This document shows positions 1-64,000 of a stretch of DNA of 64,000 nt, one piece after another. Numbering within the stretch: position 1 is the stretch's first letter; every line of letters starts with the position of its first letter. Position numbers and translations under genes: made by a program. The notes under the pieces were generated by a model. It was not told the DNA's origin. It did not search any database and saw only the letters and a list, made by a program, of their open reading frames with translations. Location of the stretch: positions 1 through 64,000 of the IMG/VR virus record IMGVR_UViG_3300027759_000045; one strand, 5' to 3'.

Positions 1-1934
1 CCGGCTGCCACATGTATATCCGCGGCCCCGGTCAAGTAAATATTTACATATGCGGCAGCATCAGCAGGGTCTGGTTGTAGGTTCAAGTTACCTGTGCCAA
101 TGATATTGACGTCATTGAATGTGACATTGCCTGTTGAGATGCCAGTTAGTTGTGATCCATCACCGATAAAATAATCAGCAGTGACGTTGCCGTTGACCAC
201 AGCATCGCCATCTATCTCTGCACTATCTTGTATTTTAACAACAGTGCTGTCGTCACTGCGGATCACGTTGACTGAGAGCGTACCAATTATATTGGTATCA
301 TGCAGGTCAGTGCTGCCGTCGACACTGAGGTATCCGCCTGTGCTGAATCCTGTGCCGGTCTGTATCACACCACTGGCCACAACTTGGGCGCTGGTCAGCA
401 CGTTGCCTGCTGTGACATTGCCTGGAGCGGATAAATCACCATCTGTGCCAAACGTCCATTGATTGCTGTTGGTTCTATCGCTGATGCTGTAATTGTTGCT
501 GCCATTGCCCAAGATACCAAAGTCCCATTGTTGGGTCGCCGTCGCTTGATCCTGAACAGAAAGGTAAGCACTACGGGGTGTGTTGTAGTTGTCATCATAG
601 CCAACCACTGTTATACCTGGACCAGCCACAATGTCAAAGTCTGTGCTCTCAACACGCGGCGCACTAACTGTCACATAAGGTGTGTAGTCAACTCTTGGTT
701 GGTACGCCGTGGTGCCGTTGACGTTCAATAAACCATCACTGTCAAACTGTAAAGTGCTATAGGTATCGCCCGGTGTGCCGCCTTGATTGCTGAATCTTCC
801 TAGCCAGTTTACCTGGACTGCTCCGTTATTCCCAACAGGTATATTAAGAAGTTGGCTGCCATCGCCAATGAAATAATCCGCAGTGACGTTGCCGCGAGTT
901 TCCATGTCTCCAACCACATTAAGTCCGTCTTGAATGGTCACAAACGAACTGTCATCACTACTGATGTCATTGGTAATGATAGTGGATGCAGTGACAGTGC
1001 CATCTGTGCTGATCACCAAAGGAATGGTACTTGCTGTTCTGTTCCGGACACTAAAGGCGTTGCTGCCATTGCCCAAGATACCAAAGTCCCATTGTTGGGT
1101 TGCTGTGGCCTGATCCTGCACTGACAAATAAGCACTGCGTGGCGTATTATAAAAAACATCGTCTGCGTATCCAGTTATCTGTATAGCAGGGCCGGCTACA
1201 ATGCCAAAGTCTGTGCTTTCTACTCTAGGAGCAAGCACCTGCAAGTAAGGTGAGTAATCAACACGCTGTTGATATGCTGTGGTGCCATCCAGTGTGGGCA
1301 TGCCGTTGCTGTCAAACTGTAGTGTACTGTAGGTGTCGCCCGGAGTACCACCTTGGTTACTGAACTTACCTAGCCAGGCAACCTGTACTGCTCCGTTGTT
1401 TCCGACAGGTATGTTAAGCAGTTGGCTGCCATCACCGAGTACATAGTCCGCAGTGACATTGCCATTGGCCAAGATATCGCCGTCTACTTCTACACCATCT
1501 TGTATGTTAACAACAGTGCTGTCATCACTGCGGATTGTGTTCACTGTGAGTTCTGGGGTAATTACTGCATTGGCAAAAAGGTTACCGGACACAGTTAAAT
1601 CACCAGAATAAATTGTACCATTGGTTATGTCTACATATTTTGCGTAAATAGTACCCCAACGAGCAGTGCTACTGCCCAGGTTACGCACATTGGCTTGGTT
1701 GGGCACAATGCTAACATTGCTCTGTACTACACCTGTGCCGTTGGGTGCCAGCACCAAGTTTCCATTGGTGTTTATTGTTAAGATCGTGTTGTTGGCAATC
1801 CTAACATTGGAACCTACCGGTCCAGCAGTGTAGATTTCTGTAAAATTGCTGTTGGTTTCGGTAAACGCAGTGCGTAGCGGGTCACCGGTGCCATCGTTGG
1901 CCACTGCGCCTGTGTTGATAATCTGTTGAGCCAT
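1..1934 (-). CDS. Tail fibre/baseplate-attached protein with T4 gp9/gp10-like N-terminus (partial, runs off left edge; absent from ORF track)
   Basis: Reverse strand from CAT at 1932-1934 reads MAQQIINTGAVANDGTGDPLRTAFTETNSNFTEIY; same N-terminal motif as the 19893 protein; G/N/T/V-rich repeats; upstream TAAATA. Confidence 0.8.
   Translation of the reverse strand, partial: MAQQIINTGAVANDGTGDPLRTAFTETNSNFTEIYTAGPVGSNVRIANNTILTINTNGNLVLAPNGTGVVQSNVSIVPNQANVRNLGSSTARWGTIYAKYVDITNGTIYSGDLTVSGNLFANAVITPELTVNTIRSDDSTVVNIQDGVEVDGDILANGNVTADYVLGDGSQLLNIPVGNNGAVQVAWLGKFSNQGGTPGDTYSTLQFDSNGMPTLDGTTAYQQRVDYSPYLQVLAPRVESTDFGIVAGPAIQITGYADDVFYNTPRSAYLSVQDQATATQQWDFGILGNGSNAFSVRNRTASTIPLVISTDGTVTASTIITNDISSDDSSFVTIQDGLNVVGDMETRGNVTADYFIGDGSQLLNIPVGNNGAVQVNWLGRFSNQGGTPGDTYSTLQFDSDGLLNVNGTTAYQPRVDYTPYVTVSAPRVESTDFDIVAGPGITVVGYDDNYNTPRSAYLSVQDQATATQQWDFGILGNGSNNYSISDRTNSNQWTFGTDGDLSAPGNVTAGNVLTSAQVVASGVIQTGTGFSTGGYLSVDGSTDLHDTNIIGTLSVNVIRSDDSTVVKIQDSAEIDGDAVVNGNVTADYFIGDGSQLTGISTGNVTFNDVNIIGTGNLNLQPDPADAAAYVNIYLTGAADIHVAA
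490..1460 (-). repeat. Internal tandem duplication (~565 bp period) in the tail fibre gene
   Basis: gccattgcccaagataccaaagtcccattgttgggt at ~501 and ~1065; gttggctgccatc at 851 and 1421. Confidence 0.85.
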
Positions 1935-1960
1935 TTGGGATCCTTGTTAGCCGTTTTTAT

Positions 1961-1966
1961 TATTTA
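1961..1966 (-). promoter_or_regulatory. Late-promoter-like TAAATA box
   Basis: tattta on + strand, upstream of the minus-strand fibre gene. Confidence 0.55.
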
Positions 1967-2077
1967 TGGCTAAACTGCTATTCGAAACAGCTTGTGCATT
2001 GTGCGTTTTTATAGTACAATAGATACATGCTGTACGGTACAGCTAATGTTTATATTACTTAAGAAAGGTAACATTCT

Positions 2078-2344
2078 ATGCGTTTTAATACTGAAACAAA
2101 GACTTACAAACTGTTTTCTGCTCTTCACTCCGGTGAGACAGTGACTGCCAGCCAAGCTGCCAAGCGTTTTGGCATCAAGAACATTTCTGCAGAAGTGTCA
2201 CGTATCCGTCAAAGCGGTTTTGCAGTGTATGCAAATTCACGCAAGGCAGGTAACGGCGTTACTGTTACGGAATACGCGATTGGAAAACCCAGTCGAAAAT
2301 TGGTTGCCGCTGGTTATCGCGCCATGGCGTTAGGTTTAGTCTAA
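2078..2344 (+). CDS. Small winged-HTH DNA-binding protein
   Basis: VTASQAAKRFGIKNISAEVSRIRQSGFAV HTH pattern; AAGG SD; followed by a terminator. Confidence 0.65.
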   Translation: MRFNTETKTYKLFSALHSGETVTASQAAKRFGIKNISAEVSRIRQSGFAVYANSRKAGNGVTVTEYAIGKPSRKLVAAGYRAMALGLV

Positions 2345-2382
2345 TTTAGACTCGCTGGCTTGTTCAACAAAGCCACACCAAA

Positions 2383-2409
2383 AAAGCCTACCGCCTTGGT
2401 GGGCTTTTT
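2383..2409 (+). terminator. Rho-independent terminator
   Basis: aagcctacc-gcctt-ggtgggctt hairpin plus T-run. Confidence 0.75.
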
Positions 2410-2410
2410 A

Positions 2411-2439
2411 TTGACTTTTTATTCTGCTTGTAGTATAAT
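2411..2439 (+). promoter_or_regulatory. Sigma70-type promoter
   Basis: TTGACT-17nt-TATAAT. Confidence 0.75.
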
Positions 2440-2460
2440 TGCACAGTAAAGGAGTAGCCA

Positions 2461-2913
2461 ATGCTGTTAAAATTGTTAGAAAAACTCGGGCGTAAACGCA
2501 TCGTAATGGATCGTGTAGAGAACGAACCTTATTTGGAACGTTATTACTTGTTCCTTCGAGAGCGTGAACGATTCCCATTCAACATATTTCTACACAAGTT
2601 CCTTAAAAGTGATCCGGATGATGTACACGATCATCCGTGGCCCTATGCTACACTTGTACTAAAAGGCGGCTACTGGGAATGGATTCCGCATTTTGATACT
2701 GTGGGAAGAAAAATTGGTGAGTATCAAGTGTGGCGAGGCCCAGGGCATTTTAGAGTCAGCAAGGCCCGCAGTTTTCATCGCATTGAACTTGATCCTGACA
2801 TAACAGCATGGACCTTGTTCATGCCCGGACCCAAACAACGTGAATGGGGATTTCTGGTTCGGAACCAATGGATACAATGGGAAGAATATCTGAAACAAAG
2901 GAAATCAGTATGA
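2461..2913 (+). CDS. Cupin-fold protein
   Basis: HDHPW...GGYWE and FHRIEL metal-binding cupin motifs; AAGGAG SD. Confidence 0.65.
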   Translation: MLLKLLEKLGRKRIVMDRVENEPYLERYYLFLRERERFPFNIFLHKFLKSDPDDVHDHPWPYATLVLKGGYWEWIPHFDTVGRKIGEYQVWRGPGHFRVSKARSFHRIELDPDITAWTLFMPGPKQREWGFLVRNQWIQWEEYLKQRKSV

Positions 2914-3209
2914 AGTGGTTAAAGCGACTAATTTGGCAGTGGAATCTGGAAGGTAGAGAACTGCTTGAGTACAGCAATTCAAAACCAATTGCCAGCAGAC
3001 TTGCTATACGCAGTGGTGGCGGTGATATTGACTCTGACGAAGGGCTCAACATCACAGTTCGCAAAGCCATTGGCGGTAAGATTGTATCATTCCGCAACTA
3101 CGATAATAAACAGGACCGTGCTAGCTACAAACTGTATGTGGTATCAGACGACGTGGATTTTGACAAAGAACTGGGCAAGATGATCACACTGGAATCAATG
3201 CGAATGTAA
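2910..3209 (+). CDS. Hypothetical phage protein
   Basis: ATGA overlap with the previous stop; start moved from 2844. Confidence 0.6.
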   Translation: MKWLKRLIWQWNLEGRELLEYSNSKPIASRLAIRSGGGDIDSDEGLNITVRKAIGGKIVSFRNYDNKQDRASYKLYVVSDDVDFDKELGKMITLESMRM

Positions 3210-3224
3210 ATACGCATGAGAGAC

Positions 3225-3253
3225 TTGACAACCGGCACAATACACTATATAAT
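3225..3253 (+). promoter_or_regulatory. Consensus sigma70 promoter for the tRNA
   Basis: TTGACA-17nt-TATAAT, 10 nt before the tRNA. Confidence 0.8.
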
Positions 3254-3263
3254 AACACATAAT

Positions 3264-3339
3264 GCGCCTGTAGCTCAGGGGTCAGAGCAGGGGTCTCATA
3301 AACCCTTGGTCGTTGGTTCAAAACCAACCAGGCGCACCA
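3264..3339 (+). tRNA. tRNA with CAT anticodon (Ile2-like or elongator Met)
   Basis: Acceptor GCGCCTG/CAGGCGC, D arm TAGCTCAG..AGAGC, anticodon loop CTCATAA, GGTTCAA T-loop, encoded CCA. Confidence 0.92.
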
Positions 3340-3353
3340 ATTTTAAAAACAGT

Positions 3354-3674
3354 ATGGACGAAATAATTAATTTTCTAATTAACTTTGCAGTAGTGTATTT
3401 TTTGATACGCATTGTGTTTAGGTTAATTGCACGGCGGCTAGAAAAACAAATTGTGCATGTTGAACACGCAGTTCAATCTGAATATGTGATTTTAGATCTA
3501 GAACACACTGACAATCAGTACTTTTGTTACGATACCCAAACTAAAGATTTTGTGTGTCAGGGTCGAGACATGGTAGAAGTTGCACGGAATTTCCGTCAAC
3601 GCTATCCGGCTCGTCGTGGAATGATTTACAATGCTGACACAAATGCCATGACTGCATTGGCGGAAGCGGTATGA
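3354..3674 (+). CDS. Hypothetical membrane-anchored protein
   Basis: Starts MDEIINFL after the tRNA; N-terminal TM segment. Confidence 0.6.
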   Translation: MDEIINFLINFAVVYFLIRIVFRLIARRLEKQIVHVEHAVQSEYVILDLEHTDNQYFCYDTQTKDFVCQGRDMVEVARNFRQRYPARRGMIYNADTNAMTALAEAV

Positions 3675-3865
3675 ACAGTGTGCTTAAATGGATTCGGTAC
3701 AGTGGAGCCAGTGTTATCATTACACTAAATCCACTGCATTGGTGTTGGATGCCTGTGGCAAAACACGAACAGAACATAGAATGGCCCAGTCCTAATGAAC
3801 ACACCTACCGGGTGGCCTGGTTATGGTTAACTGTGAGAATTTGGATAGACAACGGAGATTGGTAA
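3671..3865 (+). CDS. Hypothetical protein (Trp-rich)
   Basis: Translationally coupled ORF. Confidence 0.55.
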   Translation: MNSVLKWIRYSGASVIITLNPLHWCWMPVAKHEQNIEWPSPNEHTYRVAWLWLTVRIWIDNGDW

Positions 3866-4062
3866 TGGCAGCACAGATGCAATTGTCACGACGTCAATTG
3901 GAGCAAGTTCTCACAATGTTGGCACTGAACACCAGAATCAACACTGTTCGATTTGTCGAACAATCAAAATCTGGCATTGGACCAGACGTTACTGCGTATT
4001 TTTATGATGATAGAAATGTACCGCAACACGAAATGGACATCACAGATGTCAATACTTGGTAA
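3865..4062 (+). CDS. Hypothetical protein
   Basis: TAATG coupling; starts MAAQMQL. Confidence 0.55.
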   Translation: MAAQMQLSRRQLEQVLTMLALNTRINTVRFVEQSKSGIGPDVTAYFYDDRNVPQHEMDITDVNTW

Positions 4063-4071
4063 AGGAACACT

Positions 4072-4803
4072 ATGAAAGTTTATATCGGCGACTATCGACA
4101 CCATTGGTTCAGTCCATACACTTGGTTTGATTACATGTTTTTCTGGACTGACTGGTCAAAGTGTGCTCGAGACAAGAGCCTAGACCACGTCATCGATGAG
4201 ATGGAGGGCAAATACAAGTACGTGGATCGTCCCGACTGGGTAGAAAAATGGACAGACCGCCTTGAGCCTGTTAGCCGAGGTATCATGTGGGTGCTGGATC
4301 GTGTGCATCCTAAAATTGACTATGTGAAGATTGACAAATGGGACACCTGGAGCATGGATCATACCTTGGCTCTGATTGTGTTGCCCATGCTGAAGCAACT
4401 GCAAGCAACCAAACATGGCGCACCCAATGTGGATGACGAAGATGTGCCTGAAGGTGTTGGTCTACGTAGTACCGAAGCAGGCGCCAAAGAAAACGAATGG
4501 GACACAGACGAAAACTGGCACAAGCGGTGGGACTGGGCCCTGAAAGAAATGATCTTTGCGTTTGAGTGCAAAGTGGACGATTCATGGGAAGAAGCTTTCC
4601 GTTCCGGAGTAATGGATGTGATAACTGTTCCTGTGGATAAGGATGGCAACGAAGTGCCCAAAGGTGAACACAAATATTGGCAAATGAAAGACGGTCCTAA
4701 AAATACCTACAAATGCGATTACGAAGGCATGCGAGTGGTAGAAGCTCGTATCCAAAACGGATTCCGCTTGTTTGGCAAGTACTACCAGGCCCTTTGGGAT
4801 TGA
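4072..4803 (+). CDS. Hypothetical phage protein
   Basis: 243 aa ORF, AAGGA SD, C-terminal GFRLFGKYYQALWD. Confidence 0.7.
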   Translation: MKVYIGDYRHHWFSPYTWFDYMFFWTDWSKCARDKSLDHVIDEMEGKYKYVDRPDWVEKWTDRLEPVSRGIMWVLDRVHPKIDYVKIDKWDTWSMDHTLALIVLPMLKQLQATKHGAPNVDDEDVPEGVGLRSTEAGAKENEWDTDENWHKRWDWALKEMIFAFECKVDDSWEEAFRSGVMDVITVPVDKDGNEVPKGEHKYWQMKDGPKNTYKCDYEGMRVVEARIQNGFRLFGKYYQALWD

Positions 4804-4829
4804 CACACAATAACACTTTGTGTTATAAT
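4800..4829 (+). promoter_or_regulatory. Sigma70-type promoter with overlapping palindrome
   Basis: TTGACA-18nt-TATAAT; ataacac-ttt-gtgttat inverted repeat. Confidence 0.65.
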
Positions 4830-4855
4830 TGGTGACCCTAACTACGATAGTGTCG

Positions 4856-5107
4856 ATGTTTGATTCAATGATCCGTGAACTGCTTACACAACAGACTCCC
4901 AAAGCAGTCAGTACACCAGTGGCGCCCGACGCTTATGCTGAATGGAAAAAACTCTACACCTTCGAAGGCTTAAAAAGTCAACGTTACGGTCAGAGTTTTT
5001 GCAATCACTTTGGTATTCAAGATCATAGAATATACTATGAACCGGACTGGTCTCGCTGTGACGAAATAATACAGCGTGACTGGATAATTAAACTACATAC
5101 AGAATGA
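4856..5107 (+). CDS. Hypothetical protein
   Basis: ORF coupled to the next gene; start uncertain. Confidence 0.55.
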   Translation: MFDSMIRELLTQQTPKAVSTPVAPDAYAEWKKLYTFEGLKSQRYGQSFCNHFGIQDHRIYYEPDWSRCDEIIQRDWIIKLHTE

Positions 5108-5463
5108 CAAGATTAACAGGACTAGTACCCAAGGGGTGGGGTTCAGAGTTTATCTGGGCCACCAATGATCAGTACTGCGGCAAGTTCATGAACTTCAATG
5201 CAGGTGCAAAGTTCAGTATGCACTTTCATCAGTTCAAAGAAGAAACCTGGTATGTACAATCAGGACGGTTTATTGTGCGCTGGATTGACACTGCCACTGC
5301 TGAACACCATGAAAAAGAACTGCGTGATGGTGCAGTATGGCACAACGAACCCTGCAAGCCACATCAGTTGGAATGTCTTGAAGCAGGCACAGTAATTGAG
5401 GTCAGCACACCAGACTCAGTGGAAGATAATTACAGAGTGGCCAAGGGCGACAGTCAACGATGA
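5104..5463 (+). CDS. Cupin sugar-isomerase-like protein
   Basis: KGWGSE, SMHFHQFKEETWYV, PHQL, EVST motifs. Confidence 0.75.
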   Translation: MTRLTGLVPKGWGSEFIWATNDQYCGKFMNFNAGAKFSMHFHQFKEETWYVQSGRFIVRWIDTATAEHHEKELRDGAVWHNEPCKPHQLECLEAGTVIEVSTPDSVEDNYRVAKGDSQR

Positions 5464-5942
5464 GAACAGTATACCTAGACATGGATGATGTTGTTGCAGA
5501 CTTCAAAAGTTATGCTGTCAGTGTGCTTCGAAAGACAACCAACGAAGAACGCTGGGCACATGAGGAATGGACTAGACTACGTGACAATCCCAGACTGTAC
5601 CGAGACCTGGACAAGACAGCAGAAGCAGACCGCATTGTTGAAGCCTGCAGAGAAAAGTGCAAGACCAACAACTGGAACTTGATGTTCCTGACCGCAGTGC
5701 CCAAAGGCAATGATGTCAAGTGGGCATTTTATGACAAGGTAAATTGGGTTGCCACACACTATCCCGACATTCCGGTTATGTTTGGACCCTACAGTCATGA
5801 CAAGCATGTGCATTGTCTACCAGGAGATGTGCTGATTGATGACCGTACCAGCAACTGCGAAGAGTGGCGCAAGGCCGGAGGCGTTGCTATTCAGCATCGT
5901 GACAGTGTTGAAAACACACTGAGGGAAATTGCCGACCTATGA
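5460..5942 (+). CDS. HAD-family 5'(3')-deoxyribonucleotidase-like protein
   Basis: YLDMDDVVADF motif I; LIDDR motif IV. Confidence 0.75.
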   Translation: MRTVYLDMDDVVADFKSYAVSVLRKTTNEERWAHEEWTRLRDNPRLYRDLDKTAEADRIVEACREKCKTNNWNLMFLTAVPKGNDVKWAFYDKVNWVATHYPDIPVMFGPYSHDKHVHCLPGDVLIDDRTSNCEEWRKAGGVAIQHRDSVENTLREIADL

Positions 5943-6343
5943 CTCGAGTTGTTGTGAATGGTACATTTGACATCTTGCATGTGGGGCATCTACGATTGCT
6001 CCAGACAGCAAGGGCATACCCTGACTCATACGTGCTGGTACTGTTGGACACAGATCGACGCATTAAACAACTCAAAGGTGCCGATAGGCCTATACACAAC
6101 GAACTGGATCGTTGTACCATGATGTTTGCATTAAAGTCAGTTGACCGTGTAGAAACATTTGACAGCGACGAAGAACTGGCAAGATTAATTCGAGAATTTG
6201 ACCCCGATGTTATGGTCAAAGGCAGTGACTACAGAGACCAGCCAATCATTGGTTCTGAGTACTGCAAAAAAATACATTTTTACGATAGATACCGTGACTA
6301 CTCAACCACCAACACCATTAAGAATATTGCTAGTCGGAGATAA
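5939..6343 (+). CDS. Heptose-1-phosphate nucleotidyltransferase (HldC/RfaE domain II-like)
   Basis: NGTFDILHVGH, KGADRPI, VKGSDY, YSTT motifs. Confidence 0.8.
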   Translation: MTRVVVNGTFDILHVGHLRLLQTARAYPDSYVLVLLDTDRRIKQLKGADRPIHNELDRCTMMFALKSVDRVETFDSDEELARLIREFDPDVMVKGSDYRDQPIIGSEYCKKIHFYDRYRDYSTTNTIKNIASRR

Positions 6344-7037
6344 CTGCCTGGATGTATATCAATTCGGGACTGTGGATCGCATCAGTCCCGAAGCTCCTGT
6401 GCCTGTGTTTGTGGCAGGTCACACAGAACAACGTGCCGGAATGGCCGGCAATGTGAAGAATAACTTAGAATCACTGGGTTGTGACGTGGATTTTCTTTTT
6501 GATGGAATATCAAAAAAGACCCGACTGATTGACAGTCGTAGCAAGCAACAGATTGTACGCATTGATAACGATATGGCTTGTAAGTTCGTCGCTGTTGATT
6601 ACAATGCACTGTATTATGATGCTGTTGTGGTCAGCGACTACAACAAAGGCACAGTCAGCTATGAGATCATTGAGAAACTACGCCGAGAGTTTTCAGGTCC
6701 TATTTTTGTTGACACAAAGAAAACTGACCTGGCTAGACTGGAAGGTTGTATTGTAAAAATCAATCAACTTGAACACAGTCGCATCACCAGTACCTGCACA
6801 GATTTAATTGTGACGCTGGGCGACCAAGGCGCACGATGGAATGGAATTCATTTTACATCTAAACGTGTGGAGGTTGCAGACGTATGCGGTGCTGGCGATA
6901 CTTTTTTGGCCGCATTGGCCTACAAGTATCTGGTTGAAAACAGCATGTCACAGGCAATAAATTTTGCCATCCGAGCCAGTGCGGTAACTGTGCAACACAT
7001 TGGCAACTATGCCCCCACGTCAAAGGAAATAGCATGA
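6294..7037 (+). CDS. PfkB-family heptose-7-phosphate kinase (HldA/RfaE domain I-like)
   Basis: LVGD..LDVY, RISPEAPVPV, SDYNKG, DVCGAGDTF; start probably GTG 6294. Confidence 0.85.
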   Translation: MTTQPPTPLRILLVGDNCLDVYQFGTVDRISPEAPVPVFVAGHTEQRAGMAGNVKNNLESLGCDVDFLFDGISKKTRLIDSRSKQQIVRIDNDMACKFVAVDYNALYYDAVVVSDYNKGTVSYEIIEKLRREFSGPIFVDTKKTDLARLEGCIVKINQLEHSRITSTCTDLIVTLGDQGARWNGIHFTSKRVEVADVCGAGDTFLAALAYKYLVENSMSQAINFAIRASAVTVQHIGNYAPTSKEIA

Positions 7038-7681
7038 ATATATGCGTGATCGGTGGTGGTGGCGCTGTTGGCAAATTTGGAAGAGACTTTTGTGATCGTG
7101 CTCGACAAGACGGGCACAATGTGTATGTGTTAAGCCATCGTCCCAGTGCAGAAAACAACAGTCAGCACACCTGGGCAAACTTTGATGTAGTAACAGATGT
7201 AGTTACTGCGTTTGAACAACTCACAGCAGATCTTGATCACATTGATATTTTTGTATACAACTCCAAGCCACGACAGGAGTTTCCAGGACAACCCGAAGAT
7301 TTTGTGTCAAACAGCCGTGGCAATCCTTGGCTATGGCATAAAACCATTGACGGACATGCAGTACTGCCACACCTGTTGAGCATTGCGGCCTTGAAAAAAA
7401 TGTCCGACCGTAGCAAATTGGTTTTTTTGGTGTCAGGACTGGCAACCAATTTTGATCGAGACTACTACACTCAGTTAGTTGGGTATTCCACTGGCAAAGC
7501 GGCCCAGGCTTTTCTCATGCTGGCTTTTGCCAATCACAATGACCGTGGTGCCATATCCACAGCAGTGTCTCCGCATTTTGACAATCCAGACACTTATGAA
7601 AATATATTTGACAATACCTATCGATATATACTGACTATAGATCACGAACAAAATGGAAAAATTAAAAATTTTCACCTCTAA
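7034..7681 (+). CDS. SDR-like Rossmann oxidoreductase
   Basis: VIGGGG..GKFG glycine-rich loop; YSTGK (YxxxK). Confidence 0.6.
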   Translation: MNICVIGGGGAVGKFGRDFCDRARQDGHNVYVLSHRPSAENNSQHTWANFDVVTDVVTAFEQLTADLDHIDIFVYNSKPRQEFPGQPEDFVSNSRGNPWLWHKTIDGHAVLPHLLSIAALKKMSDRSKLVFLVSGLATNFDRDYYTQLVGYSTGKAAQAFLMLAFANHNDRGAISTAVSPHFDNPDTYENIFDNTYRYILTIDHEQNGKIKNFHL

Positions 7682-7683
7682 TT

Positions 7684-8451
7684 ATGAAAATACTACTCAC
7701 AGGTTATAAAGGCTTTATCGGCAGTCACATGTTTCGAGCATTAGAAACACAGGGGCATGATGTTTCTGTGTACGACTGGGGCGAGATACTGCCTAGCATA
7801 ATGGAACAGGATTGGGTCATCCACATGGGTGCTATCAGTTCAACCACTGAGCGTGATGTAGAAAAGGTCATGCAACAAAATGTTGACTTTACTCTGCAAT
7901 TGTATGAAGCATGCCATACGTTTGGTGTAAACTTCCAGTATTCTAGTTCAGCCAGCGTGTATGGATTGGTCAGTACATTCCGTGAAGATGCTGAACTGGA
8001 TCCACGCACTCCGTATGCTTGGAGCAAGTATTTGACCGAGCGTTATATACAAAGACATCCAATGGGTGCAAGAGCACAGATATTTCGTTACTTCAATGTG
8101 TGCGGACCCGAAGGTGAAGAACACAAAGGCAAGCAGGCCAGCCCGTATGCACAGTTCAAACGGCAAGCAGAACAAACTGGCAAAATCACTGTGTTCGAAG
8201 GCAGTGATAAGTTTTTACGTGACTTTGTGCCTGTGAGTAAAATTGTCGAAACACACTTGAAATTCTTAACAGTAAAAGAAAGCGGTGTATGGAATGTGGG
8301 CACGGGCCAGCCAAGAAGTTTTATGGACGTGGCCAAAGAGTTCAACGTTCCCATCTCAACCATTCCCATGCCGGACATCTTGAAAGACTCATATCAAAAG
8401 TACACCTGTGCTGACATGACCCGATACAACACTACCCTAAGTCGACTATGA
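7684..8451 (+). CDS. hldD: ADP-L-glycero-D-manno-heptose 6-epimerase-like protein
   Basis: TGYKGFIG, GAISSTTE, YSSSASVYG, YAWSK, FRYFNV, EEHKG, YQKYTCAD. Confidence 0.85.
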   Translation: MKILLTGYKGFIGSHMFRALETQGHDVSVYDWGEILPSIMEQDWVIHMGAISSTTERDVEKVMQQNVDFTLQLYEACHTFGVNFQYSSSASVYGLVSTFREDAELDPRTPYAWSKYLTERYIQRHPMGARAQIFRYFNVCGPEGEEHKGKQASPYAQFKRQAEQTGKITVFEGSDKFLRDFVPVSKIVETHLKFLTVKESGVWNVGTGQPRSFMDVAKEFNVPISTIPMPDILKDSYQKYTCADMTRYNTTLSRL

Positions 8452-8867
8452 AATCACTGTACTTCGCCTATGGCGCCAACATGCACCCAACCTCAATGAA
8501 AATGCGTTGCCCGGCGGCAGTTCCGTTGTGCCAATTCAATTTGCTAGATTGGAAATTGGAGTTTTATAACCATGCCACCATTGTGCCTCAAGCCGGTTGC
8601 TATGTACCGGGTGTGCTGTGGGAAATCACTGAAGATTGTGAATACGCATTGGATGCGTACGAAGGTTATCCTGCATACTATACCAAACGTGATTGGTATC
8701 AAGGCGATACAGATTTTTTCTTTTATGAAATGGCTCCTAGTAACAGGTCTGGAGCACCTGGCAGCAGTTATGTTGCCAACATTGCTGACAGTTATAGATA
8801 CTGGAATATATCCAGTAACGTGTTAAAGGCTGTGACATATGAAAACTACGCTGACCAAGCGGTCTAA
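8448..8867 (+). CDS. Gamma-glutamylcyclotransferase (AIG2-like)
   Basis: YFAYGAN, GVLW, LDAYEGYP. Confidence 0.8.
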   Translation: MKSLYFAYGANMHPTSMKMRCPAAVPLCQFNLLDWKLEFYNHATIVPQAGCYVPGVLWEITEDCEYALDAYEGYPAYYTKRDWYQGDTDFFFYEMAPSNRSGAPGSSYVANIADSYRYWNISSNVLKAVTYENYADQAV

Positions 8868-9093
8868 GACTTTTAGTTTTGAAATACGAGATGCCGAAAG
8901 TTTCAGGCACAGTATCTCAATAACCAAACCATTTGGATCACTTGATTCGGTGATAGACTGGGCCAAGACCGAACTCACGGAAGAATGGCGCTGGCAAGTG
9001 GTACGCACCAGTTCGGATCGCATGCCAGGTACCTACGTATTTTACTTTGATTCCGAATCTGATTACTTGGCATTCACAATGAAATTTGCCTGA
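8839..9093 (+). CDS. Hypothetical protein (FxLxW-terminal family)
   Basis: C-terminal FYFDSESDYLAFTMKF. Confidence 0.6.
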   Translation: MKTTLTKRSKTFSFEIRDAESFRHSISITKPFGSLDSVIDWAKTELTEEWRWQVVRTSSDRMPGTYVFYFDSESDYLAFTMKFA

Positions 9094-9097
9094 CAGG

Positions 9098-9126
9098 TTG
9101 ACAAATAATAAGAAGTTTGCTATACT
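9098..9126 (+). promoter_or_regulatory. Sigma70-type early promoter
   Basis: ggTTGACA-17nt-TATACT. Confidence 0.75.
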
Positions 9127-9152
9127 ACAAGCAATCTTACAAAGGTGTTAGA

Positions 9153-9368
9153 ATGCCATCCATTAACGGACTTACATATTACCAAAAAGACCTGCTTGAC
9201 TGCATGTGGGAAATTGATACTCCTGAGGAATTTCAAGAATGGTACCTTAATCTCGACCACTACGATCAGAAAGAAGTAGACCTGTTAAAATTGATGCTGG
9301 TGTATGATCTACTGGATGAAGTGTACAATCTTGACCAAGCCCGTGAAGTGATTGATCGAGTAAAATGA
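9153..9368 (+). CDS. Hypothetical early protein
   Basis: AAGGTG SD before MPSINGL. Confidence 0.6.
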   Translation: MPSINGLTYYQKDLLDCMWEIDTPEEFQEWYLNLDHYDQKEVDLLKLMLVYDLLDEVYNLDQAREVIDRVK

Positions 9369-9697
9369 ACCATCAATTTGTAATCATGTGGGACTGCAAC
9401 GGTCTTGAATACATTGGCGACATCACAGCAGACGATCAACGAATGATTGTGGAAAGCCTTCGAGGCAACAACAGTCCACGTCGTGCGTTGGCCAATCCGC
9501 ACCATCTGCGACTTAGAGCACAGTTCAATCCACAACGCCACTACGAGATTTACATTGTGGAAGCCACTGACGGCATCACAGAGGCGGATATCCGTGACAT
9601 GTTTGAAGCGTCACCACAAACAGCCGCTGACACCATACGTGAACTTGGTACTGTGTTTTACAGTGACCGTGCCACCCAAAAAGCGGCAATTGTCTAA
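9365..9697 (+). CDS. Hypothetical early protein
   Basis: Coupled ORF; MWDCNGLE, RAQFNPQRHYEIY. Confidence 0.65.
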   Translation: MNHQFVIMWDCNGLEYIGDITADDQRMIVESLRGNNSPRRALANPHHLRLRAQFNPQRHYEIYIVEATDGITEADIRDMFEASPQTAADTIRELGTVFYSDRATQKAAIV

Positions 9698-9722
9698 CCA
9701 ATCAGTCCGAGCAAGCTAGAGG

Positions 9723-9751
9723 TTGACGAATAAGACAATCCGTTATATAAT
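9723..9751 (+). promoter_or_regulatory. Sigma70-type promoter
   Basis: ggTTGACG-17nt-TATAAT. Confidence 0.75.
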
Positions 9752-9826
9752 ACACACATAGTTTAAATAGTTTAGACTATGTTTTATTAACCAATCCCGC
9801 ATTGTGTCGGGTAAAGAAGGAAGATT

Positions 9827-10879
9827 ATGGCACAGAAACGACTTACACGTAAACTCACGGACGTCATTGCCGAAGTTGAAACACAACTCAAAGCACATTA
9901 CGGCGTCACACAAAAAGAACTTGACGCTTGGCGGGCCCGAGCAAAAGCTCTATCACATAAATTCCCTATCAGTTCAATGATCCAAATCGAGGATCTATGG
10001 ATTGACTACGAAGTTCAACGAGATGTGCTACACAAGCACATTATCAACATCATGCGAAAATGGGATCCACGCATCTGCTCCCCCGGTTCTGCCTGTCGCT
10101 TTGGTGGAAAGCCTCCAATCTATCTGTATGACGCACAACATCGCACTATTGCCGCAGGTATTTTAGGCTTTACAGAAATCCCGTGTGCTGTGGTAGAAAC
10201 AGACGACCCTAACTTTGCTAGCTACGCATTTGAAATGCTCAACGATACAGGCGTTAAACGTCTTACACCCGGTGACCTCCATCGTAATGCCTTGGTGCGT
10301 TACAAGAACGGCAGTCCAGATGTTAAGGTAGCTCGTGCTCGCAAAATGCAAGATCAATTTGATTCCGCTGGCATTGACCTTCAAGACAAAGGTTCTCGTA
10401 ACAGCGACAACCTACGTGGTGATAACGACTACTTCTTCAGTCACTTTAAGTATGCACAAAAAGGAATCGAAGTAGATGAGAAGGGTAAAGTTTTGTTTGA
10501 AATCTTAAATTCTATTAAAATAGCCTTTCCGTTGCAAGAAGAAATTGATCAAGGTGTTTACATTGGACTTTTAGAATTGCACAAGTTGAGCCGTGCAGAA
10601 ACTACCGCATTACCAAATCAATGGATAATTGAATTACTAAATGTAGTTAAGAAAACATTCAAGAGCTCTGGGTTAATACATGCCAAAGCCAAAGTGCAAT
10701 GGGAACATGTGAACCCAGGCGGCACCTGGACTGCTCCTACTGCTATGAGCAACTTTATGCGGGAGTTGTATATTCGCAACGGTGGCACCAAATTAAACTT
10801 GCCCTATCACGGAGAAGGCGCTAAAATGGGTATTACTGAAGGCAATGTTGCCCCAGGTTTATTCCCAGAGGAGAATTGA
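9827..10879 (+). CDS. ParB/Srx-fold DGQHR-like protein
   Basis: IDYEVQRD and LYDAQHRT motifs, then F..LN. Confidence 0.65.
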   Translation: MAQKRLTRKLTDVIAEVETQLKAHYGVTQKELDAWRARAKALSHKFPISSMIQIEDLWIDYEVQRDVLHKHIINIMRKWDPRICSPGSACRFGGKPPIYLYDAQHRTIAAGILGFTEIPCAVVETDDPNFASYAFEMLNDTGVKRLTPGDLHRNALVRYKNGSPDVKVARARKMQDQFDSAGIDLQDKGSRNSDNLRGDNDYFFSHFKYAQKGIEVDEKGKVLFEILNSIKIAFPLQEEIDQGVYIGLLELHKLSRAETTALPNQWIIELLNVVKKTFKSSGLIHAKAKVQWEHVNPGGTWTAPTAMSNFMRELYIRNGGTKLNLPYHGEGAKMGITEGNVAPGLFPEEN

Positions 10880-10880
10880 A

Positions 10881-11393
10881 ATGAGTCACTTTCTTTATAT
10901 ACACAAGGACATGTCCAATGTTGCCGGCGTTTGGAAAGTAGGAGTGGCAATGACCCCTTACTCTGCGGTACGGGCACGACAAAAATTTTGTTGGAACAAA
11001 TTCCATCTTGACTATCTTTATTTTGGATTACCCGGGCATGTTAAGTCGTTGGAAAAAACTATCAAATATAGATTCAACCATCTTACTGGTAAACAGGCAC
11101 AGGGCACCAGTGCCAACACAGAAATGATCAAAATAGATATTGAGATTTTGCTAAAAGAAATTAAAGAGATAATCGAAGAACATGATCTCAAAATTCATCA
11201 ATTGGAATTGGCCGATCCGTATAGCGCCGCTAAAAGTGGTGATTGTCCGTTTGGGATTCCTTCGGAAGTATATGCCGTTGCCTGGTTGCAACGCAAAGCA
11301 AAACATTTCTTTAAAACAGAAGATCTTGAATACCCTCGAAAAATCAAACTCAACGCTAGAACAATGTTTAATGAATTGTTTGCAGTATGTTAA
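10881..11393 (+). CDS. GIY-YIG/T5orf172-like nuclease-domain protein
   Basis: FLYI...WKVG...R..Q...LEK.I pattern; GAGGAG SD. Confidence 0.5.
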   Translation: MSHFLYIHKDMSNVAGVWKVGVAMTPYSAVRARQKFCWNKFHLDYLYFGLPGHVKSLEKTIKYRFNHLTGKQAQGTSANTEMIKIDIEILLKEIKEIIEEHDLKIHQLELADPYSAAKSGDCPFGIPSEVYAVAWLQRKAKHFFKTEDLEYPRKIKLNARTMFNELFAVC

Positions 11394-11947
11394 AAGAATC
11401 TTTAGATAATTTTACTGCACCTGTGTATGGTAAGACCAAGCGCAGTGCCGAAACTTACCGGACTGTGGCAAAGCATTGCCGTACTCATCTTGAACGGTTG
11501 GTTAGTGAATATCAAACAGTTAAGAATGACCAACAATGGTTGCGTGAAATTCGCAACGACATTGATTACTATCTGCGCCGTTATCATGAATACTGTATCC
11601 AACAACGTGATGGAATGAAAGCACACTATCATGAAGTTGGTGCAGACGACGACTGTGACTTTGAACACCTGATTCCGGCCAGTCGTATTCGTGACCTGTT
11701 GTTGGCCAGTGCTGTCACAGTTGAGCAGGCATTAAATGCTCCAACTGTGAGATTGAGCCGTGCCAAACACATGGCATTAAAAGATGCTGGGTGGGCGGCC
11801 AAGACTCCGGACATGTGGCTACCATTTAAACGCTACACCAACGTATTTGAGGCCACGTATCAAACGCACGATGGCACGGAAATAGATCCAGAAACTTGGA
11901 CTTTGGAACGGCATTTTGACTATTTTAAGCACTTGGTTATAGGGTAA
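11387..11947 (+). CDS. Putative HNH/His-Me finger-like protein
   Basis: DFEHLIP motif followed by N..T..L...KH. Confidence 0.45.
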   Translation: MLKESLDNFTAPVYGKTKRSAETYRTVAKHCRTHLERLVSEYQTVKNDQQWLREIRNDIDYYLRRYHEYCIQQRDGMKAHYHEVGADDDCDFEHLIPASRIRDLLLASAVTVEQALNAPTVRLSRAKHMALKDAGWAAKTPDMWLPFKRYTNVFEATYQTHDGTEIDPETWTLERHFDYFKHLVIG

Positions 11948-11974
11948 TTTTGTTGTGTAAAAACAACACTAGTT

Positions 11975-12006
11975 CGGTTGACCAATTATTGCCATTTTGC
12001 TATAAT
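11975..12006 (+). promoter_or_regulatory. Sigma70 promoter, copy 1 of a 32-bp repeat
   Basis: cggTTGACCaattattgccattttgcTATAAT. Confidence 0.8.
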
Positions 12007-12012
12007 TAGTGT

Positions 12013-12213
12013 ATGAAAAATGCAACATTATCCCGTCCCGAACTGCTAAACGAGTTCGAAGTGCTCCAAGTCGCTGACTACATGGAGCAAAAACATCCTG
12101 ATTTACACTACACAATGACACCGGGAAACCAGTGCATTTGGGTGTACTACCAAAGTATTAACTTGTATTTTGTGTTTCGAGCCGGAAAAATCGCTGACAT
12201 CCAAATAGATTAA
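12013..12213 (+). CDS. Hypothetical early protein
   Basis: ATG 6 nt after TATAAT. Confidence 0.6.
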   Translation: MKNATLSRPELLNEFEVLQVADYMEQKHPDLHYTMTPGNQCIWVYYQSINLYFVFRAGKIADIQID

Positions 12214-12215
12214 AA

Positions 12216-12247
12216 CGGTTGACCAATTATTCCCAATTTGCTATAAT
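12216..12247 (+). promoter_or_regulatory. Sigma70 promoter, copy 2 of a 32-bp repeat
   Basis: cggTTGACCaattattcccaatttgcTATAAT, 30/32 identical to copy 1. Confidence 0.8.
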
Positions 12248-12278
12248 AGAAGTATAGTAAGTAAAAAGGAGTTAAAAA

Positions 12279-12557
12279 ATGTCATACGTAATCGTAGCTA
12301 AAGGTACCGGATTAATTGTCACAGACGGTCCCAATAAAACCCGTGCATACAAAACTTTTGGTGCCGCCAAAGCCACCAGAACTCGGTTGTGTAACAAAGC
12401 AGGTTGGAACGAAAGCCAACTGAACATTGTAAGCCGTGCAACCTACACCGCACCCAAGATCACTGTTCGCAACATGATGACGGGCAAGTCTGTGGAAATT
12501 GACGCAGACACACCTTGGGCTTGCCGAGTTGACAGCGAAGCATTTTGGAGCAATTGA
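12279..12557 (+). CDS. Hypothetical early protein
   Basis: AAGGAG SD; C-terminal TPWAC..DSEAFWS. Confidence 0.7.
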   Translation: MSYVIVAKGTGLIVTDGPNKTRAYKTFGAAKATRTRLCNKAGWNESQLNIVSRATYTAPKITVRNMMTGKSVEIDADTPWACRVDSEAFWSN

Positions 12558-12558
12558 T

Positions 12559-12792
12559 ATGATGCACAAAAACGTACAAAAACTTATCAATGATTATCAG
12601 ACAATTCTGGACCGAGATCCCTTGGATCAGATGGAAGACACGCAGAGCATTCTCGCTCGCTTTGCTCAACAGTTGGCCACCGAGCTAGGTGAAATCGTAG
12701 TAGCAAGTCCGTTCAATGAAGGTACTCGCATGTACTTTGACGAGAAGATTGCTCGCTACGAAATTAAAAAGAGTGTGGGTTTGGTTGACTAA
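12559..12792 (+). CDS. Hypothetical protein
   Basis: ORF immediately after the previous stop. Confidence 0.55.
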   Translation: MMHKNVQKLINDYQTILDRDPLDQMEDTQSILARFAQQLATELGEIVVASPFNEGTRMYFDEKIARYEIKKSVGLVD

Positions 12793-12813
12793 CAAATCCC
12801 CGTTTGCTACAAT
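12785..12813 (+). promoter_or_regulatory. Sigma70-type promoter
   Basis: ggTTGACT-17nt-TACAAT. Confidence 0.7.
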
Positions 12814-12842
12814 ACTTGTATAGAAATTAAAAAGGATTTCAA

Positions 12843-13079
12843 ATGATTTTAGACCTACACATGAGGCCCACTATTTGTTTTGACAGCGCAAATCATCAAC
12901 ATCGCAGATGGTTCGCTGAGTTTCAAAAAAATCGCACATGGAGCAAGTGCCCAGTTCGATTTGCAGTGCCAGGCGACAGCAGTGGCGGTGACTTGGTTGC
13001 AATGATCCAAAAATCTCTGTTGGTATATTACGTTTCCAAAGAGTTTTCTCCACGTAAACAGAAAGTGAAAGCATCATGA
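12843..13079 (+). CDS. Hypothetical early protein
   Basis: AAGGA SD; W..CPVRF motif. Confidence 0.65.
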   Translation: MILDLHMRPTICFDSANHQHRRWFAEFQKNRTWSKCPVRFAVPGDSSGGDLVAMIQKSLLVYYVSKEFSPRKQKVKAS

Positions 13080-13201
13080 GATTCGTTATAGGATTTGTAT
13101 TGGGGTTGGTAGTGGCCAGTGTGGGCTTTTCGGGTATTGCCCGTATGCTGGACCGTGGTGTCCAAACTATCCAAACTCAAAGTCAAGAATTGGCCAAGTG
13201 A
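13076..13201 (+). CDS. Small membrane protein (41 aa; not in ORF track)
   Basis: MRFVIGFVLGLVVASVGFSGIARMLDRGV...; ATGA overlap. Confidence 0.6.
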   Translation: MRFVIGFVLGLVVASVGFSGIARMLDRGVQTIQTQSQELAK

Positions 13202-13229
13202 TTTTGGCAAACCAGAATACACTTTGTGG

Positions 13230-13258
13230 TTGACAATCTAAACAAGATCAACTACAAT
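13230..13258 (+). promoter_or_regulatory. Sigma70-type promoter
   Basis: ggTTGACA-17nt-TACAAT. Confidence 0.7.
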
Positions 13259-13327
13259 ATGTATATGTTGAGCAGTAAGGCACAGCATTTTTTTAAACTT
13301 AGATAGGCAACATTAAAAGGCAACATT

Positions 13328-13675
13328 ATGACAGAAAAACTCTTTACAGTGGCAGGTACCGCAACTAACGCAGATGGTACCACAAAGGCTCGTTTTGCTA
13401 ACGACTTGGTGGCTCGCATCAAGATCCTCAACAAGGCCAAATGCACTGCCATTAACTTGGTAGAGCTGCCCCATGCAATGACCAAGCTCGAGGCTCTGCA
13501 GTTCTTGCAGGACACACAGGGCTACACAGGTGACGCCAGTTACGCTGTGGCTAACAAATTGGCTGAGAAAACCAAAGTCGCTAAAAAAGGCGAAGTTACA
13601 ATCTCTGCCAAGAGTGCCAAGCCCAGCAAGAGCACAGTGACTGCCAAGCAATTGGTAGAAGCTGCCAAAGCCTAA
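13328..13675 (+). CDS. Hypothetical Lys/Ala-rich protein
   Basis: FTVAG..KARFAND, ELPHAMTK; own promoter and terminator. Confidence 0.7.
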   Translation: MTEKLFTVAGTATNADGTTKARFANDLVARIKILNKAKCTAINLVELPHAMTKLEALQFLQDTQGYTGDASYAVANKLAEKTKVAKKGEVTISAKSAKPSKSTVTAKQLVEAAKA

Positions 13676-13693
13676 ACAACTTGGGCACAACAC

Positions 13694-13717
13694 AAAGCGG
13701 CTTCGGCCGCTTTTTTT
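13694..13717 (+). terminator. Rho-independent terminator
   Basis: aaagcggc-ttcg-gccgc-ttttttt. Confidence 0.9.
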
Positions 13718-13739
13718 ATTAAGTGTTATAACTAATACT

Positions 13740-13979
13740 ATGCTAGACGACGACGAAAAACTAGATGAAGATATCCGTGCCCATGTGCTGAGTTTAATGT
13801 ATGTACTTTATGAGTACGGATTACGAGACGTTCACATGGGAGGCCTGTTGCGCATACTGGGAGTGCCAGATACCGTGGCCGCAGGGTTTGATGACCGGGT
13901 ATTGGGACTAGATGCTGACTTTGCTAAGTATATGAACGACATTCAGTCGGGCAGAGACTTGAGCCAAACACTACATTAA
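13740..13979 (+). CDS. Hypothetical protein
   Basis: ORF 5 nt after TAACTA. Confidence 0.6.
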   Translation: MLDDDEKLDEDIRAHVLSLMYVLYEYGLRDVHMGGLLRILGVPDTVAAGFDDRVLGLDADFAKYMNDIQSGRDLSQTLH

Positions 13980-14224
13980 TGACCGTACCCTCCTACAAAA
14001 GCAACACCGCACTTTATATCATAGCACTGAGAGATGATGATGCCAAAAGCAAACTCACTAAATGGGTAAACTCGCATTCCAATGCCAGTGCCCGAGTTGA
14101 GGAGCATCGTCTCCAAATTTACGATCAAAACACCTTGAACCTTTTTGTGGTATCCTGGACTCACGGTATCGGCAACCTTACAGTTTGGGATTGTTGGAAT
14201 CGGCGACATATCTACTTAGATTAG
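13979..14224 (+). CDS. Hypothetical protein
   Basis: TAATG coupling. Confidence 0.6.
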   Translation: MTVPSYKSNTALYIIALRDDDAKSKLTKWVNSHSNASARVEEHRLQIYDQNTLNLFVVSWTHGIGNLTVWDCWNRRHIYLD

Positions 14225-14253
14225 TTGACACACAGAAAAAAATGCTGTATACT
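14225..14253 (+). promoter_or_regulatory. Sigma70-type promoter
   Basis: TTGACA-17nt-TATACT. Confidence 0.7.
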
Positions 14254-14299
14254 GTACACAGTGTTAAGTAAACACGTTATAACTTTTAAAGGAACAAAA

Positions 14300-14491
14300 A
14301 TGACACAACATGAACAAATCGTAGCCGCTTATGAATCTTACCTCGCTGAAAACGAGAAGTTTACTGCCAAAGGTGTTAAGGCCGCTGCCGCTCGTGCCCG
14401 CAAAGCACTACAGGAAATGAGCAAAGGCATCAAAGAACGCCGCAAAGAAATCACAGCAGAAAAAGAAGCCCTGGCCACCACTGCCAAGTGA
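14300..14491 (+). CDS. Histone H1-like (Hc1-family) small basic protein
   Basis: KGVKAAAARARKALQEM...ERRK motif; AAGGA SD. Confidence 0.7.
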   Translation: MTQHEQIVAAYESYLAENEKFTAKGVKAAAARARKALQEMSKGIKERRKEITAEKEALATTAK

Positions 14492-14495
14492 TCCA

Positions 14496-14660
14496 ATGAA
14501 CACACGCACCGTGCAAGTGGTCGAAGATCCGGAAAATCCGGAAGAGCTACTTCTGGATCTAGGCAATGAATTATGTGCCGAACTTGGGTGGCAAGTCGGC
14601 GACACAGTTACATGGACAGATAACAAGGACGGCACATGGACTCTACACAAAAACAACTAG
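14496..14660 (+). CDS. AbrB/MazE-like small protein (54 aa; not in ORF track)
   Basis: ELLLDLGNELCAELGWQVGDTVTW swapped-hairpin pattern. Confidence 0.6.
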   Translation: MNTRTVQVVEDPENPEELLLDLGNELCAELGWQVGDTVTWTDNKDGTWTLHKNN

Positions 14661-15127
14661 ATCTATGGGACTATGGTACTGATACCATTACCATTACCGG
14701 TAGCGGATCGTCTGGCAATGTGTTAACAACCGATACCATTGATCTGAGTTCACTAGACTTGAGCAGTACATTTGATTATAGTAGTTTATCAAACACTATT
14801 ATAAGCCAGTCTCATACCGGAAGATACACCTATGACACAGGTATGTCTCCTAACCTGACTGTAGGCACATCAATTAATACCAGTGGCACAATAGATCTGC
14901 GTGGCGACAATGCTGACATTGTGGTAAACGGTGTCAGCCTGATGGACAAACTTGATGCCATTGCTGAGCGTCTTAACCTGTTAGACGTCAACAAAGAACT
15001 TGAAGCAGAATGGGATCAACTTCGAGAGCTGCGTGAACGCTATCGACAACTTGAGCAAGATCTCAAAATCAAGTCGGCGATGTGGAAAACACTAAAAACC
15101 AAAACGCCCAGTAAACCGCGCAGTTAA
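14636..15127 (+). CDS. Hypothetical protein (S/T-rich N-terminus, coiled-coil C-terminus)
   Basis: 163 aa ORF. Confidence 0.6.
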   Translation: MDSTQKQLDLWDYGTDTITITGSGSSGNVLTTDTIDLSSLDLSSTFDYSSLSNTIISQSHTGRYTYDTGMSPNLTVGTSINTSGTIDLRGDNADIVVNGVSLMDKLDAIAERLNLLDVNKELEAEWDQLRELRERYRQLEQDLKIKSAMWKTLKTKTPSKPRS

Positions 15128-15194
15128 CGGCAAAAGTGTTTCGTTTCAGCCCGGTTTGTCCGGGGATCTACAACCATTGAGTAAGTACAAGCCT

Positions 15195-15773
15195 ATGGAA
15201 ACAAACTTAATTTTTAAAAATATCGACTTCGTACCTTGGCTCTCGCGAGCGTTAAAGACTGTGGGATTGGCTGGAGTGGCAATCGCAGTAGTAGCAGTTT
15301 GCCAAGCACGACTAGACAACCTGCGACTAGCACAGAATAACATGCCGCCTGGATATGTCACTGCCGCAGAACAGACACGTCAGTTAGAATGCCTAACTCG
15401 CAACATCTATTGGGAAGCTGCATCAGAGCCATTTGAAGGCAAAGTAGCAGTGGCCCAGGTCACACTGAATCGCATGCAATCGGGCAAGTTTGCAGATTCA
15501 GTCTGTGGAGTTGTACATCAAAAGAATGTGTTCTACGAAAAGGTAGTATGCCAATTTTCCTGGTACTGCGAAGGCAATCACAAAGTAAAAGCCATACACA
15601 AACCCATGTGGCGCGAATCTGAAGAAGTGGCCAAGAAGGTCTTGCTTGAGGGATTTAGATTACCCAGTTTGCATAAAGCACTGTACTATCATGCAGACTA
15701 TGTAAACCCCGGATGGAAACATCCTAAAATTGAAAAAATTGGTCGTCATATTTTTTACGGAGAACGCTCATGA
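15195..15773 (+). CDS. Cell wall hydrolase (SleB/Hydrolase_2 family)
   Basis: CLTRNIYWEA.SEP..GKVAVAQV.LNR, CQFSW, YYHADYVNP.W, IGRHIFY. Confidence 0.9.
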   Translation: METNLIFKNIDFVPWLSRALKTVGLAGVAIAVVAVCQARLDNLRLAQNNMPPGYVTAAEQTRQLECLTRNIYWEAASEPFEGKVAVAQVTLNRMQSGKFADSVCGVVHQKNVFYEKVVCQFSWYCEGNHKVKAIHKPMWRESEEVAKKVLLEGFRLPSLHKALYYHADYVNPGWKHPKIEKIGRHIFYGERS

Positions 15774-16066
15774 ACATCGAATCAGTACGCAACTTTCTTT
15801 CCACAACCCTTACCAAAATCTCTGCAGAAACACTGGGTTGGTTGGCAGCCATTGTAATCCACGCTGCCACTATTCCTACCCTGCTGGCCTTGATGACTGG
15901 ACTGAGTGATCGTACACCCAATTTGGATGTTGTACTGTTTGCCTGGGCCGGGCTGGTATTACTGTTCTTTAGAGCAGTGGTGCTCAAAGATTTATTAAAC
16001 ATCATCACAATTGGCCTGGGTTTTATTATCCAAGCCGTGTTGATGGCTTTGATTCTTTTTAAATGA
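15770..16066 (+). CDS. Small multi-pass membrane protein
   Basis: Three hydrophobic segments. Confidence 0.65.
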   Translation: MNIESVRNFLSTTLTKISAETLGWLAAIVIHAATIPTLLALMTGLSDRTPNLDVVLFAWAGLVLLFFRAVVLKDLLNIITIGLGFIIQAVLMALILFK

Positions 16067-16788
16067 CCATACCCAACTTTGTGGTACTAGACAGCATACA
16101 TGGTCGGTTTATTGTGAACCGACACTGTGCTTTCCAAGCTGAAGCACTGGTCAAAACAGGTGCCACCCACATCGAAGGTGAACTTGCCAACATCTTTGTG
16201 TTGATAGATACCTTGCCCACAGGTGCTGTGATCATTGATGGTGGCGCCAATGCTGGATTCTTTACTATCCCAGTGGCCAACAGAATCCGTGGCCGCGGGC
16301 AACGAATCATCAGCTTTGAACCGCAACTGACACTGTTCCGTGCGCTGTCTGGCAGCCTGGCCTTGAACGACATTGACTTTTGTGATTTACGCTATGCTGG
16401 ACTTGGTGATGCACCTGGCACAGCTCGGGTTCCGGATATCGATTACGGAACACCACAGGACTTTGGCACAGTACAGATCAGTGCAACCGGTTCTGGCACA
16501 CCTGTTGAAGTTACAACGATTGACAGCTTGGGATTGGAACGTGTAGACTTTATCAAGTTAGATGTAGAAGGCTACGAGTGTGCCGCATTGGCCGGCGGAA
16601 TTGGTATGATCCAACAGCACCGGCCCTACATCTGGATAGAGTTCTTTATCACCGGCAAGGAACCAATTAAGGCTAGTTTGGCTGGAGTGCCAGATTACGC
16701 CTTTTTCCAAGTGGATTACCAAAACATGCTGTGTATTCCAAGAGAACGCTTGCCCGAAATTAAGTTTTCCGGCGTGGCCGAATGCTAG
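16063..16788 (+). CDS. FkbM-family SAM methyltransferase
   Basis: IDGGANAG, SFEPQ, FIKLDVEGYE. Confidence 0.85.
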   Translation: MTIPNFVVLDSIHGRFIVNRHCAFQAEALVKTGATHIEGELANIFVLIDTLPTGAVIIDGGANAGFFTIPVANRIRGRGQRIISFEPQLTLFRALSGSLALNDIDFCDLRYAGLGDAPGTARVPDIDYGTPQDFGTVQISATGSGTPVEVTTIDSLGLERVDFIKLDVEGYECAALAGGIGMIQQHRPYIWIEFFITGKEPIKASLAGVPDYAFFQVDYQNMLCIPRERLPEIKFSGVAEC

Positions 16789-16817
16789 TTGACTATTAAA
16801 TCTTGGTGTGCTATAAT
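16789..16817 (+). promoter_or_regulatory. Sigma70-type promoter
   Basis: TTGACT-17nt-TATAAT with extended TG. Confidence 0.75.
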
Positions 16818-16843
16818 ACTAGCATGATTAACAGAGTTCAATT

Positions 16844-17083
16844 ATGACCAATACTAAAAAACCAATGAAGGTAGAATTTGCTCCCGGAGCCCTTGATCAT
16901 CTTGACGTGGAGGATCAAGCAGAACTGGATGCTGTGATGAAAGAAATTACAGAAATGTTTGCCAACATGACGCCAGAAGAACTTGAAGCACAGAGTCGTC
17001 CCATTGACTGGGACAGTCTTGATGACGAAGAACGTGTTATCCTCGAGCAGGCAATCAACAATGAACCAAGGAAACTACAATGA
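16844..17083 (+). CDS. Hypothetical acidic protein
   Basis: 79 aa ORF. Confidence 0.6.
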   Translation: MTNTKKPMKVEFAPGALDHLDVEDQAELDAVMKEITEMFANMTPEELEAQSRPIDWDSLDDEERVILEQAINNEPRKLQ

Positions 17084-17472
17084 GCATGCATCTTGAACAT
17101 CCTGCACTAAGCTATAACGGCAAGAAAAAAGGCAAGATTAAATTCCGCAACGCAGAAGAAGCACGTAAGGCACGTGAGCTTGACGCATCATGGAAAGAAC
17201 TACAGGCCAAGTGGGAATTAGATGCCAATGAAAAACGTCGTCAACGTGCGCTGGCAGCCGAACCCCTAAGCTACAGTTTGAACACACCCATTGGTCGTAC
17301 AAACACACACCACATTCCCAGCCGTGTGACCCCGGGTTCTTCAACTGCACCTGTTCATAAAGTGTACACAGGTACAAAAGTTCTTGGCATTGGCACCATG
17401 CACAAATCCAATGCAGTACCTATCTTTTCCAACGAAGAGGCACATGACATTGCCACAATGAGGAGAGGATAA
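17080..17472 (+). CDS. Conserved phage hypothetical protein
   Basis: C-terminal YTGTKVLGIGTMHKSNAVP motif typical of large myophages. Confidence 0.7.
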   Translation: MSMHLEHPALSYNGKKKGKIKFRNAEEARKARELDASWKELQAKWELDANEKRRQRALAAEPLSYSLNTPIGRTNTHHIPSRVTPGSSTAPVHKVYTGTKVLGIGTMHKSNAVPIFSNEEAHDIATMRRG

Positions 17473-17741
17473 TGATGCATCCGGCAGCACTTAATAACTT
17501 GGTGCATGAAACCTTTATTGACATGCCCAAACGTGTGCAGGTTCACAAATGGTGTGAACAACAGTTTGGCCGTGCCTGGGAACCATTCAACAATCGAGAA
17601 GGACGTTGGACCATGATCTGGGGCGGACATGACGAAGACACTCGAACCCTGATCAATGAGAAACTCACCAAATCTAACAAGTACAAAGTTTGCTTTGAGG
17701 ATGAACAAGATTTGGCTGTGTTTAAACTGACCTGGTCATGA
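17472..17741 (+). CDS. Hypothetical protein (FxLxW family)
   Basis: WC..QFG...FEDEQDLAVFKLTWS. Confidence 0.65.
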   Translation: MMHPAALNNLVHETFIDMPKRVQVHKWCEQQFGRAWEPFNNREGRWTMIWGGHDEDTRTLINEKLTKSNKYKVCFEDEQDLAVFKLTWS

Positions 17742-18061
17742 AAACTTCTGATGTTGATCGTATCATTGATAATCTTGGTGAACAGATAGTCCGGGATATT
17801 GACACCCAGGTTATGATGTCTGCACTGGGATGGATGGCATTTGAGATTAGTGAAGGCACAGTGTACGGACAAAAATACTTGACTGTACACCCAACCAGTG
17901 GCACCAGATGGGACGACATGATGGAGTGGACAGTCAAAACATTTGGCCCCAGTGCTTGGGATGGTGTATGGACTCCGGACCAGCGTTGGTATGCCAACAA
18001 TGCTAAATTTTGGTTCCGCGATGCCAAAGACCTAGAGTGGTTCATGTTGAAGTGGTCATGA
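17738..18061 (+). CDS. Hypothetical protein (FxLxW family)
   Basis: W...TFG...FRDAKDLEWFMLKWS. Confidence 0.65.
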   Translation: MKTSDVDRIIDNLGEQIVRDIDTQVMMSALGWMAFEISEGTVYGQKYLTVHPTSGTRWDDMMEWTVKTFGPSAWDGVWTPDQRWYANNAKFWFRDAKDLEWFMLKWS

Positions 18062-18270
18062 CCATTGTAAAACTACACAACAAGCGTGTGGATGAAATGT
18101 TGTTGATTGTGCATGACCTAAAGCATCAAGGGCTACGACAAGGAGCAGATTTTGATTTTGCGTATTATCAGCCTAGGTGGGACAACATGACAGGAGATGT
18201 TCCGGGTTATGTTGAATTTAGATTTTATGACAGTAAATGGGCAAGCTGGTTCAGTTTAAAATGGACATGA
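18058..18270 (+). CDS. Hypothetical protein (FxLxW family)
   Basis: FRFYDSKWASWFSLKWT. Confidence 0.6.
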   Translation: MTIVKLHNKRVDEMLLIVHDLKHQGLRQGADFDFAYYQPRWDNMTGDVPGYVEFRFYDSKWASWFSLKWT

Positions 18271-18308
18271 AGAAAAAACGTTTATTAACCTATAGAGGAG
18301 AAAGTGAA

Positions 18309-18728
18309 ATGGCCGCAGACATGTGGGAAAAGCAAGAAGTGGTTCGTCTGCTCCGAGGAGCACCGGGCACACAATATCAAGAAGCAGATGACACAAACCG
18401 ACATGTCATACGTGACTGGGTACGAGGTCTGTTGCAACAACAACCTATCACAGTGACATTTACCAAAGCAGACGGCACAGATCGTAGTATGCGATGCACA
18501 CTGAACTGGGATTTGATTCCAGAAAAACCCCCAATGGCTTTTATATCACACAGTGCTTCTATTGTAGGGCGTGTTGATGGGCTAGTAACAGAAACCAAAA
18601 AATCACGAAAAGAACCAAAAGAACCCGATCCTGCTGTGATCAAAGTGTGGGATCTGGACGCCGGATCCTGGCGCAGTTTCCGAATGGACCGACTGAAGAA
18701 GATCACAGCAGAACTCAGTTTCGAATAA
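18309..18728 (+). CDS. WYL_2/Sm-like SH3-barrel phage protein
   Basis: VTFTKADGTDRSMRCTL and VWDLDAGSWRSFR; start 18309 (GAGGAG SD) or 18267. Confidence 0.7.
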   Translation: MAADMWEKQEVVRLLRGAPGTQYQEADDTNRHVIRDWVRGLLQQQPITVTFTKADGTDRSMRCTLNWDLIPEKPPMAFISHSASIVGRVDGLVTETKKSRKEPKEPDPAVIKVWDLDAGSWRSFRMDRLKKITAELSFE

Positions 18729-18738
18729 GTAATTGCTT

Positions 18739-18957
18739 ATGGCAAAAGAAGAAACAATCAACATGGAAGGTCGGGTGGAGGAGATTTTACCAGCTGCCAT
18801 GTTTAGAATTAAATTAGACAGTGTAGATAACATAGTGTTAGGGCATCTAAGCGGACGTATGCGTACCAACAACATCAAAGTGTTGCTGGGCGACCGCGTA
18901 GAAATTGAATTTACTCCGTATGATCTAACTCGTGGACGTATTACACGTAGGAAATAA
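18739..18957 (+). CDS. infA: Translation initiation factor IF-1
   Basis: [17 protein letters not shown]...[24 protein letters not shown]. Confidence 0.95.
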
Positions 18958-18960
18958 ATA
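18955..18960 (+). promoter_or_regulatory. TAAATA late-type box overlapping the infA stop codon
   Basis: TAAATA-caac-ATG. Confidence 0.6.
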
Positions 18961-18964
18961 CAAC

Positions 18965-19513
18965 ATGGAACTACGTGATCATATTAATCTGCTGGAAGCC
19001 AGCACTCGTCCAGCCAAACTGGAAACTACACCACTACCTTACGGTGAAAAAGACCTTGAGCCAGTGTTGAGTAAAGAAAGTTTAGAATACCATTATGGGC
19101 ATTTGGCCCGAGGCTATGCCAAGCGTTACAACGCAGGCGAAGGCAACGCAGATTTTAATCGTGCTGGTAGTTTTTTACACAACAAATTCTTCCCTCAGCT
19201 TAGGGCTCCCAAAGGCGCCAACAGACCAAAGGGCGCAGTGTTGGCACTGATAGAAGAACATTTTACCACTTACGAAGACTTCAAAGATGCAGTGAAAGAA
19301 ACTGCCATGAAAATCCAAGGCTCTGGATGGGTTTATCTCAGCACCAGTGGCACAATTAAAACAATTGCTAACCATGCAGTACGCACAGATATATGTGTGC
19401 TTATTGATTGGTGGGAACATGTGTGGGCACTGGACTACCAGTGGGACAAAGAAAAATACCTGGACAATATCTGGAAGATTATTGACTGGGATGTTTGTAA
19501 CGAAAGACTATAA
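18965..19513 (+). CDS. Fe/Mn superoxide dismutase
   Basis: LPY...LEP, EYHY, LHNKFF, GSGW, DWWEH metal ligands. Confidence 0.9.
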   Translation: MELRDHINLLEASTRPAKLETTPLPYGEKDLEPVLSKESLEYHYGHLARGYAKRYNAGEGNADFNRAGSFLHNKFFPQLRAPKGANRPKGAVLALIEEHFTTYEDFKDAVKETAMKIQGSGWVYLSTSGTIKTIANHAVRTDICVLIDWWEHVWALDYQWDKEKYLDNIWKIIDWDVCNERL

Positions 19514-19836
19514 TGATATTAGAATCCAGCGCAATAGTAAAACTCAAAGACTTATTGGCAGAAGAAAACAACCCGGATATTAAACTACGTGTGTTTGTTC
19601 AGGGCGGCGGCTGTTCGGGAATGAGCTATGGGTTTACACTGGACGAAGTACAAAACGAAGACGACATGGACTTTGAATATGATTCAGTGCGAGTGCTGGT
19701 AGACAGCATCAGCTATCAATACCTGGAAAAAGCCAGCATTCGTTACGAAGAAGGCCCAATGGGCAGTAGTTTTGCCATCAACAACCCCGAAGCAGTTTCA
19801 ACTTGCGGGTGTGGCAGTAGTTTTAGTCCGGGCTAA
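19513..19836 (+). CDS. erpA: A-type Fe-S carrier (ErpA/IscA/HesB family)
   Basis: LRVFVQGGGCSG..YGF and NP.A..TCGCGSSF. Confidence 0.88.
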   Translation: MILESSAIVKLKDLLAEENNPDIKLRVFVQGGGCSGMSYGFTLDEVQNEDDMDFEYDSVRVLVDSISYQYLEKASIRYEEGPMGSSFAINNPEAVSTCGCGSSFSPG

Positions 19837-19864
19837 CACAAAACACCGAGCGTGAGTAATCTGG

Positions 19865-19870
19865 TAAATA
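19865..19870 (+). promoter_or_regulatory. TAAATA late-type box
   Basis: Upstream of the structural operon. Confidence 0.6.
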
Positions 19871-19892
19871 CAATACCAGAGGACTCAAATAT

Positions 19893-21845
19893 ATGGCTCG
19901 TGAAATTATCAATGTAGGTGCGGCTCCGAATGACGGACAAGGCGATCCCATACGCACTGCGTTTACTAAAACAAACAACAATTTTGGAGAACTTTACTCC
20001 AGAATTCAAACTGTACCTCCTGTTGCGTTAACAGGCAGCGTAGGCGATGTTGCAGGCATGACTGCGTACGACGCAGAATATTACTATTATTGTTTTGCAA
20101 ATTACAACGGATCCAGTATAATTTGGAGAGAAGTTCCAAATGCCGCCCAGGCCAATATCACTGCTTTGTCGGCAACCGGCAACATCACAGCCAGTTATTA
20201 CATTGGTAATGGCAGCCAACTCACTGGGGTAATAGCCACCGCTGGTCCGGCTATTGTCAATGGCAATACCAATATTACCCTGGCCAACAACGGCAATGCA
20301 ACCATAACAATCAACGGTACATCAAACGTTGCTGTGTTCACAACCACAGGTGTTGCCATATCTGGTAATGTCACTGCTGGCACACTCAGTACAACCGGCA
20401 ATGTCAGTGCTGGAAACTTGCGCACAACTGGTGCTGTAAGTGCCACTGGTATTGTTTATTCAGCAGGTGGATTGGAGACAGCAGGCGCAGCCAGTGCAAC
20501 TGGTACTGTGACCGGCGGTAATGTTGTGACCGGAGGCTTAGTAAGTGCAACTGGAAATGCCACACTAGGAAATATCACAACCGGCGGCACAATAAGTTCT
20601 GTTGGAAATATCAACACATCTGCAAATGTTGTTGCTGTTGGAAACGTCTCTGGCACCTACATCATTGGCGACGGCGGCTATCTAAGCAATGTCACTGTGG
20701 TCAGCAACGTGGCTGTGACACAGATTGCCAATGGCACATCTATTCTGTCAGTTGCAGGGTCGGCTGGAAATATTGTGGTCAACGTCAATGGTGTTTCAAA
20801 TGTGGCACAGTTTGTACCCAATGGCATAGAAGTCCTGGGCAATGTAAATTCTGCAAATATCTATCTGACAGGAAGATTTGTAAGTGTTGGCAATGTCACT
20901 GGCAGTAACTTATTGGCCACTTCTGGTGTTATTGCCACCGGAAATGTCACCGGTGCGCATGTAAACTCAGATTTGACCATGTCGGCCTCGGGCAACATCA
21001 CCGGAGGCAACCTACGCACCGTTGGAAGTGTCAGTGCCACAGGTAATGTCACCAGCGGCAATGTTGTAACAGGTGGATTGATCAGTGCGACTGGAAATAT
21101 ATTTGGCAACATTATCAGTGCCACTGGCAATGTCAATGCTGCAGATGCATATCTGTCAGGACGATTTGTAAGTGTTGGTAACGTCACTGGCAGTAACTTA
21201 AGGGCTACTTCTGATGTTGTGGCCACTGGAAATGTCACTGGCGGCCAGGTAATCTCAAATTCAACCATGTCAGCCGTGGGCAACATCACTGGCAGCTATT
21301 TCTTTGGCAATGGTAGTCAATTAACTGGCGTAGTTGCCAACAGCACAGGCACCTTGGCCTCACTGAGTGTGACTGGAAACACAACCACTGGCAATTTATT
21401 CACCAGCGGTGCGGTAAGCGCCACCGGCAATGTGATTGGGTCATATTTTGTTGGTACTGCTACCTCAGCACAATACGCTGACATAGCAGAAAACTACACA
21501 GCAGATGCTGAGTATGAGCCTGGCACAGTGCTGGAATTTGGTGGTAACAAAGAAGTTACCATTGCCACAGACGAAACTGCACGAGTTGCAGGAATTGTAT
21601 CCACTCAACCTGCACATTTGATGAACAGCATGTTGAACAGTGAGCATGTGGTGGCAGTGGCTTTATTGGGCCGAGTTCCATGTCGAGTGCGTGGCACAGT
21701 TGTCAAAGGCGACATGCTTGTATCAACAGGCAACGGATATGCTCGAGCTAAACAAAACCCAATGATGGGCACTGTGATTGGCAAAGCGTTAGAAGCATCA
21801 ACTGGTGATCACAGTATTATTGAAGTTGTTGTTGGAAGACTATAA
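19893..21845 (+). CDS. Tail fibre protein with gp9/10-like N-terminus and C-terminal intramolecular chaperone-like domain
   Basis: INVGAAPNDGQGDPIRTAF; SATGNVTGGN repeats; YADIAENY..D..YEPGTV, VAL.GRVP. Confidence 0.8.
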   Translation: MAREIINVGAAPNDGQGDPIRTAFTKTNNNFGELYSRIQTVPPVALTGSVGDVAGMTAYDAEYYYYCFANYNGSSIIWREVPNAAQANITALSATGNITASYYIGNGSQLTGVIATAGPAIVNGNTNITLANNGNATITINGTSNVAVFTTTGVAISGNVTAGTLSTTGNVSAGNLRTTGAVSATGIVYSAGGLETAGAASATGTVTGGNVVTGGLVSATGNATLGNITTGGTISSVGNINTSANVVAVGNVSGTYIIGDGGYLSNVTVVSNVAVTQIANGTSILSVAGSAGNIVVNVNGVSNVAQFVPNGIEVLGNVNSANIYLTGRFVSVGNVTGSNLLATSGVIATGNVTGAHVNSDLTMSASGNITGGNLRTVGSVSATGNVTSGNVVTGGLISATGNIFGNIISATGNVNAADAYLSGRFVSVGNVTGSNLRATSDVVATGNVTGGQVISNSTMSAVGNITGSYFFGNGSQLTGVVANSTGTLASLSVTGNTTTGNLFTSGAVSATGNVIGSYFVGTATSAQYADIAENYTADAEYEPGTVLEFGGNKEVTIATDETARVAGIVSTQPAHLMNSMLNSEHVVAVALLGRVPCRVRGTVVKGDMLVSTGNGYARAKQNPMMGTVIGKALEASTGDHSIIEVVVGRL

Positions 21846-24362
21846 ATGACAGCGCAACCAGTGTGGCTTACTCCTGCAGGTAATTTAGGAACATATCCTG
21901 AGGGTGTGTTCTTTCAATTGCCATTACTAGCAGAAGTTGTAGATGACACTCTGTACTACAGATTGATTGCTGGAGAATTACCTGCAGGTGTACAATTGAC
22001 AGATCTTGGTGCAATCGTAGGAATCCCGTCAGTTGATGTACAAGGTGTTCCTGGTCTGGTGTCCAGAGATACAGTTAGTAAGTTTGCAGTTCGTGCCTAT
22101 ACAAAGAAAACAGTTGGTACGGTTACTGTGGTCAACAGACTTGCCGATCGAACATTTAGCATAACAGTGTCCGGACAAAACGTTCCGGAGTTCATCACAC
22201 CGCCTGGAAACATTGCCACATATTTTGATGGCAGTCAAGTGACAGATTTGCAAATTCAGTACACTGACACCGACCCATTGGATGTGGTAATTGTGAGACT
22301 GATTGCAGGAACGTTGCCGCCCGGAACCACTATAACTACCAAAGGAGTTATATCAGGATTTATTACTCCGGAAGCGCCAAGCGGTGGTGTTGCAGGATTT
22401 TCTAGGGATGGTCAGGGATATGATGAATATGATTTCGACTTTTCCACAAATAGTTTAAATATAAATTATGAATTTATTCTCGAAGTCACTGATGGCAAAG
22501 CCAGTAATATACGTACATTTAGCATTCAAGTATACAGTCGAGACAGTTTGACTGCGGACACAACAGATTTTACTGCAGATAACACATTCATCACAGCCGA
22601 CGGTACTCCGATACGTCCACCCATACTGCTAACACCAGAAGGCAGCATTGGAACTGTTCGCAACGACAACTTCTTTGCATTCAAATTTGACGGAATCGAC
22701 CTCGACGATAATGCAATTGTATATGATATTATTGTAGGTCAGGGGGTTGGCTACGACTCAGATCCGTACGACACAACAGGATTTGATCGCGGCGCTTATG
22801 AGTTACCGCCTGGTGTGACTCTTGATCCAAACAGTGGTTGGTTATATGGTTATATTCCTGACACTGGATTGACCGAACAAACATACTATTTTACTGTGCG
22901 TGTTTCCCAACTTGATAATCCTGATATAAGTAGTCCTTATCAAAGTTACAGTTTGACCATCATTGGACAAATTGGCACAGACATAGTTTGGACAACACCC
23001 GGCACAGCAGTTGATCGCGCTAAAGACCCCAGCCCATTGGGAACTATCAACACCGGCTCAATAAGCACACTGTACGTTGCTGCCGTTAACGTAGACGGCA
23101 TTGGCCTAGAATACAGACTTAAATCTGGCAGTGACAGTAGTTTGCCGCAGGGGTTAGAGTTGATGCCTTCGGGCAACATTGTCGGGCGTGTCAGTTTTAA
23201 TACATTTGCCGTGGATGGTGGCACAACAACTTTTGACGTGGCCAGTGTCAATCGTACCGTGACCAGTCCAACAACATTTGACATGGAATTTGTTTTCACA
23301 GTCGAAGCATTCAATGGTGGTAGTAATGTCAGTGTGTATAAAACTTTCTCTGTGGTTGTGAATAGAGCATTTAATACTCCCTACGAGAATTTGTATATTC
23401 AAGCAATGCCGCCACAGAACGATCGAGATCTGATCAACAATTTGTTGCAAGATTCAGTTGTTATTCCGATTGAATCATTATATCGACGGGATGATCCAAA
23501 CTTTGGCCGTGCCACACAGGTGGTTTATGATCACGCTTATGGATTGACCGCGGCCACTTATATAGATTATGTGTCTAGTTTGTATCTGAATCATTACTGG
23601 AAAAACCTAGTACTGGGAGAAATTTCCACAGCACGGGCATTGGATCCTGTCACTGGCGCTGTTGTGTATGAAGTTGTGTACAGCCGCGTGATTGACAATT
23701 TGGTCAACAATTCGGGTCAAAGCGTTGGCAAACAAGTTGTTATTCCTTATCCAATAGATCCAAATACCCTGGCAGAAATTGATGTGGTATATCCCAACAG
23801 CTTGATAAACATGCGTGATCAAGTGATTGATGTTGTTGGACAAGAAAGTAATTTGTTACCATTATGGATGTTGTCGAAACAAACTGATGGCCGTGTGTTG
23901 GGATTTACACCAGCCTGGGTTATTGCCTATGTGAATCCAGGACAAAGCGGACAAGTTGCTTATAATATACGTACACAATTTGGAGCAAGATTAAATCTAA
24001 TAGACTTCCAGGTTGACCGTTACGAATTAGATCGTGCATTGACACACAACTGGAGTCCTGAATACGAACAGTGGGAGCCACAGCCGCCGGCAGAAACAAC
24101 ATTTGATCTGTCGCCTGGGCCGCAGACTGTGTTCGATGGCGGAAGTTTACGATTCATCACTCCTGTGGATATATACCTTGACAGCAACACACAAGACTAC
24201 GACAAGTATCTGGTGTTCCCAAGAAGAAACATTATTTCTCCAGTTACTCCGATTATTCCTTCACAACCAGTGGGATGGACTAATAATTCTGTCCAACCAG
24301 TTGAATGGGTCAACGATGATACCGATGCAGTTGAATGGATAAATGATCCATCGCAACTTTAA
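21846..24362 (+). CDS. Baseplate/structural protein with Ig-like repeats
   Basis: Repeated W.TP.G.LG and LP.G..L...G.I.G motifs. Confidence 0.7.
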   Translation: MTAQPVWLTPAGNLGTYPEGVFFQLPLLAEVVDDTLYYRLIAGELPAGVQLTDLGAIVGIPSVDVQGVPGLVSRDTVSKFAVRAYTKKTVGTVTVVNRLADRTFSITVSGQNVPEFITPPGNIATYFDGSQVTDLQIQYTDTDPLDVVIVRLIAGTLPPGTTITTKGVISGFITPEAPSGGVAGFSRDGQGYDEYDFDFSTNSLNINYEFILEVTDGKASNIRTFSIQVYSRDSLTADTTDFTADNTFITADGTPIRPPILLTPEGSIGTVRNDNFFAFKFDGIDLDDNAIVYDIIVGQGVGYDSDPYDTTGFDRGAYELPPGVTLDPNSGWLYGYIPDTGLTEQTYYFTVRVSQLDNPDISSPYQSYSLTIIGQIGTDIVWTTPGTAVDRAKDPSPLGTINTGSISTLYVAAVNVDGIGLEYRLKSGSDSSLPQGLELMPSGNIVGRVSFNTFAVDGGTTTFDVASVNRTVTSPTTFDMEFVFTVEAFNGGSNVSVYKTFSVVVNRAFNTPYENLYIQAMPPQNDRDLINNLLQDSVVIPIESLYRRDDPNFGRATQVVYDHAYGLTAATYIDYVSSLYLNHYWKNLVLGEISTARALDPVTGAVVYEVVYSRVIDNLVNNSGQSVGKQVVIPYPIDPNTLAEIDVVYPNSLINMRDQVIDVVGQESNLLPLWMLSKQTDGRVLGFTPAWVIAYVNPGQSGQVAYNIRTQFGARLNLIDFQVDRYELDRALTHNWSPEYEQWEPQPPAETTFDLSPGPQTVFDGGSLRFITPVDIYLDSNTQDYDKYLVFPRRNIISPVTPIIPSQPVGWTNNSVQPVEWVNDDTDAVEWINDPSQL

Positions 24363-24377
24363 CAAAGAAAGATAACA

Positions 24378-26078
24378 ATGACCGTTCCTTTTAATTTCGC
24401 AACACAATCCGGCAACATACCACTCAGTGAGTTGGATGCAAACTTTGCCAATGTGAGTGCTAGTACTATCACAGCAACTTATGTAACTGGCAATAACCAA
24501 AGCAATATTACCGATGTTGGCACACTGAACAGTTTGGCTGTGTACGGCAATGTGTCGGCTGGTAATGTCTCTACCAATGGTATTGTTAGAGCCAATGCTG
24601 TAATTGGGGTCAACTATACAGGTACAAATGTAAGTGTCACAGGCAACATCACAGGTAGTAATATTTCAGCCACTAGTTATACAGGTACCACTGTCAGTGT
24701 CACAGGCAATGTAACTGGCGGTAATATGCGAACTAGTGGTATCGTAAGTGCCACAGGTAACATCACAGGTGGGAATGTTCTGACAGGTAATCTTACGGTC
24801 AATAATATTTCCAGCGATGACTCAACATACGTGACTGTTACCAATGGATTAGAAATATTTGGCGAGTTAATTTCTGAAGCACTTGATGTAACAGGCAATT
24901 CTATCATGAACAATTTAACAGTTACCGGAAACTTTATTGGTACCGATATCACTGTTAACAGTATCAAAAATGGATCAAGTAATGTTGACATTACCAACAC
25001 AAACGGTAACGTAACAATTGGAGTAGATGGAGTTAGTAATGTGTTGGTTGTGACCAGCACAGGTACTAACGTTGCAGGCACAATTAATGCCACTGGTAAT
25101 ATAACTGCTGGCAACTTGGAATCTGTTAACCTTCTAATCAACCGCATCTCCAGCGATGACTCAACTGCAATAACTGTGTTAGATGGGTTATCAGTGCATG
25201 GTGATATTGATGTAATTGGAGATATATCTGCTACTGGCAATGTAACAGGTGCGGCAATAAGTGCTGTTGGCAATGTAACAGGTGGCAATTTGATAATACC
25301 AATTGGGGGGAAGATAAGAGGTAATTTCTCGACCTCAGTTGCCGCAGGCAGAACAATATTCCAAACATCTGTTGCCAACAACGCTACTATACTTACTGCT
25401 ATTCCCAATGGCACAGGCATCACTGCAGGATTGGTGGCATACAATACAAGCGACACAGTCAATTTTGTAAGCGGAGCAATCCTGGCAAACGCCACTGCTA
25501 TTTCAATTAGATCTTCAAATGTTGGCAACACCGCGCCTCTACCAATATTGTTTGAAACCGGCAATGTAGTTCGGGCCACATTTGATGTTAATGGCAATGT
25601 TGGCATTGGCAACACCACACCTGTTGACACACTCAGCGTGGGAGGCAATGCGTATGTGTCGGGTAATATAACAAGTGGTAACTTGGCAGCCACTAACCAC
25701 ACAGGAACCACAGTAAGTGTGTCGGGTAATGTCACAGGAGGTAATTTGATTACTGTAGGACAAATTAAGAATACTGGATTAGAAGTGGTAGGTGTTAATT
25801 ATGCAACCATAACTGCCAATGCTGCCACATCAAATCTAAGTGCCACTATTTCTACTAACATATTGATTGCTAACAACACAGGGTACACACACACTGTAAA
25901 TATGCCTACAAGCCCAGTTGACGGACAAGTGACACAATTTACAATTTTGGGCAACACAGTAACACTGTTAGTAGGAACAGGTACTGTTACTCCAAGTTTT
26001 GCAGGTAGCACCACTGCAGGTTCTGGGTACACATATGTGTACAGGAATACTGATACCACATGGTACAGATCAATCTGA
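24378..26078 (+). CDS. Tail fibre-like protein
   Basis: IPLSELDANF N-terminus; GNVTGGN repeats; SSDDST modules; GNVGIGNTTP. Confidence 0.75.
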   Translation: MTVPFNFATQSGNIPLSELDANFANVSASTITATYVTGNNQSNITDVGTLNSLAVYGNVSAGNVSTNGIVRANAVIGVNYTGTNVSVTGNITGSNISATSYTGTTVSVTGNVTGGNMRTSGIVSATGNITGGNVLTGNLTVNNISSDDSTYVTVTNGLEIFGELISEALDVTGNSIMNNLTVTGNFIGTDITVNSIKNGSSNVDITNTNGNVTIGVDGVSNVLVVTSTGTNVAGTINATGNITAGNLESVNLLINRISSDDSTAITVLDGLSVHGDIDVIGDISATGNVTGAAISAVGNVTGGNLIIPIGGKIRGNFSTSVAAGRTIFQTSVANNATILTAIPNGTGITAGLVAYNTSDTVNFVSGAILANATAISIRSSNVGNTAPLPILFETGNVVRATFDVNGNVGIGNTTPVDTLSVGGNAYVSGNITSGNLAATNHTGTTVSVSGNVTGGNLITVGQIKNTGLEVVGVNYATITANAATSNLSATISTNILIANNTGYTHTVNMPTSPVDGQVTQFTILGNTVTLLVGTGTVTPSFAGSTTAGSGYTYVYRNTDTTWYRSI

Positions 26079-26095
26079 CCACGGTACAACCGCGC

Positions 26096-26101
26096 TAAAT
26101 A
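26096..26101 (+). promoter_or_regulatory. TAAATA late-type box
   Basis: Upstream of a structural gene. Confidence 0.55.
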
Positions 26102-26124
26102 CACTAACAAATTAGGATAAACAA

Positions 26125-27072
26125 ATGTCATCAAACATTAACCCAAACAACATCGACGGCGCATACCCTGTAGCCGGGCAAGATAACAATTCGCAAGGTT
26201 TTCGTGATAACTTCACCAACACCAAAACCAATTTTCAGTTTGCTGCCGACGAAATTAGCCAATTGCAATCTTACGCTGTGTTAAAGGCAGCACTTACAGG
26301 AACTGTGCTTGACAACAACATGAACGGATCTGTGCTGAGTAATGCGCAATTACAAGACATGTCATTGACTCGTGTGGCATTGGGTACACTAAGTGGAAGT
26401 GTTGGTATCAACTATTCCGCTGGTCATTACCAAACTGTAACAACTGCTGGCAGCATTAGTTTAGCATTCACTAACTTTTCTGCCGCAGGAACGTTGAGTT
26501 TTGTCACTGTACGAGTCACTGTGACAAGTACTGCACACACATTGACGTTGCCGGCGCAAGTTGGAAATGCTAGTGCCAGCACCAGCATCTTGGGTATCGA
26601 AGGCATTGCCAGCAACATTATCACGTTTGCCGAAACAGGCACATACGAATTCCAATTCCACACAGATGACGGTGGCAACACTGTTTATCTAAGTGAGTTG
26701 ACTCGTCCACGAAACTATTTCACTAATAAAATTACAGTGGCTGGCGGCATTACTGTGACCAATGGTGTAGTCGTTGTTGCTGGATCTGAAGATTTGGCAG
26801 CTTCAGCAGCCGCTAGTTTGACCGTACCAACCAGTTACTTCACAACTGCCACTGCCGAAACAGCAACATTGGCAGCAGGTACAAATGGACAAATTAAAAC
26901 ATTTGCCATGTACGGAGACGGTGGTGACATGGTCATTACTGTGACCAACGCAGGATGGAAGTCCAGTGGCACCGGAACTATTACATTTAACACAATCGGC
27001 CAGGCATGTACTTTACAGTACATCAATTCAAAATGGTTCTGTGTCGGCAACAACGGAACAGTGTTTGCTTAA
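26125..27072 (+). CDS. Virion structural protein (baseplate/tail-associated)
   Basis: YPVAGQDNNSQGFRDNF N-terminus; beta-rich. Confidence 0.7.
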   Translation: MSSNINPNNIDGAYPVAGQDNNSQGFRDNFTNTKTNFQFAADEISQLQSYAVLKAALTGTVLDNNMNGSVLSNAQLQDMSLTRVALGTLSGSVGINYSAGHYQTVTTAGSISLAFTNFSAAGTLSFVTVRVTVTSTAHTLTLPAQVGNASASTSILGIEGIASNIITFAETGTYEFQFHTDDGGNTVYLSELTRPRNYFTNKITVAGGITVTNGVVVVAGSEDLAASAAASLTVPTSYFTTATAETATLAAGTNGQIKTFAMYGDGGDMVITVTNAGWKSSGTGTITFNTIGQACTLQYINSKWFCVGNNGTVFA

Positions 27073-27077
27073 CCAAA

Positions 27078-27110
27078 CAGGTTGATCTTTACATCAACCT
27101 GCTGTACAAT
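27078..27110 (+). promoter_or_regulatory. Sigma70-type promoter overlapped by a 9-bp inverted repeat
   Basis: caggttgat-ctttac-atcaacctg; TTGATC-17nt-TACAAT. Confidence 0.6.
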
Positions 27111-27116
27111 TAACGC

Positions 27117-27365
27117 ATGGAACATCCGTTAATACCCAGTGTAGACTCGTTGACCATTGACGAGCTGGGCGGTAAAATATCAGAACTCAACAAAAAAATG
27201 GGCATTGCTCTCCGTATGGGCAATACCGAACTGGTACGTCAAATTCAAATGGCAATTGAAACGTATCAGACCAAATACACAGAAAAATCCACAGCTCTGT
27301 TCAACAAGCAAAACAACAAAGATGGATCAGGTCCCAACTTTGATCAAATCATCGACATATCATGA
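27117..27365 (+). CDS. Hypothetical protein
   Basis: 82 aa ORF. Confidence 0.65.
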   Translation: MEHPLIPSVDSLTIDELGGKISELNKKMGIALRMGNTELVRQIQMAIETYQTKYTEKSTALFNKQNNKDGSGPNFDQIIDIS

Positions 27366-27973
27366 ACGTAAGATTACAATACTCCGTTGACTTCTTGGCA
27401 GGATGTTACTTTGATGGCACACTCAGAATGAACAACTACACTGTTCGTTTATGGATGATGACCACCACAATGGATGGCGAAAGTCATAATGTTGCGTTTG
27501 ATCGCATCAAGTTCTTCATTGCCGACTCGTTAGATTCAAGTGTGTTTATCAATGGCAGCAACGAAGAGCAGTGTAAACTGTTGGCCAATGCTGGTGTTAA
27601 AATTACCACATTACCGGATGAACCAGTTGACCAACTGATTGGTATTATGCTATACTGCAAACTAAATGCCATTTGCGAGGATCGCATGGTTATTGGCGAA
27701 GTTGAAGTCAGTAGTGAACTCGGTGGCGGAGTAACTTACATGCACAGTGACGAAGAGCCCATTGGTCCTTATGATCAAAAGGGCTGGTGGCACGACGCCA
27801 ACTTGATGCACTATAATAACAAGATATCCGAAACAGAAAACATCATGAGTTTAGGCGCTATCTCATCCTGGAGAGAACTAGAATTACAATGGCCCGAAGA
27901 CGACGCCCCTGTTTCTGAGGACACTGGTAACACTATTGTGTTTGTTAATTTTAATAAAGATGAAACAAAATAA
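27362..27973 (+). CDS. Hypothetical protein, possibly degenerate QueD/PTPS T-fold
   Basis: Spacing pattern F.A..N.Y.V..F..IK..LD..F.N..P..I..Y..L; no His ligands. Confidence 0.4.
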   Translation: MNVRLQYSVDFLAGCYFDGTLRMNNYTVRLWMMTTTMDGESHNVAFDRIKFFIADSLDSSVFINGSNEEQCKLLANAGVKITTLPDEPVDQLIGIMLYCKLNAICEDRMVIGEVEVSSELGGGVTYMHSDEEPIGPYDQKGWWHDANLMHYNNKISETENIMSLGAISSWRELELQWPEDDAPVSEDTGNTIVFVNFNKDETK

Positions 27974-28469
27974 CGTTGGTGAGTTAATTTACACAGAAGA
28001 AGATGTATGCGATCTTGTAATGAAAGGTCACACGCCTGTGGAACTCAGCGGAATGATTGTTGATTCCACTGTGGAATTAACATATCTAACTGAACTGTTG
28101 GATCCGGTGCCGCAGTGGTTTCTTGAGCAAGAACATATCAATCCTGCAGAGTTCCATGCACAGCAACAGGCCGTATGGCACATGCCCGAGCAGTATCAGA
28201 GCATGGACATTGCGGCACATGTACTGGGATTGTGCAGTACAGAAGCAGAACTGCAACGTTGTGGCAAAGAGTTGCTACTGTATCAAGAACGTGATCTGTT
28301 TGACCTGCTACGTTTTATGGTGTATATAGTTGACACAATGACTGAACACCGGATAATATGGGGTGTCGGACGTGGATCCAGTGTGGCCAGTTATGTACTG
28401 TACAAATTACAGGTACACCGAATCGACAGCATGTACTATAATTTAGATGTGGAAGAGTTTCTACGTTAA
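27960..28469 (+). CDS. DNA polymerase III alpha (DnaE) fragment
   Basis: R...EL...L.F..Y, WGVGRGSSVASYVLY.L..HRID...Y.L..EEFL; stops before the PDxDxD motif. Confidence 0.8.
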   Translation: MKQNNVGELIYTEEDVCDLVMKGHTPVELSGMIVDSTVELTYLTELLDPVPQWFLEQEHINPAEFHAQQQAVWHMPEQYQSMDIAAHVLGLCSTEAELQRCGKELLLYQERDLFDLLRFMVYIVDTMTEHRIIWGVGRGSSVASYVLYKLQVHRIDSMYYNLDVEEFLR

Positions 28470-28496
28470 ATATATGTATATTTCAAAGGAATAGTT

Positions 28497-29066
28497 ATGG
28501 CACAAAAAATATATAAATCGGCTATGGGGCGTGTGGTTGACATCGGAGCACTGATGTTAGAAAACGAAAATGTCCGTGCAGTTGGCAACATGAATGTTAA
28601 TGCTCGTGGTGACACACTGGACAGTGCTAACCGCGTGATTGAGTCCAAGACTAAACAGGTACAAAAACACTATCAGAAACAAAGCACAAACACATCAGCA
28701 ATGGAGCCCACTACCAGCACAATAGTTGCCAAAAAACAACAGGCAGAAAAAGCCAAGATTAAGAAACGCAAAGAAAAGGTTGTAAGTGATTCAGTGTTGG
28801 ATGTATACAATGATGAGCGGTTAGTATCTGTGCATGATAAGACTCAGCCAGACCCTGTTGAAGTTGAAGAAATTCCAGAAATTGAATCATTAGAAGAACT
28901 TGCAGAACTAGAAGCTGTTGTTCCAGAACTAGCACAAGAACCCGCAAAAACTATTCCACGCGGCGGCCTGGCAGCTGCCATTGCCAAAGCACAAACAGTC
29001 AAACAAGAACTACTTACCACACCACGTCAAATGGCACAAAACAAGCCAGGCGTCAACAAAATCTAA
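28497..29066 (+). CDS. Hypothetical late protein
   Basis: AVGNMNVNARGD motif; TAAATA upstream. Confidence 0.7.
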   Translation: MAQKIYKSAMGRVVDIGALMLENENVRAVGNMNVNARGDTLDSANRVIESKTKQVQKHYQKQSTNTSAMEPTTSTIVAKKQQAEKAKIKKRKEKVVSDSVLDVYNDERLVSVHDKTQPDPVEVEEIPEIESLEELAELEAVVPELAQEPAKTIPRGGLAAAIAKAQTVKQELLTTPRQMAQNKPGVNKI

Positions 29067-29075
29067 GAGGAATCA

Positions 29076-29468
29076 ATGAACAAAGCCGCATTTGCACCAT
29101 ATAAATTATCAGCTGACAGTCTCGAGCCATTGAGAGATGCAGTGATTGTGAGAGACATGTCGTTTGACATGCGTCAAACATCCGCGGGTATTGTGTTATT
29201 AAACGACAACGGAACAGGACTAGGTATCCGTCCACGCTGGGCACAGGTCTATGCGGTTGGCCCAGAGCAACAGGATGTTCGGCCCGGTGACTGGATCTGC
29301 GTGGCCCACGGTCGTTGGACACGTGGAATTGAAATTGACGACAACGGTACTGAACGCACCATCCGACGAGTTGATCCCGGTGACATTTTACTAGTGTCAG
29401 ATGAACAGCCGCAAGATGACACAATGAGCACAGCCGAACATGTGGAATCCAAGCATAGATTTGCATAA
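29076..29468 (+). CDS. groES: GroES-like co-chaperonin
   Basis: LEPLRDAVIV, TSAGIVL mobile loop, VYAVGP..V.PGD. Confidence 0.8.
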   Translation: MNKAAFAPYKLSADSLEPLRDAVIVRDMSFDMRQTSAGIVLLNDNGTGLGIRPRWAQVYAVGPEQQDVRPGDWICVAHGRWTRGIEIDDNGTERTIRRVDPGDILLVSDEQPQDDTMSTAEHVESKHRFA

Positions 29469-29947
29469 TGATTTTCAATCACATCAAAGAACTAAAAGCT
29501 CAAGGCAAAAAGATTGGTATCACTTTCAGTACCTTTGATATGTTGCATGCCGGGCATGTTGCTATGCTGAGTGAAGCAAAGAATCATTGTGATTATCTAA
29601 TCTGTGGACTGCAAACAGATCCCACAATCGATCGCCCCGACACCAAAAACAAACCTATTCAAAGTATTGTAGAACGTCAAATTCAATTGGCCGCTTGCCG
29701 TTATGTAGACGAAGTTGTTGTGTACCAAACTGAACAGGATCTAATTGACTTACTGTTAATTCTTCCTTTGGATGTGCGTATACTGGGTGTAGAATATCAA
29801 GACCAAGAGTTCACTGGAAGATACGAAGGCAGCGAACGAGGTATCGAACTGGTGTTTAACGGTCGCGATCATTCTTTTTCATCAAGCAGTCTCCGCAAAC
29901 GTGTGGCAGCTGCCGAAACATTTAAAGCATTAACTGCTCCAAACTAG
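29468..29947 (+). CDS. Cytidylyltransferase (TagD-like)
   Basis: TFDMLHAGH, SIVER, YVDEV, FSSSSLR. Confidence 0.85.
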   Translation: MIFNHIKELKAQGKKIGITFSTFDMLHAGHVAMLSEAKNHCDYLICGLQTDPTIDRPDTKNKPIQSIVERQIQLAACRYVDEVVVYQTEQDLIDLLLILPLDVRILGVEYQDQEFTGRYEGSERGIELVFNGRDHSFSSSSLRKRVAAAETFKALTAPN

Positions 29948-30007
29948 TAGACACACATCGCCACAGATGTTATAATTGTCAACAATGAAACAACAAATTG
30001 CAATAAC

Positions 30008-30928
30008 ATGAAACAACTCTGGACAGAAAAATATAGACCAAATGTAGTCAGCGATTATGTGTTTATTGATGATAACCATAAGCAACAAGTGGCAGCCTGG
30101 ATTACAGACGGAACCATTCCGCATTTGATGTTTTCGGGCGGTCCTGGCACAGGAAAAACCACCTTGGCCAAAGTGTTGATCAACGAACTGGGCATAGACG
30201 AGTATGATGTACTGTATGCCAATGGTAGTAAAGAAGCACGTAAAGTTGAATGGGTTGACAAACTGATCAGTTTCTGTCAGACCATGCCATTTGGCAAGTT
30301 CAAGGTGGTACTGATTGACGAAGCAGACTACATGAATCCCAACTCAGTGCAACCGGCCATGCGTAACTTGATGGAAGACTACAGTCACAGTGTGCGTTTT
30401 ATTTTAACGTGCAACTATCCCAACAAGATTTTGCCGCCAATACATAGTCGTTGTCAGCATATTGCTATTCCCAAAACTGATCACACAGAGTTCACTGCCC
30501 GGGCGGCCACTGTGTTGGTCACAGAAGGTGTGGAGTTTGACATTGACACACTAGACAGCTATGTCAAAGCCACTTATCCGGATCTGCGCAAGTGTTTGAA
30601 TCTGACACAGCAAAACAGTCAAACTGGCACACTGTTGGCACCCAGTGTAGGCGATAGGTCAGTGGGTGACTGGAAGTTGGACTGTGTAGGCCTGTTCAAA
30701 ACAGGCCGGATCCGTGAAGCACGTACACTGCTGTGTCAACAAAGCACTCCGGAAGAAGCAGATGTCACATTCCGTTGGATGTACGACAATCTTGATCTGT
30801 GGAGCCAGGATGTTGAAAAACAAGACCAGGCAATTATCATTATTCGTAATGGCATAGCCAACATTCCTTTGGTAGCAGATCAAGAAATTAATTTAAGTGC
30901 AACATTGATTGAATTGGCAAACTTATGA
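30008..30928 (+). CDS. Clamp loader AAA+ subunit (RFC/gp44-like)
   Basis: WTEKYRP, GGPGTGKT, IDEAD, FILTCNY, SRC. Confidence 0.92.
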   Translation: MKQLWTEKYRPNVVSDYVFIDDNHKQQVAAWITDGTIPHLMFSGGPGTGKTTLAKVLINELGIDEYDVLYANGSKEARKVEWVDKLISFCQTMPFGKFKVVLIDEADYMNPNSVQPAMRNLMEDYSHSVRFILTCNYPNKILPPIHSRCQHIAIPKTDHTEFTARAATVLVTEGVEFDIDTLDSYVKATYPDLRKCLNLTQQNSQTGTLLAPSVGDRSVGDWKLDCVGLFKTGRIREARTLLCQQSTPEEADVTFRWMYDNLDLWSQDVEKQDQAIIIIRNGIANIPLVADQEINLSATLIELANL

Positions 30929-31197
30929 GATACCTGATCCTTACCTACTATAAAAAAGCCAATGGTCAAACTGACGAAGTTATGACTGTGGCCACAAGAT
31001 TAAAAACAAACGACATTCAAACTGCCAGTGTGATTTTAGATTTCAAACTGCTCCGAGTTGAAAAGTGCAGTATGAATGGTGTTCAAGTTCCTAGAGTTTG
31101 GGACACTGTTGTAAGTTATTATTACCAGCACTATGCCAATATTATCGAACGCTTGTTCAATGAAAATGGCCATCCAATTGATATAAAATCAGACTAA
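30925..31197 (+). CDS. Hypothetical protein
   Basis: Coupled ORF. Confidence 0.6.
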   Translation: MRYLILTYYKKANGQTDEVMTVATRLKTNDIQTASVILDFKLLRVEKCSMNGVQVPRVWDTVVSYYYQHYANIIERLFNENGHPIDIKSD

Positions 31198-31198
31198 T

Positions 31199-31903
31199 AT
31201 GAAATTTCATCAAACCGAATCATTTAAAAATTTAAACAATTATAAAGGCATGCGACTTAATTTTGAATTGTTGCTAATCTTTAAATTGATCAAATATTTT
31301 AAATTAAATAAAATTTTAGAGATAGGGTTTAGGCAAGGAAAATCATTTGGTGCAATGATAGAAGCCACTAATGATGTTGGTGATCTAACCGCAGTTGACA
31401 TTGTAATGGATCGAACATTGTATGATAAAATATATCATTGTAGTTCAATTATTAATAATAAAAAAATCAATTTAGTAACTATGCCAAGCTCAGACTTTGT
31501 TGACCATCCTGCCTCGTATGATTTTATCAATGTTGACGGTGATCACACCATGCCGCAGGTGCTAGATGATATAATTATGTCATCCAAACTGATCAAACAA
31601 AATGGTATAATTATGGTTGACGATTATAGAGTACCCGATGTTAACATAGCAATTGATAAGTTTTTAACATTGAATACTGATTTTGTTCCATTTTTAATAG
31701 ACGAACAGGCTATATTTTTTCATCATACATCACACAACGCTTCTGATTTTTTGGACATTGAATTGGAAAAGATATTTTCATCATTTGCTTCGTTGGACAA
31801 TATTACATATAAATCATTTATAGTTAAAAAAATCAAATGTTTACCAGCAGTAACAACACATGAGGATATCTTTTCATTAATCTGCCAACGCTACAATTTA
31901 TAG
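31199..31903 (+). CDS. Class I SAM methyltransferase (Methyltransf_24-like), AT-rich
   Basis: ILEIG...G.S, DFINVDGDH, GIIMVDDY. Confidence 0.8.
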   Translation: MKFHQTESFKNLNNYKGMRLNFELLLIFKLIKYFKLNKILEIGFRQGKSFGAMIEATNDVGDLTAVDIVMDRTLYDKIYHCSSIINNKKINLVTMPSSDFVDHPASYDFINVDGDHTMPQVLDDIIMSSKLIKQNGIIMVDDYRVPDVNIAIDKFLTLNTDFVPFLIDEQAIFFHHTSHNASDFLDIELEKIFSSFASLDNITYKSFIVKKIKCLPAVTTHEDIFSLICQRYNL

Positions 31904-31913
31904 GTGTTTTTAA

Positions 31914-31945
31914 CGGTTGACCATTAATTCCATTTCTAGTATAAT
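31914..31945 (+). promoter_or_regulatory. Sigma70 promoter related to the 11975/12216 repeats
   Basis: cggTTGACC-17nt-TATAAT. Confidence 0.75.
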
Positions 31946-31951
31946 AATAAT

Positions 31952-32557
31952 ATGAAGAAATACAAAAATTTAGATAAAGTAATCTTAGCCGATTGTGATG
32001 GTGTGTTGTTAGATTGGGAATGGGCGTTTAATGTTTGGATGCAGGAACACGGATTTGAAGAAGTTCCGGGTAGTAAACTCAACTATGACATGTCAATGCG
32101 ATATGGCATACCCAAAGAGCAGGTTAAAAAATTAATACGCTTGTTCAACGAATCGGCCGCAATTGGCTTTTTGCCTGCACTGCGTGATGCCATGTACTAT
32201 GTTAAACGACTGCATGAAGAACACGGATTTAGATTTCACTGTATCACCAGTTTGAGTCTAGATCCCAATGCACAAAAACTTCGTGAAATGAATCTAAACA
32301 AACTGTTTGGAACATCGGCATTTGAACGTATTGTGTGCTTGGACACTGGAGCCGACAAAGATGAAGTGCTACAAGAATATGAAGGTACTGGGTGTTACTG
32401 GCTTGAAGACAAAATTGAAAATGCCGAAGCCGGATACCGCGCAGGATTAAGGAGCCTTCTGGTAGAGCACGGACATAACATGCACCACTACCATGAAGGC
32501 ATCACAACTGTTAAAAACTGGAAAGAAATTTACCAGTTAATAACTGATCAAGAGTAA
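31952..32557 (+). CDS. HAD-family nucleotidase-like protein
   Basis: LADCDGVLLDW; WLEDK..NA. Confidence 0.8.
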   Translation: MKKYKNLDKVILADCDGVLLDWEWAFNVWMQEHGFEEVPGSKLNYDMSMRYGIPKEQVKKLIRLFNESAAIGFLPALRDAMYYVKRLHEEHGFRFHCITSLSLDPNAQKLREMNLNKLFGTSAFERIVCLDTGADKDEVLQEYEGTGCYWLEDKIENAEAGYRAGLRSLLVEHGHNMHHYHEGITTVKNWKEIYQLITDQE

Positions 32558-33279
32558 AGTTTTAACACTGAACCAATGATAGCATGACGTTGAACATCTC
32601 TTGCTTCCATTGGGCACACTGCAATACCCTCCACATCTTGACGATCTAACTTGACACACAGATCCAGTAGGCCGTTGTTACTGCCCGGACGGTCAGTTTG
32701 TTCCACATCGCCTGTGACCACAATCTTACTGCCTACACCAATGCGTGTCATCAGCATTTTCATCTGATTAGGCGTGGCGTTCTGCATTTCGTCAGCAATG
32801 ATCCAACTGTGCTTGAACGTGCGCCCACGCATGAATGCCAAGGGTGATATTTCTATCAGTTGATTTTCAATCATGGCAGCTATGTCCTGTGGACGATAGG
32901 TCTCACGTAGCACATCTATCAGGGGTCTGGTCCAGGGTTCCATTTTCTGGTTAAGGTCCCCGGGTAGGAATCCATGTGATTCATCCTCTACGCCCACCGC
33001 CGGGCGTGTTAATACTATACGTTCGCAGGTGCCTTCTTTAAGGGCTTTTACTGCGGCTTGCATGGCTAGATAGGTTTTGCCAGTGCCTGCCGGTCCTGCT
33101 GTTACTACGATGTGTTGGTGTTCATCCAACAACGCTAACACAAGTCGTTCTTGATTGCGAGTCCGTGGCACAAGTGCAATCGCTTTTGGGCGATGATACT
33201 GTTGTGCCTGGGAAAAATCAATTGTGTTTTCTACTTGTGCCATACGTTTCTGTGCTTTTGCGGCTCTTTGTCTGCTCAA
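32548..33279 (-). CDS. phoH: PhoH-family ATPase
   Basis: GPAGTGKT, LTRP, GFLPG, FMRGRT, DEMQN, TGD..Q.D. Confidence 0.93.
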   Translation of the reverse strand: MSRQRAAKAQKRMAQVENTIDFSQAQQYHRPKAIALVPRTRNQERLVLALLDEHQHIVVTAGPAGTGKTYLAMQAAVKALKEGTCERIVLTRPAVGVEDESHGFLPGDLNQKMEPWTRPLIDVLRETYRPQDIAAMIENQLIEISPLAFMRGRTFKHSWIIADEMQNATPNQMKMLMTRIGVGSKIVVTGDVEQTDRPGSNNGLLDLCVKLDRQDVEGIAVCPMEARDVQRHAIIGSVLKLYS

Positions 33280-33455
33280 GGTACTTCTCCAAAGTTGAGG
33301 GTTTTGTCTGACAGCAACATGCTGTCCTGAGTATTTAGGCTATAACTTTTTGAATTCTCTGGGCGGTGATAACGGACTTTTACGGCATAAGTATTAGGCT
33401 AACCGAGACACAATTCCAAAATACCCCACACAGTGTCAATGCCATAAATAACTGT

Positions 33456-34046
33456 ATGGATTTAGCAGACGAAAAAGTATTCAAAGACGGTTCAGATTAC
33501 TGGCAAGTGGCAGAGAACATCCGCGACATTTACATGTCAGAAGGAAGTTTGCTGACCTTGTTGGATTTTGAGCGTGTTATTGACGAACTAGACTTATACG
33601 CATTTCAAAACTGGGCGATCGGCGAACTAGTGGCTGGACCAGACATTGGCAAATACACAGTGACTTGTGTGTTCATGTGGCCCGAAAAGCGCATGCCCGA
33701 TCCACGTGGCGCACGTAGATTGCTGCCGTTTGACTGCACAGTAAAGTTCAAGAAAACCACAATGAAAGTGCCGGTAAAGATCGAAACACCCAGTGACTAT
33801 CGTCCCGGCACACACAAAGCAAGAATAATGGAACAGAAGATTTGGCTGGTGGAAATTACCATGCCAAAGAGTCTGATGAGTGATATCCGCACAGGATCCA
33901 TAGAACTGGAAGATCAAGACATTGATCTAGCAGACCTAGATGATGCCTACGAACAAGACATTGATCAGGATGAATACCAAAATGACCAGCAAGCACAAAA
34001 TGCACAAGACAACCTTTCCCAACAGCCTCAGCAACCTGCTGTCTGA
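33456..34046 (+). CDS. Hypothetical late protein
   Basis: TAAATA-5nt-ATG; DFERVIDE, MPDP.G motifs. Confidence 0.7.
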   Translation: MDLADEKVFKDGSDYWQVAENIRDIYMSEGSLLTLLDFERVIDELDLYAFQNWAIGELVAGPDIGKYTVTCVFMWPEKRMPDPRGARRLLPFDCTVKFKKTTMKVPVKIETPSDYRPGTHKARIMEQKIWLVEITMPKSLMSDIRTGSIELEDQDIDLADLDDAYEQDIDQDEYQNDQQAQNAQDNLSQQPQQPAV

Positions 34047-34566
34047 AAGCCTTAATTACAAGGACCTAGAAGGCTTGATGAAGCCCACTATTCACGTTGA
34101 CGAGTTTAGCAGTAAAATGGGCGACGATGACGACATTATTGTTGTGAGTTTCTTTGTGCGTGATCCACAAGCAGCCAAGGATCTAATGGCCTGGTTTGAA
34201 AAGGGCTATGACTTTGTGCTGGACGCAGACAAGAGCCCCGGAGAAGTCAAACCCAATCGTTACCTAGTATACGTGGAAATACGTCGTCGTAGCACAGCAG
34301 GTCAGCATGTAGAAACCTTATTGAATGATCTAAACACTTTAACAGAGTATGAGCCAGATGACTGGACCATGCACTACAAAGGTGACTCTGTGCCGTTCAG
34401 CAGAGATACATTTGACAGTACAGTTCCCACCAGCCCCAAGGCCTACAGAGAACGCTACGAAAAAGATCTCAACGAAGTACGTGTGTCAGCCGGACTGCCT
34501 TACAAGCAGATCTATGAAACTGACGCAGAACTAAAATCCCTACAAACAGCCGCCGGCCTGCGTTAA
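34000..34566 (+). CDS. Hypothetical protein
   Basis: IHVDEFSSKMG.DDD, FEKGY.FVLDAD; start uncertain. Confidence 0.65.
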   Translation: MHKTTFPNSLSNLLSESLNYKDLEGLMKPTIHVDEFSSKMGDDDDIIVVSFFVRDPQAAKDLMAWFEKGYDFVLDADKSPGEVKPNRYLVYVEIRRRSTAGQHVETLLNDLNTLTEYEPDDWTMHYKGDSVPFSRDTFDSTVPTSPKAYRERYEKDLNEVRVSAGLPYKQIYETDAELKSLQTAAGLR

Positions 34567-34604
34567 TTTACGCCCTGCTCCGTAAAGTAGGTATATAACT
34601 ACCT

Positions 34605-35327
34605 ATGAATTTAAAAAGTTTTGGTTGCAGTTTTATCTTTGGCACGGAACTAAGTGACGATGGACAAAACAATCGATACGCCCGATACGTCCGAGACAAC
34701 GGCGTCTGGCGAGGTTGTCCTGTTGGCAGTCGACTAACATGGCCTGCACACCTGGCTACTCACCTTGGGTACAAATATCTAACTTATTCACGCCCTGGCA
34801 GCGGTAATCTGCAAATTGCAGAACGAGTGCTGTCACATTTGACCACCAATGAACAGGCATTTTTTGTGATTGGGTGGACATACATAGATCGGTTTGATTA
34901 CGTTGATGCTGCTACTTCCAATGGCTTCCCAGGTACACCATGGTCAACACTTATGCCAGTTGATACTACAGATATAGCAGCCGCATACTATAAAAACTTA
35001 CATTCTGAAATACGAGATAAACTAACAACACTTATGAGTATCCGATTGGTTATTGATGCACTTAAACAAAAAAGTTGCCCATTTATAATGACCTACATAG
35101 ATGATCTCATGTTTGATACTCAATGGAATACCTCTCCTGCAATTACAGATTTACAAGACTATATTCGTCCACACATGACCACATTCGAAGGATTAAACTT
35201 TCAGGCATGGAGCAAAAAGAATGGACACGCTATAACTGATATAGGGCATCCATTGGAATCAGCACATCGTGCCGCAGGCGAGTTAATGATCAAAGTTTTT
35301 GATACACAAAATACAATCGATCGTTAG
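34605..35327 (+). CDS. SGNH/GDSL-like protein
   Basis: FGCSF..G, WP, GSGN, GHP...AH. Confidence 0.55.
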   Translation: MNLKSFGCSFIFGTELSDDGQNNRYARYVRDNGVWRGCPVGSRLTWPAHLATHLGYKYLTYSRPGSGNLQIAERVLSHLTTNEQAFFVIGWTYIDRFDYVDAATSNGFPGTPWSTLMPVDTTDIAAAYYKNLHSEIRDKLTTLMSIRLVIDALKQKSCPFIMTYIDDLMFDTQWNTSPAITDLQDYIRPHMTTFEGLNFQAWSKKNGHAITDIGHPLESAHRAAGELMIKVFDTQNTIDR

Positions 35328-36015
35328 CGTCTTTCTTGAACGTTTCCAGTCGAAGATTATACTTTTCAGCAAAGTCGTTTACTACTTCAAATGTCCAGGG
35401 AAATATTTCCACATAAGGACCTGTGCGGTGTGTGATGCCTGGGTTAGCACGTAAAAAGAACTTGCCATCTGTTTTTAACAAATCTACACAATGACTGAAT
35501 CTAGCTTCAATTTCATCACGTGAGTTGAAGTTAATTGACCCCAGTGCCAAGATAACATCGTACTGATGTTTTACTCGGTACTCTAGAATGTCTACTTCAT
35601 AGTCTGCGCAGTTATTATATGGATCAATACCAACCAGATTTGTGATACGGCCTTTGAATGGATGGTATCCGCAACCAACATCTAGCACACGTTCTGGGTT
35701 CAGCTTGTTGATTTCTTCTACCAGTTCCCAGCCCGAATGTTCGTATTCGCCGGTTCTGGGTTTCCATATTTCGCCAAAGAACCGTAGTATGTAACGCTCA
35801 TTAAGATCATCCACAATACTTCTTACGGTACCTACATAATCGCAGGATAGACTTAGTTCTGCTTCCACAGCGTCCTTGAACTTGCGATAACGTGCAGGTG
35901 TCCAAGGCAGGGCCTGTACCTGAGTATCTGCATCAATTGTGATATCGGCGTACTTGGGCAGGCTAAAAGAGTCCTGCAAATTTTTGCAGATTAGGTTAAA
36001 AATTTTGGTGTTCAT
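35290..36015 (-). CDS. Class I SAM methyltransferase with small helical N-terminal domain
   Basis: VLDVGCG, GIDP, YDVILALGSINF. Confidence 0.75.
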   Translation of the reverse strand: MNTKIFNLICKNLQDSFSLPKYADITIDADTQVQALPWTPARYRKFKDAVEAELSLSCDYVGTVRSIVDDLNERYILRFFGEIWKPRTGEYEHSGWELVEEINKLNPERVLDVGCGYHPFKGRITNLVGIDPYNNCADYEVDILEYRVKHQYDVILALGSINFNSRDEIEARFSHCVDLLKTDGKFFLRANPGITHRTGPYVEIFPWTFEVVNDFAEKYNLRLETFKKDANDRLYFVYQKL

Positions 36016-36107
36016 AGAAAAATTTAATAAATAAAGTAGAATTTTTAACAAACCAGCAAATTATTTGCCAGGCGTTTAAAAATCAAGCATACTATTTAAG
36101 GAACTAT

Positions 36108-37085
36108 ATGTCAATCAAAAAATTATTTGCTGTGCTATTATTAGCACCTGCCCTGGCGTTTGCTTGGGAACCCACAAAGCCTGTCACTGTGTATATTGGT
36201 AACACACCCGGTGCTGGCAATGAAATGGCCTTTCGGAAACTGGCTGATATTGTACAAAAATCCAACCCTAAATTTGTTTATGTTGTGCAGAACATACCCG
36301 GTGCTGATAGTGTCATTGCCAACAACCGGTTTTTGGAAGTGGCCAATGATGGCTACACCATCAACTTGCCCAGCCATATGTCAAGCTATGTGACAAATGA
36401 TATCTGGGAAAAGTCGATTAAAAAGTACAACTACGACAGCTTCGTGGATGTGTTGACCATGGGCAAAAGCCCACTGGTATTAGTTGCCAGTCCTCGAAGC
36501 GGCATTAACACTCCGCAGGAGTTTGCAAAGTATATTCAATCAGGTAGAACAATCAACATTGCCATTGGTGGTGGCGCACATCGCACAGCGTTTGAATACT
36601 TGATGGACAAAGGTCGTGGCAACAAAGACACTGTAAAACCGATCAAATTCAATGGTCCAATGCCAGCAGTGACCAGTGCCGCAAGCTATGACGGCAAAAC
36701 AGGCACAGAATTTGCCATCATACCTATTGCAGTGGCCAAAGCACTAGTAGATGCTGGTAAGGTCAAACCAATTGGATTCACTGGCACACAGAAAATGTCG
36801 CAGTTTCCCACGGTTCCATTGCTTAATACAATAGCACCAGGCATCAATGTATATGCGGCCTGGTCAATTCAATTGCCGCCTGGCACAGATCGAGAAATTG
36901 TTGCCTGGTATCAACAACAATTTAGTCGTGCAGTTCGTTCAGCAGAATACAAAGAGTACACGGATGCCAATGTTATATTCTACGTGGAAGATGAATTAAC
37001 TCCTGCAGGGCTAAAGCGTCACATGGACGATTTAAGAGCTGCCTTTATTCCTGTACTGAGTCGAATTGATTTAAATAAAGAATGA
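36108..37085 (+). CDS. Bug/TctC-family periplasmic solute-binding protein
   Basis: Signal peptide, P.KPV, NIPGA, DGYT, PLVLV, P.VP, W...LPPGT. Confidence 0.85.
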   Translation: MSIKKLFAVLLLAPALAFAWEPTKPVTVYIGNTPGAGNEMAFRKLADIVQKSNPKFVYVVQNIPGADSVIANNRFLEVANDGYTINLPSHMSSYVTNDIWEKSIKKYNYDSFVDVLTMGKSPLVLVASPRSGINTPQEFAKYIQSGRTINIAIGGGAHRTAFEYLMDKGRGNKDTVKPIKFNGPMPAVTSAASYDGKTGTEFAIIPIAVAKALVDAGKVKPIGFTGTQKMSQFPTVPLLNTIAPGINVYAAWSIQLPPGTDREIVAWYQQQFSRAVRSAEYKEYTDANVIFYVEDELTPAGLKRHMDDLRAAFIPVLSRIDLNKE

Positions 37086-37708
37086 AATATATCTTTGTGG
37101 CCGGTGCTCCGGGCTCAAAATGGAGCAGTGTAGTTAAAAATATCTACTACAGTCCTGACATTGATCGGTCAGACTACAGAGATGAATGGACTTATTATCA
37201 CGATGCGTCTGGCACTCGCGAACTCATGCACCTGGGTGCGTATTTTGATCCGGGCATGGCCTCTGCATTGCCCGAGGATTTGACCACACTGACTAGATCT
37301 GAATTAGAAAAAATCTTTGCTGAACCATTTAAATTCAAAGAATCTCATAGCACACGAATTATCAAAAGTCATGTGTTCTCAACGCATCTTGAGTATCTGC
37401 GAGAACAGTTTCCGGAGTCGCCCATTGTGTTGGTGCATCGCCCAGACGATGCTTGCCTGGGCTGGTGGGTCAAGTGCGGGCACTTTGACATAACATATCC
37501 CTCCTATGACATATATTATAAAAACTTAAAGACTATGGCCACGATAATTAAACAACAGAATGTGGGAATTGTCAATGCTTCATTAAAGTACCCAGGACAA
37601 CATCCGTTGACCAATCAACAGTTGGCACGAATGCTGGGTATAGCAGTACCGCCAAAGGAGTATGAACAAAGCTATGGCGCAAGCGACATAAGGGTAACAG
37701 TAATATGA
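37082..37708 (+). CDS. Sulfotransferase-like P-loop protein
   Basis: FVAGAPGSKWSS, IIKSH, VLVHR. Confidence 0.5.
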   Translation: MKYIFVAGAPGSKWSSVVKNIYYSPDIDRSDYRDEWTYYHDASGTRELMHLGAYFDPGMASALPEDLTTLTRSELEKIFAEPFKFKESHSTRIIKSHVFSTHLEYLREQFPESPIVLVHRPDDACLGWWVKCGHFDITYPSYDIYYKNLKTMATIIKQQNVGIVNASLKYPGQHPLTNQQLARMLGIAVPPKEYEQSYGASDIRVTVI

Positions 37709-38367
37709 TAACAGAAGAATTTAAAAGCAGTTGGGATTTTACCAAGAGCCGCAGTACATATCACTTTGATAGTACTGTAAAAGATGCACCGGAATCTGTG
37801 CTCACACACTTAGGGCACATTGAGCCTACTTGGCAAGCAGACATAGCAGACATTGTCAATCATTCTACACCAGCCACCTGGGAAACACGTGGCTACAAAG
37901 GAGAAGGCGTGCTGCCACCACGTGAAGATTTGCTTGCTGAAGAGTACGATGTCTCTCGTGTGGGTGCTGATCCCAAAATGATCATTACACACTTGAACTG
38001 GCAGATACCAGATTCACTGAAAGCAATTACTGCGGCATTTGGACTAGATGACTGTATGGAACGCATACACATACAACAGCCAGGCGAAGTGTGGAATCTG
38101 CACATGGACAAACTGCAAAAATGGTCGCCTGAAGATCCCAGTCGTGTGGGCCGGTACTTTGTTCAACTAACAGACTGGCAACCTGGACAGTTCTGGGAGT
38201 ACGGCAACTATCACTGGAATCAATGGTCAGCAGGAGATGTATCAACTTTTGACTGGGCAAACATACCACACAGCACTGCCAATGCTGGCCATCATCCTCG
38301 GGTGACATTTCAATTAACTGGTGTTATTACAGATCAGACTCGCCGCTTCCTAGCATCTCTACAATGA
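37705..38367 (+). CDS. 2OG-Fe(II)/Asp-hydroxylase-like double-stranded beta-helix oxygenase
   Basis: QQPG...LHMD, PHSTAN.G..PR..FQ. Confidence 0.7.
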   Translation: MITEEFKSSWDFTKSRSTYHFDSTVKDAPESVLTHLGHIEPTWQADIADIVNHSTPATWETRGYKGEGVLPPREDLLAEEYDVSRVGADPKMIITHLNWQIPDSLKAITAAFGLDDCMERIHIQQPGEVWNLHMDKLQKWSPEDPSRVGRYFVQLTDWQPGQFWEYGNYHWNQWSAGDVSTFDWANIPHSTANAGHHPRVTFQLTGVITDQTRRFLASLQ

Positions 38368-38588
38368 ACAAGTATCATGTTAGATTCAACACCAAGCACA
38401 ACGGCAGTGAGTTAGTGTGGCGCATCTTTGAAAATGGTCAGGAGCATCTAGCCTCTGATGTTCGCATCATTGGAGAAACCTACACCGAATGCACAAACGA
38501 ACACGGCGAAACAAAATGGAACATTGCTTGTGAAGGTCGAATGGTCTGGGTTGATCAAGTTGCTGTAATTGTCACAGACAAAGACTAA
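38364..38588 (+). CDS. Hypothetical protein
   Basis: 74 aa coupled ORF. Confidence 0.6.
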   Translation: MNKYHVRFNTKHNGSELVWRIFENGQEHLASDVRIIGETYTECTNEHGETKWNIACEGRMVWVDQVAVIVTDKD

Positions 38589-38622
38589 CAATGAAAAAAC
38601 ACTTTTAAAAAGAATTGGATAG

Positions 38623-39408
38623 ATGACTAATTGGGCACTGCAATATTCCGGCGGATCTGGTGGATTTCTATTGTTACATCTTTTGTTATTGTCGGACAAG
38701 TTTTACACTGCATTTGACAGAAATATACCACTGGCCCAACTAATTCAAGAACACTGGAATATAAAATCTCCTGATCAATGGAAAAGCACTGAAATATGGC
38801 CAGATGCTCAAATCACACTAGACGCCCGGGTTGATTTTGATAAAATCTATTTTCAATGCAATCCATTTGAATACGATTACAACACTGTCTTGAAAGAATT
38901 AGTTTATAAAAAAATTGTTATCTATACAGATTACCAAAGCCAATTGTTATTAGCTCATTATAAAAAAGCAAATTGGTATATTAGTGTCCCTGGGCAAGAT
39001 TTAAAATATATTAAATTTAAAAAAGTTTTAAACAACTGGAAAGACCATTACGCCAATATAAAAGATCCATTGTGGCCAAAATGTCTCAGTGTCAGACATA
39101 TCGATCGTCTACCTGAGAATATACAAAAAGAAATATTAGCAGATCCGTATACTGAATATTTTTTAAATCTTACATATCAGGATCCTAGTGCGTATTTTAA
39201 CAATGAACTGGTGCATGAACCTATGATACCCTATTTAGAATCAGCCGATGTGGCTGTTAAATTGCAAGATTTAGTTAACAGCAATGGAAAAATTTTAGAA
39301 ACATTGTTCGACATACCTAAAATTAATAATAAACAACTGTTGTTGTTAAAAAAATGGAAACAACATCATACCAATGAGTTATTAATCAGCATAGGAATAA
39401 CCCCATAA
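38623..39408 (+). CDS. Sulfotransferase-like/P-loop protein (AT-rich) with DPxWP module
   Basis: YSGGSGGFLL N-terminal loop; YANIKDPLWPKC..LPE.I..EI. Confidence 0.45.
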   Translation: MTNWALQYSGGSGGFLLLHLLLLSDKFYTAFDRNIPLAQLIQEHWNIKSPDQWKSTEIWPDAQITLDARVDFDKIYFQCNPFEYDYNTVLKELVYKKIVIYTDYQSQLLLAHYKKANWYISVPGQDLKYIKFKKVLNNWKDHYANIKDPLWPKCLSVRHIDRLPENIQKEILADPYTEYFLNLTYQDPSAYFNNELVHEPMIPYLESADVAVKLQDLVNSNGKILETLFDIPKINNKQLLLLKKWKQHHTNELLISIGITP

Positions 39409-39421
39409 TACTTTTAATAAA

Positions 39422-40051
39422 ATGTCAAAAACACTTTTAATTTTAACAGGCCCACAGGGATCTGGCAATCATTTATGGAGTAAAATATTTGCACAGCACC
39501 CTGATGTGTACGGATGGCATGCACTGTTGCATGAATACTGGATAGGGCATGATCAAGAGCCCTTTGCTGAATACTGGGAAAATCCTGATTTACTCAAAGA
39601 CTTTGACTGGAGCCGCTGTGATTACTTTGTCACCAGTGTCAGCACACCTTACATGTTCAATGGTGAACGCACAGTACCCGACATTGTGCGTTTTGCTGCC
39701 ACTGCCATGGGCCTGGGTATCTGTGTAAAAATTGCTGTGATTGGACGAGATTGCAACATACTAAACTATCAACAAACTCGTGTGCGCGGCGAGCCCACTG
39801 TTGATATTGCACTTGCTGAATACAAAAAACTACGCACTTGGGATCCGGTATTTTTAAGTTATGAATTATTGCACTTGTACCGAGAAGATTACCTGCGTCA
39901 GATTGCAAAGCAGTTGGAATTCCCAATGGATTTTACGCATCCGCAGTTAACAAATATTCTAGTAGATGATACCAACAGTAAATACTTTCACCCTGTGGCG
40001 CATCATGCCACAGATGATCTAGCACAACATGCTTCAAGGCAATGGCGATAA
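39422..40051 (+). CDS. Sulfotransferase-like P-loop protein
   Basis: ILTGPQGSGNHLW, VIGRD, FLSYE.L. Confidence 0.55.
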   Translation: MSKTLLILTGPQGSGNHLWSKIFAQHPDVYGWHALLHEYWIGHDQEPFAEYWENPDLLKDFDWSRCDYFVTSVSTPYMFNGERTVPDIVRFAATAMGLGICVKIAVIGRDCNILNYQQTRVRGEPTVDIALAEYKKLRTWDPVFLSYELLHLYREDYLRQIAKQLEFPMDFTHPQLTNILVDDTNSKYFHPVAHHATDDLAQHASRQWR

Positions 40052-40890
40052 TTCACCCAATTTTTCTGTCAGAATTATATTTGTCTACTTATGCTGATAC
40101 ACATTGGCACAACTCTGGTCTGGACAGTCCAGAGTTGTGTTCAAATCGTCAACATTATTTTTCATACCCGCATAAAGTTGAGTATTGTTATAATAGTCGA
40201 GGCTTCAGAGATGCAGAATGGCCTGATGATCTAGCCGATGTAATATGGTGCGTCGGCGATAGCTTCACAGTGGGACTGGGAAGTCCGCGTGAACACACAT
40301 GGCCTTATATACTACAGCAACGCTTGGGTCGGCGCACAATAAATCTCAGCCTGGATGGAGCAAGCAATAATTGGATTGCCAGGATTGGATCTGCCATCCT
40401 AGCGGAATTCCCCAATGCGGTTATTGTGACCCAATGGAGTTTCCTACACAGAAGAGAGTTATCTGTGGAAGCATCGTTAAAAAAAGGATTCCCAGAGTTT
40501 TATAAAGCAGTAGCAGATCACAGTTGGCCGCTGTGCAATAATTTAGATGATTTCAAAGAATTACCCGAATGGATAAAACAAGAAATAAAACAACTGCACA
40601 ATTGGCCAGACTGCCTGACTACTAGTGAAAAGAGACGGGCATATTATATAAATTCCACAACCGAAGAGGATGTTGTTAATACTCAATTCTGCATACAACA
40701 ACTTCAAGGCAATGTTGTGCATTCTGCTATTCCAAATTGGGCACCACCCGGAATTGATTTAAACTATGATAATATAATATTAACCAAGCAGTTGGATCGT
40801 GCTCGCGACGACTTTCATTATGACATTCTTACTAGCAATTCCTTAATAGATCAAATTATTCCAGCCTTGGCATCGAATGCCAGGTACTAA
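40042..40890 (+). CDS. SGNH-like protein with DxxWP module
   Basis: YNSRGFRD, GDSFT.G, NLS.DGASN, ARDDFHY. Confidence 0.55.
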   Translation: MAIIHPIFLSELYLSTYADTHWHNSGLDSPELCSNRQHYFSYPHKVEYCYNSRGFRDAEWPDDLADVIWCVGDSFTVGLGSPREHTWPYILQQRLGRRTINLSLDGASNNWIARIGSAILAEFPNAVIVTQWSFLHRRELSVEASLKKGFPEFYKAVADHSWPLCNNLDDFKELPEWIKQEIKQLHNWPDCLTTSEKRRAYYINSTTEEDVVNTQFCIQQLQGNVVHSAIPNWAPPGIDLNYDNIILTKQLDRARDDFHYDILTSNSLIDQIIPALASNARY

Positions 40891-41983
40891 TTTCATCCAG
40901 TGCAATTTTCTTGATATCAGCATCTGTATAAAGATTGCCTACTCCGCTTTGCTTGACCCAGTTATTGTATGCTTCTGCGCATTGATCAAAGTTGCGTATT
41001 AGTCGGCGTTTTTCCATCATGGTTTGCAATTTAATGGGAACACCTGTGACCATTATTTTATGCTGAACTAACTCATTGATTGCTTTGTAACTGTCAATAT
41101 ACTTGCCGGTATGGTGTTGTAAAAACTGTTTATCACCGGCGCTTAGACTATTGAGAATTGCATTTCTAGTCAACACAGGTGCTAGATCTACACTGTCCAG
41201 CTGGTCCGTAGAGTCGAACGTGATTTTTAAGTTGTCAGGCGCAGGCAACTGCGCACTTATACCGCTTATGTCGCTGGCAAGATAATGACATCGATTCCAG
41301 TCTTGAAATTCAATGCCAAATGTGTCATGCCAGGATTTTGTTTGTTGTCCACCAAATATATCTAAACCTAATATATACTCTTCAATTTTAAGCATGTGTG
41401 TTTCGTATTCAAAATAGGAACTTACAGTAAAATGATCATTGACCCACTGTAAATAATTAACATACTTGTTAAGATATGACAGCATTACATTTACATCAAC
41501 GGTAATTCTATTTTGATATATGCCAGCAAATGCATCGATCTTTTCTTGGTGCGTATAAACATTTAACTTTTTTGAATGTCCTTGAATACACCAACTCAGT
41601 GCGTGTTCTAGTAGATTTTTTCGTTGAGCACTGATTATAAAAAAGTTATCGTTTAGGTATTGATAAAACGGTACTTGATTGGCCAATGAATCTTGTCGAT
41701 TCACAATGTGATAATGTGCCAATCGTGCTGTCTTATAGTGATCTGTACTGTGCAAGTGTTCAATTATTTCATTGAGTGTTTGATAATATCCCCAAGGGCG
41801 GTCAGTTGGTTTACCCAGCACTTCTTGATTGAACACAGGACTGTAGTATTTCATTAGCCCGTTTGTGAGTTCATGCAAATTGATTACAGGGCGATCGTAC
41901 GTGTGCGATTGCATGTACACTGTGATCAGACGTTGCAATAGTGTGCTGCCAACTCGGTCCGGGGTTAAAATTAATACATTCAT
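40856..41983 (-). CDS. Sulfotransferase-like (Stf0-like) protein
   Basis: LTPDRVGSTLL PAPS-loop-like motif; R.NLLEHALSW. Confidence 0.6.
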   Translation of the reverse strand: MNVLILTPDRVGSTLLQRLITVYMQSHTYDRPVINLHELTNGLMKYYSPVFNQEVLGKPTDRPWGYYQTLNEIIEHLHSTDHYKTARLAHYHIVNRQDSLANQVPFYQYLNDNFFIISAQRKNLLEHALSWCIQGHSKKLNVYTHQEKIDAFAGIYQNRITVDVNVMLSYLNKYVNYLQWVNDHFTVSSYFEYETHMLKIEEYILGLDIFGGQQTKSWHDTFGIEFQDWNRCHYLASDISGISAQLPAPDNLKITFDSTDQLDSVDLAPVLTRNAILNSLSAGDKQFLQHHTGKYIDSYKAINELVQHKIMVTGVPIKLQTMMEKRRLIRNFDQCAEAYNNWVKQSGVGNLYTDADIKKIALDEISTWHSMPRLE

Positions 41984-41988
41984 GCAAT

Positions 41989-42001
41989 TACTTAGTAAAT
42001 A
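41989..42001. promoter_or_regulatory. Back-to-back late-type boxes (TAAGTA minus, TAAATA plus)
   Basis: Each lies 5 nt from its ATG. Confidence 0.6.
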
Positions 42002-42006
42002 GCACT

Positions 42007-42801
42007 ATGACACAACGTATTTTAATCATGGGCTTACCAGGAGCCGGCAAAACATATCTGGCACAACACATTGTAGATCACTTACAAGCAGAAAAGAAAC
42101 GGGTAGGTTGGCTCAACGCTGACGATGTACGTAAAAAGTACAACGACTGGGACTTTAGCGAAGCAGGCCGTATTCGACAAAGTCTACGTATGAGAGAACT
42201 GGCAGACACAATGGCCGATGTTGATTATGTGATCTGCGACTTTGTTGCTCCATTGGTTGAGATGCGCAACAACTTCAAAGCAGACTGGACTGTGTGGGTT
42301 GATACCATTGACAAAGGTAGATACGAAGACACTAACCGGGCATTTGTTCCTCCTGAACAGTATGATTTTAGAATCACAGAACAGCACAGTGAGAAATGGG
42401 GCGAGTTTATTGCCGCGCATATCTTAGACAACCGTCGTAGACCGGTGTTTGACTGGCAAAAGGAAACTGTTGAACAACTTGGCAGATGGCAACCTTGGCA
42501 TGCAGGTCACCGTGCGTTGTTTGACAGACTGATACAAAAAACAGGGCAAGTATGCATTATGATTCGTGATTGTCAAGGATGGCAAGGTTCAAATCCATTT
42601 GCAATTGATCAGGTCAAAAACGCTATCAAACGAGATTTAGACATGATGTATCAAGGTCAATACGAAATACTGGTAGTTCCTAATATTACTCATATTGGAT
42701 ACGGTCGCGGAGTAGGCTACACAATGGCAGAAGAAAAATTCGACGAATCTATTACAAACATATCCGGGACAGAGATCCGCAAAAGCCTGGGATTAAAGTA
42801 A
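42007..42801 (+). CDS. Adenylylsulfate-kinase-like domain fused to an HxGH nucleotidyltransferase domain
   Basis: MGLPGAGKT, LNAD.VR..DFS..GR, FVAP..MR; GRWQPWHAGH, THIGYGR, ISGTEIR. Confidence 0.75.
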   Translation: MTQRILIMGLPGAGKTYLAQHIVDHLQAEKKRVGWLNADDVRKKYNDWDFSEAGRIRQSLRMRELADTMADVDYVICDFVAPLVEMRNNFKADWTVWVDTIDKGRYEDTNRAFVPPEQYDFRITEQHSEKWGEFIAAHILDNRRRPVFDWQKETVEQLGRWQPWHAGHRALFDRLIQKTGQVCIMIRDCQGWQGSNPFAIDQVKNAIKRDLDMMYQGQYEILVVPNITHIGYGRGVGYTMAEEKFDESITNISGTEIRKSLGLK

Positions 42802-42858
42802 TTTCCTAAATCGCGCACTCTTTGTTGTTCGCTAAATACTTCCATATAAGGTATACGT

Positions 42859-43332
42859 ATGTCGCAACTTGCATGGATGTTTAGTTTAATTCCAGATTTT
42901 ATTTTTGTACTCATTGCCTGGGCCGCTGCTGTAGGCGGGGTTGGACTATTTTTAGCCAGCAAAGCAGTGCGTTGGATTCCCGGTATTGCACTGTACCGAA
43001 CACCTGCTGAGTTAGCAGGCGTTGTGTTGTTGGTCATTGGTGCCTGGATGCTGGGCGGGCAAGCTGCCGATGCACGTTGGCAAGCAAAAGTTGTAGAAGT
43101 TGAAGCAAAGTTAAAAATTGCCGAAGAACAATCTGTTGTTGCCAACACAGAAATAGAAACCAAAACCCGAGAAACAATCAAATACATTCGTGGTCGCACA
43201 GAGATTGTTAAACAATATGTTGACCGCGAAGTGGTCAAGTACGACACCAAGTTCATGCCAGGCGGCATTTGTGAAATACCTCGAGAATTTGTCAAGGCAC
43301 ACAATGATGCCGCAGAAGGACCTAAAAAATGA
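42859..43332 (+). CDS. Putative inner-membrane spanin (Rz-like)
   Basis: N-terminal TM helices, coiled coil, C-terminal Cys; lysis context. Confidence 0.6.
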   Translation: MSQLAWMFSLIPDFIFVLIAWAAAVGGVGLFLASKAVRWIPGIALYRTPAELAGVVLLVIGAWMLGGQAADARWQAKVVEVEAKLKIAEEQSVVANTEIETKTRETIKYIRGRTEIVKQYVDREVVKYDTKFMPGGICEIPREFVKAHNDAAEGPKK

Positions 43333-43901
43333 GAGCTAATGAATTTGTAACTGAAGAACCCAGAACAGCGGCCCCAAAGCCCGAAATAGTATCAGTACAG
43401 GACGATGGCAAAACGATCACAATTAAAGTACGCGGCCATGACGGGGCTGTGCGAGCAATTGCAAATTCGAACCCAGCGGTGTTACAACAACAGTTGAATC
43501 TCAAATACGGGCTAAGACTGCCACACAGCATTGCTAAAAAGTTTGCAGGAATGCCAGCTGCAATGGCCGAAGATCAAGCAGACAATCCCGACAGTTGGCA
43601 GTCACAGGCAGCAGATGCCGAACGTGATGAAGAAACTGCTAAGATGGCTGCGCAAGATGCTGAGGCAGGTGGATTGGCAGAAGAACAACTAGACGAAAAA
43701 AGTACTAGCCAAGCACAGTTCCGCACAATGGCAGCAGCCGCACACAATCCCAAGTTTGCCAAGAAAGTTGGCATCAGCCCGGATGTGGCTCGAGAATTCC
43801 ACGGTGCTGATCGTAAACAAAATTATAAATCATTGCCCCGGAAAGCCGCAGAAGACGCATCCTGGGGAATGGCACCCGAAAGTCGAGGCTACAAGAAATG
43901 A
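43329..43901 (+). CDS. Putative virion internal protein
   Basis: MRANEFVTE leader; QAQFRTMAAAAHNPKFAKKVGI module. Confidence 0.55.
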   Translation: MRANEFVTEEPRTAAPKPEIVSVQDDGKTITIKVRGHDGAVRAIANSNPAVLQQQLNLKYGLRLPHSIAKKFAGMPAAMAEDQADNPDSWQSQAADAERDEETAKMAAQDAEAGGLAEEQLDEKSTSQAQFRTMAAAAHNPKFAKKVGISPDVAREFHGADRKQNYKSLPRKAAEDASWGMAPESRGYKK

Positions 43902-44179
43902 TCAACAAACGTGTCGTAGCTAGTTTAGTCGTACTTGTGACACTTGCAGGATGCTCAACCGCAGTACCAGTTACTGCACGGTTTCCAGAACCTCCTGGGC
44001 TAAACTCTTTAGAACGTTGCCCCAACTTGGAAAAATTAAAAGATACACCTGTGCTGAGTGATGTTGCTAGAACAGTAACCATCAACTATGGCACCTACTA
44101 TGAGTGCGCCGTAAAAGCAGATGCTTGGCAACAGTGGTATCAGATACAAAAAAATATATTTGAAGGAGCCGTTAAATGA
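43898..44179 (+). CDS. Putative outer-membrane spanin lipoprotein (Rz1-like)
   Basis: Lipobox LAGC; Pro-rich; NY..YYEC. Confidence 0.7.
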   Translation: MINKRVVASLVVLVTLAGCSTAVPVTARFPEPPGLNSLERCPNLEKLKDTPVLSDVARTVTINYGTYYECAVKADAWQQWYQIQKNIFEGAVK

Positions 44180-44793
44180 GTAGCATACTAGCACTGGACC
44201 AACTAAAACAGATGGTCAAGAATCCCTACATTGATCATTGGCACGACGCACTGGATCAGTTGTTAGATGATTACGAAATCAATACACCACTGCGTGTGGC
44301 GCACTTTATTGCACAGTGCGCACACGAGTCGGGCAACTTTGTGTTCATTAAAGAAAACTTAAACTACAAGGCCGCAAGTTTGATGACGGTGTTTAAAAAG
44401 TATTTCCCTACACCGGACTTGGCACAACAATATGCCAACAAACCCGAGCGCATTGCCAACAGAGTATATGCTAATCGTATGGGCAATGGTGATGAAGCAT
44501 CTGGCGACGGATTCCGCTATTGTGGACGTGGACTTATTCAGTTGACCGGCAAAGACAACTACACATTCTTTGCCGGAAGTTTAAATATCAGTGTGGAAGA
44601 GGCCGCAGAATACTTGGCCACCTTTGAAGGTGCCGCACAGAGTGCCTGCTGGTACTGGGAACAAAACAAACTAAATCGCTTTGCTGACGCAGACGATACC
44701 AAGGGGCTCACACGAGCCATCAACGGTGGCTACATTGGTCTAGAAGATCGAATCCAGCATACTGAACACGCATTACATATACTAGGAGCATAA
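44176..44793 (+). CDS. Endolysin, glycoside hydrolase family 19
   Basis: FIAQCAHES, ENLNY, YANRMGNG, GRGLIQLTGK.NY, INGG..G..DR. Confidence 0.92.
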   Translation: MSSILALDQLKQMVKNPYIDHWHDALDQLLDDYEINTPLRVAHFIAQCAHESGNFVFIKENLNYKAASLMTVFKKYFPTPDLAQQYANKPERIANRVYANRMGNGDEASGDGFRYCGRGLIQLTGKDNYTFFAGSLNISVEEAAEYLATFEGAAQSACWYWEQNKLNRFADADDTKGLTRAINGGYIGLEDRIQHTEHALHILGA

Positions 44794-44795
44794 AT

Positions 44796-44915
44796 ATGTT
44801 AGAAACACTATTTTGGTTGGCATTAGGAGCATTTGTTGGATGGAATTTTCCGCAACCAGACTTTGCAAAACGCATACAGGCCCGCGTCATGGCCGCATTT
44901 CGAAAGGATCAATAA
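44796..44915 (+). CDS. Small membrane protein (39 aa; not in ORF track)
   Basis: MLETLFWLALGAFVGWNFPQP...; AGGAG SD. Confidence 0.6.
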   Translation: MLETLFWLALGAFVGWNFPQPDFAKRIQARVMAAFRKDQ

Positions 44916-44916
44916 A

Positions 44917-45858
44917 ATGACAAAGACAAATTTTTTAGCAACAATTATTTTGGCCTTGGCACCCGTGGTGTCCATGAGTCAAAGTCAAACACCAATTAAT
45001 ATCACAGCAGTTACTCCACAAGGCAGTCCTGCTCAGTTTACCAATTATAGTGGTCTGAATGCTACATTTACTTTTCAAACACAAAACACATTGAATAGTC
45101 CATTTTGTAATACCGGTGCAGGCGATATTTGTACCTTGCCAACTGCAACGGCCGGGGTGAATGCATATCCCATTGCCAACACTCGCTGGGGAACATATAA
45201 ACTTAATAACCCCAATGCAGGTTCATGTGCGCCTGGCATTATGTTTGGCGGTGCTCAATACTGCTTGCTAGAGTTTCACTTTCATGGACCTGCAGAACAC
45301 TGGGTCAACAACTCAGTAACTGATTTAGAAGTACACTTTGTCTATTTTAAACTGGCTGATTTTACAGGTCCTTATGGATTGTGTAATGCAGACAGTTTGT
45401 TGGTGTTGGGTCAGCGCATGGTTGGTAATGGCAATACAGCAAACGCAGCCTGGACCACGGTGTTCAATGCAATACCGGCTGCCAATGCCAGCGGCGCAAA
45501 TTCTGGACAGACCGTGAGTTTCAACATTGCAAGCATGATGGGCATGGCCAACTTTAACACAGCACCAAGCTATAGATACAGCGGTGGATTGACTGCACCA
45601 ATTTCAATTGGTACATTAGGCGCCAACAGTACTTGTGTAGCAACTACTAACCCTGCCAATGGTCGTCCATGGTGGGGCAATCCACAACGTCAACTGACTC
45701 AACAAGCATACCCACAAATTGTTTCTTGGGTGTTGTTTAGACAACCAATACAGTTGTCTGTAGCACAGGTAGCACAATTTAAAACTGTGTTCCCTGATGG
45801 CAATGCTCGTGCTGTACAACCACAAGGTTCTACTGTTTATTTTGCCAATCCAAATTGA
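44917..45858 (+). CDS. Secreted alpha-class carbonic anhydrase
   Basis: Signal peptide, QTPINI, EFHFH.PAEH, LEVHFV, YRYSGGLTAP, V.WVLF, NARAVQP. Confidence 0.85.
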   Translation: MTKTNFLATIILALAPVVSMSQSQTPINITAVTPQGSPAQFTNYSGLNATFTFQTQNTLNSPFCNTGAGDICTLPTATAGVNAYPIANTRWGTYKLNNPNAGSCAPGIMFGGAQYCLLEFHFHGPAEHWVNNSVTDLEVHFVYFKLADFTGPYGLCNADSLLVLGQRMVGNGNTANAAWTTVFNAIPAANASGANSGQTVSFNIASMMGMANFNTAPSYRYSGGLTAPISIGTLGANSTCVATTNPANGRPWWGNPQRQLTQQAYPQIVSWVLFRQPIQLSVAQVAQFKTVFPDGNARAVQPQGSTVYFANPN

Positions 45859-45878
45859 TATAAAAAAGAAAATTAAAA

Positions 45879-46415
45879 ATGATCGAAGAAAAGAAACCCT
45901 TATCACGCAGTGAACGTGAAGCTCAGATCAAAGACAAAGCCGGCCTGGTCATTGTGTTTATGGCCTTGTTCCTGGCAGCAAATACATATCTTGCCAATGG
46001 GTTTAGTAGCACAGCACAAACTAACCTGTTACAGGCCAGTAACACATATGGTTTTTATCAGAGCAAAAGTATCAAACAAACTCTTGCTGAAGGACAATTA
46101 GAAGAAGCTAAGAAGGGCACTGATAAAGCTCGCATTGAGAAACTGGAAGCCAAGATTGCTCGTTACGAAAGTGAACCGGCCACTGGCGAAGGCAAACGAG
46201 AACTGCTTGAAAAAGCACGGGCACAAGACGCCGCACGTGAAGAAGCCAGAGCACACAGTCCTTGGTTAACATTCTCCGGCATGTTGTTTCAACTGGCCAT
46301 TGTACTGTTAAGTGCTAGTATTTTGTCGGTGAACAACCGGATGTACCGGGCCAGTTTAGGTGTTGGTGCAGTTGGATTAGTGCTGATGGCCCAGGGCTAT
46401 TGGTTGTGGTTTTAA
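45879..46415 (+). CDS. DUF4337-like membrane protein
   Basis: FYQSKSIKQ, coiled coil, FQLAIVL.S. Confidence 0.65.
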   Translation: MIEEKKPLSRSEREAQIKDKAGLVIVFMALFLAANTYLANGFSSTAQTNLLQASNTYGFYQSKSIKQTLAEGQLEEAKKGTDKARIEKLEAKIARYESEPATGEGKRELLEKARAQDAAREEARAHSPWLTFSGMLFQLAIVLLSASILSVNNRMYRASLGVGAVGLVLMAQGYWLWF

Positions 46416-46430
46416 TAACAAGGAGTTGGC

Positions 46431-46994
46431 ATGACACAAAAAATAAGTGAGTCAGAAAAGAAAAAAGAAGATTGGATGAACTCTAAATGGCGTCCGGCCA
46501 TGGGTTGGTTGTACATGTTTGTATGTTTCTTTGATTTTGTACTTGCGCCCATCCTTTGGAGTCTAGTACAGGCCTTATACAAGGGCGGAATTAATTTGCA
46601 ATGGCAACCACTGACGCTACAAGGCGCTGGATTGTTTCATATTTCCATGGGTGCTGTGTTGGGTCTTGCCGCATATGGCAGAACACAAGAAAAACTAAAT
46701 GGAGCAAACAATGGCGGAATCAACTTACCGCCAAATGTCGGTACAACATATACGCCACCGGGAGCAGTCACGCAGGCCGGGCCCGGTGCGTTTGGTGCAC
46801 CAACAGCAACAACAGTTACCCAGTCCTGGGGAACAACACCCATTGGTAGCGGGTTTGGAGGTTCATCCTCCGGCTTTGGCGCAGTACCGCCAGCACCAGC
46901 CGTATTCGGCAACGACTTTGGGGCACCAGTGGGTGTGACCACAGGATTTGGCGGCAAGCCGGCGCCTGTAATTCCACCATTCCCAGAACGCTGA
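46431..46994 (+). CDS. Putative holin (3TM/GTA-holin-like) with G/P-rich tail
   Basis: KWRPAMGW.Y, GAVLG..AYGRTQEK. Confidence 0.65.
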   Translation: MTQKISESEKKKEDWMNSKWRPAMGWLYMFVCFFDFVLAPILWSLVQALYKGGINLQWQPLTLQGAGLFHISMGAVLGLAAYGRTQEKLNGANNGGINLPPNVGTTYTPPGAVTQAGPGAFGAPTATTVTQSWGTTPIGSGFGGSSSGFGAVPPAPAVFGNDFGAPVGVTTGFGGKPAPVIPPFPER

Positions 46995-47620
46995 TGCACA
47001 TACAACTAGGCCAACGTCACATACACATAGTGCCACAACAGCCAGGCCATTTAAGTGGCATGTATGATAATGTGTTTTGGGAAGTTGAACTAGTTGATGC
47101 TCCTGATTGTTCGAATGAATTACTTCGCACAGACATCTGGGTTGATAATACAACATCAGCTATCGGCCACCAACGAAAACAGTGTCACGCAGATTGCAAG
47201 TCAGATATGTTGAAAGAAATATTACAGGTGCCTAGCCAACAACGTGCAGAATTTCTTGGTGCTGCTGCTCAGGCAGATACGGATACAGGCAAGGCTTATT
47301 TTAGAAAGCTCTGGCACAGAGATCTTGATTCCTATGTCAATTCCACTCGTACCGTAACTGTTATAAATCATGATGCTCCGGGATTTGCAATGGGTACTCA
47401 TTGTGACAACAATCATATTATTCTACAGATGATTGTTAATTTAACTGACAACGATACTGGAACCGAACTGTTTGATATCATTTCACCAGACCCCTACTAC
47501 ACAATGACCGGACAACGTAACAAAGGCATTATGTTTCTCAACGGTGCAGGCACACTGCACAATATACGCAATATAAATAAAGACAGGTACACATTATACT
47601 CGGCTGTAATGATTGGATAA
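46994..47620 (+). CDS. 2OG-Fe(II) oxygenase-like protein
   Basis: HCD, GT, LH, RYT motifs. Confidence 0.6.
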   Translation: MHIQLGQRHIHIVPQQPGHLSGMYDNVFWEVELVDAPDCSNELLRTDIWVDNTTSAIGHQRKQCHADCKSDMLKEILQVPSQQRAEFLGAAAQADTDTGKAYFRKLWHRDLDSYVNSTRTVTVINHDAPGFAMGTHCDNNHIILQMIVNLTDNDTGTELFDIISPDPYYTMTGQRNKGIMFLNGAGTLHNIRNINKDRYTLYSAVMIG

Positions 47621-47637
47621 AATAAAGGAAAAACAAA

Positions 47638-47850
47638 ATGAAAAAAATCGTATTAGCATTAGCATTGGCCCTAGGTAGTCAATTTGCAGTGGCCGAAGAA
47701 CCAAAAGAAAAAACACGAGTTTGTGTTGATGTCAAAGACAAAGAAGGCCGGGATGTAATTGATCCAAAAACCAAAAAAGTCAAACAAAACTGCAAAGAAG
47801 TCAAAGTACACAAGAAGCTAGAAGGACATGAAGTTCCTGTTAAGAAGTAA
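47638..47850 (+). CDS. Small secreted protein
   Basis: Signal peptide, two Cys, Lys-rich. Confidence 0.65.
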   Translation: MKKIVLALALALGSQFAVAEEPKEKTRVCVDVKDKEGRDVIDPKTKKVKQNCKEVKVHKKLEGHEVPVKK

Positions 47851-47899
47851 TTGACCCGACCCAATAAGTCCTGTATAATTAACTGTACAGGACTTTTTT
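47851..47899 (+). promoter_or_regulatory. Sigma70 promoter embedded in a terminator-like hairpin
   Basis: TTGACC-17nt-TATAAT; aagtcctgta/tacaggactt stem plus T-run. Confidence 0.65.
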
Positions 47900-47900
47900 C

Positions 47901-48677
47901 ATGATAGATTACTATTCAACGTTGGGTGTGAGCCGGACTGCCACACAAGATGAAATCAAACGGGCTTTTCGTAAGTTGGCCAGCCAGCATCATCCAGACA
48001 AAGGCGGAGACACTGCTAAGTTCCAAGAAATACAAGCTGCCTATGATACCTTAGGTGACAGTGCCAAACGACAACAGTACGACAACCCAAGGCCGCAGTT
48101 TAACAACTTTAACCAGCCAGGCGGACAACAGTTTGATTTTGACACAATCTTTAATGTATTTGGTGCAAAATTTGGGCATCAACAAAGACAGCAACCAGCA
48201 GTTAGTCGTGCAAACTTAACTATTACGTTGGCAGATGTGGCAACAGGTGGCAAACGTACAATCGGCATTGGCGCATCCACAGTAGAAATAGAAATTCCCA
48301 TGGGTATCAACGATGGTGACAGTGTTCAGTACCGGGGCATTGGACCACACGGAAGTGATCTTGTGATAACTTTTAGAATTGCACCCAGTCCAACATGGGG
48401 CCGACAAGGATCAAACTTGTTAACCGAACATGAAGTAAACATTTGGGATCTTATACTAGGCAGTGAAACCACAGTTAAAGACCTGCTCGGCAACGAAATA
48501 ACTATCGTTGTGCCAAAAGACACACAGCCCGGTGCCAAGCTACGCTTACGTGGCAGAGGATTGCCCGGGCGAACCGGGCCTGGGGATATGATTGTGCAAA
48601 TACAAGCAGTCATTCCCAAAGACATACCACAGGATCTGTTGGACATGATACAACAAAAACGAACAAGTATCACTTGA
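47901..48677 (+). CDS. DnaJ/CbpA-like J-domain protein
   Basis: DYY..LGV, HPD, F.EI..AY..L; no Zn finger. Confidence 0.9.
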
Positions 48678-48731
48678 TATATAAAACAAATTGCTGTATA
48701 ATAATATATACACGAACTATAAAAGGAACCG

Positions 48732-51020
48732 ATGCAAAATAATCCTGAAATTGAAAAAATTGTCAACAATGCTGTGGCCATTGCAAAAGCTCACAATCAT
48801 GCTTATGTGATAACCGAACATGTACTGATGGCAATGATTCAACACGCACCATTTCGAGCATTGTTGGTGAAATATGGCACAGCCGTTGAACAGTTCGAAG
48901 GCGAACTAAGTGCATATATTCTAGCGCAGGTTAGTTTAATAACCAGCAAAGAAGATGTTACACCTCGCAAAACCAATGGCCTTGAGCGCATGTTTAATCG
49001 TGCGCTGACACAGGTACTGTTTACCGGACGCAGATCAATCACATTGCTGGATCTGTACCTGGCCATGATGGCAGAAAATAACAGCCATGCACATTACTTT
49101 TTGTTGAAGTATGGCGTTCACAAAACTGAATTTGCTGAGTTCTATCAGAAAAATCATGCCTCTGCCTCTAAAGAGTTGAGCAATGAAACTGCAAACGAAA
49201 TCCTGGATCAACACTGTACAAATCTAAGCAAACGAGCTGCCGACGGACAATTAGAACCCATGATCGGCCGGGCCGCAGAACTGGAAGAAATGATCACTGT
49301 GTTGGCTCGCAAGTTCAAGGCCAACGTGCTGATGGTGGGCGATCCTGGTGTGGGCAAAACTGCCATCATTGACGGACTAGCACAGGAGATCAACGCTGGC
49401 CGTGTTCCAGAGTTTCTTAAAGGTTCTGAAGTTTGGGGATTAGAGATTGGTTCGCTGTTGGCTGGCAGCAAATACCGTGGTGAGTTTGAAGAAAAGTTCA
49501 AAGACGTTATCTCTGCACTGGAAACTAAAAAGAACTGTGTGCTGTTTATCGACGAAGCGCACACCATGATGGGCGCAGGAACTTCGGGATCAAGCAGTTT
49601 AGACTTTGCCAACATGATCAAACCAGCAATTACCAAGGGCAACATCAAGGTAATTGCGAGTACCACATGGGAAGAATACTACGAGAGCTTTGAAAAAGAT
49701 CGTGCGCTGATGCGCAGATTCCACAGAGTCAATATTGGTGAGCCTGATTCAGCCACCACAGAGCAAATTCTAATTGGCATTAGCCCGCGTCTAGAAACAT
49801 TCCACAATGTACTGATTGACACAGAAGCAATGACAGCGGCTGTGGAATTGAGTGGACGCTACATTCATGATCGTAAGAATCCTGACAAGTCAATCGACCT
49901 GTTGGATGGCGCCTGTGCTGGAGAGCGTGTGAAAGACCTGGGCACAGTTACCATCAACCGTGACATGATCATGGCGCAACTCAGTCGTGTTACCGGAGTT
50001 CCTTTAGATAGATTGCAAAACGAACGCAGTACCAAGGTTACCGAGCTGGAAGGTAACATCAAGCAGTTCTTATACGGGCAAGACCAAGCCATTGACACTG
50101 TGCTAGAACGTATCTACATCAACTTCTCCGGCATTGGCAATGCTAAAAAGCCTGTGGCCAGTTTCTTGTTCCTGGGTCCAACCGGCACAGGTAAAACAGA
50201 ACTGGCCAAACTGCTGTCGCAAAATCTAGACATGCACCTGTTGAAATATGACATGAGTGAGTTCCAAGAGAAGCACAGCATTGCCAGTTTGATTGGTGCC
50301 CCTCCTGGATACGTGGGCTTTGATGACGGCAACGTGGGCGGCGGCAAGTTGATCAGCGACATTTCCAAGCACCCGTTCAGTATCCTGTTGTTTGACGAAA
50401 TTGAAAAGGCACACCCAGATGTGGTCAACATCATGTTGCAGATGCTGGATGAAGCCCGGATCACTGGCAGCAGTGGCAAGTCAGTGGATGTCAAGAACTG
50501 TATCATTATTATGACCAGTAACCTAGGTGCCAGAGACAATGAAAACAACAACATCGGCTTTGGTCAGTCGTTAGAAAAGACCGGCGAAGAAGACCGTGCT
50601 ATGAAAGAGTTCTTCAAGCCGGAACTGCGCAATCGCATTGACAAGGTGTGCAAATTCAACAAGTTAGACAAGCTAGCCATCAAGAAGATTGTGGTCAAGT
50701 TCACAGCAGAGTTACAAGAAACACTGTTGAACAAGAACATTCGTCTTACATTTGCTGAAGATGTGATCGACATGCTGGCAGACAAAGGCTACGATCCCAA
50801 GATGGGTGCTCGTCCATTGGGTCGCAAGATTGACGAACTGATCCGTGTACCACTTAGTAAGCGTATCTTGTTTGATCAAATTGCTGACTGTGCAATTCAT
50901 GCCAGTATGGTCAATGATACAGTGGAATTCACAACCACATCATTGCTGACTGTGCCTGGCCCAGGCGTCAACGACGAAGGATACATTGTAATTGATCAAT
51001 TTACACCCAACATTCAATAA
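48732..51020 (+). CDS. clpA: ClpA-like ATP-dependent chaperone
   Basis: Two AAA+ modules (GDPGVGKT, GPTGTGKT), KYRGEFEE, IGF loop, no ClpB middle domain. Confidence 0.88.
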   Translation: MQNNPEIEKIVNNAVAIAKAHNHAYVITEHVLMAMIQHAPFRALLVKYGTAVEQFEGELSAYILAQVSLITSKEDVTPRKTNGLERMFNRALTQVLFTGRRSITLLDLYLAMMAENNSHAHYFLLKYGVHKTEFAEFYQKNHASASKELSNETANEILDQHCTNLSKRAADGQLEPMIGRAAELEEMITVLARKFKANVLMVGDPGVGKTAIIDGLAQEINAGRVPEFLKGSEVWGLEIGSLLAGSKYRGEFEEKFKDVISALETKKNCVLFIDEAHTMMGAGTSGSSSLDFANMIKPAITKGNIKVIASTTWEEYYESFEKDRALMRRFHRVNIGEPDSATTEQILIGISPRLETFHNVLIDTEAMTAAVELSGRYIHDRKNPDKSIDLLDGACAGERVKDLGTVTINRDMIMAQLSRVTGVPLDRLQNERSTKVTELEGNIKQFLYGQDQAIDTVLERIYINFSGIGNAKKPVASFLFLGPTGTGKTELAKLLSQNLDMHLLKYDMSEFQEKHSIASLIGAPPGYVGFDDGNVGGGKLISDISKHPFSILLFDEIEKAHPDVVNIMLQMLDEARITGSSGKSVDVKNCIIIMTSNLGARDNENNNIGFGQSLEKTGEEDRAMKEFFKPELRNRIDKVCKFNKLDKLAIKKIVVKFTAELQETLLNKNIRLTFAEDVIDMLADKGYDPKMGARPLGRKIDELIRVPLSKRILFDQIADCAIHASMVNDTVEFTTTSLLTVPGPGVNDEGYIVIDQFTPNIQ

Positions 51021-51666
51021 TGTCAGTAAAGATCGGTTGTTTTACGATCAATACCGATACTGCATGACAGGTGAACTGCGTGAAGCAGGTTGTATGCGCA
51101 AACTTGATCATGCCGCAATTGATCATGTTGTGTCAGTGCGCAAAGAATGGACAGGTCGATTACATGATTACTATTCTTCAAATCGTGCTATCACAGATGA
51201 TGTAGTAAAAAATTTACACAACATGTGTGACGTGTTGATCAATACTAAACGGCAGCATAAATTAATAATAGAGCATGGCCAAATACGTGTGTACGCCAAT
51301 GAGCCCGAACTGTTCACAGAGATAATTGATCATGTACCAGGCCTTAAATATCCAGCATACACACAGGCTGTGATTGATCGCCCCAGAGACTCTATTCGTC
51401 TTAAAGAATCTGCATACTCACATCGCACATACCTGCGATCAGTTGTGGTAAACGATCAACAAAAACGATCAATTGGTCAACTACTAAGGAATCAAGAAGG
51501 TATCAGATTAAGTCCTGGATTAAAGTCCTGGGCATCAACTATCAGCTGGCGCGGCTGGACTGAATCGTATTACTTTGTGGATCACACGGATACAGGCTGG
51601 ATGACCATGTTGAGTTTGGTATATCCTGGCCTGATAAAAAACACAATTCAAATCATAAAAGCATAA
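50992..51666 (+). CDS. Hypothetical protein
   Basis: 224 aa ORF. Confidence 0.65.
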   Translation: MINLHPTFNNVSKDRLFYDQYRYCMTGELREAGCMRKLDHAAIDHVVSVRKEWTGRLHDYYSSNRAITDDVVKNLHNMCDVLINTKRQHKLIIEHGQIRVYANEPELFTEIIDHVPGLKYPAYTQAVIDRPRDSIRLKESAYSHRTYLRSVVVNDQQKRSIGQLLRNQEGIRLSPGLKSWASTISWRGWTESYYFVDHTDTGWMTMLSLVYPGLIKNTIQIIKA

Positions 51667-51676
51667 GTAATACACT

Positions 51677-51841
51677 ATGGCAAAAATACACGAAGAAATA
51701 GTTGTGATCAAACTATCAAAATTGGTCCGAGATACAGATGCTGGCACCGAAATTGCCACAGCTGACATTGTTACAGCCCTACAAAGCGTGGCAGAAGAAC
51801 TGGCTGGCACAGGTGTTGTGGTAGAAGCGGAACGAGCATAA
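51677..51841 (+). CDS. Hypothetical protein (54 aa; not in ORF track)
   Basis: MAKIHEEIVVIKLSKLV...; TAAGTA-7nt-ATG. Confidence 0.6.
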   Translation: MAKIHEEIVVIKLSKLVRDTDAGTEIATADIVTALQSVAEELAGTGVVVEAERA

Positions 51842-51842
51842 C

Positions 51843-52226
51843 ATGACTATCACAACGTTGACATTACTAAGCGACCTAGTGACCGGCACACCCAGCGGCA
51901 ACTACGATGGTAGCACTGTTGACTTTGAAAGCGATCCTGTTAAAGCAGTGGGCTACTATCAAGGGCAAGGCAGTTTAGAAACTGTGTTTATCACTGTGGA
52001 AAACTTTCCGGGTAAAATAACCCTGCAAGCCACACTGGATTTTGATCCTGCTGATGCCAACTGGTTTACAGTGTTTGAATATGGTGATGGATCTACGCCT
52101 GCAACTGACTTTAGATATCCGGTTAATTTGACCGGTAATTTTTCCTGGTTAAAAGCAGTGGTAACCAGCTTTGAAGAATACGAAAGCGGACTGGCTTACA
52201 TCAACAGTGTGACAGTTTCGTACTAA
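51843..52226 (+). CDS. Putative structural beta-sandwich protein
   Basis: KAVGYY, G...LQATL..P...WF, N.TGNF.W. Confidence 0.55.
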   Translation: MTITTLTLLSDLVTGTPSGNYDGSTVDFESDPVKAVGYYQGQGSLETVFITVENFPGKITLQATLDFDPADANWFTVFEYGDGSTPATDFRYPVNLTGNFSWLKAVVTSFEEYESGLAYINSVTVSY

Positions 52227-52235
52227 GGAATAATT

Positions 52236-52670
52236 ATGGATAAAATAACAGTCTCTTTTGACCTCACCTCCTCTGACTATGCCGCCGTGCTGGGATTTGA
52301 AGTGTTGCTTGATGATGTTTTGCTACTTTCAATTGATCACGTGACAGAACCAATGCCTGTGAGTTTAGAAATTCTCGATGATGAAACTGAGCACGAGTTT
52401 AAGTTTGTAATGAAAAACAAAACTCCGGAGCACACAGTTGTAGATGACAATGGTAATATTACCAAAGACGCAATGTTGTCCATTGCTAACGTAGCATTTG
52501 ATGACATTGAACTGGGTCAGGTGTTTGTTGACCAAAGTGTGTACCATCACAGTTTTAACGGATCACAAGCACCTATCGAAGACAAATTCTTTGGAGATAT
52601 GGGCTGTAATGGTCATGTTAGTTTACCGTTTACAACACCAATTTACCTGTGGTTGCTAGAAAACATGTAA
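52236..52670 (+). CDS. Hypothetical protein
   Basis: MG.NG...F.TPIYLWLLENM C-terminus. Confidence 0.65.
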   Translation: MDKITVSFDLTSSDYAAVLGFEVLLDDVLLLSIDHVTEPMPVSLEILDDETEHEFKFVMKNKTPEHTVVDDNGNITKDAMLSIANVAFDDIELGQVFVDQSVYHHSFNGSQAPIEDKFFGDMGCNGHVSLPFTTPIYLWLLENM

Positions 52671-52686
52671 GCATAAATATGCTATA

Positions 52687-53442
52687 ATGAATTATCTAGT
52701 AATTTACCCAGGACGTTTTCACCCATTCCACAAAGGTCACAAGGCCAGTTATGATTGGCTGAACAAACAGTTTAGCAACGACAGTGTTTTTATTGCCACC
52801 AGTGGTGTACAAGCACCTGTTACAAGTCCGTTCAGTTATTCCGACAAAGTAATGATGATGACCAAACTGGGCATTCCTGCTGGTCGCATTGTCAACGTAA
52901 AAAATCCATATCAAGCTGTTGAAATTACCAGTGCTGTTCCCGATGAAGAAAAGGCCAACACAGTATTGGTGTTTGCTGTGAGTGCTAAAGATGCAGAACG
53001 TTTTAATTTTGCTCCTAAAAAAGATGGCACCCCTGGGTATCTACAACCATTGCCTAAAAATAAAAAGTCAATAAAGCCCATGACCAAACATGGCTACGTT
53101 GTGATCACTCCCACTATCAACTTTCGAGTAAATGGCGTAGATGCCAACTCTGCATCCGAAATACGCAAAATGTATCTCAAAGGCAACGACCGTGACAAAG
53201 ATCAAGTGATTGCTGATTTATATGGTCAACCAGATTTGGCAATTCGCGCAGTGTTTGATAAGAAATTGGGCATTTCGGAACAGGCCCAAAACTATATTCG
53301 CGAAGCCAGGCAATTTGGCAATGTCAAGGTTGTGGAATGGCTGGAGAATGTGTTACAATTAGAAAAACAAGTAAACAGCGTCCACGCTGATTTCGCACAC
53401 ATCAACCCTGATTACATAGACGAAAAAACATATAATCGATAA
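52687..53442 (+). CDS. HxGH cytidyltransferase-like protein
   Basis: YPGRFHPFHKGH, SPF, SASEIR. Confidence 0.75.
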   Translation: MNYLVIYPGRFHPFHKGHKASYDWLNKQFSNDSVFIATSGVQAPVTSPFSYSDKVMMMTKLGIPAGRIVNVKNPYQAVEITSAVPDEEKANTVLVFAVSAKDAERFNFAPKKDGTPGYLQPLPKNKKSIKPMTKHGYVVITPTINFRVNGVDANSASEIRKMYLKGNDRDKDQVIADLYGQPDLAIRAVFDKKLGISEQAQNYIREARQFGNVKVVEWLENVLQLEKQVNSVHADFAHINPDYIDEKTYNR

Positions 53443-53459
53443 TACTTGGAGTACGGAGT

Positions 53460-54314
53460 ATGAAGATAGCAGTAGCCAGTGACGTCCACCTAGAATTCGG
53501 TGACTTAGACCTAACCAACAACAACAACGCAGAAGTATTAATTCTGTCTGGAGATATTCTTGTGGCCAAGGATATCACACAACGTGACCCCAACGGAATT
53601 ATGGGACCAGAATACCGCAGTAATCGTTATCACGATTTTATGCAAAGATGTTCTGCACAGTTTCCACATGTGATTTACATCATGGGCAATCACGAGCATT
53701 ACAACGGCAACTTTGCCACTACAGAAACGCACTTAAAGAATGTGCTTGGGTACTTGCCCAACGTGTATCTGTTGGAAAAAGAAATTAAGGTCATTGACAA
53801 TATCACGTTTATTGGCGGCACACTGTGGACAGACATGAACAACGGTGATGGAATAACGCTGTATCACATGAAGAGTATGATGAATGACTTCCGTTGTGTT
53901 GCCAACAGCACAGCCCCGGTACACTTTAAAACACAACAAGGCGAATTCAAAACTCGTGTTGGCAAATTTAGTCCCGAAGATGCCATGGAAGAACATGTAA
54001 AATTCCGAGGCTATATTCAACAAATCATCGAAGGCAACCCAGCCCAAAAGTTTGTGGTTTGTGGGCATCACAGTCCCAGCAAATTGAGCACACATCCACG
54101 CTATGCAGATGATGTGATCATGAACGGTGGCTACAGTAGTGATATGAATGATTATATCCTGGATCATCCGCAAATTAAACTGTGGACACACGGGCATACA
54201 CATCACCCATTTGATTACCGGATTGGTTCTACACGTATCGTGTGTAACCCACGTGGGTATGTTGGCTACGAAGATCGTGCTGACGAATTTGAATTAATCA
54301 CCGTAGAAATTTAA
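53460..54314 (+). CDS. Calcineurin-like metallophosphoesterase
   Basis: SDVHLE, GD, GNHE, HH.P, HGHTH, CNPRGY. Confidence 0.9.
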   Translation: MKIAVASDVHLEFGDLDLTNNNNAEVLILSGDILVAKDITQRDPNGIMGPEYRSNRYHDFMQRCSAQFPHVIYIMGNHEHYNGNFATTETHLKNVLGYLPNVYLLEKEIKVIDNITFIGGTLWTDMNNGDGITLYHMKSMMNDFRCVANSTAPVHFKTQQGEFKTRVGKFSPEDAMEEHVKFRGYIQQIIEGNPAQKFVVCGHHSPSKLSTHPRYADDVIMNGGYSSDMNDYILDHPQIKLWTHGHTHHPFDYRIGSTRIVCNPRGYVGYEDRADEFELITVEI

Positions 54315-54364
54315 CCTGGGTAGGCAACTGGTAGTAAATATCTGACTAACTTTTTAAGGAAAAC

Positions 54365-55267
54365 ATGGCTGAAGAACAAAACGTAACAGGCAAAATGCCA
54401 GATGTTGTGCCCACAACAGAAATTCCATCAACACCACAACAGGTGGGTGGGCAACAACAGATACAAGTAAACATTGATTACTTAAAAACCACAAGAGTTC
54501 ACATTTGTATGCCATGTTACGGCGGTATGTTGACTGAGTCAACATTTATGAGCTACATCAAATGGTCAAACACAGCCCGCCAACTAGGCATTGACTGGAC
54601 CATGGAAACACTCACAAACGAAAGTTTGATCAGTCGTGCTCGCAACACCATGGTGGCCAAGTTTTTGGCCAACCCTGACTCAACACACTTGATGTTTGTA
54701 GATGCTGATATTGGCTGGGAGCCATGGCACCTGTTGGTCATGTTGAACCGTGACGTGGACGTTATTGGCGGATTGTACCCAATGAAAAGCCTGCCAATCA
54801 AGTGGTGTGTGAATGGATTTGATGGTGCCGAAGAAGGTGCAGATGGCCTGCAAGAAGTTAGTAAAACAGGCACAGGTTTCTTCTTGGTCAAGCGGCATGT
54901 GTTTGACAAGTTAAATGCACACCCTGCAACCAAGCCGTTTATCAACGACATTGGCTTGCCAGTGGAACTTAATCCCTATATGAAAACCTACTTTGACACA
55001 GCAGTGCGTGAAAATCGCTACTATTCAGAAGACTGGACATTCTGTGAAAACTGGCGTGACCTAGGTGGTCGTGTCTGGGTTGACAAACGTGTGTTACTAC
55101 GTCACACTGGCACATACACATTTGCACATGAAACACAAGAGAAACTGATCACTGATGTTACACCAATGGTTGAAGCACGACAAGTTGCCGCTAGAGCCGC
55201 TGCCGTGCCTGCGCCAGCTGAAACCAAAGTGTTGGCATCAAACAAAAAAGCCAGCAAAAAGAAATAA
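54365..55267 (+). CDS. GT-A fold (family 2-like) glycosyltransferase
   Basis: SLISRARN, FVDAD, GTGF.L, SEDWTFC, L.H.G. Confidence 0.75.
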   Translation: MAEEQNVTGKMPDVVPTTEIPSTPQQVGGQQQIQVNIDYLKTTRVHICMPCYGGMLTESTFMSYIKWSNTARQLGIDWTMETLTNESLISRARNTMVAKFLANPDSTHLMFVDADIGWEPWHLLVMLNRDVDVIGGLYPMKSLPIKWCVNGFDGAEEGADGLQEVSKTGTGFFLVKRHVFDKLNAHPATKPFINDIGLPVELNPYMKTYFDTAVRENRYYSEDWTFCENWRDLGGRVWVDKRVLLRHTGTYTFAHETQEKLITDVTPMVEARQVAARAAAVPAPAETKVLASNKKASKKK

Positions 55268-55290
55268 ACTGCTAGTTTAATTCCGATTCC

Positions 55291-55317
55291 AAAAGCCACT
55301 TTGCCCAGTGGCTTTTT
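55291..55317 (+). terminator. Rho-independent terminator
   Basis: aaaagccact-ttgccc-agtggcttttt. Confidence 0.85.
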
Positions 55318-55340
55318 CATTTGCGCTAAATATTACAATC

Positions 55341-58300
55341 ATGAATATTTCTGAACTAGATTCCTACAACCTTGCTGATGCTGTTAAATTTAATGAACAG
55401 TTGAACCCACGTATCTGGCAGGGCAATAAAATGCGCCCACAGGTGCGGGCCACGCTGTTAAAAATTGCTGAAGACTTTAAACAAAGTTTGGGGATTGGCG
55501 ATTTGAACGTCAAAGACATCACCTTGTCCGGCAGCAATGCTGGTTACACATATACTCCACATAGTGACATAGATCTACACCTGGTGGTGGACCTACCCGA
55601 AGCAGATGTGAGTGAAGTGTATCGCGAGTTGTTTGATGCTAAAAAGTTTCAGTACAACGAAACACACAATATCAAAATTGGTGGCTACGATGTAGAACTC
55701 TATGTGGAAAACGCCAACAAATCGGCAGTGAGTCAAGGCATATTCAGTGTGCTGAATAACGACTGGATCAACATTCCACTGAAAAAACGTTCTACAATAA
55801 ACGACACTGCGGTCAAGAGCAAGTACGATGTGATCAAGCATCGCATTGAATCAGCAGTGAAATCTGGCAGTCTAAAACGACTGACCAACACTGCTGCCAA
55901 GATTAAAAAGATGCGTCAAGCCGGACTTGATCAGCACGGTGAACTGGGTCCAGAAAACATTGCGTACAAGATGTTGCGTTCACAAGGTGTTATACAACAA
56001 CTGTATGATGCCAGAACCAAGGCCAAAGATCGAGCACTGAGTCTTAAAGAACGGTCTATTGAAATTGATAAACCATTTAAATTCACCTACGGATTCAAAG
56101 CCACAGAAGATGTTGGTGCTTCATGGGATGGAGTAAGTCCCACAACACAGATGTTCTTGAATGAAGAACCCAAGTCAGATGAAGATATACTCACAGACTT
56201 TGTGGAGTTTTGTGTTGCAGAACTAGAGATTGAACAGATGCCACGTGTTCGCCTGCGTAAAGATCCGCAGTGGCCTGTGCGGCACAAGACGTTTGGTCGC
56301 TACAACGACAATGAAAAAATGTTAGAAGTGGCCTGGGGTCAACGACACATCATGGATGTGTTGCGCACAGTGGCACATGAACTCACACACAAGCATCAAC
56401 ACGAACGTGATGGCAGTGATATGGGATCTGACGCAGGTGAAACTGGCAGTCCTTACGAAAACGAAGCCAATGCTCGTGCCGGTGTACTCATGCGTGACTA
56501 TGCCAAACTGCACCCGGAACATTTTGCCGCCGGCCAAACAGATGATTTAGCAGAAGCATCAGGATACATCCCCACAAAGAAGCAGGCAAAGGACCCACGC
56601 TTTAGCATGGCCTTGACTCGAGATGTACGTCCAGGTGCGGTGGGTAAGGAAGCAAACAAACTAGGACTAAAGACTGACAATCAAGGACATCCAGGATTGT
56701 TAATGACTGGTTTGGCCAATGCACTGCGTGAGTTTAAAGAAACTGGGCAGATGCCGCTGATATACGAAGATGAGTTGTTTGAAATCAACATGAGCACAGG
56801 TAGCTTACGTCGCGAAGCTGCCAAGACCGGCGCTATTGCTGGCATGGAATTTGAAATGATTGTGCCCAATGTGGAAGGTGGCGACGATGATGGCCAACAG
56901 GAACCTGATTATGAGTATGACGAAGGTGTTAGTAGTATCCAAGACGCATATGACTTCTTCTACGACGGTGATTACAACAGCCGAGGTGATGTTACTCGAC
57001 TGCGTGAGAAGATGCAAAATGAATATTACGAATGGCTAGGTGAGTCGTTTGATACTCGTTGGGACGGTGACGAGTCAGAGTTTGTGTACAACTACCTTAA
57101 AGAAAACGCCAGTGCAGATGAAATTGCAGAAATACTAAGCACAGAACCCGACGCAGACGGTGAATACCCAGAGCCTGATAAACAGGCATATCGCGATGCC
57201 ACAGAAAAAGTTGTCGAAGAAAGCTACGGCAACTACTGGTATGATGCAGCACGTGAAAGTGCGCAGGAAGATTTTAATCAGAATGCAGACCTAGAATCAG
57301 AATGGTTAGAAGATCGAGACTTGAACCGCATGTCAGACATTGAAAATGAATACAACATGAGTTGGCCGCACTGGCAGTCAATGGGCAATGGTGGCGAAGC
57401 CAGCATCGAAGATGTTGCCCAAGAGTTTGAAAATGCCATAGACCGTCCTGTTCAAGCCAGCGGTAACTATCACTCCGGCGGCGTGCGAAGACCCAGCCCA
57501 ACAGCACAGCACTATCTAGTAGAACCTGATGGCAGTTTAGAAGCCAATGACAGCGATGATGTAGGCCTAGAGTTTGTAAGTCCACCTTTGCCTATTGACG
57601 ATATATTAAGTGACTTGAACAAAGTCAAGGCCTGGGCCAAACAATACGGATGCTACACCAACGATTCAACAGGCCTACACATCAACATCTCAGTGCCGGA
57701 CTACAGTAGAGAAAACTTGGACTTTGTTAAACTAGCTCTGTTAATGGGCGACGAGTATGTGCTGGACAACTTTGGTCGTGCTGGCAATACCTACGCTAAA
57801 TCAGCAATGAAATTAGTACGCGATCAAGTGCGCACTAAACCCGACGAAGCTGAACGTTTGTTGGATAAAATGAAAGGCAACCTGGACAGTTTGGCAAGCA
57901 AGGCCATACACTCGGGCGTGACCAGCAAGTACACCAGTATCAACACCAAGGACGGACATATTGAATTCCGCTCACCCGGTGGTGACTGGTTAGATGACAA
58001 CTTTGACAAGATTGAAAACACATTATTGCGTTTTACAGTGGCCATGAGTGCGGCTCTAAATCCAGAAATGTATCGCGAAGAATACCTGAAGAAACTGTAC
58101 AAGTTGTTGACACAGGACAACAAGGGTTCTGACACCATCAAGTACTTCAGTGAATATGTAGCAGGCAAGATTCCTGCAGCCGCACTGCGTAGTTTTGTTA
58201 AGCAGGCACAGTTGGAACGCAAGTTGAAGAAAGATCCAACAGGCGGTGAAAAATATTGGTGGAGTGTTCGTAGTCCTGGCAATAGCAATGCTGGTATAGA

Positions 58301-59072
58301 AGTTGTTGCCTCATCTAAAGAAGAAGCAATTGAAAAAGCCATTGGTGGTTATCCAAGTTGGGCTAACTATCGAAGTTCGTTGGTTGCCAAGCCAATGCGT
58401 CCATATGAACAATCTGCAAAAACTGTTCGCTACGAAATCTACAACAAACAGACTGGCAACTCAGTAGAGGATGCCGATGGAATTACCAATGATGAAGAGG
58501 CATTGGTTCGTCTCAATGATTATATTGAACACGGTCCGCATAGCCTACAACGAGGCCAGGCCACTGCTATGTTTGGTATACGTACTACCGGTGGAGTTGG
58601 AATTGTTGATATAGACATGCCAATAGCCCAGGGTCGTGCTGCCACAAGCCCAACTGGACAGTGGAAAATGATTGACGGATTAAATCGTGAATTATATCGT
58701 TTCCGTCCTGCAGAAAACACAAGAACAAGAGCCAATTACTTGGCAAGAGTATGGGCAGAAACACATAACTTTGACGGTAACTATCAAGTTGATCCAGTGG
58801 AAGAAAACGATGTGGTGCCGCAACCGGACGTGATCCCGCTACAGCAACCAACACCCGTTCCAGGCAGTACCGCAGACCTAGCACAACGCCGAGCACAAGG
58901 TGGCGAGTTTACCGGTGCTTGGAAGATTGTAGATTCTGATGGTAATGAACTGCATAGATTTTCCGGCATAGGCAATCAACAGCGTGACGCTAATCGTGTG
59001 GCCACACAGTGGTTGACCGACAATGGCTACAGCTATGGCACAGATGTCACTGTGCTACCAATAGTGAGTTAA
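55341..59072 (+). CDS. Polyvalent protein: Pol-beta-type nucleotidyltransferase + zincin metallopeptidase + amidoligase (COOH-NH2 ligase) + C-terminal repeats
   Basis: GSNA..SDIDLH; AHELTH..Q..ENEANA; GMEFE, DGSL, LEFVSP, TGLHINIS, KY.SIN, IEFR. Confidence 0.75.
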   Translation: MNISELDSYNLADAVKFNEQLNPRIWQGNKMRPQVRATLLKIAEDFKQSLGIGDLNVKDITLSGSNAGYTYTPHSDIDLHLVVDLPEADVSEVYRELFDAKKFQYNETHNIKIGGYDVELYVENANKSAVSQGIFSVLNNDWINIPLKKRSTINDTAVKSKYDVIKHRIESAVKSGSLKRLTNTAAKIKKMRQAGLDQHGELGPENIAYKMLRSQGVIQQLYDARTKAKDRALSLKERSIEIDKPFKFTYGFKATEDVGASWDGVSPTTQMFLNEEPKSDEDILTDFVEFCVAELEIEQMPRVRLRKDPQWPVRHKTFGRYNDNEKMLEVAWGQRHIMDVLRTVAHELTHKHQHERDGSDMGSDAGETGSPYENEANARAGVLMRDYAKLHPEHFAAGQTDDLAEASGYIPTKKQAKDPRFSMALTRDVRPGAVGKEANKLGLKTDNQGHPGLLMTGLANALREFKETGQMPLIYEDELFEINMSTGSLRREAAKTGAIAGMEFEMIVPNVEGGDDDGQQEPDYEYDEGVSSIQDAYDFFYDGDYNSRGDVTRLREKMQNEYYEWLGESFDTRWDGDESEFVYNYLKENASADEIAEILSTEPDADGEYPEPDKQAYRDATEKVVEESYGNYWYDAARESAQEDFNQNADLESEWLEDRDLNRMSDIENEYNMSWPHWQSMGNGGEASIEDVAQEFENAIDRPVQASGNYHSGGVRRPSPTAQHYLVEPDGSLEANDSDDVGLEFVSPPLPIDDILSDLNKVKAWAKQYGCYTNDSTGLHINISVPDYSRENLDFVKLALLMGDEYVLDNFGRAGNTYAKSAMKLVRDQVRTKPDEAERLLDKMKGNLDSLASKAIHSGVTSKYTSINTKDGHIEFRSPGGDWLDDNFDKIENTLLRFTVAMSAALNPEMYREEYLKKLYKLLTQDNKGSDTIKYFSEYVAGKIPAAALRSFVKQAQLERKLKKDPTGGEKYWWSVRSPGNSNAGIEVVASSKEEAIEKAIGGYPSWANYRSSLVAKPMRPYEQSAKTVRYEIYNKQTGNSVEDADGITNDEEALVRLNDYIEHGPHSLQRGQATAMFGIRTTGGVGIVDIDMPIAQGRAATSPTGQWKMIDGLNRELYRFRPAENTRTRANYLARVWAETHNFDGNYQVDPVEENDVVPQPDVIPLQQPTPVPGSTADLAQRRAQGGEFTGAWKIVDSDGNELHRFSGIGNQQRDANRVATQWLTDNGYSYGTDVTVLPIVS

Positions 59073-59073
59073 C

Positions 59074-60060
59074 ATGCGAGCCAGTGAATTTTTAATCGAA
59101 TATAGAGATAGACTATTACAATATGTCAAGAGTCTGTTGCCCACTTGGCCTGAATATGTTCTCAAAGATTGGTTGGTGCCCAACAAAGGTGACTTTAGTA
59201 ATTTACCAGATACTGAACTTAAAAATGGTATAATGGAAAAATTAAAAGGACAAGGTCTTTCTCCGAGTACTAAATGGCAACTTGTACCCGATATGAAGTT
59301 TACAATGGACATGTTTGAGCCAATGACTACACAGCGATTGGTTGGTCGTGCAGGTGGCAAAAGTGATTTAGGCATGAAAATTCCAAAGGATGCCGAACGA
59401 CACGCTACACAAGCCGCCCTGGCACAACAGCAAGGCGGTGTGCGTAAAGAACCTGTGCTACTAATAAAAACAGCCAATGGATATGAACTATTAGAAGGTT
59501 GGCATAGAACAATACAGCACTTTGCTCGGTATCCTAATGGATATACAGGCCCTGCGTATGTGGCAGTGGCACAAGGTCAGCAAGGTGTGGCGGAAGGCTC
59601 GGAACATTACAATGGCATTGAAATCTCCATGGAAAAGGAAGATGATGAAATTATGGTAAAGGCAATAATGCCAGGCGGTCGCGAACTTGGACATGTATTA
59701 TTTGTACAAGAGGGTGATTACTTAATGCCACAAGATTTAGAAGTTGATGAACGCTATCAAGGCCAAGGCATTGCCGCCACAATGTACGACTATATAAAAA
59801 GCAAAGGATACAAGATACGCCGCAGTGGTCAACAAACAGATGCAGGTGCAGGCTTCTGGGACAAACATCGTCCTGAGCAAAACGTTTGGGAAAACTTTGC
59901 GGATGGCAAAAATCCTGGACGCAAAGGCTTGAGCAAGCGAGTGGGAATTCCTAAAAAAGCCACCTTGGGCAAACTGGAAAAGATTGCAAAGTCCAGCACA
60001 GGCGAACGCCGCAGGATGGCACAGTGGCAACTAAATATGAGACGAGGTAAGAAAAAATGA
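59074..60060 (+). CDS. Multi-module protein: ParB-like + GNAT acetyltransferase + basic tail
   Basis: EPVLL..LLEGWHR; V...YQGQGIA..MY, QT.AG..FW. Confidence 0.65.
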   Translation: MRASEFLIEYRDRLLQYVKSLLPTWPEYVLKDWLVPNKGDFSNLPDTELKNGIMEKLKGQGLSPSTKWQLVPDMKFTMDMFEPMTTQRLVGRAGGKSDLGMKIPKDAERHATQAALAQQQGGVRKEPVLLIKTANGYELLEGWHRTIQHFARYPNGYTGPAYVAVAQGQQGVAEGSEHYNGIEISMEKEDDEIMVKAIMPGGRELGHVLFVQEGDYLMPQDLEVDERYQGQGIAATMYDYIKSKGYKIRRSGQQTDAGAGFWDKHRPEQNVWENFADGKNPGRKGLSKRVGIPKKATLGKLEKIAKSSTGERRRMAQWQLNMRRGKKK

Positions 60061-60381
60061 GATCAAGTGAATTCGTATTTGAAAAGTGGAGCGAAAAATA
60101 CAAAAGCAGTATTAACTGTAGCCACCCTCGAGGCTTTTCACAAAAAGCACACTGTGCCGGTAAAAACAAACAGAATGAATCAGTTGAGATGGAAATGGTG
60201 TGCGAAGATTGTGGCATGTGTGAAACACATGGCAATGTAAATGAAATTAAAAAAGGTGCTAAAGACTCAAATGGCTATACCCGTTGCTGGCCTGGCAAAC
60301 ATGCTGAAGGCACCAAAAAGGGCAAGAATGGCGGACAAGTTCGCAACTGTGTGCCCAATGAATCGCAAGGTGTGGCGGAAG
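59580..60381 (+). repeat. 17-bp direct repeat GCAAGGTGTGGCGGAAG (59580-59596 and 60365-60381)
   Basis: Identical copies, both encoding QGVAE at module junctions. Confidence 0.8.
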
Positions 60382-60794
60382 AATTATCAAAAGAGTTTGA
60401 TCTTATTGAAAGTATCATCGAAGGTATTGCTGAGCACAATGGTGTAGATGCCGAAACAGTATGGGAGGACCTAGAAAGCCTGACTGAAGATGAACTGTAT
60501 GCGTTTGCTGTGACTTCGCAACTGAACGAAGACTGGCAAAAGGCCAACAAGCGAGACAAGACCGATGGCATGAGCCAAAAGGCTGTGAATGCTTATCGCA
60601 GAGAGAATCCCGGATCGAAACTAAAGACTGCTGTGACCACTAAACCTTCGAAGCTAAAGAAAGGCTCTAAAGCCTCCAAGCGCAGATCAAGCTATTGCTC
60701 ACGCAGCCGTGGACAAATGAAAATGCATAGTATCTCATGTGCCAAAACTCCAGACAAAGCCATCTGCAAAGCACGACGTCGTTGGAACTGCTGA
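60057..60794 (+). CDS. Putative virion internal multi-module protein
   Basis: MRSSEFVFE leader; SINCSHPRGFSQKAHC, CWPG..NCVP, YRRENPGSKL..SYC.RS modules. Confidence 0.6.
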   Translation: MRSSEFVFEKWSEKYKSSINCSHPRGFSQKAHCAGKNKQNESVEMEMVCEDCGMCETHGNVNEIKKGAKDSNGYTRCWPGKHAEGTKKGKNGGQVRNCVPNESQGVAEELSKEFDLIESIIEGIAEHNGVDAETVWEDLESLTEDELYAFAVTSQLNEDWQKANKRDKTDGMSQKAVNAYRRENPGSKLKTAVTTKPSKLKKGSKASKRRSSYCSRSRGQMKMHSISCAKTPDKAICKARRRWNC

Positions 60795-60982
60795 TGAAGG
60801 TCAAAGAAGTCGTTAAAAGTGCAAAGCAATGGACTGCCAAGGTGCGTGTTCAGAATCCTGGATATGTGGGCTGGGTCGATGCAGTGGTCTGGGCTCCTAA
60901 CACTCATGTGGCCAGACAAATGATCAAAGCACAGTACCGAATTGAAGATTGGCACGTGGGCTCAATCAAAGAACTGCGTTAA
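60794..60982 (+). CDS. Hypothetical protein
   Basis: TGATG coupling; MKVKEVV. Confidence 0.55.
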   Translation: MKVKEVVKSAKQWTAKVRVQNPGYVGWVDAVVWAPNTHVARQMIKAQYRIEDWHVGSIKELR

Positions 60983-61683
60983 CTACGTAAGCGAGCCAGT
61001 CCTACTAGTCTAAATACACCAAGCCACATCCATCCTGCATCAAATTCAAACCAACGACGACTCAGTCTAGGGTTAGCAGGATCCAGATGATGGTTATTAT
61101 GCAGGCATTCCCCACCAACAACAATATCCCAAGGCACAATGTTTCTGCTGTGATCTTTAGTTTCGCCATTTCTATATCCCCACCAATGTCCAATGCCGTT
61201 GATAACTCCGGCCGCCCACCAAGGTATCCATGCCATTTGTATACCCCAAATCAGCACTCCCCACACACCAAACAACGCAACATCGATCGCAAGCATTAAT
61301 AAGATGCCTAGTCTGCTGTGGCGAGTGTAAACGTTGCGTTCAATCCAGTCATCCGGTGTGCCTGCGCCATACTGTGCAACCATCTCTGCGTCTCGGCTGG
61401 CTGAGTGATACAGGCCTGCACCTTTAAACAATACACGCCCAATTCCGTATACGTGTGGGCTGTGCGGATCACCTTCTGCATCACTGAATCTGTGATGCTT
61501 GCGATGGATAGCTACCCATTGCTTTGTAACCATGCCTGTGGTGAGCCATAGCCAGGCTCGCATGAAGTGTTCCAGTACAGGAGTAAAAACGATACCGCGA
61601 TGTGCTTGGCCACGGTGTAGGTACAATGTAACACAGATTATGGTAATGTGTGTGACTATTAAGGTATAGATAAGTTCTGTCAT
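60979..61683 (-). CDS. Membrane fatty-acid (delta-9-type) desaturase
   Basis: His boxes HRGQAH, HRKHH, HNNHH; GDPHSP. Confidence 0.9.
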   Translation of the reverse strand: MTELIYTLIVTHITIICVTLYLHRGQAHRGIVFTPVLEHFMRAWLWLTTGMVTKQWVAIHRKHHRFSDAEGDPHSPHVYGIGRVLFKGAGLYHSASRDAEMVAQYGAGTPDDWIERNVYTRHSRLGILLMLAIDVALFGVWGVLIWGIQMAWIPWWAAGVINGIGHWWGYRNGETKDHSRNIVPWDIVVGGECLHNNHHLDPANPRLSRRWFEFDAGWMWLGVFRLVGLARLRS

Positions 61684-61751
61684 AGTGTATTTAAGTAAAA
61701 CTATTGCCAAATTGCTAATTTAACTATACAGTTAACGGCACTAAATACAGC

Positions 61752-62033
61752 ATGAAACAGTTTATTCGTGTGCTATGTGACGTTGATTGTGCTTGGGCAG
61801 GTACTGAGCCAGTGTATCGCGTTTATGTTGATGACGAATTATTTGCTGAAAGAACCTGGCGCTGGCAAGATGTGTATCTAGAAGAAATGATACAGATCGA
61901 AGCAGAGCCGGGAGAATATGTAATCAGTTATGAACTTGTTGATTCTCCCGGTGCCACGCTACGTGTGTCAAACATGCGTGTGGATTATGGTCCCGGAAGA
62001 ATTAAAGGAAATCTACTAAAGATACTCACATGA
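61752..62033 (+). CDS. Hypothetical late protein
   Basis: YRVYVDDELFAERTW; TAAATA-4nt-ATG. Confidence 0.65.
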   Translation: MKQFIRVLCDVDCAWAGTEPVYRVYVDDELFAERTWRWQDVYLEEMIQIEAEPGEYVISYELVDSPGATLRVSNMRVDYGPGRIKGNLLKILT

Positions 62034-62230
62034 GAGCTCAGGAATTTATCAAAGAAAATGCGTCAGTTGGTGCCACCAGTTCCGGCAGCGTTGCCACAGT
62101 GGCCATGCCCATGGGTGGCATGCAGTCAAGAAATCCCGATAGTTTCTTTTCTGGTAAATATACAAATGACCCTTTTCCCAACACACCGAAAAGTATGAGA
62201 AAGAAAGCAAGGAAAACAAATGTTAAGTGA
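62030..62230 (+). CDS. Small putative virion protein
   Basis: MRAQEFIKE leader; GATSSGSVA. Confidence 0.55.
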   Translation: MRAQEFIKENASVGATSSGSVATVAMPMGGMQSRNPDSFFSGKYTNDPFPNTPKSMRKKARKTNVK

Positions 62231-62660
62231 TTTACTAAAGACCTATTTGGCCAGTACATTTTCGTACTATTTGAAGGCACACTATTTTCATTGGAATGTG
62301 GAAGGACCTGACTTTGGTGAATTACATGAATTCTTTTCCAACATCTACGAAGATGCCTATTCAGCTGTGGATCCCATTGCTGAGTACATCCGTACCACAG
62401 AAGAATATGCTCCTGGCAGTCTCAGCCGCTTTTTAGAACTAACACAAGTACCAGATCAAACCAAAGTGCCACGTGCTCGTTTGATGCTGGAAGAATTACT
62501 CGCAGACACCCAAATAATGATCAACCTTAGCCGCCAAGTTTTCGAAGCCAGTGCTGCCGAAGGTCGTGAAGACATTGCAAACTTTGCCGCAGAACGCCAA
62601 AGCCAACACGGCAAGTATCAGTGGCAACTGAAAAGTTACTTGAAGGACGCGAGGGCATAA
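62220..62660 (+). CDS. dps: Dps/ferritin-like protein
   Basis: KAHYFHWNVEG..F..LHEFF..IY, D.IAE.IR, H.K..WQL. Confidence 0.9.
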   Translation: MLSDLLKTYLASTFSYYLKAHYFHWNVEGPDFGELHEFFSNIYEDAYSAVDPIAEYIRTTEEYAPGSLSRFLELTQVPDQTKVPRARLMLEELLADTQIMINLSRQVFEASAAEGREDIANFAAERQSQHGKYQWQLKSYLKDARA

Positions 62661-62661
62661 C

Positions 62662-63360
62662 ATGGATGAAATTTACACGATAATGCAGAGACTTGCATTG
62701 ATTGAAAGCACTATCACACCAGATAATGTTACCAAGGGATTGAACGCACAACAAAAATCTGTGCCGCAGATGCCTGCACTGTTTAAAATGCCTGATCAAG
62801 GTCCTGTGTTGGGTGGCGATCCTGATAAGAAAGCCTCCAGTGCTGGTTACATGGTTGGCTCCAATGAAAGTGAAGAACCTGAGCAGGATGCACTGGAAGA
62901 AGAAGTGGCCAGTGAAGACAAGCTGGACCGAGTTAAAAAGTCATTTGCCGATTACCTTGACAGCATTTCCGACGAAAAGAAAGACAGTGACTTAAAAGAC
63001 CGGGTCCGAGTAGATCGTGACATCAGCAAGCGGCCTGCGAAAGATGCCAGCATCATTGCCAAACAAGTTGTAGGTGTTGCAGAAGATCCCACAGAAGAAG
63101 ATCCCATTGTACAAATGCCCACAACCCCGGTACAAGAACCTACCTATGCTGAATCAGCGCCGGTTAAAACCGTTGCACTAGAAGACGGTCGTTCATGTGA
63201 AATACACGGAGACGAACGTGCGGGATTTGAAATTCGACACGCGGGCCGTTCATTGAAGAGTCGCTTTAAGAACTTGGACCAAGCACAGATGGCACTGGAA
63301 ATGTACCAGGCTAGACAACGCCGACAAGACGAATCAGCCGACTACGTAGAGGAAGCATAA
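62662..63360 (+). CDS. Acidic putative virion protein
   Basis: 232 aa ORF, Glu-rich junction motifs. Confidence 0.55.
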   Translation: MDEIYTIMQRLALIESTITPDNVTKGLNAQQKSVPQMPALFKMPDQGPVLGGDPDKKASSAGYMVGSNESEEPEQDALEEEVASEDKLDRVKKSFADYLDSISDEKKDSDLKDRVRVDRDISKRPAKDASIIAKQVVGVAEDPTEEDPIVQMPTTPVQEPTYAESAPVKTVALEDGRSCEIHGDERAGFEIRHAGRSLKSRFKNLDQAQMALEMYQARQRRQDESADYVEEA

Positions 63361-64000
63361 TGAACCTAAATGACCTATATGAAATGAGAGACTCACGTGA
63401 CGCATACGAACGTGATGTTGATAACAGCCAAGCGGGTATGGGCAAGCAGTCTCGTTCGGACGTCACAGGCGAGGAAGAACCCAGCGGTGTTTTTACTGTT
63501 GTGATCAACGGTAAACCTTGGAAAACTGGCTCGAGCAATGAAATGTTTGCTCTTGCCAGTCGTGTTGCCGACAAGCACTCTGACAAAAAAGTTGCTGTTA
63601 AATGGCCCACAGGTGAATTAAACACAGTTAAATCACGTGATGTAACCGAAGGTTATCATAATTCTAAAACAATAATCACTGAAGCGTTAATTACACAAAA
63701 ATTATGGGAAAATGCTGGCCGTAAGTTGATGGAAGCACAGTTAACTGCTGACCAAATTAATCAAATCTTTCAACAGGTAGAACAAGGTGCCACTGCCGCA
63801 GGCGGTAATCGTACCTTGATTGGTAAAGGCAAAGATGCTGCCGAAGCTGTTAACAAAGCCTGGGAAGATTTAAAGACCAAAGTACAGAACTCAGGACCTA
63901 TCAAAGGTGTTGATGCCATGTATGACCAAGCCGCTGAGAAACTAAAGCAAGCAACAGGCGGTGATCAAGGCGTGATGAAATACGTTCAAAAGTATCGTGA
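63360..64000 (+). CDS. Putative virion protein (partial, runs off right edge)
   Basis: MNLNDLYEMRDSRDAYERD..., open to the window end. Confidence 0.65.
   Translation, partial: MNLNDLYEMRDSRDAYERDVDNSQAGMGKQSRSDVTGEEEPSGVFTVVINGKPWKTGSSNEMFALASRVADKHSDKKVAVKWPTGELNTVKSRDVTEGYHNSKTIITEALITQKLWENAGRKLMEAQLTADQINQIFQQVEQGATAAGGNRTLIGKGKDAAEAVNKAWEDLKTKVQNSGPIKGVDAMYDQAAEKLKQATGGDQGVMKYVQKYR

Follow-up and report, generated by a model that had tools for sequence, protein, structure and literature searches.

The window analysed here comprises 64,000 nucleotides (positions 1 to 64,000 of IMG/VR record IMGVR_UViG_3300027759_000045) of the 346,856-bp genome of a freshwater jumbo phage. Six-frame translation of the window showed four + strand ORFs that open with MR..EF..E, at the very N-terminus in 4/4 cases. 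The first (43329..43901, 190 aa) begins with MRANEFVTE (43329-43355; profile score 26.8 bits), its body has a short motif in common with phage "virion structural protein" PHROGs, and it is flanked by spanin-like genes on one side and a GH19 lysozyme gene on the other. The second (59074..60060, 328 aa; MRASEFLIE, 59074-59100, 27.2 bits) consists of the leader, a ParB_N-like module, a GQQGVAE|G linker, a GNAT module and a Lys/Arg tail, with the GVAE of the linker (59584..59595, +) forming a predicted exposed protease site, V-A-E|G. The third (60057..60794, 245 aa; MRSSEFVFE, 60057-60083, 19.1 bits) is built of the leader, a Cys-rich module, a QGVAE|ELSKEFDLIE| linker (GVAE at 60369-60380) and a DUF6321 module. 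The fourth (62030..62230, 66 aa; MRAQEFIKE, 62030-62056, 26.4 bits; mature pI 10.7) continues after its leader with NASVGATSSGSVAT, which matches the N-arm of the capsid protein downstream of the capsid's own LKE|N site. When this family was compared with the capsid N-arm by hhalign (probability 90%, E 1.4e-6), Glu9 of the leader aligned with LKE42|N.

Directly upstream of the tagged genes lies an untagged gene encoding a 1243-aa polyvalent-type protein (55341..59072, +; N-terminus MNISELDSYNL...) with NTP_transf_2, IrrE/zincin-like (Peptidase_M78-like) and Amidoligase_2 modules, and a predicted internal processing site, ELFE481|I482 (56772..56783, +), falls at the start of its amidoligase module. 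Comparison of a 62-aa gene (60794..60982, +) with its orthologs, which start with MRSKEFITE (a full tag), MRAKEI[IV]RG or MKAKEIISG, marks its own start, MKVKEVVKS, as a decayed tag. A 232-aa acidic protein (62662..63360, +), possibly a further substrate, contains an internal VVGVAE|D linker (63073-63084) and an N-terminal ...LALIE|S, and the island runs on into a 920-aa gene (63360..64000, +, continuing beyond the window end) that opens with MNLNDLYE (63360-63383). A 762-aa Clp-type (ClpA/B-like) ATPase (48732-51020) and a DnaJ-like gene are situated 8-10 kb upstream of the island, and some 140 kb separate the island from the head module.

The four strong leaders reported in the original prediction are therefore present, each forming the first residues of a + strand ORF, and their occurrence is real and far beyond chance. 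Even without the Met, R..EF..E was found nowhere else in the six-frame translation of the window, and the back-translated pattern matched 4 times against 0.02 expected from dinucleotide-preserving shuffles (n=100), none of which reached 4 (0/100). A genome-wide motif scan, which had been put forward as a check, added two exact leaders outside the window, MRAHEFLIE at 247028 and MRAREFLRE at 247396, so that six ORF starts scored 19-27 bits, with a clear gap to the best of 12,106 other candidate starts (5.8 bits). In related loci, 128/128 leader hits open ORFs of at least 40 aa, as do all six copies in the phage's own genome, and only 34 non-Met occurrences were found in six frames of 2 Mb. The consensus, MRAxEF[ILV]xE, is nine residues long. 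Two weaker variants had also been proposed, and these met different fates. MNLNDLYE at 63360 belongs to a real, separately enriched class of 8-residue leaders, M-x-[IL]-x-[DE]-L-[FY]-E, which stands at the start of 16 unique ORFs in the related loci, compared with 32 non-Met occurrences across six frames of 2 Mb. MNISEL at 55341 was rejected as a tag: it begins a folded domain whose start is conserved, and it lacks hydrophobic-x-Glu.

The leader resembles the capsid targeting sequence (CTS) of phage T4, which reads MKTYQEFIAE in IPII and IPIII (read from NC_000866). The two have an xEF-hydrophobic-x-E core in common, and exact MRAQEFIAE occurs in some relatives. In T4, F7 is critical for targeting, and I8 and E10 for processing (PMC9026906); their equivalents in the leader, F6, [ILV]7 and E9, are all conserved. 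The leader thus keeps 3/4 of the mutationally critical positions (Y4, F7, I8, E10), with Ala in place of Tyr4.

Sequence comparisons with T4 also show a candidate machinery for such a signal. The genome encodes a predicted prohead protease of the Peptidase_S77 family (87 bits, 35% identical to gp21), whose His (HP) and Ser (GVSSRG) motifs do not vary among 35 homologs, together with a gp23-type capsid protein (325 bits), as would be expected if the analogy with T4 drawn in the original prediction is correct. The head genes follow a T4-like order (portal, small core, acidic core, protease, scaffold, MCP), and the order of the core genes and their short hydrophobic-x-Glu N-termini match T4 gp67, gp21, gp22 and gp24. 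Sequence similarity between the scaffold protein and T4 gp22, the presumed CTS receptor, was not detectable, and the late-promoter consensus searched for, which was that of T4, was not enriched. An S77 protease occurs together with 2-8 leaders in each of 5/5 leader-selected contigs (191-525 kb), and also in G001 and G002, a co-occurrence that is confounded by phylogeny. The tagged families were not found in any cultured phage. PA5oct, Vibrio phage 2.275.O and Serratia BF, the closest cultured relatives, have the same head module and lack the leader family; loosely similar N-termini in PA5oct were undetected by virion MS.

The computational assignments depict the cargo as effector-like. In relatives, the leader is followed by ADPrib_exo_Tox (an Alt-like architecture), ART-PolyVal, lysozyme with LysM, ParB_N with GNAT, or amidoligase domains, and homologs of the modules add NUDIX, deaminase and cytidylyltransferase modules. 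The predicted mature products are mostly basic, and the tagged genes turn over rapidly between relatives, as T-even ip genes do.

Taken together, we think it probable that MRAxEF[ILV]xE is a T4-type CTS, that is, a core-bound propeptide that is cut by the S77 protease after its Glu, and that the proteins behind it are also cut at linkers, are kept in the head as modules and enter the host as early effectors. The leader would attach the newly made protein to the scaffolding core during prohead assembly; the prohead protease would then cut after the terminal Glu and, in multi-domain cargo, at the hydrophobic-x-Glu linkers that separate modules, GVAE|G being one example; and the mature, mostly basic modules would stay with the DNA inside the head and pass into the host at infection, to act there as early effectors. 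It is from sequence that we infer the core binding, cleavage, virion retention and ejection of the tagged proteins. Every computational prediction examined came out positive, which supports the earlier reading of the leader as a CTS-like tag, and in its most likely role the leader loads proteins into the capsid, where the head protease trims them before they are injected along with the DNA.

A different fate for the same proteins was considered, in which the tag is a genuine prohead-core propeptide and the tagged proteins are assembly or scaffold parts that are degraded and expelled at maturation rather than delivered. T4 gp22, gp67 and gp68, which gp21 destroys, likewise have a short hydrophobic-x-Glu peptide at the start, and as many as 10 additional hydrophobic-x-Glu motifs lie inside a single tagged protein. 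Moreover, the 66-aa protein resembles the capsid N-arm, and an abundant tagged family of 128 aa is mostly extended and has no enzyme fold. However, a scaffold role is inconceivable for many of the bodies, which are enzymes (ADP-ribosyltransferase, GNAT, lysozyme, amidoligase, ParB_N), the tagged genes show the T-even-like turnover noted above, and positional homologs of the T4 core genes are already present in the genome. We therefore regard the degradation of the tagged proteins as unlikely.

The boundaries between modules are also consistent with proteolytic trimming. Where three of the modules sit inside larger proteins, Glu was found at -1 in 21/21, 9/9 and 16/16 internal copies and a hydrophobic residue at -3 in 21/21, 8/9 and 16/16, compared to background frequencies of 5% and 25%, respectively. 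The amidoligase module, for instance, is preceded by 16/16 distinct upstream contexts that end in hydrophobic-x-Glu, and forms a separate gene behind MRAIEFIIE in L021 and L101. Double-site linkers such as QGVAE|GSEQINE| recur, and the GVAE linker of the 328-aa protein was modelled by AlphaFold as disordered (residues 168-174, pLDDT <50). By these alignments, Glu marks the module boundary wherever these modules sit inside larger proteins. In the same AlphaFold model, the leader is continuous with the first body helix (helix 3-21, in the ParB_N-like module), so the hydrophobic-x-Glu conserved before this module could partly reflect the fold rather than a cleavage site.

The boundary rule also bears on whether the leader addresses some other machine, as a tag or degron for the phage ClpA/B-like unfoldase or host AAA+ proteases, or as an export signal. 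The Clp-type ATPase and DnaJ-like gene upstream of the island could be read in this way, as could the relative L101, in which a GH19 lysozyme has the leader ahead of a twin-arginine-like signal. However, the leader differs from Sec or Tat signals in being acidic (net charge -1) and in having no hydrophobic core. Its core instead matches the T4 CTS and, to our knowledge, no known ClpX or ClpA N-motif. Because the terminal Glu is conserved and the identical rule holds at internal boundaries, the leader fits an endoprotease site, unlike a degron, and we consider its recognition by another machine very unlikely.

The CTS interpretation further supposes that the leader is a portable element, as opposed to the N-terminal helix of one domain family that has spread by gene duplication. 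The modelled placement of the leader within a helix of the ParB_N-like module and the paralogy of 247028 and 247396 are compatible with such common descent. Against this, the tagged bodies share nothing detectable past about residue 9-12, as the original description of "otherwise unrelated proteins" had it, and by blastp clustering they form 17 families when loci are selected by homology and 32 when they are selected by leader, so that in related contigs the tag heads 32 or more protein families that are unrelated. The same bodies occur leader-less in cyanophages and as internal modules of larger proteins, and gain, decay and loss of the leader were all seen within a single ortholog group. The tag is hence discrete, N-terminal and portable, and its origin by duplication of one family is highly improbable. 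Selection acts on the peptide rather than on the DNA: among 89 leaders, Glu9 is invariant, Ala3 is present in 78/89 with mixed codons (GCA/GCT/GCC) and position 7 is I/L/V in 87/89 through many codons, the third positions of Glu and Phe codons vary freely while the residues are kept, Arg is encoded by AGA and CGA, and some orthologs start with GTG. Although the A-rich first codons (ATG AGA GCn) can favour initiation, this codon freedom and the zero information content of the DNA upstream and downstream make it barely credible that the peptide is incidental to a nucleic-acid element such as a translation-initiation enhancer or an mRNA or DNA recombination motif.

Phage proteins that travel with the DNA into the cell are hard to establish and known for only a handful of model phages, in which T4 Ip1-3 and Alt and P1 Dar serve as front-line counter-defence and host-takeover factors. 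If the leader works as in T4, a 9-residue motif and a linker rule would yield dozens of candidate injected effector families in uncultured phages, among them ADP-ribosyltransferases, acetyltransferases, ParB-like proteins, amidoligases, lysozymes and many proteins of unknown function. We know of the CTS mechanism being documented so far only for T-even phages; a deep branch of the T4 superfamily would then be seen to have conserved it too, and new short tags would become available for putting foreign proteins into large capsids. We are evenly divided on the broader proposal that an ancient T4 CTS core was built into a general "tag-and-cut" delivery system in a large, abundant, uncultured freshwater jumbo-phage lineage, in which any effector module could be loaded by placing a leader in front or by splicing into a tagged polyprotein, with hydrophobic-x-Glu linkers for the prohead protease to resolve. 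Were this true, T-even internal proteins would be unified with Aravind's polyvalent proteins, and injected effectors would be predictable from metagenome sequence alone.

Among known systems, encapsulin cargo-loading peptides are short, portable and enough by themselves to bring unrelated cargo into an HK97-fold shell. They are like the leader in being short portable tags, but differ in that they are C-terminal and not removed by a protease, with no scaffold core and no ejection of the cargo. In the jumbo phages phiKZ, 201phi2-1 and SPN3US, head and ejection proteins are cleaved after the Glu of a short x-x-E motif by a gp21-related protease, and their propeptides, thought to be prohead-targeting, are accompanied by redundant cleavage sites (PMC5694885). 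These propeptides are mostly more than 100 residues long and protein-specific, with an S/A/G-x-E motif, in contrast to a 9-residue portable hydrophobic-x-E tag.

The polyvalent proteins (Iyer et al. 2017, PMC5512222) contain the same kinds of modules (ParB_N, GNAT, ART-PolyVal, Pol-beta NTase, zincin-like peptidase, amidoligase), are extensively shuffled, and have a predicted role as early-invasion effectors after delivery with the DNA. Two proteins of the island, those of 1243 and 328 aa, likewise carry at least two effector-type domains per polypeptide; delivery of the island's polyvalent-type proteins is something that we infer from the leader only. It was proposed that embedded zincin peptidases process polyvalent proteins and that MuF or portal fusions link them to the head (PMC5512222), whereas the modules here carry a T4-type leader and hydrophobic-x-Glu linkers of the prohead-protease type, with many single-module tagged genes. 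If the leader functions as proposed, this suggests that polyvalent-type proteins in this lineage would be resolved by the prohead protease in place of an embedded zincin peptidase.

The CTS of T4 and T-even phages (IPI, IPII, IPIII, Alt; Mullaney and Black 1996; reviewed in PMC9026906 and PMC12373910) is likewise a short N-terminal peptide that is the sole similarity among unrelated proteins, with the same core, a gp21-type hydrophobic-x-Glu end, and an S77 protease and gp23 capsid. Its cargo, too, is basic, turns over fast, includes an ADP-ribosyltransferase and is encoded in islands of clustered genes. The T4 sequence has ten residues and an MKTY start, whereas the leader has nine, an MRA start and Ala for the targeting residue Tyr4; the phage here is a 347-kb freshwater jumbo phage with a protease of only 35% identity and a scaffold not recognisably gp22. 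In contrast to T4, much of the cargo consists of large proteins of several modules, with predicted internal cleavable linkers, and a second, 8-residue leader class coexists. On these comparisons, the system is probably a T4-type CTS combined with cleavable-linker polyproteins made of polyvalent-protein modules.

We found that four nonapeptides matching MR..EF..E, namely MRANEFVTE (position 43329), MRASEFLIE (59074), MRSSEFVFE (60057) and MRAQEFIKE (62030), are the first nine residues of plus-strand ORFs of 190, 328, 245 and 66 amino acids, respectively, exactly where the original prediction had placed them. When the window was translated in six frames, this motif occurred at the four leaders only, and the same motif minus its Met did not occur at all. 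The back-translated DNA pattern gave 4 matches, versus 0.02 expected from dinucleotide-preserving shuffles. A genome-wide motif scan, which had been suggested as a check, added two exact copies, MRAHEFLIE (genome position 247028) and MRAREFLRE (247396), for a total of six. We then scored all 12,106 candidate starts of the genome with a position-specific profile of 89 related leaders. Because the profile sets the six exact copies (19-27 bits) apart from all other starts (best score, 5.8), the leader family is discrete. Two weaker variants had also been proposed, of which one stands. MNLNDLYE (63360) fits a second, 8-residue leader class, M-x-[IL]-x-[DE]-L-[FY]-E, which opens 16 unique ORFs in the related loci, many of 400-900 amino acids; without its Met, this pattern occurs only 32 times in the six frames of 2 Mb. 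MNISEL (55341) was rejected as a tag, as it has no profile score. Since more than 20 of its N-terminal residues are conserved among homologs and it lacks a hydrophobic-x-Glu, it is instead the start of a domain.

The possibility that the leader is a DNA-level repeat or regulatory element is ruled out by unconserved flanks and free synonymous variation. Conservation was confined to nine codons when the four sites were aligned with 60-base flanks, and among the 89 unique leader genes of related contigs the information content is at background directly outside these codons. Within them, Ala3 is found in 78 of 89 genes, with GCA, GCT and GCC all common, and position 7 is I/L/V in 87 of 89 via at least eight codons. 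Both codons are used for Glu and likewise for Phe, Arg is encoded by AGA and CGA, and some leader orthologs have a GTG start. The T4 late promoter TATAAATA, taken as a proxy for late expression, was not enriched (5 on the plus strand versus about 15 expected). The leader is almost certainly a portable peptide signal.

How widely the tag travels was apparent from about 160 related loci (2.06 Mb), collected by IMG/VR searches with two tagged proteins. All 128 matches to M[RK]..EF..E in these loci open ORFs of at least 40 amino acids, and they represent 89 unique proteins in 17 body families, the bodies being compared from residue 13 to the end. A collection-wide scan by the leader DNA pattern alone returned at least 120 stretches, from contigs as long as 525 kb, with at least 184 tagged ORFs (at least 173 unique) in at least 32 body families, and here three to five tagged genes often follow one another directly. 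Both samples therefore bear out the claim that the leaders sit on otherwise unrelated proteins. Tag-free bodies also exist: in T4-like cyanophages, the DUF6321 module of the 245-amino acid protein forms the C-terminal end of larger proteins that lack the tag and whose genes adjoin terminase. The tag is discrete, N-terminal, selected as a peptide and portable.

The record, 346,856 bp with direct terminal repeats and with the window as its first 64 kb, belongs to a phage that occurs in metagenomes of freshwater and lakes sampled by several independent studies. An ORF-start scan also located two giant minus-strand ORFs (4852 and 3774 amino acids) outside the window, at genome positions of roughly 157-176 kb. 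The head module is of the T4 type and keeps the T4 gene order: portal, small core protein (73 amino acids), acidic core protein (255 amino acids), Peptidase_S77 prohead protease (genome 204405-205052; 87 bits), coiled-coil scaffold (366 amino acids) and gp23-family major capsid protein (MCP; genome 206174-207370; 325 bits). With T4 gp21 the protease shares 35% identity (E 9e-20); its HP and GVSSRG motifs, which align with those of gp21 and hold the catalytic His and Ser, do not vary among 35 homologs. Like T4 gp67, gp21, gp22 and gp24, whose short N-terminal peptides end in hydrophobic-x-Glu, the core genes start with such peptides (MILNELYQRE, MTSKFEQLIE and MARYLQE). The N-terminal 42 residues of the MCP contain LLE7, LLE20, ILE34 and LKE42, and mature T4 gp23, in alignment, begins near ILE34/N (here and below, the slash marks a predicted cleavage point).

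The leader and the S77 protease occur together elsewhere. A near-complete relative of 316 kb encodes the protease and four leaders, and all five large contigs found by leader pattern alone (191-525 kb) encode an above-cutoff S77 protease and 2-8 leaders each, with zero matches to a reversed control pattern. This co-occurrence is supportive but phylogeny-dependent, since it would be expected of any lineage-specific tag. Other observations count against reading the leader as a T4-type capsid targeting sequence (CTS). We found no sequence similarity between the scaffold and T4 gp22. The leader family is also missing from the closest cultured relatives. By MCP (62-67% identity), these are Vibrio phage 2.275.O, Pseudomonas PA5oct, Sinorhizobium Phosso and the Serratia BF group; the exact leader is absent from PA5oct, 2.275.O and BF and has one match in Phosso. 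Relaxed scans of cultured relatives yielded only a few loose N-termini, those of PA5oct being without ESI-MS/MS annotation. The clade is uncultured, and no cultured-phage homologs of the 328-, 128- or 66-amino acid tagged proteins were found.

Our strongest evidence for the putative cleavage is indirect and comes from Glu residues at module boundaries. The ParB_N-like module of the 328-amino acid protein is found either directly behind a leader or inside larger proteins. Its non-leader contexts have Glu at -1 and a hydrophobic residue at -3 in 21 of 21 cases (16 distinct hexamers), against background frequencies of 5% and 25%. The body of the 245-amino acid protein, in internal contexts, is preceded by Glu at -1 in 9/9 and by a hydrophobic residue at -3 in 8/9. 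For the amidoligase module the same rule holds in 16/16 contexts, which predicts a site at ELFE481/I482 in the window's untagged 1243-amino acid protein (55341-59072); in two relatives this module is a separate gene behind MRAIEFIIE/TQVLDE/. An independent sample from a 5.8-billion-protein database contained 120 homologs, 72 of which start with the leader, and double-site linkers of the type QGVAE/GSEQINE/ recur in it before internal modules. GVAE linkers are present in three proteins of the window's island, the cluster that holds the tagged genes at 59074, 60057 and 62030. The AlphaFold model of the 328-amino acid protein gives linker residues 168-174 a pLDDT below 50; the leader runs on into the first helix of the body, which counts against the CTS reading.

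The machinery is present, the boundary rule holds and the cargo is effector-like. We think it probable that the leader is a T4-type CTS, with protease trimming, linker cutting and injection, where binding, cleavage, retention and ejection are steps that we infer. The leader would bind the scaffolding core while the prohead assembles, and the S77 protease would cut it off after Glu9 and also cleave the hydrophobic-x-Glu linkers within multi-module cargo. The mature modules would then stay with the DNA and be injected. Taken singly, removal of the leader after Glu by the prohead protease has a good chance of being correct, that the leader directs encapsidation is reasonably likely, and ejection of the cargo into the host is slightly favored.

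After the predicted cleavage, most products would be basic (pI 8.8-10.7) and carry Lys/Arg tails. The 328-amino acid protein combines ParB_N-like and GNAT modules; a sequence search of the PDB gave no match, and a fold search identified the GNAT module only. If cut after Glu9, the ParB_N-like module (59101 onward and in homologs) would start with Tyr or Leu (YRDR..., LRDR...). Tyr and Leu are destabilizing under the bacterial N-end rule, and the host might therefore degrade the injected module quickly. The 245-amino acid protein pairs a Cys-rich module with DUF6321, the 190-amino acid protein (43329) has a motif in common with 'virion structural protein' PHROGs, and the adjoining untagged 1243-amino acid protein carries NTase, zincin-like and amidoligase modules. 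An NMNAT-like nucleotidyltransferase (52687-53442) is leaderless in the window (MNYLVIYPGRFHPF), while a related locus (L055:7248) has this domain behind a class 2 leader (MFITDLFE/AKNTPVIVTYPGRFQPFH), so one and the same enzyme can be cytoplasmic or tagged; in other homologs, it precedes the ParB_N module in a fusion.

The basic 66-amino acid protein (62030), found clade-wide, aligns with the MCP N-terminus in a profile comparison (hhalign probability 90%, E 1.4e-6): after the leader it reads NASVGATSSGSVAT, compared with NASAGSTAAGNIAT in the MCP arm. Its Glu9 falls on MCP Glu42, and therefore both proteins would mature to NAS.G.T.... As judged from this alignment, it may descend from a duplicated part of the MCP N-terminus that took the cleavage site along; alternatively, it may fill an MCP-arm binding site inside the shell. 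A small ortholog group at 60794-60982 ranges from the full tag, MRSKEFITE, to MRAKEIIRG and the window's own MKVKEVVKS, both without the terminal Glu. Because Glu loss in T4 blocks processing and leaves targeting intact, the Glu-less forms could, by analogy, be packaged with the leader still attached; alternatively, they may show a tag in decay.

Leader-selected families include an ART-PolyVal protein, a 704-amino acid LysM plus phage-lysozyme protein, and amidoligase, DUF6267 and DUF6886 proteins. The most abundant is a 128-amino acid family (81 of 173 unique tagged ORFs among the matches listed), to which 247028 and 247396 belong. It has no Pfam, PHROG or atlas match; its predicted fold (pLDDT 79) is mostly extended chain, and structure comparison matched it only to another phage protein, likewise uncharacterised. 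In its alignment (247028-247782), an S-x-E some 18 residues before the end is invariant and a C-terminal SPVKxFKGYPR is conserved; the RGYKK C-terminus of the 43329 protein is similar to the latter. T4 Alt undergoes C-terminal processing, and by analogy these elements may mark a site of processing at the C-terminus or serve as a second signal.

The 43329 gene sits within an apparent lysis cassette (42859-44793), between a 157-amino acid membrane protein and a 93-amino acid lipoprotein-like ORF (LAGCS, lipobox-like) that is followed by a GH19-type lysozyme. In one related locus (L101) a GH19-like protein bears the leader itself, followed by a twin-arginine-like RRGFLGALGAG segment. The island contains a leaderless Dps/ferritin-like DNA-binding protein (62220-62660) and, mid-island on the minus strand, a fatty-acid desaturase gene (60979-61710). 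Between 8 and 10 kb upstream of it (47901-51020) are genes for a DnaJ-like protein (258 amino acids) and a ClpA/B-type AAA+ ATPase (762 amino acids), which are conceivably tied to cargo handling. A ClpP subunit of PA5oct is annotated as MS-detected in virions.

T4 IPII and IPIII begin with MKTYQEFIAE/A... and IPI with MKTFKEFTS.... Aligned from the cleavage end, E6, F7, I8 and E10 of the T4 CTS are kept in the leader, whose consensus is M-R-A-x-E-F-[ILV]-x-E, and Y4 becomes Ala; some relatives have an exact MRAQEFIAE. The first 10 residues of IPIII are enough for packaging, with targeting set by residues 4 and 7 and processing by residues 8 and 10, and Asp at position 10 blocks processing with targeting intact (PMC9026906). 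Otherwise unrelated T-even internal proteins have only the N-terminal packaging leader in common (PMC9026906, PMC12373910, PMC3012670). Outside the window, a 202-amino acid protein (genome 244274-244882) starts with the 10-residue MKHFKEYLAE/N, nearer to MKTFKEF and MKTYQEFIAE of T4 than to the local MRA consensus; because its gene lies only 2.7 kb upstream of the tagged paralogs 247028 and 247396, the three may form a second cargo island. A gene of the T4-like cyanophage Synechococcus phage DSL-LC02 (L205:2925-3245), adjoining a DUF6321 protein gene, starts with the T4-CTS-like MKSFNQFLSE, a sequence hint that CTS-like leaders may extend further across the T4 superfamily than work on T-even phages would suggest.

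Within the incomplete literature that we covered, no paper described a leader of this kind beyond the T-even phages, or its combination with cleavable-linker polyproteins; Moraphage (PMC12619734) is a different lineage. The cargo repertoire matches the one that Iyer et al. described for polyvalent proteins, which were predicted to be capsid-delivered and whose processing was credited to embedded zincin peptidases (PMC5512222). A 200-amino acid leader-selected protein, consisting of just a leader and ADPrib_exo_Tox (48 bits), has the architecture of a minimal T4 Alt. The core motif and the proposed mechanism are those of T-even phages; we class as new their setting in a distant jumbo lineage, the multi-module cargo from the polyvalent repertoire and the second leader class.

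Follow-up and report, generated by a model that had tools for sequence, protein, structure and literature searches.

The 1243-residue protein encoded at positions 55341-59072 (+) of the analysed window, a 64,000-nucleotide stretch of DNA (IMGVR_UViG_3300027759_000045:1-64000) from the 347-kb genome (44 % G+C) of a T4-superfamily jumbo phage, joins three predicted enzymes and four small repeat units in one chain, and indirect comparative evidence alone suggests that it is packed into the phage head, cut at its joints and delivered into the host together with the DNA. The initial annotation had described one protein with nucleotidyltransferase, metallopeptidase and amidoligase motif sets separated by Glu-ending linkers, an acidic insert within the ligase and two C-terminal repeats, and this observation was confirmed. 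Its interpretation, an injected polyprotein processed into separate host-modifying enzymes, was partly supported, since profile, fold and family evidence supports the domain calls and the polyvalent architecture, while injection and processing rest on several independent but indirect lines.

The gene is one open frame from the ATG at 55341 to the stop at 59070-59072, without internal stop. The linker strings were located at aa 272 (FLNEE), 402 (DLAEA) and 479 (LFEI), and the two repeat strings at aa 1105 and 1116 and at aa 1191 and 1202. The features of the locus are as follows.

55291..55316 (+), 10-bp hairpin with a 6-nt loop, followed by a weak U tract
55327..55335 (+), TAAATATTA, late-promoter-like motif starting 14 nt before the ATG
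55341..56051 (+), aa 1-237, predicted Pol-beta-type nucleotidyltransferase (NTase) module, with the N-terminus M-N-I-S-E-L carrying a nearly invariant I-x-E-L, and ending at L-K-E237
56052..56165 (+), aa 238-275, variable linker with low model confidence, ending in F-L-N-E275
56166..56555 (+), aa 276-405, minimal zincin-like metallopeptidase with H346-E-x-x-H350 and E373, ending in D-L-A-E405
56556..56783 (+), aa 406-481, strongly conserved peptide (S-G-Y-I-P ... D-P-R-F ... K-E-A-N-K-L) predicted without stable structure, pI 8.3, flanked by the two main insertion hot-spots and ending in the invariant L-F-E481
56784..58226 (+), aa 482-962, glutamine-synthetase-like amidoligase (Amidoligase_2), with first strand G-M-E-F-E-M (aa 501-506)
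56859..57410 (+), aa 507-690, conserved acidic insert between the first strand and the rest of the ligase, pI 4.05
58227..59069 (+), aa 963-1243, four predicted beta-beta-alpha-beta units (about aa 972-1021, 1031-1082, 1108-1152 and 1190-1242)
59074..60060 (+), adjacent 328-aa gene starting M-R-A-S-E-F-L-I-E, with a GNAT-like domain
60057..60794 (+), 245-aa gene starting M-R-S-S-E-F-V-F-E, with a basic DUF6321 C-terminus
62030..62230 (+), 66-aa gene starting M-R-A-Q-E-F-I-K-E followed by N-A-S-V-G
43329..43901 (+), 190-aa gene starting M-R-A-N-E-F-V-T-E, the fourth leader-bearing gene in the window

For the NTase module, the Pfam model NTP_transf_2 (PF01909) matched aa 41-106 slightly below its cut-off (E 9e-4, 20 bits against 21), phrog_36119 matched with E 9e-37, and the residues G64 S65 ... 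D76 x D78 and E119 are invariant in the family. Stand-alone viral homologues of 230-265 aa end at the same point as the module, and the atlas neighbours are viral NTP_transf_2 clusters, while the profile search of the PDB gave only a hit with E 0.68. For the peptidase, Peptidase_M78 matched aa 343-405 below the cut-off (E 4.5e-3) and H346, E347, H350 and E373 are invariant. The AF2 model (pLDDT 83-93 for aa 279-389) shows a helix, three strands and two helices, as expected for a zincin-like core, and nearly all of the top structural matches are zincins, including YbeY, Wss1, ERAP1, SPRTN, selecase and PprI (VIA Z 9.2-7) and minigluzincins and IrrE (Foldseek). Among family members, Pfam hits in this region were DUF6782 (22/72), M78 (14) and SprT (9), and no Pfam model reached its cut-off.

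The peptide at aa 406-481 showed conservation of 0.7-0.8 with invariant columns, and the model confidence was low (pLDDT 41-63 for aa 400-479). For the ligase, Amidoligase_2 (PF12224) matched aa 688-882 above the cut-off (E 1e-7, 32.5 bits against 22), and E503 x E505, E728, E744, H780 and E875 x R877 are invariant. The acidic insert (27 % D+E over aa 480-700) is conserved across the family. Sequence and profile searches of the PDB with the NTase, the linker-peptidase region and the ligase gave nothing useful, and no PDB relative of the ligase was found by sequence. The last two C-terminal units, which are the repeats of the initial annotation, are homologous (hhalign 98.6 %, E 1e-15), but the AF2 model shows four units rather than two. 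Their copy number varies from 1 to 6 in relatives, and a Foldseek search of the PDB with the four-repeat model gave no credible match.

The protein belongs to a family of more than 1765 metagenomic proteins on contigs up to 361 kb, whereas nucleotide and protein searches of cultured phage genomes returned no full-length relative and only stand-alone NTase or amidoligase genes. New modules are inserted at the linkers, with insertions at aa 255, 402, 478, 1029, 1084 and the C-terminus, and ten relatives carry a 60-70-aa insertion in the linker at aa 238-275. The C-terminal additions vary and include GH19 lysozyme-like, deaminase, ADP-ribosyltransferase (ART) and ParB domains, which match the repertoire of phage-type polyvalent proteins (PMC5512222). 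The number of [LI]xE sites in the protein is at chance level (14 observed against 12 expected), and none occurs in aa 727-1243, where 3.95 are expected. However, the sites at 3, 235, 273 and 479 are nearly invariant in 121 relatives, and sites 402 and 478 are the insertion hot-spots of the family.

The same genome encodes a gp21-type prohead protease (Peptidase_S77, 87 bits, 204450-204905 of the genome, in the gene at 204405-205052), located between the gp68-like and scaffold-like genes, and a gp23-type capsid protein, in the T4 order portal-67-68-21-22-23. The capsid protein has L-K-E / N-A-S at the place homologous to the T4 cut, and the 66-aa gene at 62030 copies this inferred cleavage context, L-K-E / N-A-S-A-G.

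In a split-gene relative (locus L042), the stand-alone amidoligase gene, 46 % identical to the ligase of the fusion, starts M-R-A-L-E-F-L-N-E / I-A-M, which aligns with L-F-E / I-N-M at aa 479-484, and the peptidase, ParB-like and GNAT-like genes carry the same leader (M-R-A-x-E-F-[LIV]-x-E), while the conserved peptide forms the C-terminal tail of the NTase gene. Six family members have E-F-L-G-E at this joint, and the stand-alone amidoligases of phages RsoM2USA and Atu_ph07 have L-x-E-L-x-M after a 6-10-residue N-terminus, with L-T-E13 followed by L14 in Atu_ph07 gp196. The leader resembles the T4 capsid-targeting sequence (CTS) MKTYQEFIAE, next to which the T4 internal proteins are cut once (PMC8442874). 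T4 Alt, which starts M-E-L-I-T-E-L, loses 6 residues at I-T-E6 (PMC5694885), and the family N-terminus M-N-I-x-E-L resembles the start of Alt. Leader-bearing genes lie directly downstream in 31 of 48 related loci, three lie just downstream in the window, and six were found in the genome against 0.002 expected. The C-terminal 60-150 aa of the adjacent 328-aa gene product are fused inside or at the end of polyvalent proteins of relatives.

The motif TAAATA lies within about 35 nt upstream of 67 of 410 gene starts, against 1 % of random 35-nt windows. The 9-mer TAAATATTA occurs 9 times in 347 kb, and 5 of these lie within 40 nt upstream of a start, including those of portal (201484) and tail sheath (237770). 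The exact T4 late promoter TATAAATA has only 8 copies in the genome, and the enriched motif is the shorter TAAATA[TC]. However, the distance of only 14 nt from the motif to the ATG implies a very short or absent leader RNA. In addition, the stand-alone amidoligase homologue gp196 of Agrobacterium phage Atu_ph07 was detected in the virion proteome with 14 peptides and 30 % coverage (PMC6102473 Table S5), although this proteome came from PEG-purified particles and lists 131 proteins, including a topoisomerase subunit, so some entries may be carry-over.

Other observations speak against packaging and cleavage. The protein starts M-N-I-S-E-L-D and has no CTS-like leader at its N-terminus, and a profile of 42 leader sequences scanned along it found no significant internal copy (best score 6.4 against a 95 % shuffle level of 7.8), indicating that the joints are not whole leader copies and that only the LxE-[LI]-x-M part aligns. 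The conserved LxE could simply be part of the N-terminal helix of the ligase fold, [LI]xE is not enriched overall, four partly conserved sites lie inside the acidic insert, and the L-A-E405 site is not uniformly [LI]xE in relatives. The gene also lies 145 kb from the head module, among ClpA-like, cytidylyltransferase and phosphoesterase genes, but T4 alt is likewise outside the head cluster.

Taken with moderate confidence, the gene is predicted to encode a polyvalent head-internal (ejection) protein, in which modules that a related phage type (loci L042-L045) encodes as separate genes, each with a CTS-like leader, are fused. In this view, the gene would be transcribed late from its own TAAATA-type promoter, the protein would enter the prohead core, and the gp21-type protease would cut after Glu at the conserved [LI]xE sites marking the module borders, with L-F-E481 as the best-supported site, followed by I-S-E5, L-K-E237 and L-N-E275, and with L-A-E405 less conserved. 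The protein's own peptidase may help or act later, and the pieces would leave with the DNA and modify host targets early in infection. The domains and their conserved catalytic residues (the ligase from sequence alone, the NTase only as a prediction from sequence), the modular family, the protease and head module, the leader family, its alignment with the joint and the promoter-like motif were established by the analysis, while packaging, cleavage, ejection and every biochemical activity are inferred, for this uncultured phage, from comparison alone.

Polyvalent proteins and T4 internal proteins are two known ways for phages to bring ready-made weapons into the cell, but how the large fusions enter the head and are taken apart remains conjecture. 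This family offers a concrete, testable link, since the same modules occur either as separate genes with a T4-like targeting leader or fused, with the leader's cut site kept at the joint, in genomes that encode the matching protease. It also places an uncharacterised amidoligase, an NTase and a minimal zincin among candidate first-minute host-modifying enzymes of abundant uncultured jumbo phages, and the short leader could serve as a packaging tag. A further, tentative possibility is that the internal proteins of this widespread group form an exchangeable pool of modules, each carrying a capsid-targeting leader, and that gene fusion turns the leaders into protease-cut joints, so that one polyprotein is loaded into the head and diced by the prohead protease into several enzymes, including a glutamine-synthetase-like amidoligase not previously linked to ejected effectors, plus the conserved 76-residue peptide.

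Among the alternatives, a cytoplasmic, non-packaged late multi-enzyme, whose three activities would work together in the infected cell, for example on a peptide, nucleotide or virion component, with joints that are structural only, is unlikely but survives best. The neighbouring genes encode enzymes (ClpA-like ATPase, cytidylyltransferase and metallophosphoesterase) rather than structural proteins, there is no N-terminal CTS-like leader and no significant internal leader copy, [LI]xE is at chance level, and phage amidoligases have been discussed as metabolic or cell-wall modifiers (PMC10580990). However, the variable C-terminal additions and free module shuffling do not fit one fixed pathway, a class-II glutamine amidotransferase (GATase) partner, as in phiEco32-type phages, is absent from the genome, the modules carry CTS-like leaders when encoded apart, and the Atu_ph07 homologue is found in virions.

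Less likely still, the protein is packaged and ejected but not cut by the prohead protease, either staying whole, like the N4 virion RNA polymerase, or being cut only by its own zincin peptidase after ejection. In polyvalent proteins the metallopeptidase (MPTase) is the proposed self-processing hub, and the N4 polymerase is packaged unprocessed (PMC5512222). The invariant catalytic residues of the peptidase and the unstructured peptide directly following it fit this view, and the nearest solved folds include zymogens. In these zymogens a C-terminal tail occupies the active-site cleft. On the other hand, the joint aligns with the leader cut site of the stand-alone genes, and the genome has a gp21-type protease and a matching site in the capsid protein. 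A late cell-envelope or lysis-associated enzyme acting on peptidoglycan is very unlikely, because, although GH19 occurs in 11 of 99 relatives, the gene has a late-promoter-like motif and a cell-wall role has been suggested for the phiEco32 amidoligase and GATase (quoted in PMC10580990), most relatives lack GH19, Pfam reports no signal or membrane feature for the protein and a TAT-signal hit for only one relative, and the ParB, deaminase, ART and NTase modules point to cytoplasmic targets.

Compared with the phage-type polyvalent proteins surveyed by Iyer, Burroughs, Anand, de Souza and Aravind in 2017 (PMC5512222), which carry many (2-15) functionally diverse domains, the protein has at least five module types, is built around a zincin MPTase combined with predicted protein- or nucleotide-modifying enzymes, and shows free shuffling of modules between relatives. 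The amidoligase is not mentioned in that survey, Pol-beta NTases were listed there only for conjugative-element proteins, and the likely cutter here is a gp21-type protease acting at leader-derived joints, rather than, or in addition to, the MPTase. Compared with the T4 internal proteins IPI-III and Alt, the T4 head gene order, the gp21 homologue and the M-[KR]-A-x-E-F-[LIV]-x-E start of neighbouring genes and split-gene modules are shared, but T4 internal proteins are small, single and basic, while this protein is a 140-kDa acidic multi-enzyme fusion.

The stand-alone amidoligases Atu_ph07 gp196 and RsoM2USA_26 share 30-32 % identity over the ligase core, an insert after the first strand and an N-terminal L-x-E-[LI]-x-M, but they are single-domain proteins of about 500 aa, and the insert is longer here (about 180 aa). 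Atu_ph07 gp196 lies two genes from the portal, and the adjacent gp195, an NTase, is not significantly similar to the NTase studied here (E 0.22). With the minimal zincins (the minigluzincins selecase and projannalysin, Wss1/SPRTN, IrrE/PprI and YbeY), a fold core of about 110 residues with HExxH and a downstream Glu is shared at a sequence identity of only 12-18 %.

The hairpin at 55291..55316 was not reported by the consensus terminator scan, but it folds with -13.8 kcal/mol (z -2.1), and it sits after the upstream gene (54365-55267) and may be a terminator that isolates the polyvalent gene as its own unit. A longer GTG start at 55308 lies inside this hairpin and is unlikely.

The frame at window 55341-59072 on the plus strand is a single open reading frame of 1243 aa. 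The initial annotation had described it as a polyvalent protein joining a nucleotidyltransferase, a metallopeptidase and an amidoligase, with linkers ending in Glu, an acidic insert within the ligase and two C-terminal repeats. This observation was confirmed, and all of the strings it named were present, at aa 272 (FLNEE), 402 (DLAEA) and 479 (LFEI), and, for the two repeats, at 1105/1116 and 1191/1202. A GTG start 33 nt upstream would lie inside a 10-bp hairpin that follows the previous gene, and because relatives and stand-alone homologues align from Met1, the ATG at 55341 was taken as the start. The following modules were assigned along the protein:

aa 1-237, predicted Pol-beta-type nucleotidyltransferase (NTase)
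aa 276-405, predicted minimal zincin peptidase
aa 406-481, conserved peptide predicted to be unstructured
aa 482-962, predicted amidoligase (Amidoligase_2), with a conserved acidic insert at aa 507-690
aa 963-1243, four beta-beta-alpha-beta units seen in the structural model

For the N-terminal module, Pfam NTP_transf_2 scored just under its cut-off, phrog_36119 gave E 9e-37, and G64-S65, D76-x-D78 and E119 were invariant in 63 relatives. Stand-alone viral proteins of 230-265 aa, from Maribacter phage Molly, T4-like cyanophages, Lak phages and an Atlas cluster of 1014 viral members, cover this stretch and end at its last Leu. In the peptidase module H346, E347, H350 and E373 were invariant, and the AlphaFold model had a pLDDT of 83-93 with a helix, three strands and two helices. 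Almost all of the top 50 structural matches were zincins (YbeY Z 9.2, Wss1 8.8, SPRTN 8.5, selecase 8.2, PprI 8.2), zincins were also matched in a Foldseek search, and weak Pfam hits across family members fell on DUF6782, M78, SprT and WLM.

The peptide at aa 406-481 (S-G-Y-I-P ... D-P-R-F ... K-E-A-N-K-L; window 56556-56783) is among the best-conserved stretches of the protein yet has low model confidence, and it could be a docking or targeting motif. The Amidoligase_2 hit was above the Pfam cut-off, and the acidic, His and Arg residues on the ligase strands were invariant. The acidic insert (pI 4.05) follows the first strand of the ligase, where stand-alone jumbo-phage amidoligases also carry an insert. 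Of the four C-terminal units, units 3 and 4 are homologous (hhalign 98.6 %), while units 1 and 2 are not detectably related, and no solved fold matched the model. The three predicted enzymes can be described only by their chemistry classes.

To place the protein in a family, a word-based search was performed and returned more than 1765 relatives, many of which are full length (1200-2080 aa) and lie on contigs up to 361 kb, and a scan of viral contigs added 48 loci. In an alignment of 121 proteins, long insertions occurred almost only after aa 255, 402, 478, 1029, 1084 and 1165 and at the C-terminus. The same module of about 110 aa occurred at both 402 and 478, and extra copies of unit 1 occurred at 1029. 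C-terminal extensions carried GH19 (11 of 99), cytidine-deaminase-like, ADP-ribosyltransferase, ParB, DUF6934 and a second NTase. This is the behaviour described for phage-type polyvalent proteins, whose hub is a zincin MPTase (PMC5512222), although that survey does not mention an amidoligase and lists Pol-beta NTases only for conjugative elements.

The window is the first 64 kb of a 346,856-bp virus record with direct terminal repeats (hereafter G000), which encodes a T4-type prohead protease (Peptidase_S77) and a gp23-type capsid protein. The nearest cultured relatives of the capsid protein are Phosso, Vibrio phage 2.275.O, PA5oct and Erwinia jumbo phages, at 64-72 % identity. The head genes follow the T4 order, namely portal, a 73-aa gene, an acidic 255-aa gene, the protease, a scaffold-like gene rich in [LI]xE, and then the capsid protein. 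The capsid protein has L-K-E / N-A-S-A-G at the place where T4 gp23 is cut, suggesting that the T4 cleavage rule (after Glu in [LI]xE) holds here.

[LI]xE was not enriched in the polyvalent protein (14 observed against 12 expected). However, five sites were nearly invariant in the family, at aa 3-5, 235-237, 273-275, 479-481 (121 of 121) and one in the ligase core, and the first four lie at module borders. The decisive comparison was provided by locus L042 (also L043-L045), a related locus in which the modules are separate genes. Its amidoligase gene begins M-R-A-L-E-F-L-N-E-I-A-M and aligns from its Leu7 with aa 479 of the fusion, L-F-E-I-N-M, at 46 % identity over 519 aa. The peptidase gene (M-R-A-N-Q-F-I-T-E), a ParB-like gene, a GNAT-like gene and another gene carry the same leader, and the NTase gene ends with the S-G-Y-I-P peptide as its C-terminal tail. 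The NTase gene of L042 (1805-3064) also carries an extra domain of about 130 aa (Y-H-V-T ... motif) that is absent from the window protein, and a similar stretch occurs in the 758-aa insertion of another relative, P0079.

In addition, six fused relatives have E-F-L-G-E at the 478 joint, and the stand-alone amidoligases of RsoM2USA and Atu_ph07 have L-x-E-L-x-M after 6-10 residues. The leader closely resembles the T4 capsid-targeting sequence MKTYQEFIAE, next to which the internal proteins are cut once (PMC8442874; PMC3012670; PMC5694885). In this genome six genes begin M-R-[AS]-x-E-F-[LIV]-x-E, against 0.002 expected, and they are candidate internal or ejection proteins:

window 43329-43901, leader-bearing gene
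window 59074-60060, leader-bearing gene that shares its C-terminal modules with fused relatives
window 60057-60794, leader-bearing gene
window 62030-62230, leader-bearing gene of 66 aa
G000 247028-247399, leader-bearing gene
G000 247396-247782, leader-bearing gene

Three of them (59074, 60057 and 62030) lie within 3 kb downstream of the polyvalent gene, and two of the six lie in the tail and structural region. In 31 of 48 related loci such genes lie on the same strand, mostly just downstream. The 66-aa gene continues I-K-E / N-A-S-V-G-A-T-S-S-G, which nearly copies the L-K-E / N-A-S-A-G-S-T-A-A-G of the capsid protein (G000 206174-207370) around its inferred maturation cut. The family N-terminus M-N-I-x-E-L recalls T4 Alt, which starts M-E-L-I-T-E-L and loses six residues at ITE-6 (PMC5694885), whereas stand-alone NTases of cultured phages lack that Glu.

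To examine the likely timing of expression, the sequences upstream of gene starts were compared. Strong sigma-70-type promoters (TTGAC, 17 nt, TGnTATAAT) precede clusters of small genes but not the polyvalent gene. At window 12013-17083, and also at G000 304-307 kb and 342-343 kb, near-identical promoters of this type (TTGACC ... TTTGCTATAAT) sit in front of runs of small genes of 60-130 aa, which are probably the early gene clusters. The motif TAAATA[TC] was enriched 8-15-fold upstream of starts, and 49 of its 125 copies lie within 40 nt of a same-strand start. It precedes 67 of 410 genes, against 1 % of random windows, and these include the portal, the tail sheath and other virion genes. Genome-wide, the motif lies 10-32 nt before many start codons (window examples 19893, 26125, 42859, 52687, 54365, 60057 and 61752) with two preferred distances, about 10-14 and 23-32 nt, of which the shorter would give nearly leaderless transcripts. 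The polyvalent gene has G-C-TAAATATTA-C-A 14 nt before its ATG, nearly the same as the portal and sheath versions, and this is read, by inference, as a late promoter related to the T4 TATAAATA.

Virion evidence was available from a relative, Atu_ph07 (locus L003), in which the amidoligase homologue AUZ94978 is gp196, as established from gene order and sizes relative to portal gp198. It was detected in the particle proteome with 14 unique peptides and 30.2 % coverage (PMC6102473, Table S5), but the particles were only PEG-purified and 131 proteins were listed, so this is supportive rather than conclusive. In that genome gp196 sits back to back with gp195, a different NTase (T4 GC1542), and gp196 is two genes from the portal (L003 5130-6122 and 3620-5122).

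The initial annotation had inferred an injected polyprotein processed into separate host-modifying enzymes, and this interpretation is partly supported: its domain assignments are correct at the level of predicted chemistry class, while injection and processing remain the best explanation, held with moderate confidence. The reading frame, the domain architecture, the conserved joints and the leader-bearing genes were observed in the sequences and their comparison, but packaging, cleavage, delivery into the host and the enzymatic activities are inferred from comparison alone. Against this reading, the fusion has no leader at its own N-terminus and a leader profile found no significant internal copy, the L-A-E405 site is not uniformly [LI]xE in relatives, and the conserved LxE may belong to the ligase fold. 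The gene also sits among enzyme genes far from the head module, although T4 alt also lies outside the head cluster. Polyvalent proteins and T4-type internal proteins are both known, and what is new here is their proposed combination in one protein.

Other genes of the window were as follows. A 762-aa ClpA-like double AAA+ ATPase (phrog_4871, E 5e-228) is encoded at 48732-51020 and is 39 % identical to that of PA5oct-type phages. A 146-aa protein at 62220-62660, next to the leader-bearing genes, matches phrog_3636, annotated as 'DNA binding protein' (E 3e-26). A fatty-acid-desaturase family gene (Pfam E 3.5e-14) lies at 60979-61710 on the minus strand inside an otherwise plus-strand block, and a tRNA-Met (CAT) gene at 3264-3339 is overlapped by a mechanically called ORF at 3216-3674.

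Follow-up and report, generated by a model that had tools for sequence, protein, structure and literature searches.

A DNA-conserved QGVAE linker at the boundaries of in-frame shuffled protein modules in freshwater jumbo phages

In lake jumbo phages, comparison of predicted proteins and of their DNA shows that small modules are shuffled in frame at a short coding linker, translated as QGVAE, whose word stands at module boundaries in hundreds of combinations unrelated to one another and whose synonymous sites are conserved far beyond what codon usage or adjacent conserved codons would give. The source of the linker described here is a freshwater jumbo phage of ~347 kb with T4-type head genes, and the window (the whole stretch of DNA analysed, 64,000 nucleotides) is the opening 64 kb of its virus record, which measures 346,856 bp, has direct terminal repeats and is estimated complete. 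We consider it probable that the linker belongs to head-packaged polyproteins with protease sites between their modules, which would be shuffled by recombination at the DNA-conserved word.

If this reading is true, a large group of environmental jumbo phages would use a standard ~20-nt in-frame connector to recombine small domains and so keep producing new polyproteins for delivery by the capsid. Nature would then have its own version of the standards used in modular cloning, and the fast diversification of injected effector repertoires would be accounted for. The core 15-mer of the linker would then be a sequence handle for cataloguing cargo domains that are uncharacterised and number in the hundreds, most having no family assignment, and Botstein-type 'linker' models of modular evolution would become directly testable for protein domains. 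In addition, the processing site together with the leader would be a candidate means of loading foreign proteins into large phage heads.

The linker word and the modular genes of the window

The 17-mer GCAAGGTGTGGCGGAAG is present in exactly two copies in the 346,856-bp phage genome, both on the + strand and both in the same codon phase, so placed that each takes in the third base of the preceding codon, the codons of QGVAE and the first base of the next. A third copy was found at two mismatches or fewer neither in the 64-kb window nor in the whole genome. The two genes concerned (59074-60060 and 60057-60794) are adjacent and overlap by ATGA, and the DNA flanks of the two copies have no mutual similarity. 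A uniform model gives ~0.02 direct 17-mer pairs expected within 1 kb; the genome holds ~100 exact direct repeats of at least 17 nt, mostly within repetitive fibre-like genes. Two copies in one genome are by themselves only suggestive; it is the comparative data that decide the question. The features of the window that bear on it are the following, where CTS stands for the capsid targeting sequence of T4 and a slash marks a junction.

59074-60060, + strand: gene of the modular 328-aa protein (CTS-like leader, ParB-like module, linker, GNAT module, relic linker, tail)
59074-59100, + strand: CTS-like leader MRASEFLIE of the 328-aa protein
59101-59580, + strand: ParB-like module of the 328-aa protein
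59580-59596, + strand: linker copy 1, codons 59581-59595 (CAA GGT GTG GCG GAA), residues 170-174 of the 328-aa protein
59596-59877, + strand: GNAT module of the 328-aa protein
59878-59892, + strand: relic linker QNVWE, before NFADGK, in the 328-aa protein
59893-60057, + strand: basic tail NFADGK... of the 328-aa protein
60057-60794, + strand: gene of the modular 245-aa protein (CTS-like leader, Cys-rich module, linker, acidic module, relic linker, DUF6321)
60057-60083, + strand: CTS-like leader MRSSEFVFE of the 245-aa protein
60084-60365, + strand: Cys-rich module of the 245-aa protein
60365-60381, + strand: linker copy 2, codons 60366-60380 encoding QGVAE, residues 104-108 of the 245-aa protein
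60381-60515, + strand: acidic module of the 245-aa protein
60516-60530, + strand: relic linker SQLNE, before DWQKAN, in the 245-aa protein
60531-60791, + strand: DUF6321 module at the C-terminus of the 245-aa protein
43329-43901, + strand: third protein with a CTS-like leader (MRANEFVTE), with a relic junction inside
43668-43682, + strand: relic junction GGLAE/EQLDEK in ORF 43329-43901
55308-59072, + strand: polyvalent-type 1254-aa protein with nucleotidyltransferase, M78-like peptidase and amidoligase modules
56541-56555, + strand: relic junction DDLAE/ASGYIP in ORF 55308-59072
62030-62230, + strand: small ORF of 66 aa with the CTS-like leader MRAQEFIKE

These module names differ in firmness. 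The DUF6321 module at the C-terminus of the 245-aa protein is solidly assigned, and the 1254-aa product matches the Pfam families NTP_transf_2, Peptidase_M78 and Amidoligase_2. The middle module of the 328-aa protein is weakly assigned to GNAT by Pfam (E = 6e-4, below the cut-off), and its predicted fold also looks GNAT-like. 'ParB-like' comes only from precomputed PF02195 matches in close homologues, the window's own module having zero Pfam matches. In the AF2 model of the 328-aa protein (mean pLDDT 72), the confidence drops below 50 exactly at residues 169-174, which are the linker, and at 268-282.

An earlier note on this DNA had reported a 17-bp word in two adjacent genes, identical at all wobble positions, and both copies were indeed located in the same phase and encoding QGVAE. 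It had placed one of them between a ParB-like and a GNAT module: the copy does lie at a module boundary there, with the GNAT side weakly named by Pfam and fold and the ParB-like side named through homologues only. The other it had placed between a CWPG-NCVP module and an acidic module, and the layout found has that copy between the Cys-rich module at 60084-60365 and the acidic module at 60381-60515.

Conservation and exchange at the linker among relatives

To follow the linker beyond this phage, 159 IMG/VR loci were used that had been fetched by protein similarity alone, so that their choice was blind to the linker DNA. Exactly CAAGGTGTGGCGGAA was read at 30 of the 54 non-redundant in-frame QGVAE sites in these loci, where codon usage predicts 0.4%; treating the sites as independent, an assumption that does not hold entirely, gives P ~6e-57 for such an outcome. 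Nearly all the other sites differ only by GTG>GTA, GCG>GCA or GAA>GAG. The alanine codon of the linker is GCG at 44/54 sites against a background of 9% in the same loci, and the glycine codon GGT at 51/54 against 39%, whereas the conserved four-fold codons of the adjacent ParB module, taken as a control, use 3-4 codons each, with a homozygosity of 0.28-0.66. The extended DNA consensus is (A/G/C)AG-CAAGGTGTGGCGGAA-GGC, and the canonical connector peptide (K/E/Q)-QGVAE-(G).

Scanned for exact matches to the 15-mer, IMG/VR gave, over at least 120 stretches, at least 167 occurrences in at least 165 distinct contexts. About 158 or more of the at least 167 occurrences listed lie in frame in long ORFs; among the matches listed, the ORFs that carry the linker have a median length of 526 aa, and the highest number of copies is four, in an ORF of 1570 aa. 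Across loci L005-L203, the word occurs in frame in ORFs of at least 100 aa 237 times, against 10 times in short frames. Single genomes carry only 0-5 copies, and five other jumbo phages of 260-525 kb have 3-5 copies of the 15-mer each, an S77 protease being seen in three of these five. A reversed control pattern gave 0 matches in the same searches. With the 20-mer consensus, 596 Gbp of prokaryote genomes returned six matches, five of them in high-GC chromosomes and looking like chance, the sixth on an 8.9-kb lake contig that holds three copies and was binned as Bacteroidetes. All the relatives are metagenome assemblies, and the junctions compared here are not statistically independent.

The variation that does occur is uneven along the word. 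Among 88 one-mismatch variants, the Glu codon is changed non-synonymously in 2 and the Gln codon in 36, to Glu or Lys. Synonymous changes number 1 and 1 at positions 3 and 6, against 14, 8 and 11 at positions 9, 12 and 15 (chi-square P ~5e-4), and the base before the linker is likewise held nearly invariant.

Word-based protein searches retrieved thousands of metagenomic homologues whose coverage of the two proteins is obviously modular. BLAST alignments of the 328-aa protein end at query residues 174-180 or start at 169-170, and those of the 245-aa protein start at 104-105 or end at 108-112. The same limits are met in the DNA, where high-scoring pairs with relatives end at 59580-59599 (copy 1) and start at 60360-60399 (copy 2), and where Logan unitigs from three runs stop at 59598-59602. 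Breaks at linkers are also seen in the contigs of four freshwater runs that belong to different studies, some of these contigs having QGVAE directly before DUF6321.

When 208 junctions were compared by their 90-nt flanks, the left flanks fell into 172 DNA clusters and the right flanks into 181. For 85 pairs, one side is unrelated and the other reaches 80% identity or more, and in these exact identity gives out 0-5 nt past the linker. At the protein level, with 203 junctions, 148 pairs share the left module only, 60 the right only and 3 both, an extreme excess of one-sided over two-sided pairs that fits a high turnover. No junction pair was found with both flanks at 50-88% ungapped DNA identity.

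Particular loci show what such exchange leaves behind. Four relatives of the 245-aa protein (P0123, P0125, P0130 and P0154) carry 1-2 extra cassettes of ~100-150 aa between two linkers, at the very position where the window has a single linker. Another, P0062, reads ParB-QGVAE-acidic-DUF6321, which is the exact fusion expected from recombination between the two copies of the window. In the syntenic relative L017/L070, the DNA is 81% similar up to 59598 and 88% similar again from 60388, and 2058 nt of other modules replace the 790 nt that the window has between its linkers. Altogether, 122 cassettes bounded by two linkers were collected, with a median of 101 aa, and ten that were sampled contained no Pfam family. 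Single-linkage clustering of modules gave 151 clusters, a count that is only rough because multi-module segments lumped 235 segments into one. Because the codons stay the same across hundreds of combinations, the linker looks like a natural standard connector for in-frame domain swaps.

The earlier note had proposed a DNA site for the in-frame shuffling of cargo modules, an idea that it would have given up had the two copies been the only ones, had other QGVAE linkers used varied codons and had module breakpoints lain elsewhere. This genome has two copies, yet the 15-mer recurs in at least 165 contexts and in 3-5 copies per genome elsewhere; conservation at synonymous sites goes far beyond both codon usage and what is seen at conserved codons nearby in these proteins; and module breakpoints and cassette indels, as seen in the BLAST ends, the DNA alignments and the cassettes, end at the motif. 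The junction, its DNA conservation and the in-frame exchange are thus borne out by comparison.

Head genes, leaders and putative cleavage sites

The genome combines a gp21-type protease with T4-type capsid and scaffold genes: Peptidase_S77 (PF03420, the T4 gp21-type prohead protease) is found at 204450-204905, in the protease gene 204405-205052, with 87 bits, Gp23 (PF07068, the T4-type major capsid protein) at 206333-207343 with 325 bits, and acidic and coiled-coil scaffold-like ORFs adjoin the protease gene. The capsid gene has ~67% DNA identity to those of Rak2-, 121Q- and PA5oct-like jumbo phages, and the predicted maturation site of its product, which we take to be YLKE/N, was read by eye from the translation and placed with the help of the T4 gp23 sequence. 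Cultured phages gave zero matches when searched for near-identical copies of the region, and tblastn with the first protein (328 aa) gave zero matches too; the phage has no cultured close relative.

Six ORFs of the genome begin M-R-A/S-x-E-F-(LIV)-x-E, four in the window (43329, 59074, 60057 and 62030; see the list above) and two elsewhere; the window leaders have L, V or I at P3. T4 IPII and IPIII, whose sequences were compared, begin MKTYQEFIAE, the decapeptide that is the T4 capsid targeting sequence (PMC9026906, PMC3012670), and gp21 cleaves after L/I-x-E, ten leader residues being enough for capsid targeting (PMC9026906). The nine-residue leaders of both linker proteins resemble this sequence, and the leader of T4-type internal proteins, ~10 residues ending in L/I-x-E, is thus matched here as a resemblance only. 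The leaders of the two window linker genes differ at synonymous sites. The strict leader pattern occurs in 22 of 106 linker-bearing ORFs (21%), a threefold enrichment, and looser forms are common among the others; as a universal mark of linker proteins the strict pattern was rejected on that count. A location in the virion finds modest support in ORF 43329, whose C-terminal module after GGLAE is the N-terminal module of 121Q gp51, annotated 'virion structural protein'.

The boundaries without the canonical word are informative as well. Each of the four relics of the window (DDLAE, GGLAE, QNVWE and SQLNE) precedes a module start that in other phages follows canonical QGVAE: the NFADGK tail in L017, L019, L028, L051 and L139, the DUF6321 module in L085, L183 and contigs of runs X2 and X3, the EQLDEK start in L126, and the ASGYIP start in L047, L120 and L132. 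The looser xxAE junctions pointed out in the earlier note differ from the linker DNA by 4-10 mismatches out of 15 and share no DNA with it; those of genes 43329 and 55341 do sit at positions that the canonical linker holds elsewhere, whereas VGVAE at 63070, in gene 62662, matches no known module boundary.

Moreover, the same module may follow either a leader or a linker, as with MRSSEFVFE/KWSEKYK in the window and QGVAE/GWSQKYK in L010, or MRASEFLIE/YRDRLLQ in the window and QGVAE/GSEQISE/YRDRLLQ at several loci. Module starts homologous to those found after linkers, yet without a canonical linker themselves, number 449 in the collection; Glu comes immediately before in 280 of them and [LIVM]-x-E in 207, against a background of 1.5% (~30-fold), many of these 207 being leader ends. 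Since an S77 protease is encoded, the leaders are CTS-like and modules start after a leader or a linker, it is plausible, and well supported by inference, that the connector is an S77 cleavage site with the cut after Glu, the earlier note having likewise proposed a protease site in the protein. The P3 residue of the linker is Val, where the documented T4 motif has Leu or Ile, and a complex prediction of the S77 protease with the linker peptide, with a score of 0.00, is evidence neither for nor against.

Mechanism, rival explanations and comparable systems

The mechanism that we favour may be set out as follows. The two adjacent genes would encode modular proteins like those that T4-like phages load into the capsid, each composed of a leader and small modules of ~50-170 aa joined by short disordered connectors that end in hydrophobic-x-Glu. 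During co-infection or replication, two copies of the word would recombine, joining what stands left of one copy to what stands right of the other, always in frame, and since the joining would take place at a short identical word, new junctions would inherit the consensus. Junctions that are no longer exchanged would drift to relics such as QNVWE, SQLNE, DDLAE and GGLAE, which would keep hydrophobic-x-Glu and so retain only what the protease needs. In the prohead, leader and connectors would each be cut behind their Glu by the S77 protease, and cleavage would free the modules as separate internal or ejected proteins. Recombination at short identity would be the simplest account of the DNA identity; a point against it is that 15-21 nt is a short stretch of identity for homologous recombination to work on efficiently.

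The uneven synonymous constraint is not what a model based on length of homology alone would predict, and it hints that the 5' half of the word, AGCAAGGTGT, may be recognised by something sequence-specific, or that its AGGTG core may be a Shine-Dalgarno-like pause. On a rival explanation, selection on a nucleotide-level signal would keep the word, which would be either the target of a phage-encoded, sequence-specific nuclease or recombinase, in a true cassette system, or such a pause at domain boundaries, and recombination at it would be enzyme-driven or a mere by-product. The far stronger conservation of positions 3 and 6 and of the preceding base than of positions 9, 12 and 15, the presence of AGGTG in the held core and the motif-targeted deletion pathways proposed from work on T4 (PMC2839356) all point that way. 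We nevertheless regard this explanation as unlikely: the word is found almost only in frame as QGVAE (237 against 10) and so does not act as a DNA site in its own right, the Shine-Dalgarno-like core has no start codon after it, no candidate enzyme was identified, and genomes have only 0-5 copies. An internal translation start at that core was rejected too, there being no start codon at a workable distance and the downstream codons being variable. Somewhat more doubtful still is the specific proposal that AGCAAGGTGTGGCGGAAGGC is the recognition site of a dedicated phage nuclease or recombinase, that is, a 'protein-domain integron' in which an enzyme would insert, delete and swap in-frame domain cassettes in polyproteins delivered by the capsid, and whose peptide would double as the protease site at which the domains later come apart.

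If the linker mattered in the protein alone, as a flexible connector or protease site, and its DNA identity were left over from recent common descent with no role in recombination, one would understand the peptide-level constraint on G-V-A-E with its nearly invariant Glu, the hydrophobic-x-Glu that relic junctions retain, and two orthologous junctions with common derived variants, which do indicate some vertical inheritance. The comparative data disfavour this explanation strongly enough to make it very improbable, since ~170-180 unrelated flanks on the left and on the right meet at one and the same DNA word, neighbouring conserved codons are scrambled at synonymous sites and those of the linker are not, and the boundaries of homology and of cassettes coincide with the word. 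A chance repeat in this phage, with chimeric metagenome contigs elsewhere, might be suspected from the many exact repeats of 17 nt or more in the genome and from the fact that every relative is a metagenome assembly; it has next to no likelihood, for many independent samples show the 15-mer in frame, in hundreds of contexts altogether, the reversed control is empty and the 20-mer is essentially absent from prokaryotes save for one lake contig. An identity of 15-21 nt would not itself create chimeras either, because it is shorter than assembler k-mers.

For the favoured reading, recombination at a short word between head-packaged modules, the closest precedent is a DNA-identical 5' segment of 47 nt, encoding the CTS and with unrelated flanks, that T4 ipII and ipIII share. 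As in the phages described here, T4 IPI, IPII and IPIII have a short N-terminal leader ending in hydrophobic-x-Glu before a highly diverse cargo, together with a gp21-type S77 protease, and the IP loci are hypervariable (PMC3012670, PMC2839356). Unlike in T4, the word is internal to ORFs and measures 15-21 nt, the modules stand in series in polyproteins, the window leaders are not conserved in their DNA, and packaging and cleavage are predicted.

A short conserved peptide motif that demarcates variable modules is also known from polymorphic toxins, as VENN in CdiA and as PxxxxDPxGL in Rhs proteins. The Rhs motif is also a self-cleavage site. In CdiA, homology breaks at the DNA that encodes VENN, where recombination has been proposed to swap modules (PMC3150448), and a short motif with a break of homology at the DNA level is what we find at the linker. 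These toxins differ in being bacterial secreted proteins that vary in a single C-terminal module and come with immunity genes and orphan arrays, whereas the proteins considered here are of phages, with several linkers each and with modules, mostly of unknown function, that stand in series in ORFs with phage head-type leaders; no immunity partner and no carrier or orphan-cassette architecture was seen at linker loci. The linker thus works like the cassette motif of polymorphic toxins and is not a member of that system.

Polyvalent proteins of phages and conjugative elements, in which ParB-like domains occur together with domains of nucleotidyltransferase, peptidase and acetyltransferase type (Iyer et al. 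2017, PMC5512222), have been predicted to be packaged, delivered and proteolytically processed (PMC5512222). Two or more conflict-type domains are found per polypeptide in the product of 55308-59072 and in that of 59074-60060, the latter with its ParB-like domain named by homologues and its GNAT module. The survey of polyvalent proteins (PMC5512222) describes no conserved junction sequence, peptide or DNA, and the terms 'linker' and 'shuffl' are absent from its text. Among phage systems, exchange in or close to short conserved stretches on either side of variable segments is documented for the T-even gp37/gp38 adhesins and for PeSLs (PMC3157838, PMC2839356), the exchanges in gp38 falling within its conserved motifs (PMC3157838). 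The glycine-rich motifs of gp38 are, however, structural parts of one domain, whereas the QGVAE word is a coding connector between domains, and PeSLs are intergenic elements made of a promoter and a stem-loop. A PeSL cassette was rejected as an identity for the word, which is in frame in 237/247 cases, is not palindromic and contains no promoter hexamers; an integron cassette was likewise rejected, the 21-nt consensus having no internal inverted repeat and the cassettes being in-frame protein segments. In phiKZ-like phages, a gp21-related protease cuts many head proteins after Glu at a three-residue motif (PMC9026906), which is S/A-x-E and belongs to another lineage, with conservation of the site at the DNA level not reported there. 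As an internal and serial element of 15-21 nt in head-type polyproteins, the linker belongs to none of the families with which it was compared (T4 internal proteins, CdiA/Rhs motifs, gp38 motifs). No description of a QGVAE linker was found in the open-access literature searched; the literature matches listed all concern alpha-synuclein, which contains the same pentapeptide, an unrelated coincidence.

Conservation within the linker and the leaders

Conservation is far from uniform along the in-frame 15-mer that encodes the QGVAE linker, since across all loci the synonymous positions 3 and 6, together with the preceding G, are much more strongly conserved than the synonymous positions 9, 12 and 15. 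It is inside this strongly conserved core that an SD-like AGGTG is found.

At the N-terminus, six ORFs, four in the window and two elsewhere in the genome, start with M-R-A/S-x-E-F-(LIV)-x-E, a leader that closely resembles the capsid targeting sequence of T4.

ORFs starting with the leader
Window: 43329, 59074, 60057, 62030
Genome: 247028, 247396

An ORF in the related locus L201 starts with MKTYQFITE, almost identical to the T4 leader. In T4 itself (L206, T4 65416-66415), a 47-nt stretch that spans the ten leader codons together with the ribosome-binding site is identical at every position in the internal head protein genes ipII and ipIII, and is flanked on either side by unrelated DNA.

Linkers near ORF ends and leaders

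In some ORFs the stop lies 0-7 codons past a canonical linker, leaving what we call "empty sockets", while in others (L006, L122, L084) the leader is followed by a short spacer and then by the linker at residues 18-22. The latter resemble generic leader cassettes. Loci listed for either arrangement are L129, L167, L030, L143, L012, L122, L177 and L181. Three canonical linkers are carried by one 510-aa frame on L292, an 8.9-kb contig binned into a lake MAG labelled Bacteroidetes. Either phage DNA was binned wrongly here, or the contig hints at which group the host belongs to.

Modules and genes in other settings

The DUF6321 and Cys-rich modules are also present in T4-like cyanophages and in pelagiphages (loci L204, Synechococcus phage S-CREM2, and L205, DSL-LC02). 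In the cyanophages, the proteins carrying them are large hypotheticals whose genes lie between those for the small and the large terminase. In both phage groups these modules come without QGVAE linkers and without the leader.

Within the window, auxiliary-type genes are interspersed with the modular ones.

Auxiliary-type genes
48732-51020, +, Clp-type ATPase, 762 aa
53460-54314, +, metallophosphoesterase
60979-61710, -, fatty-acid desaturase (strand opposite to the modular genes)
62220-62660, +, ferritin-like protein

Genome features outside the window
199076-201445, 789-aa ORF upstream of the portal
207426-208235, HNH-type endonuclease ORF immediately following the capsid gene

The 789-aa ORF contains long Ala/Gly-rich tandem DNA repeats, exact up to 86 nt.
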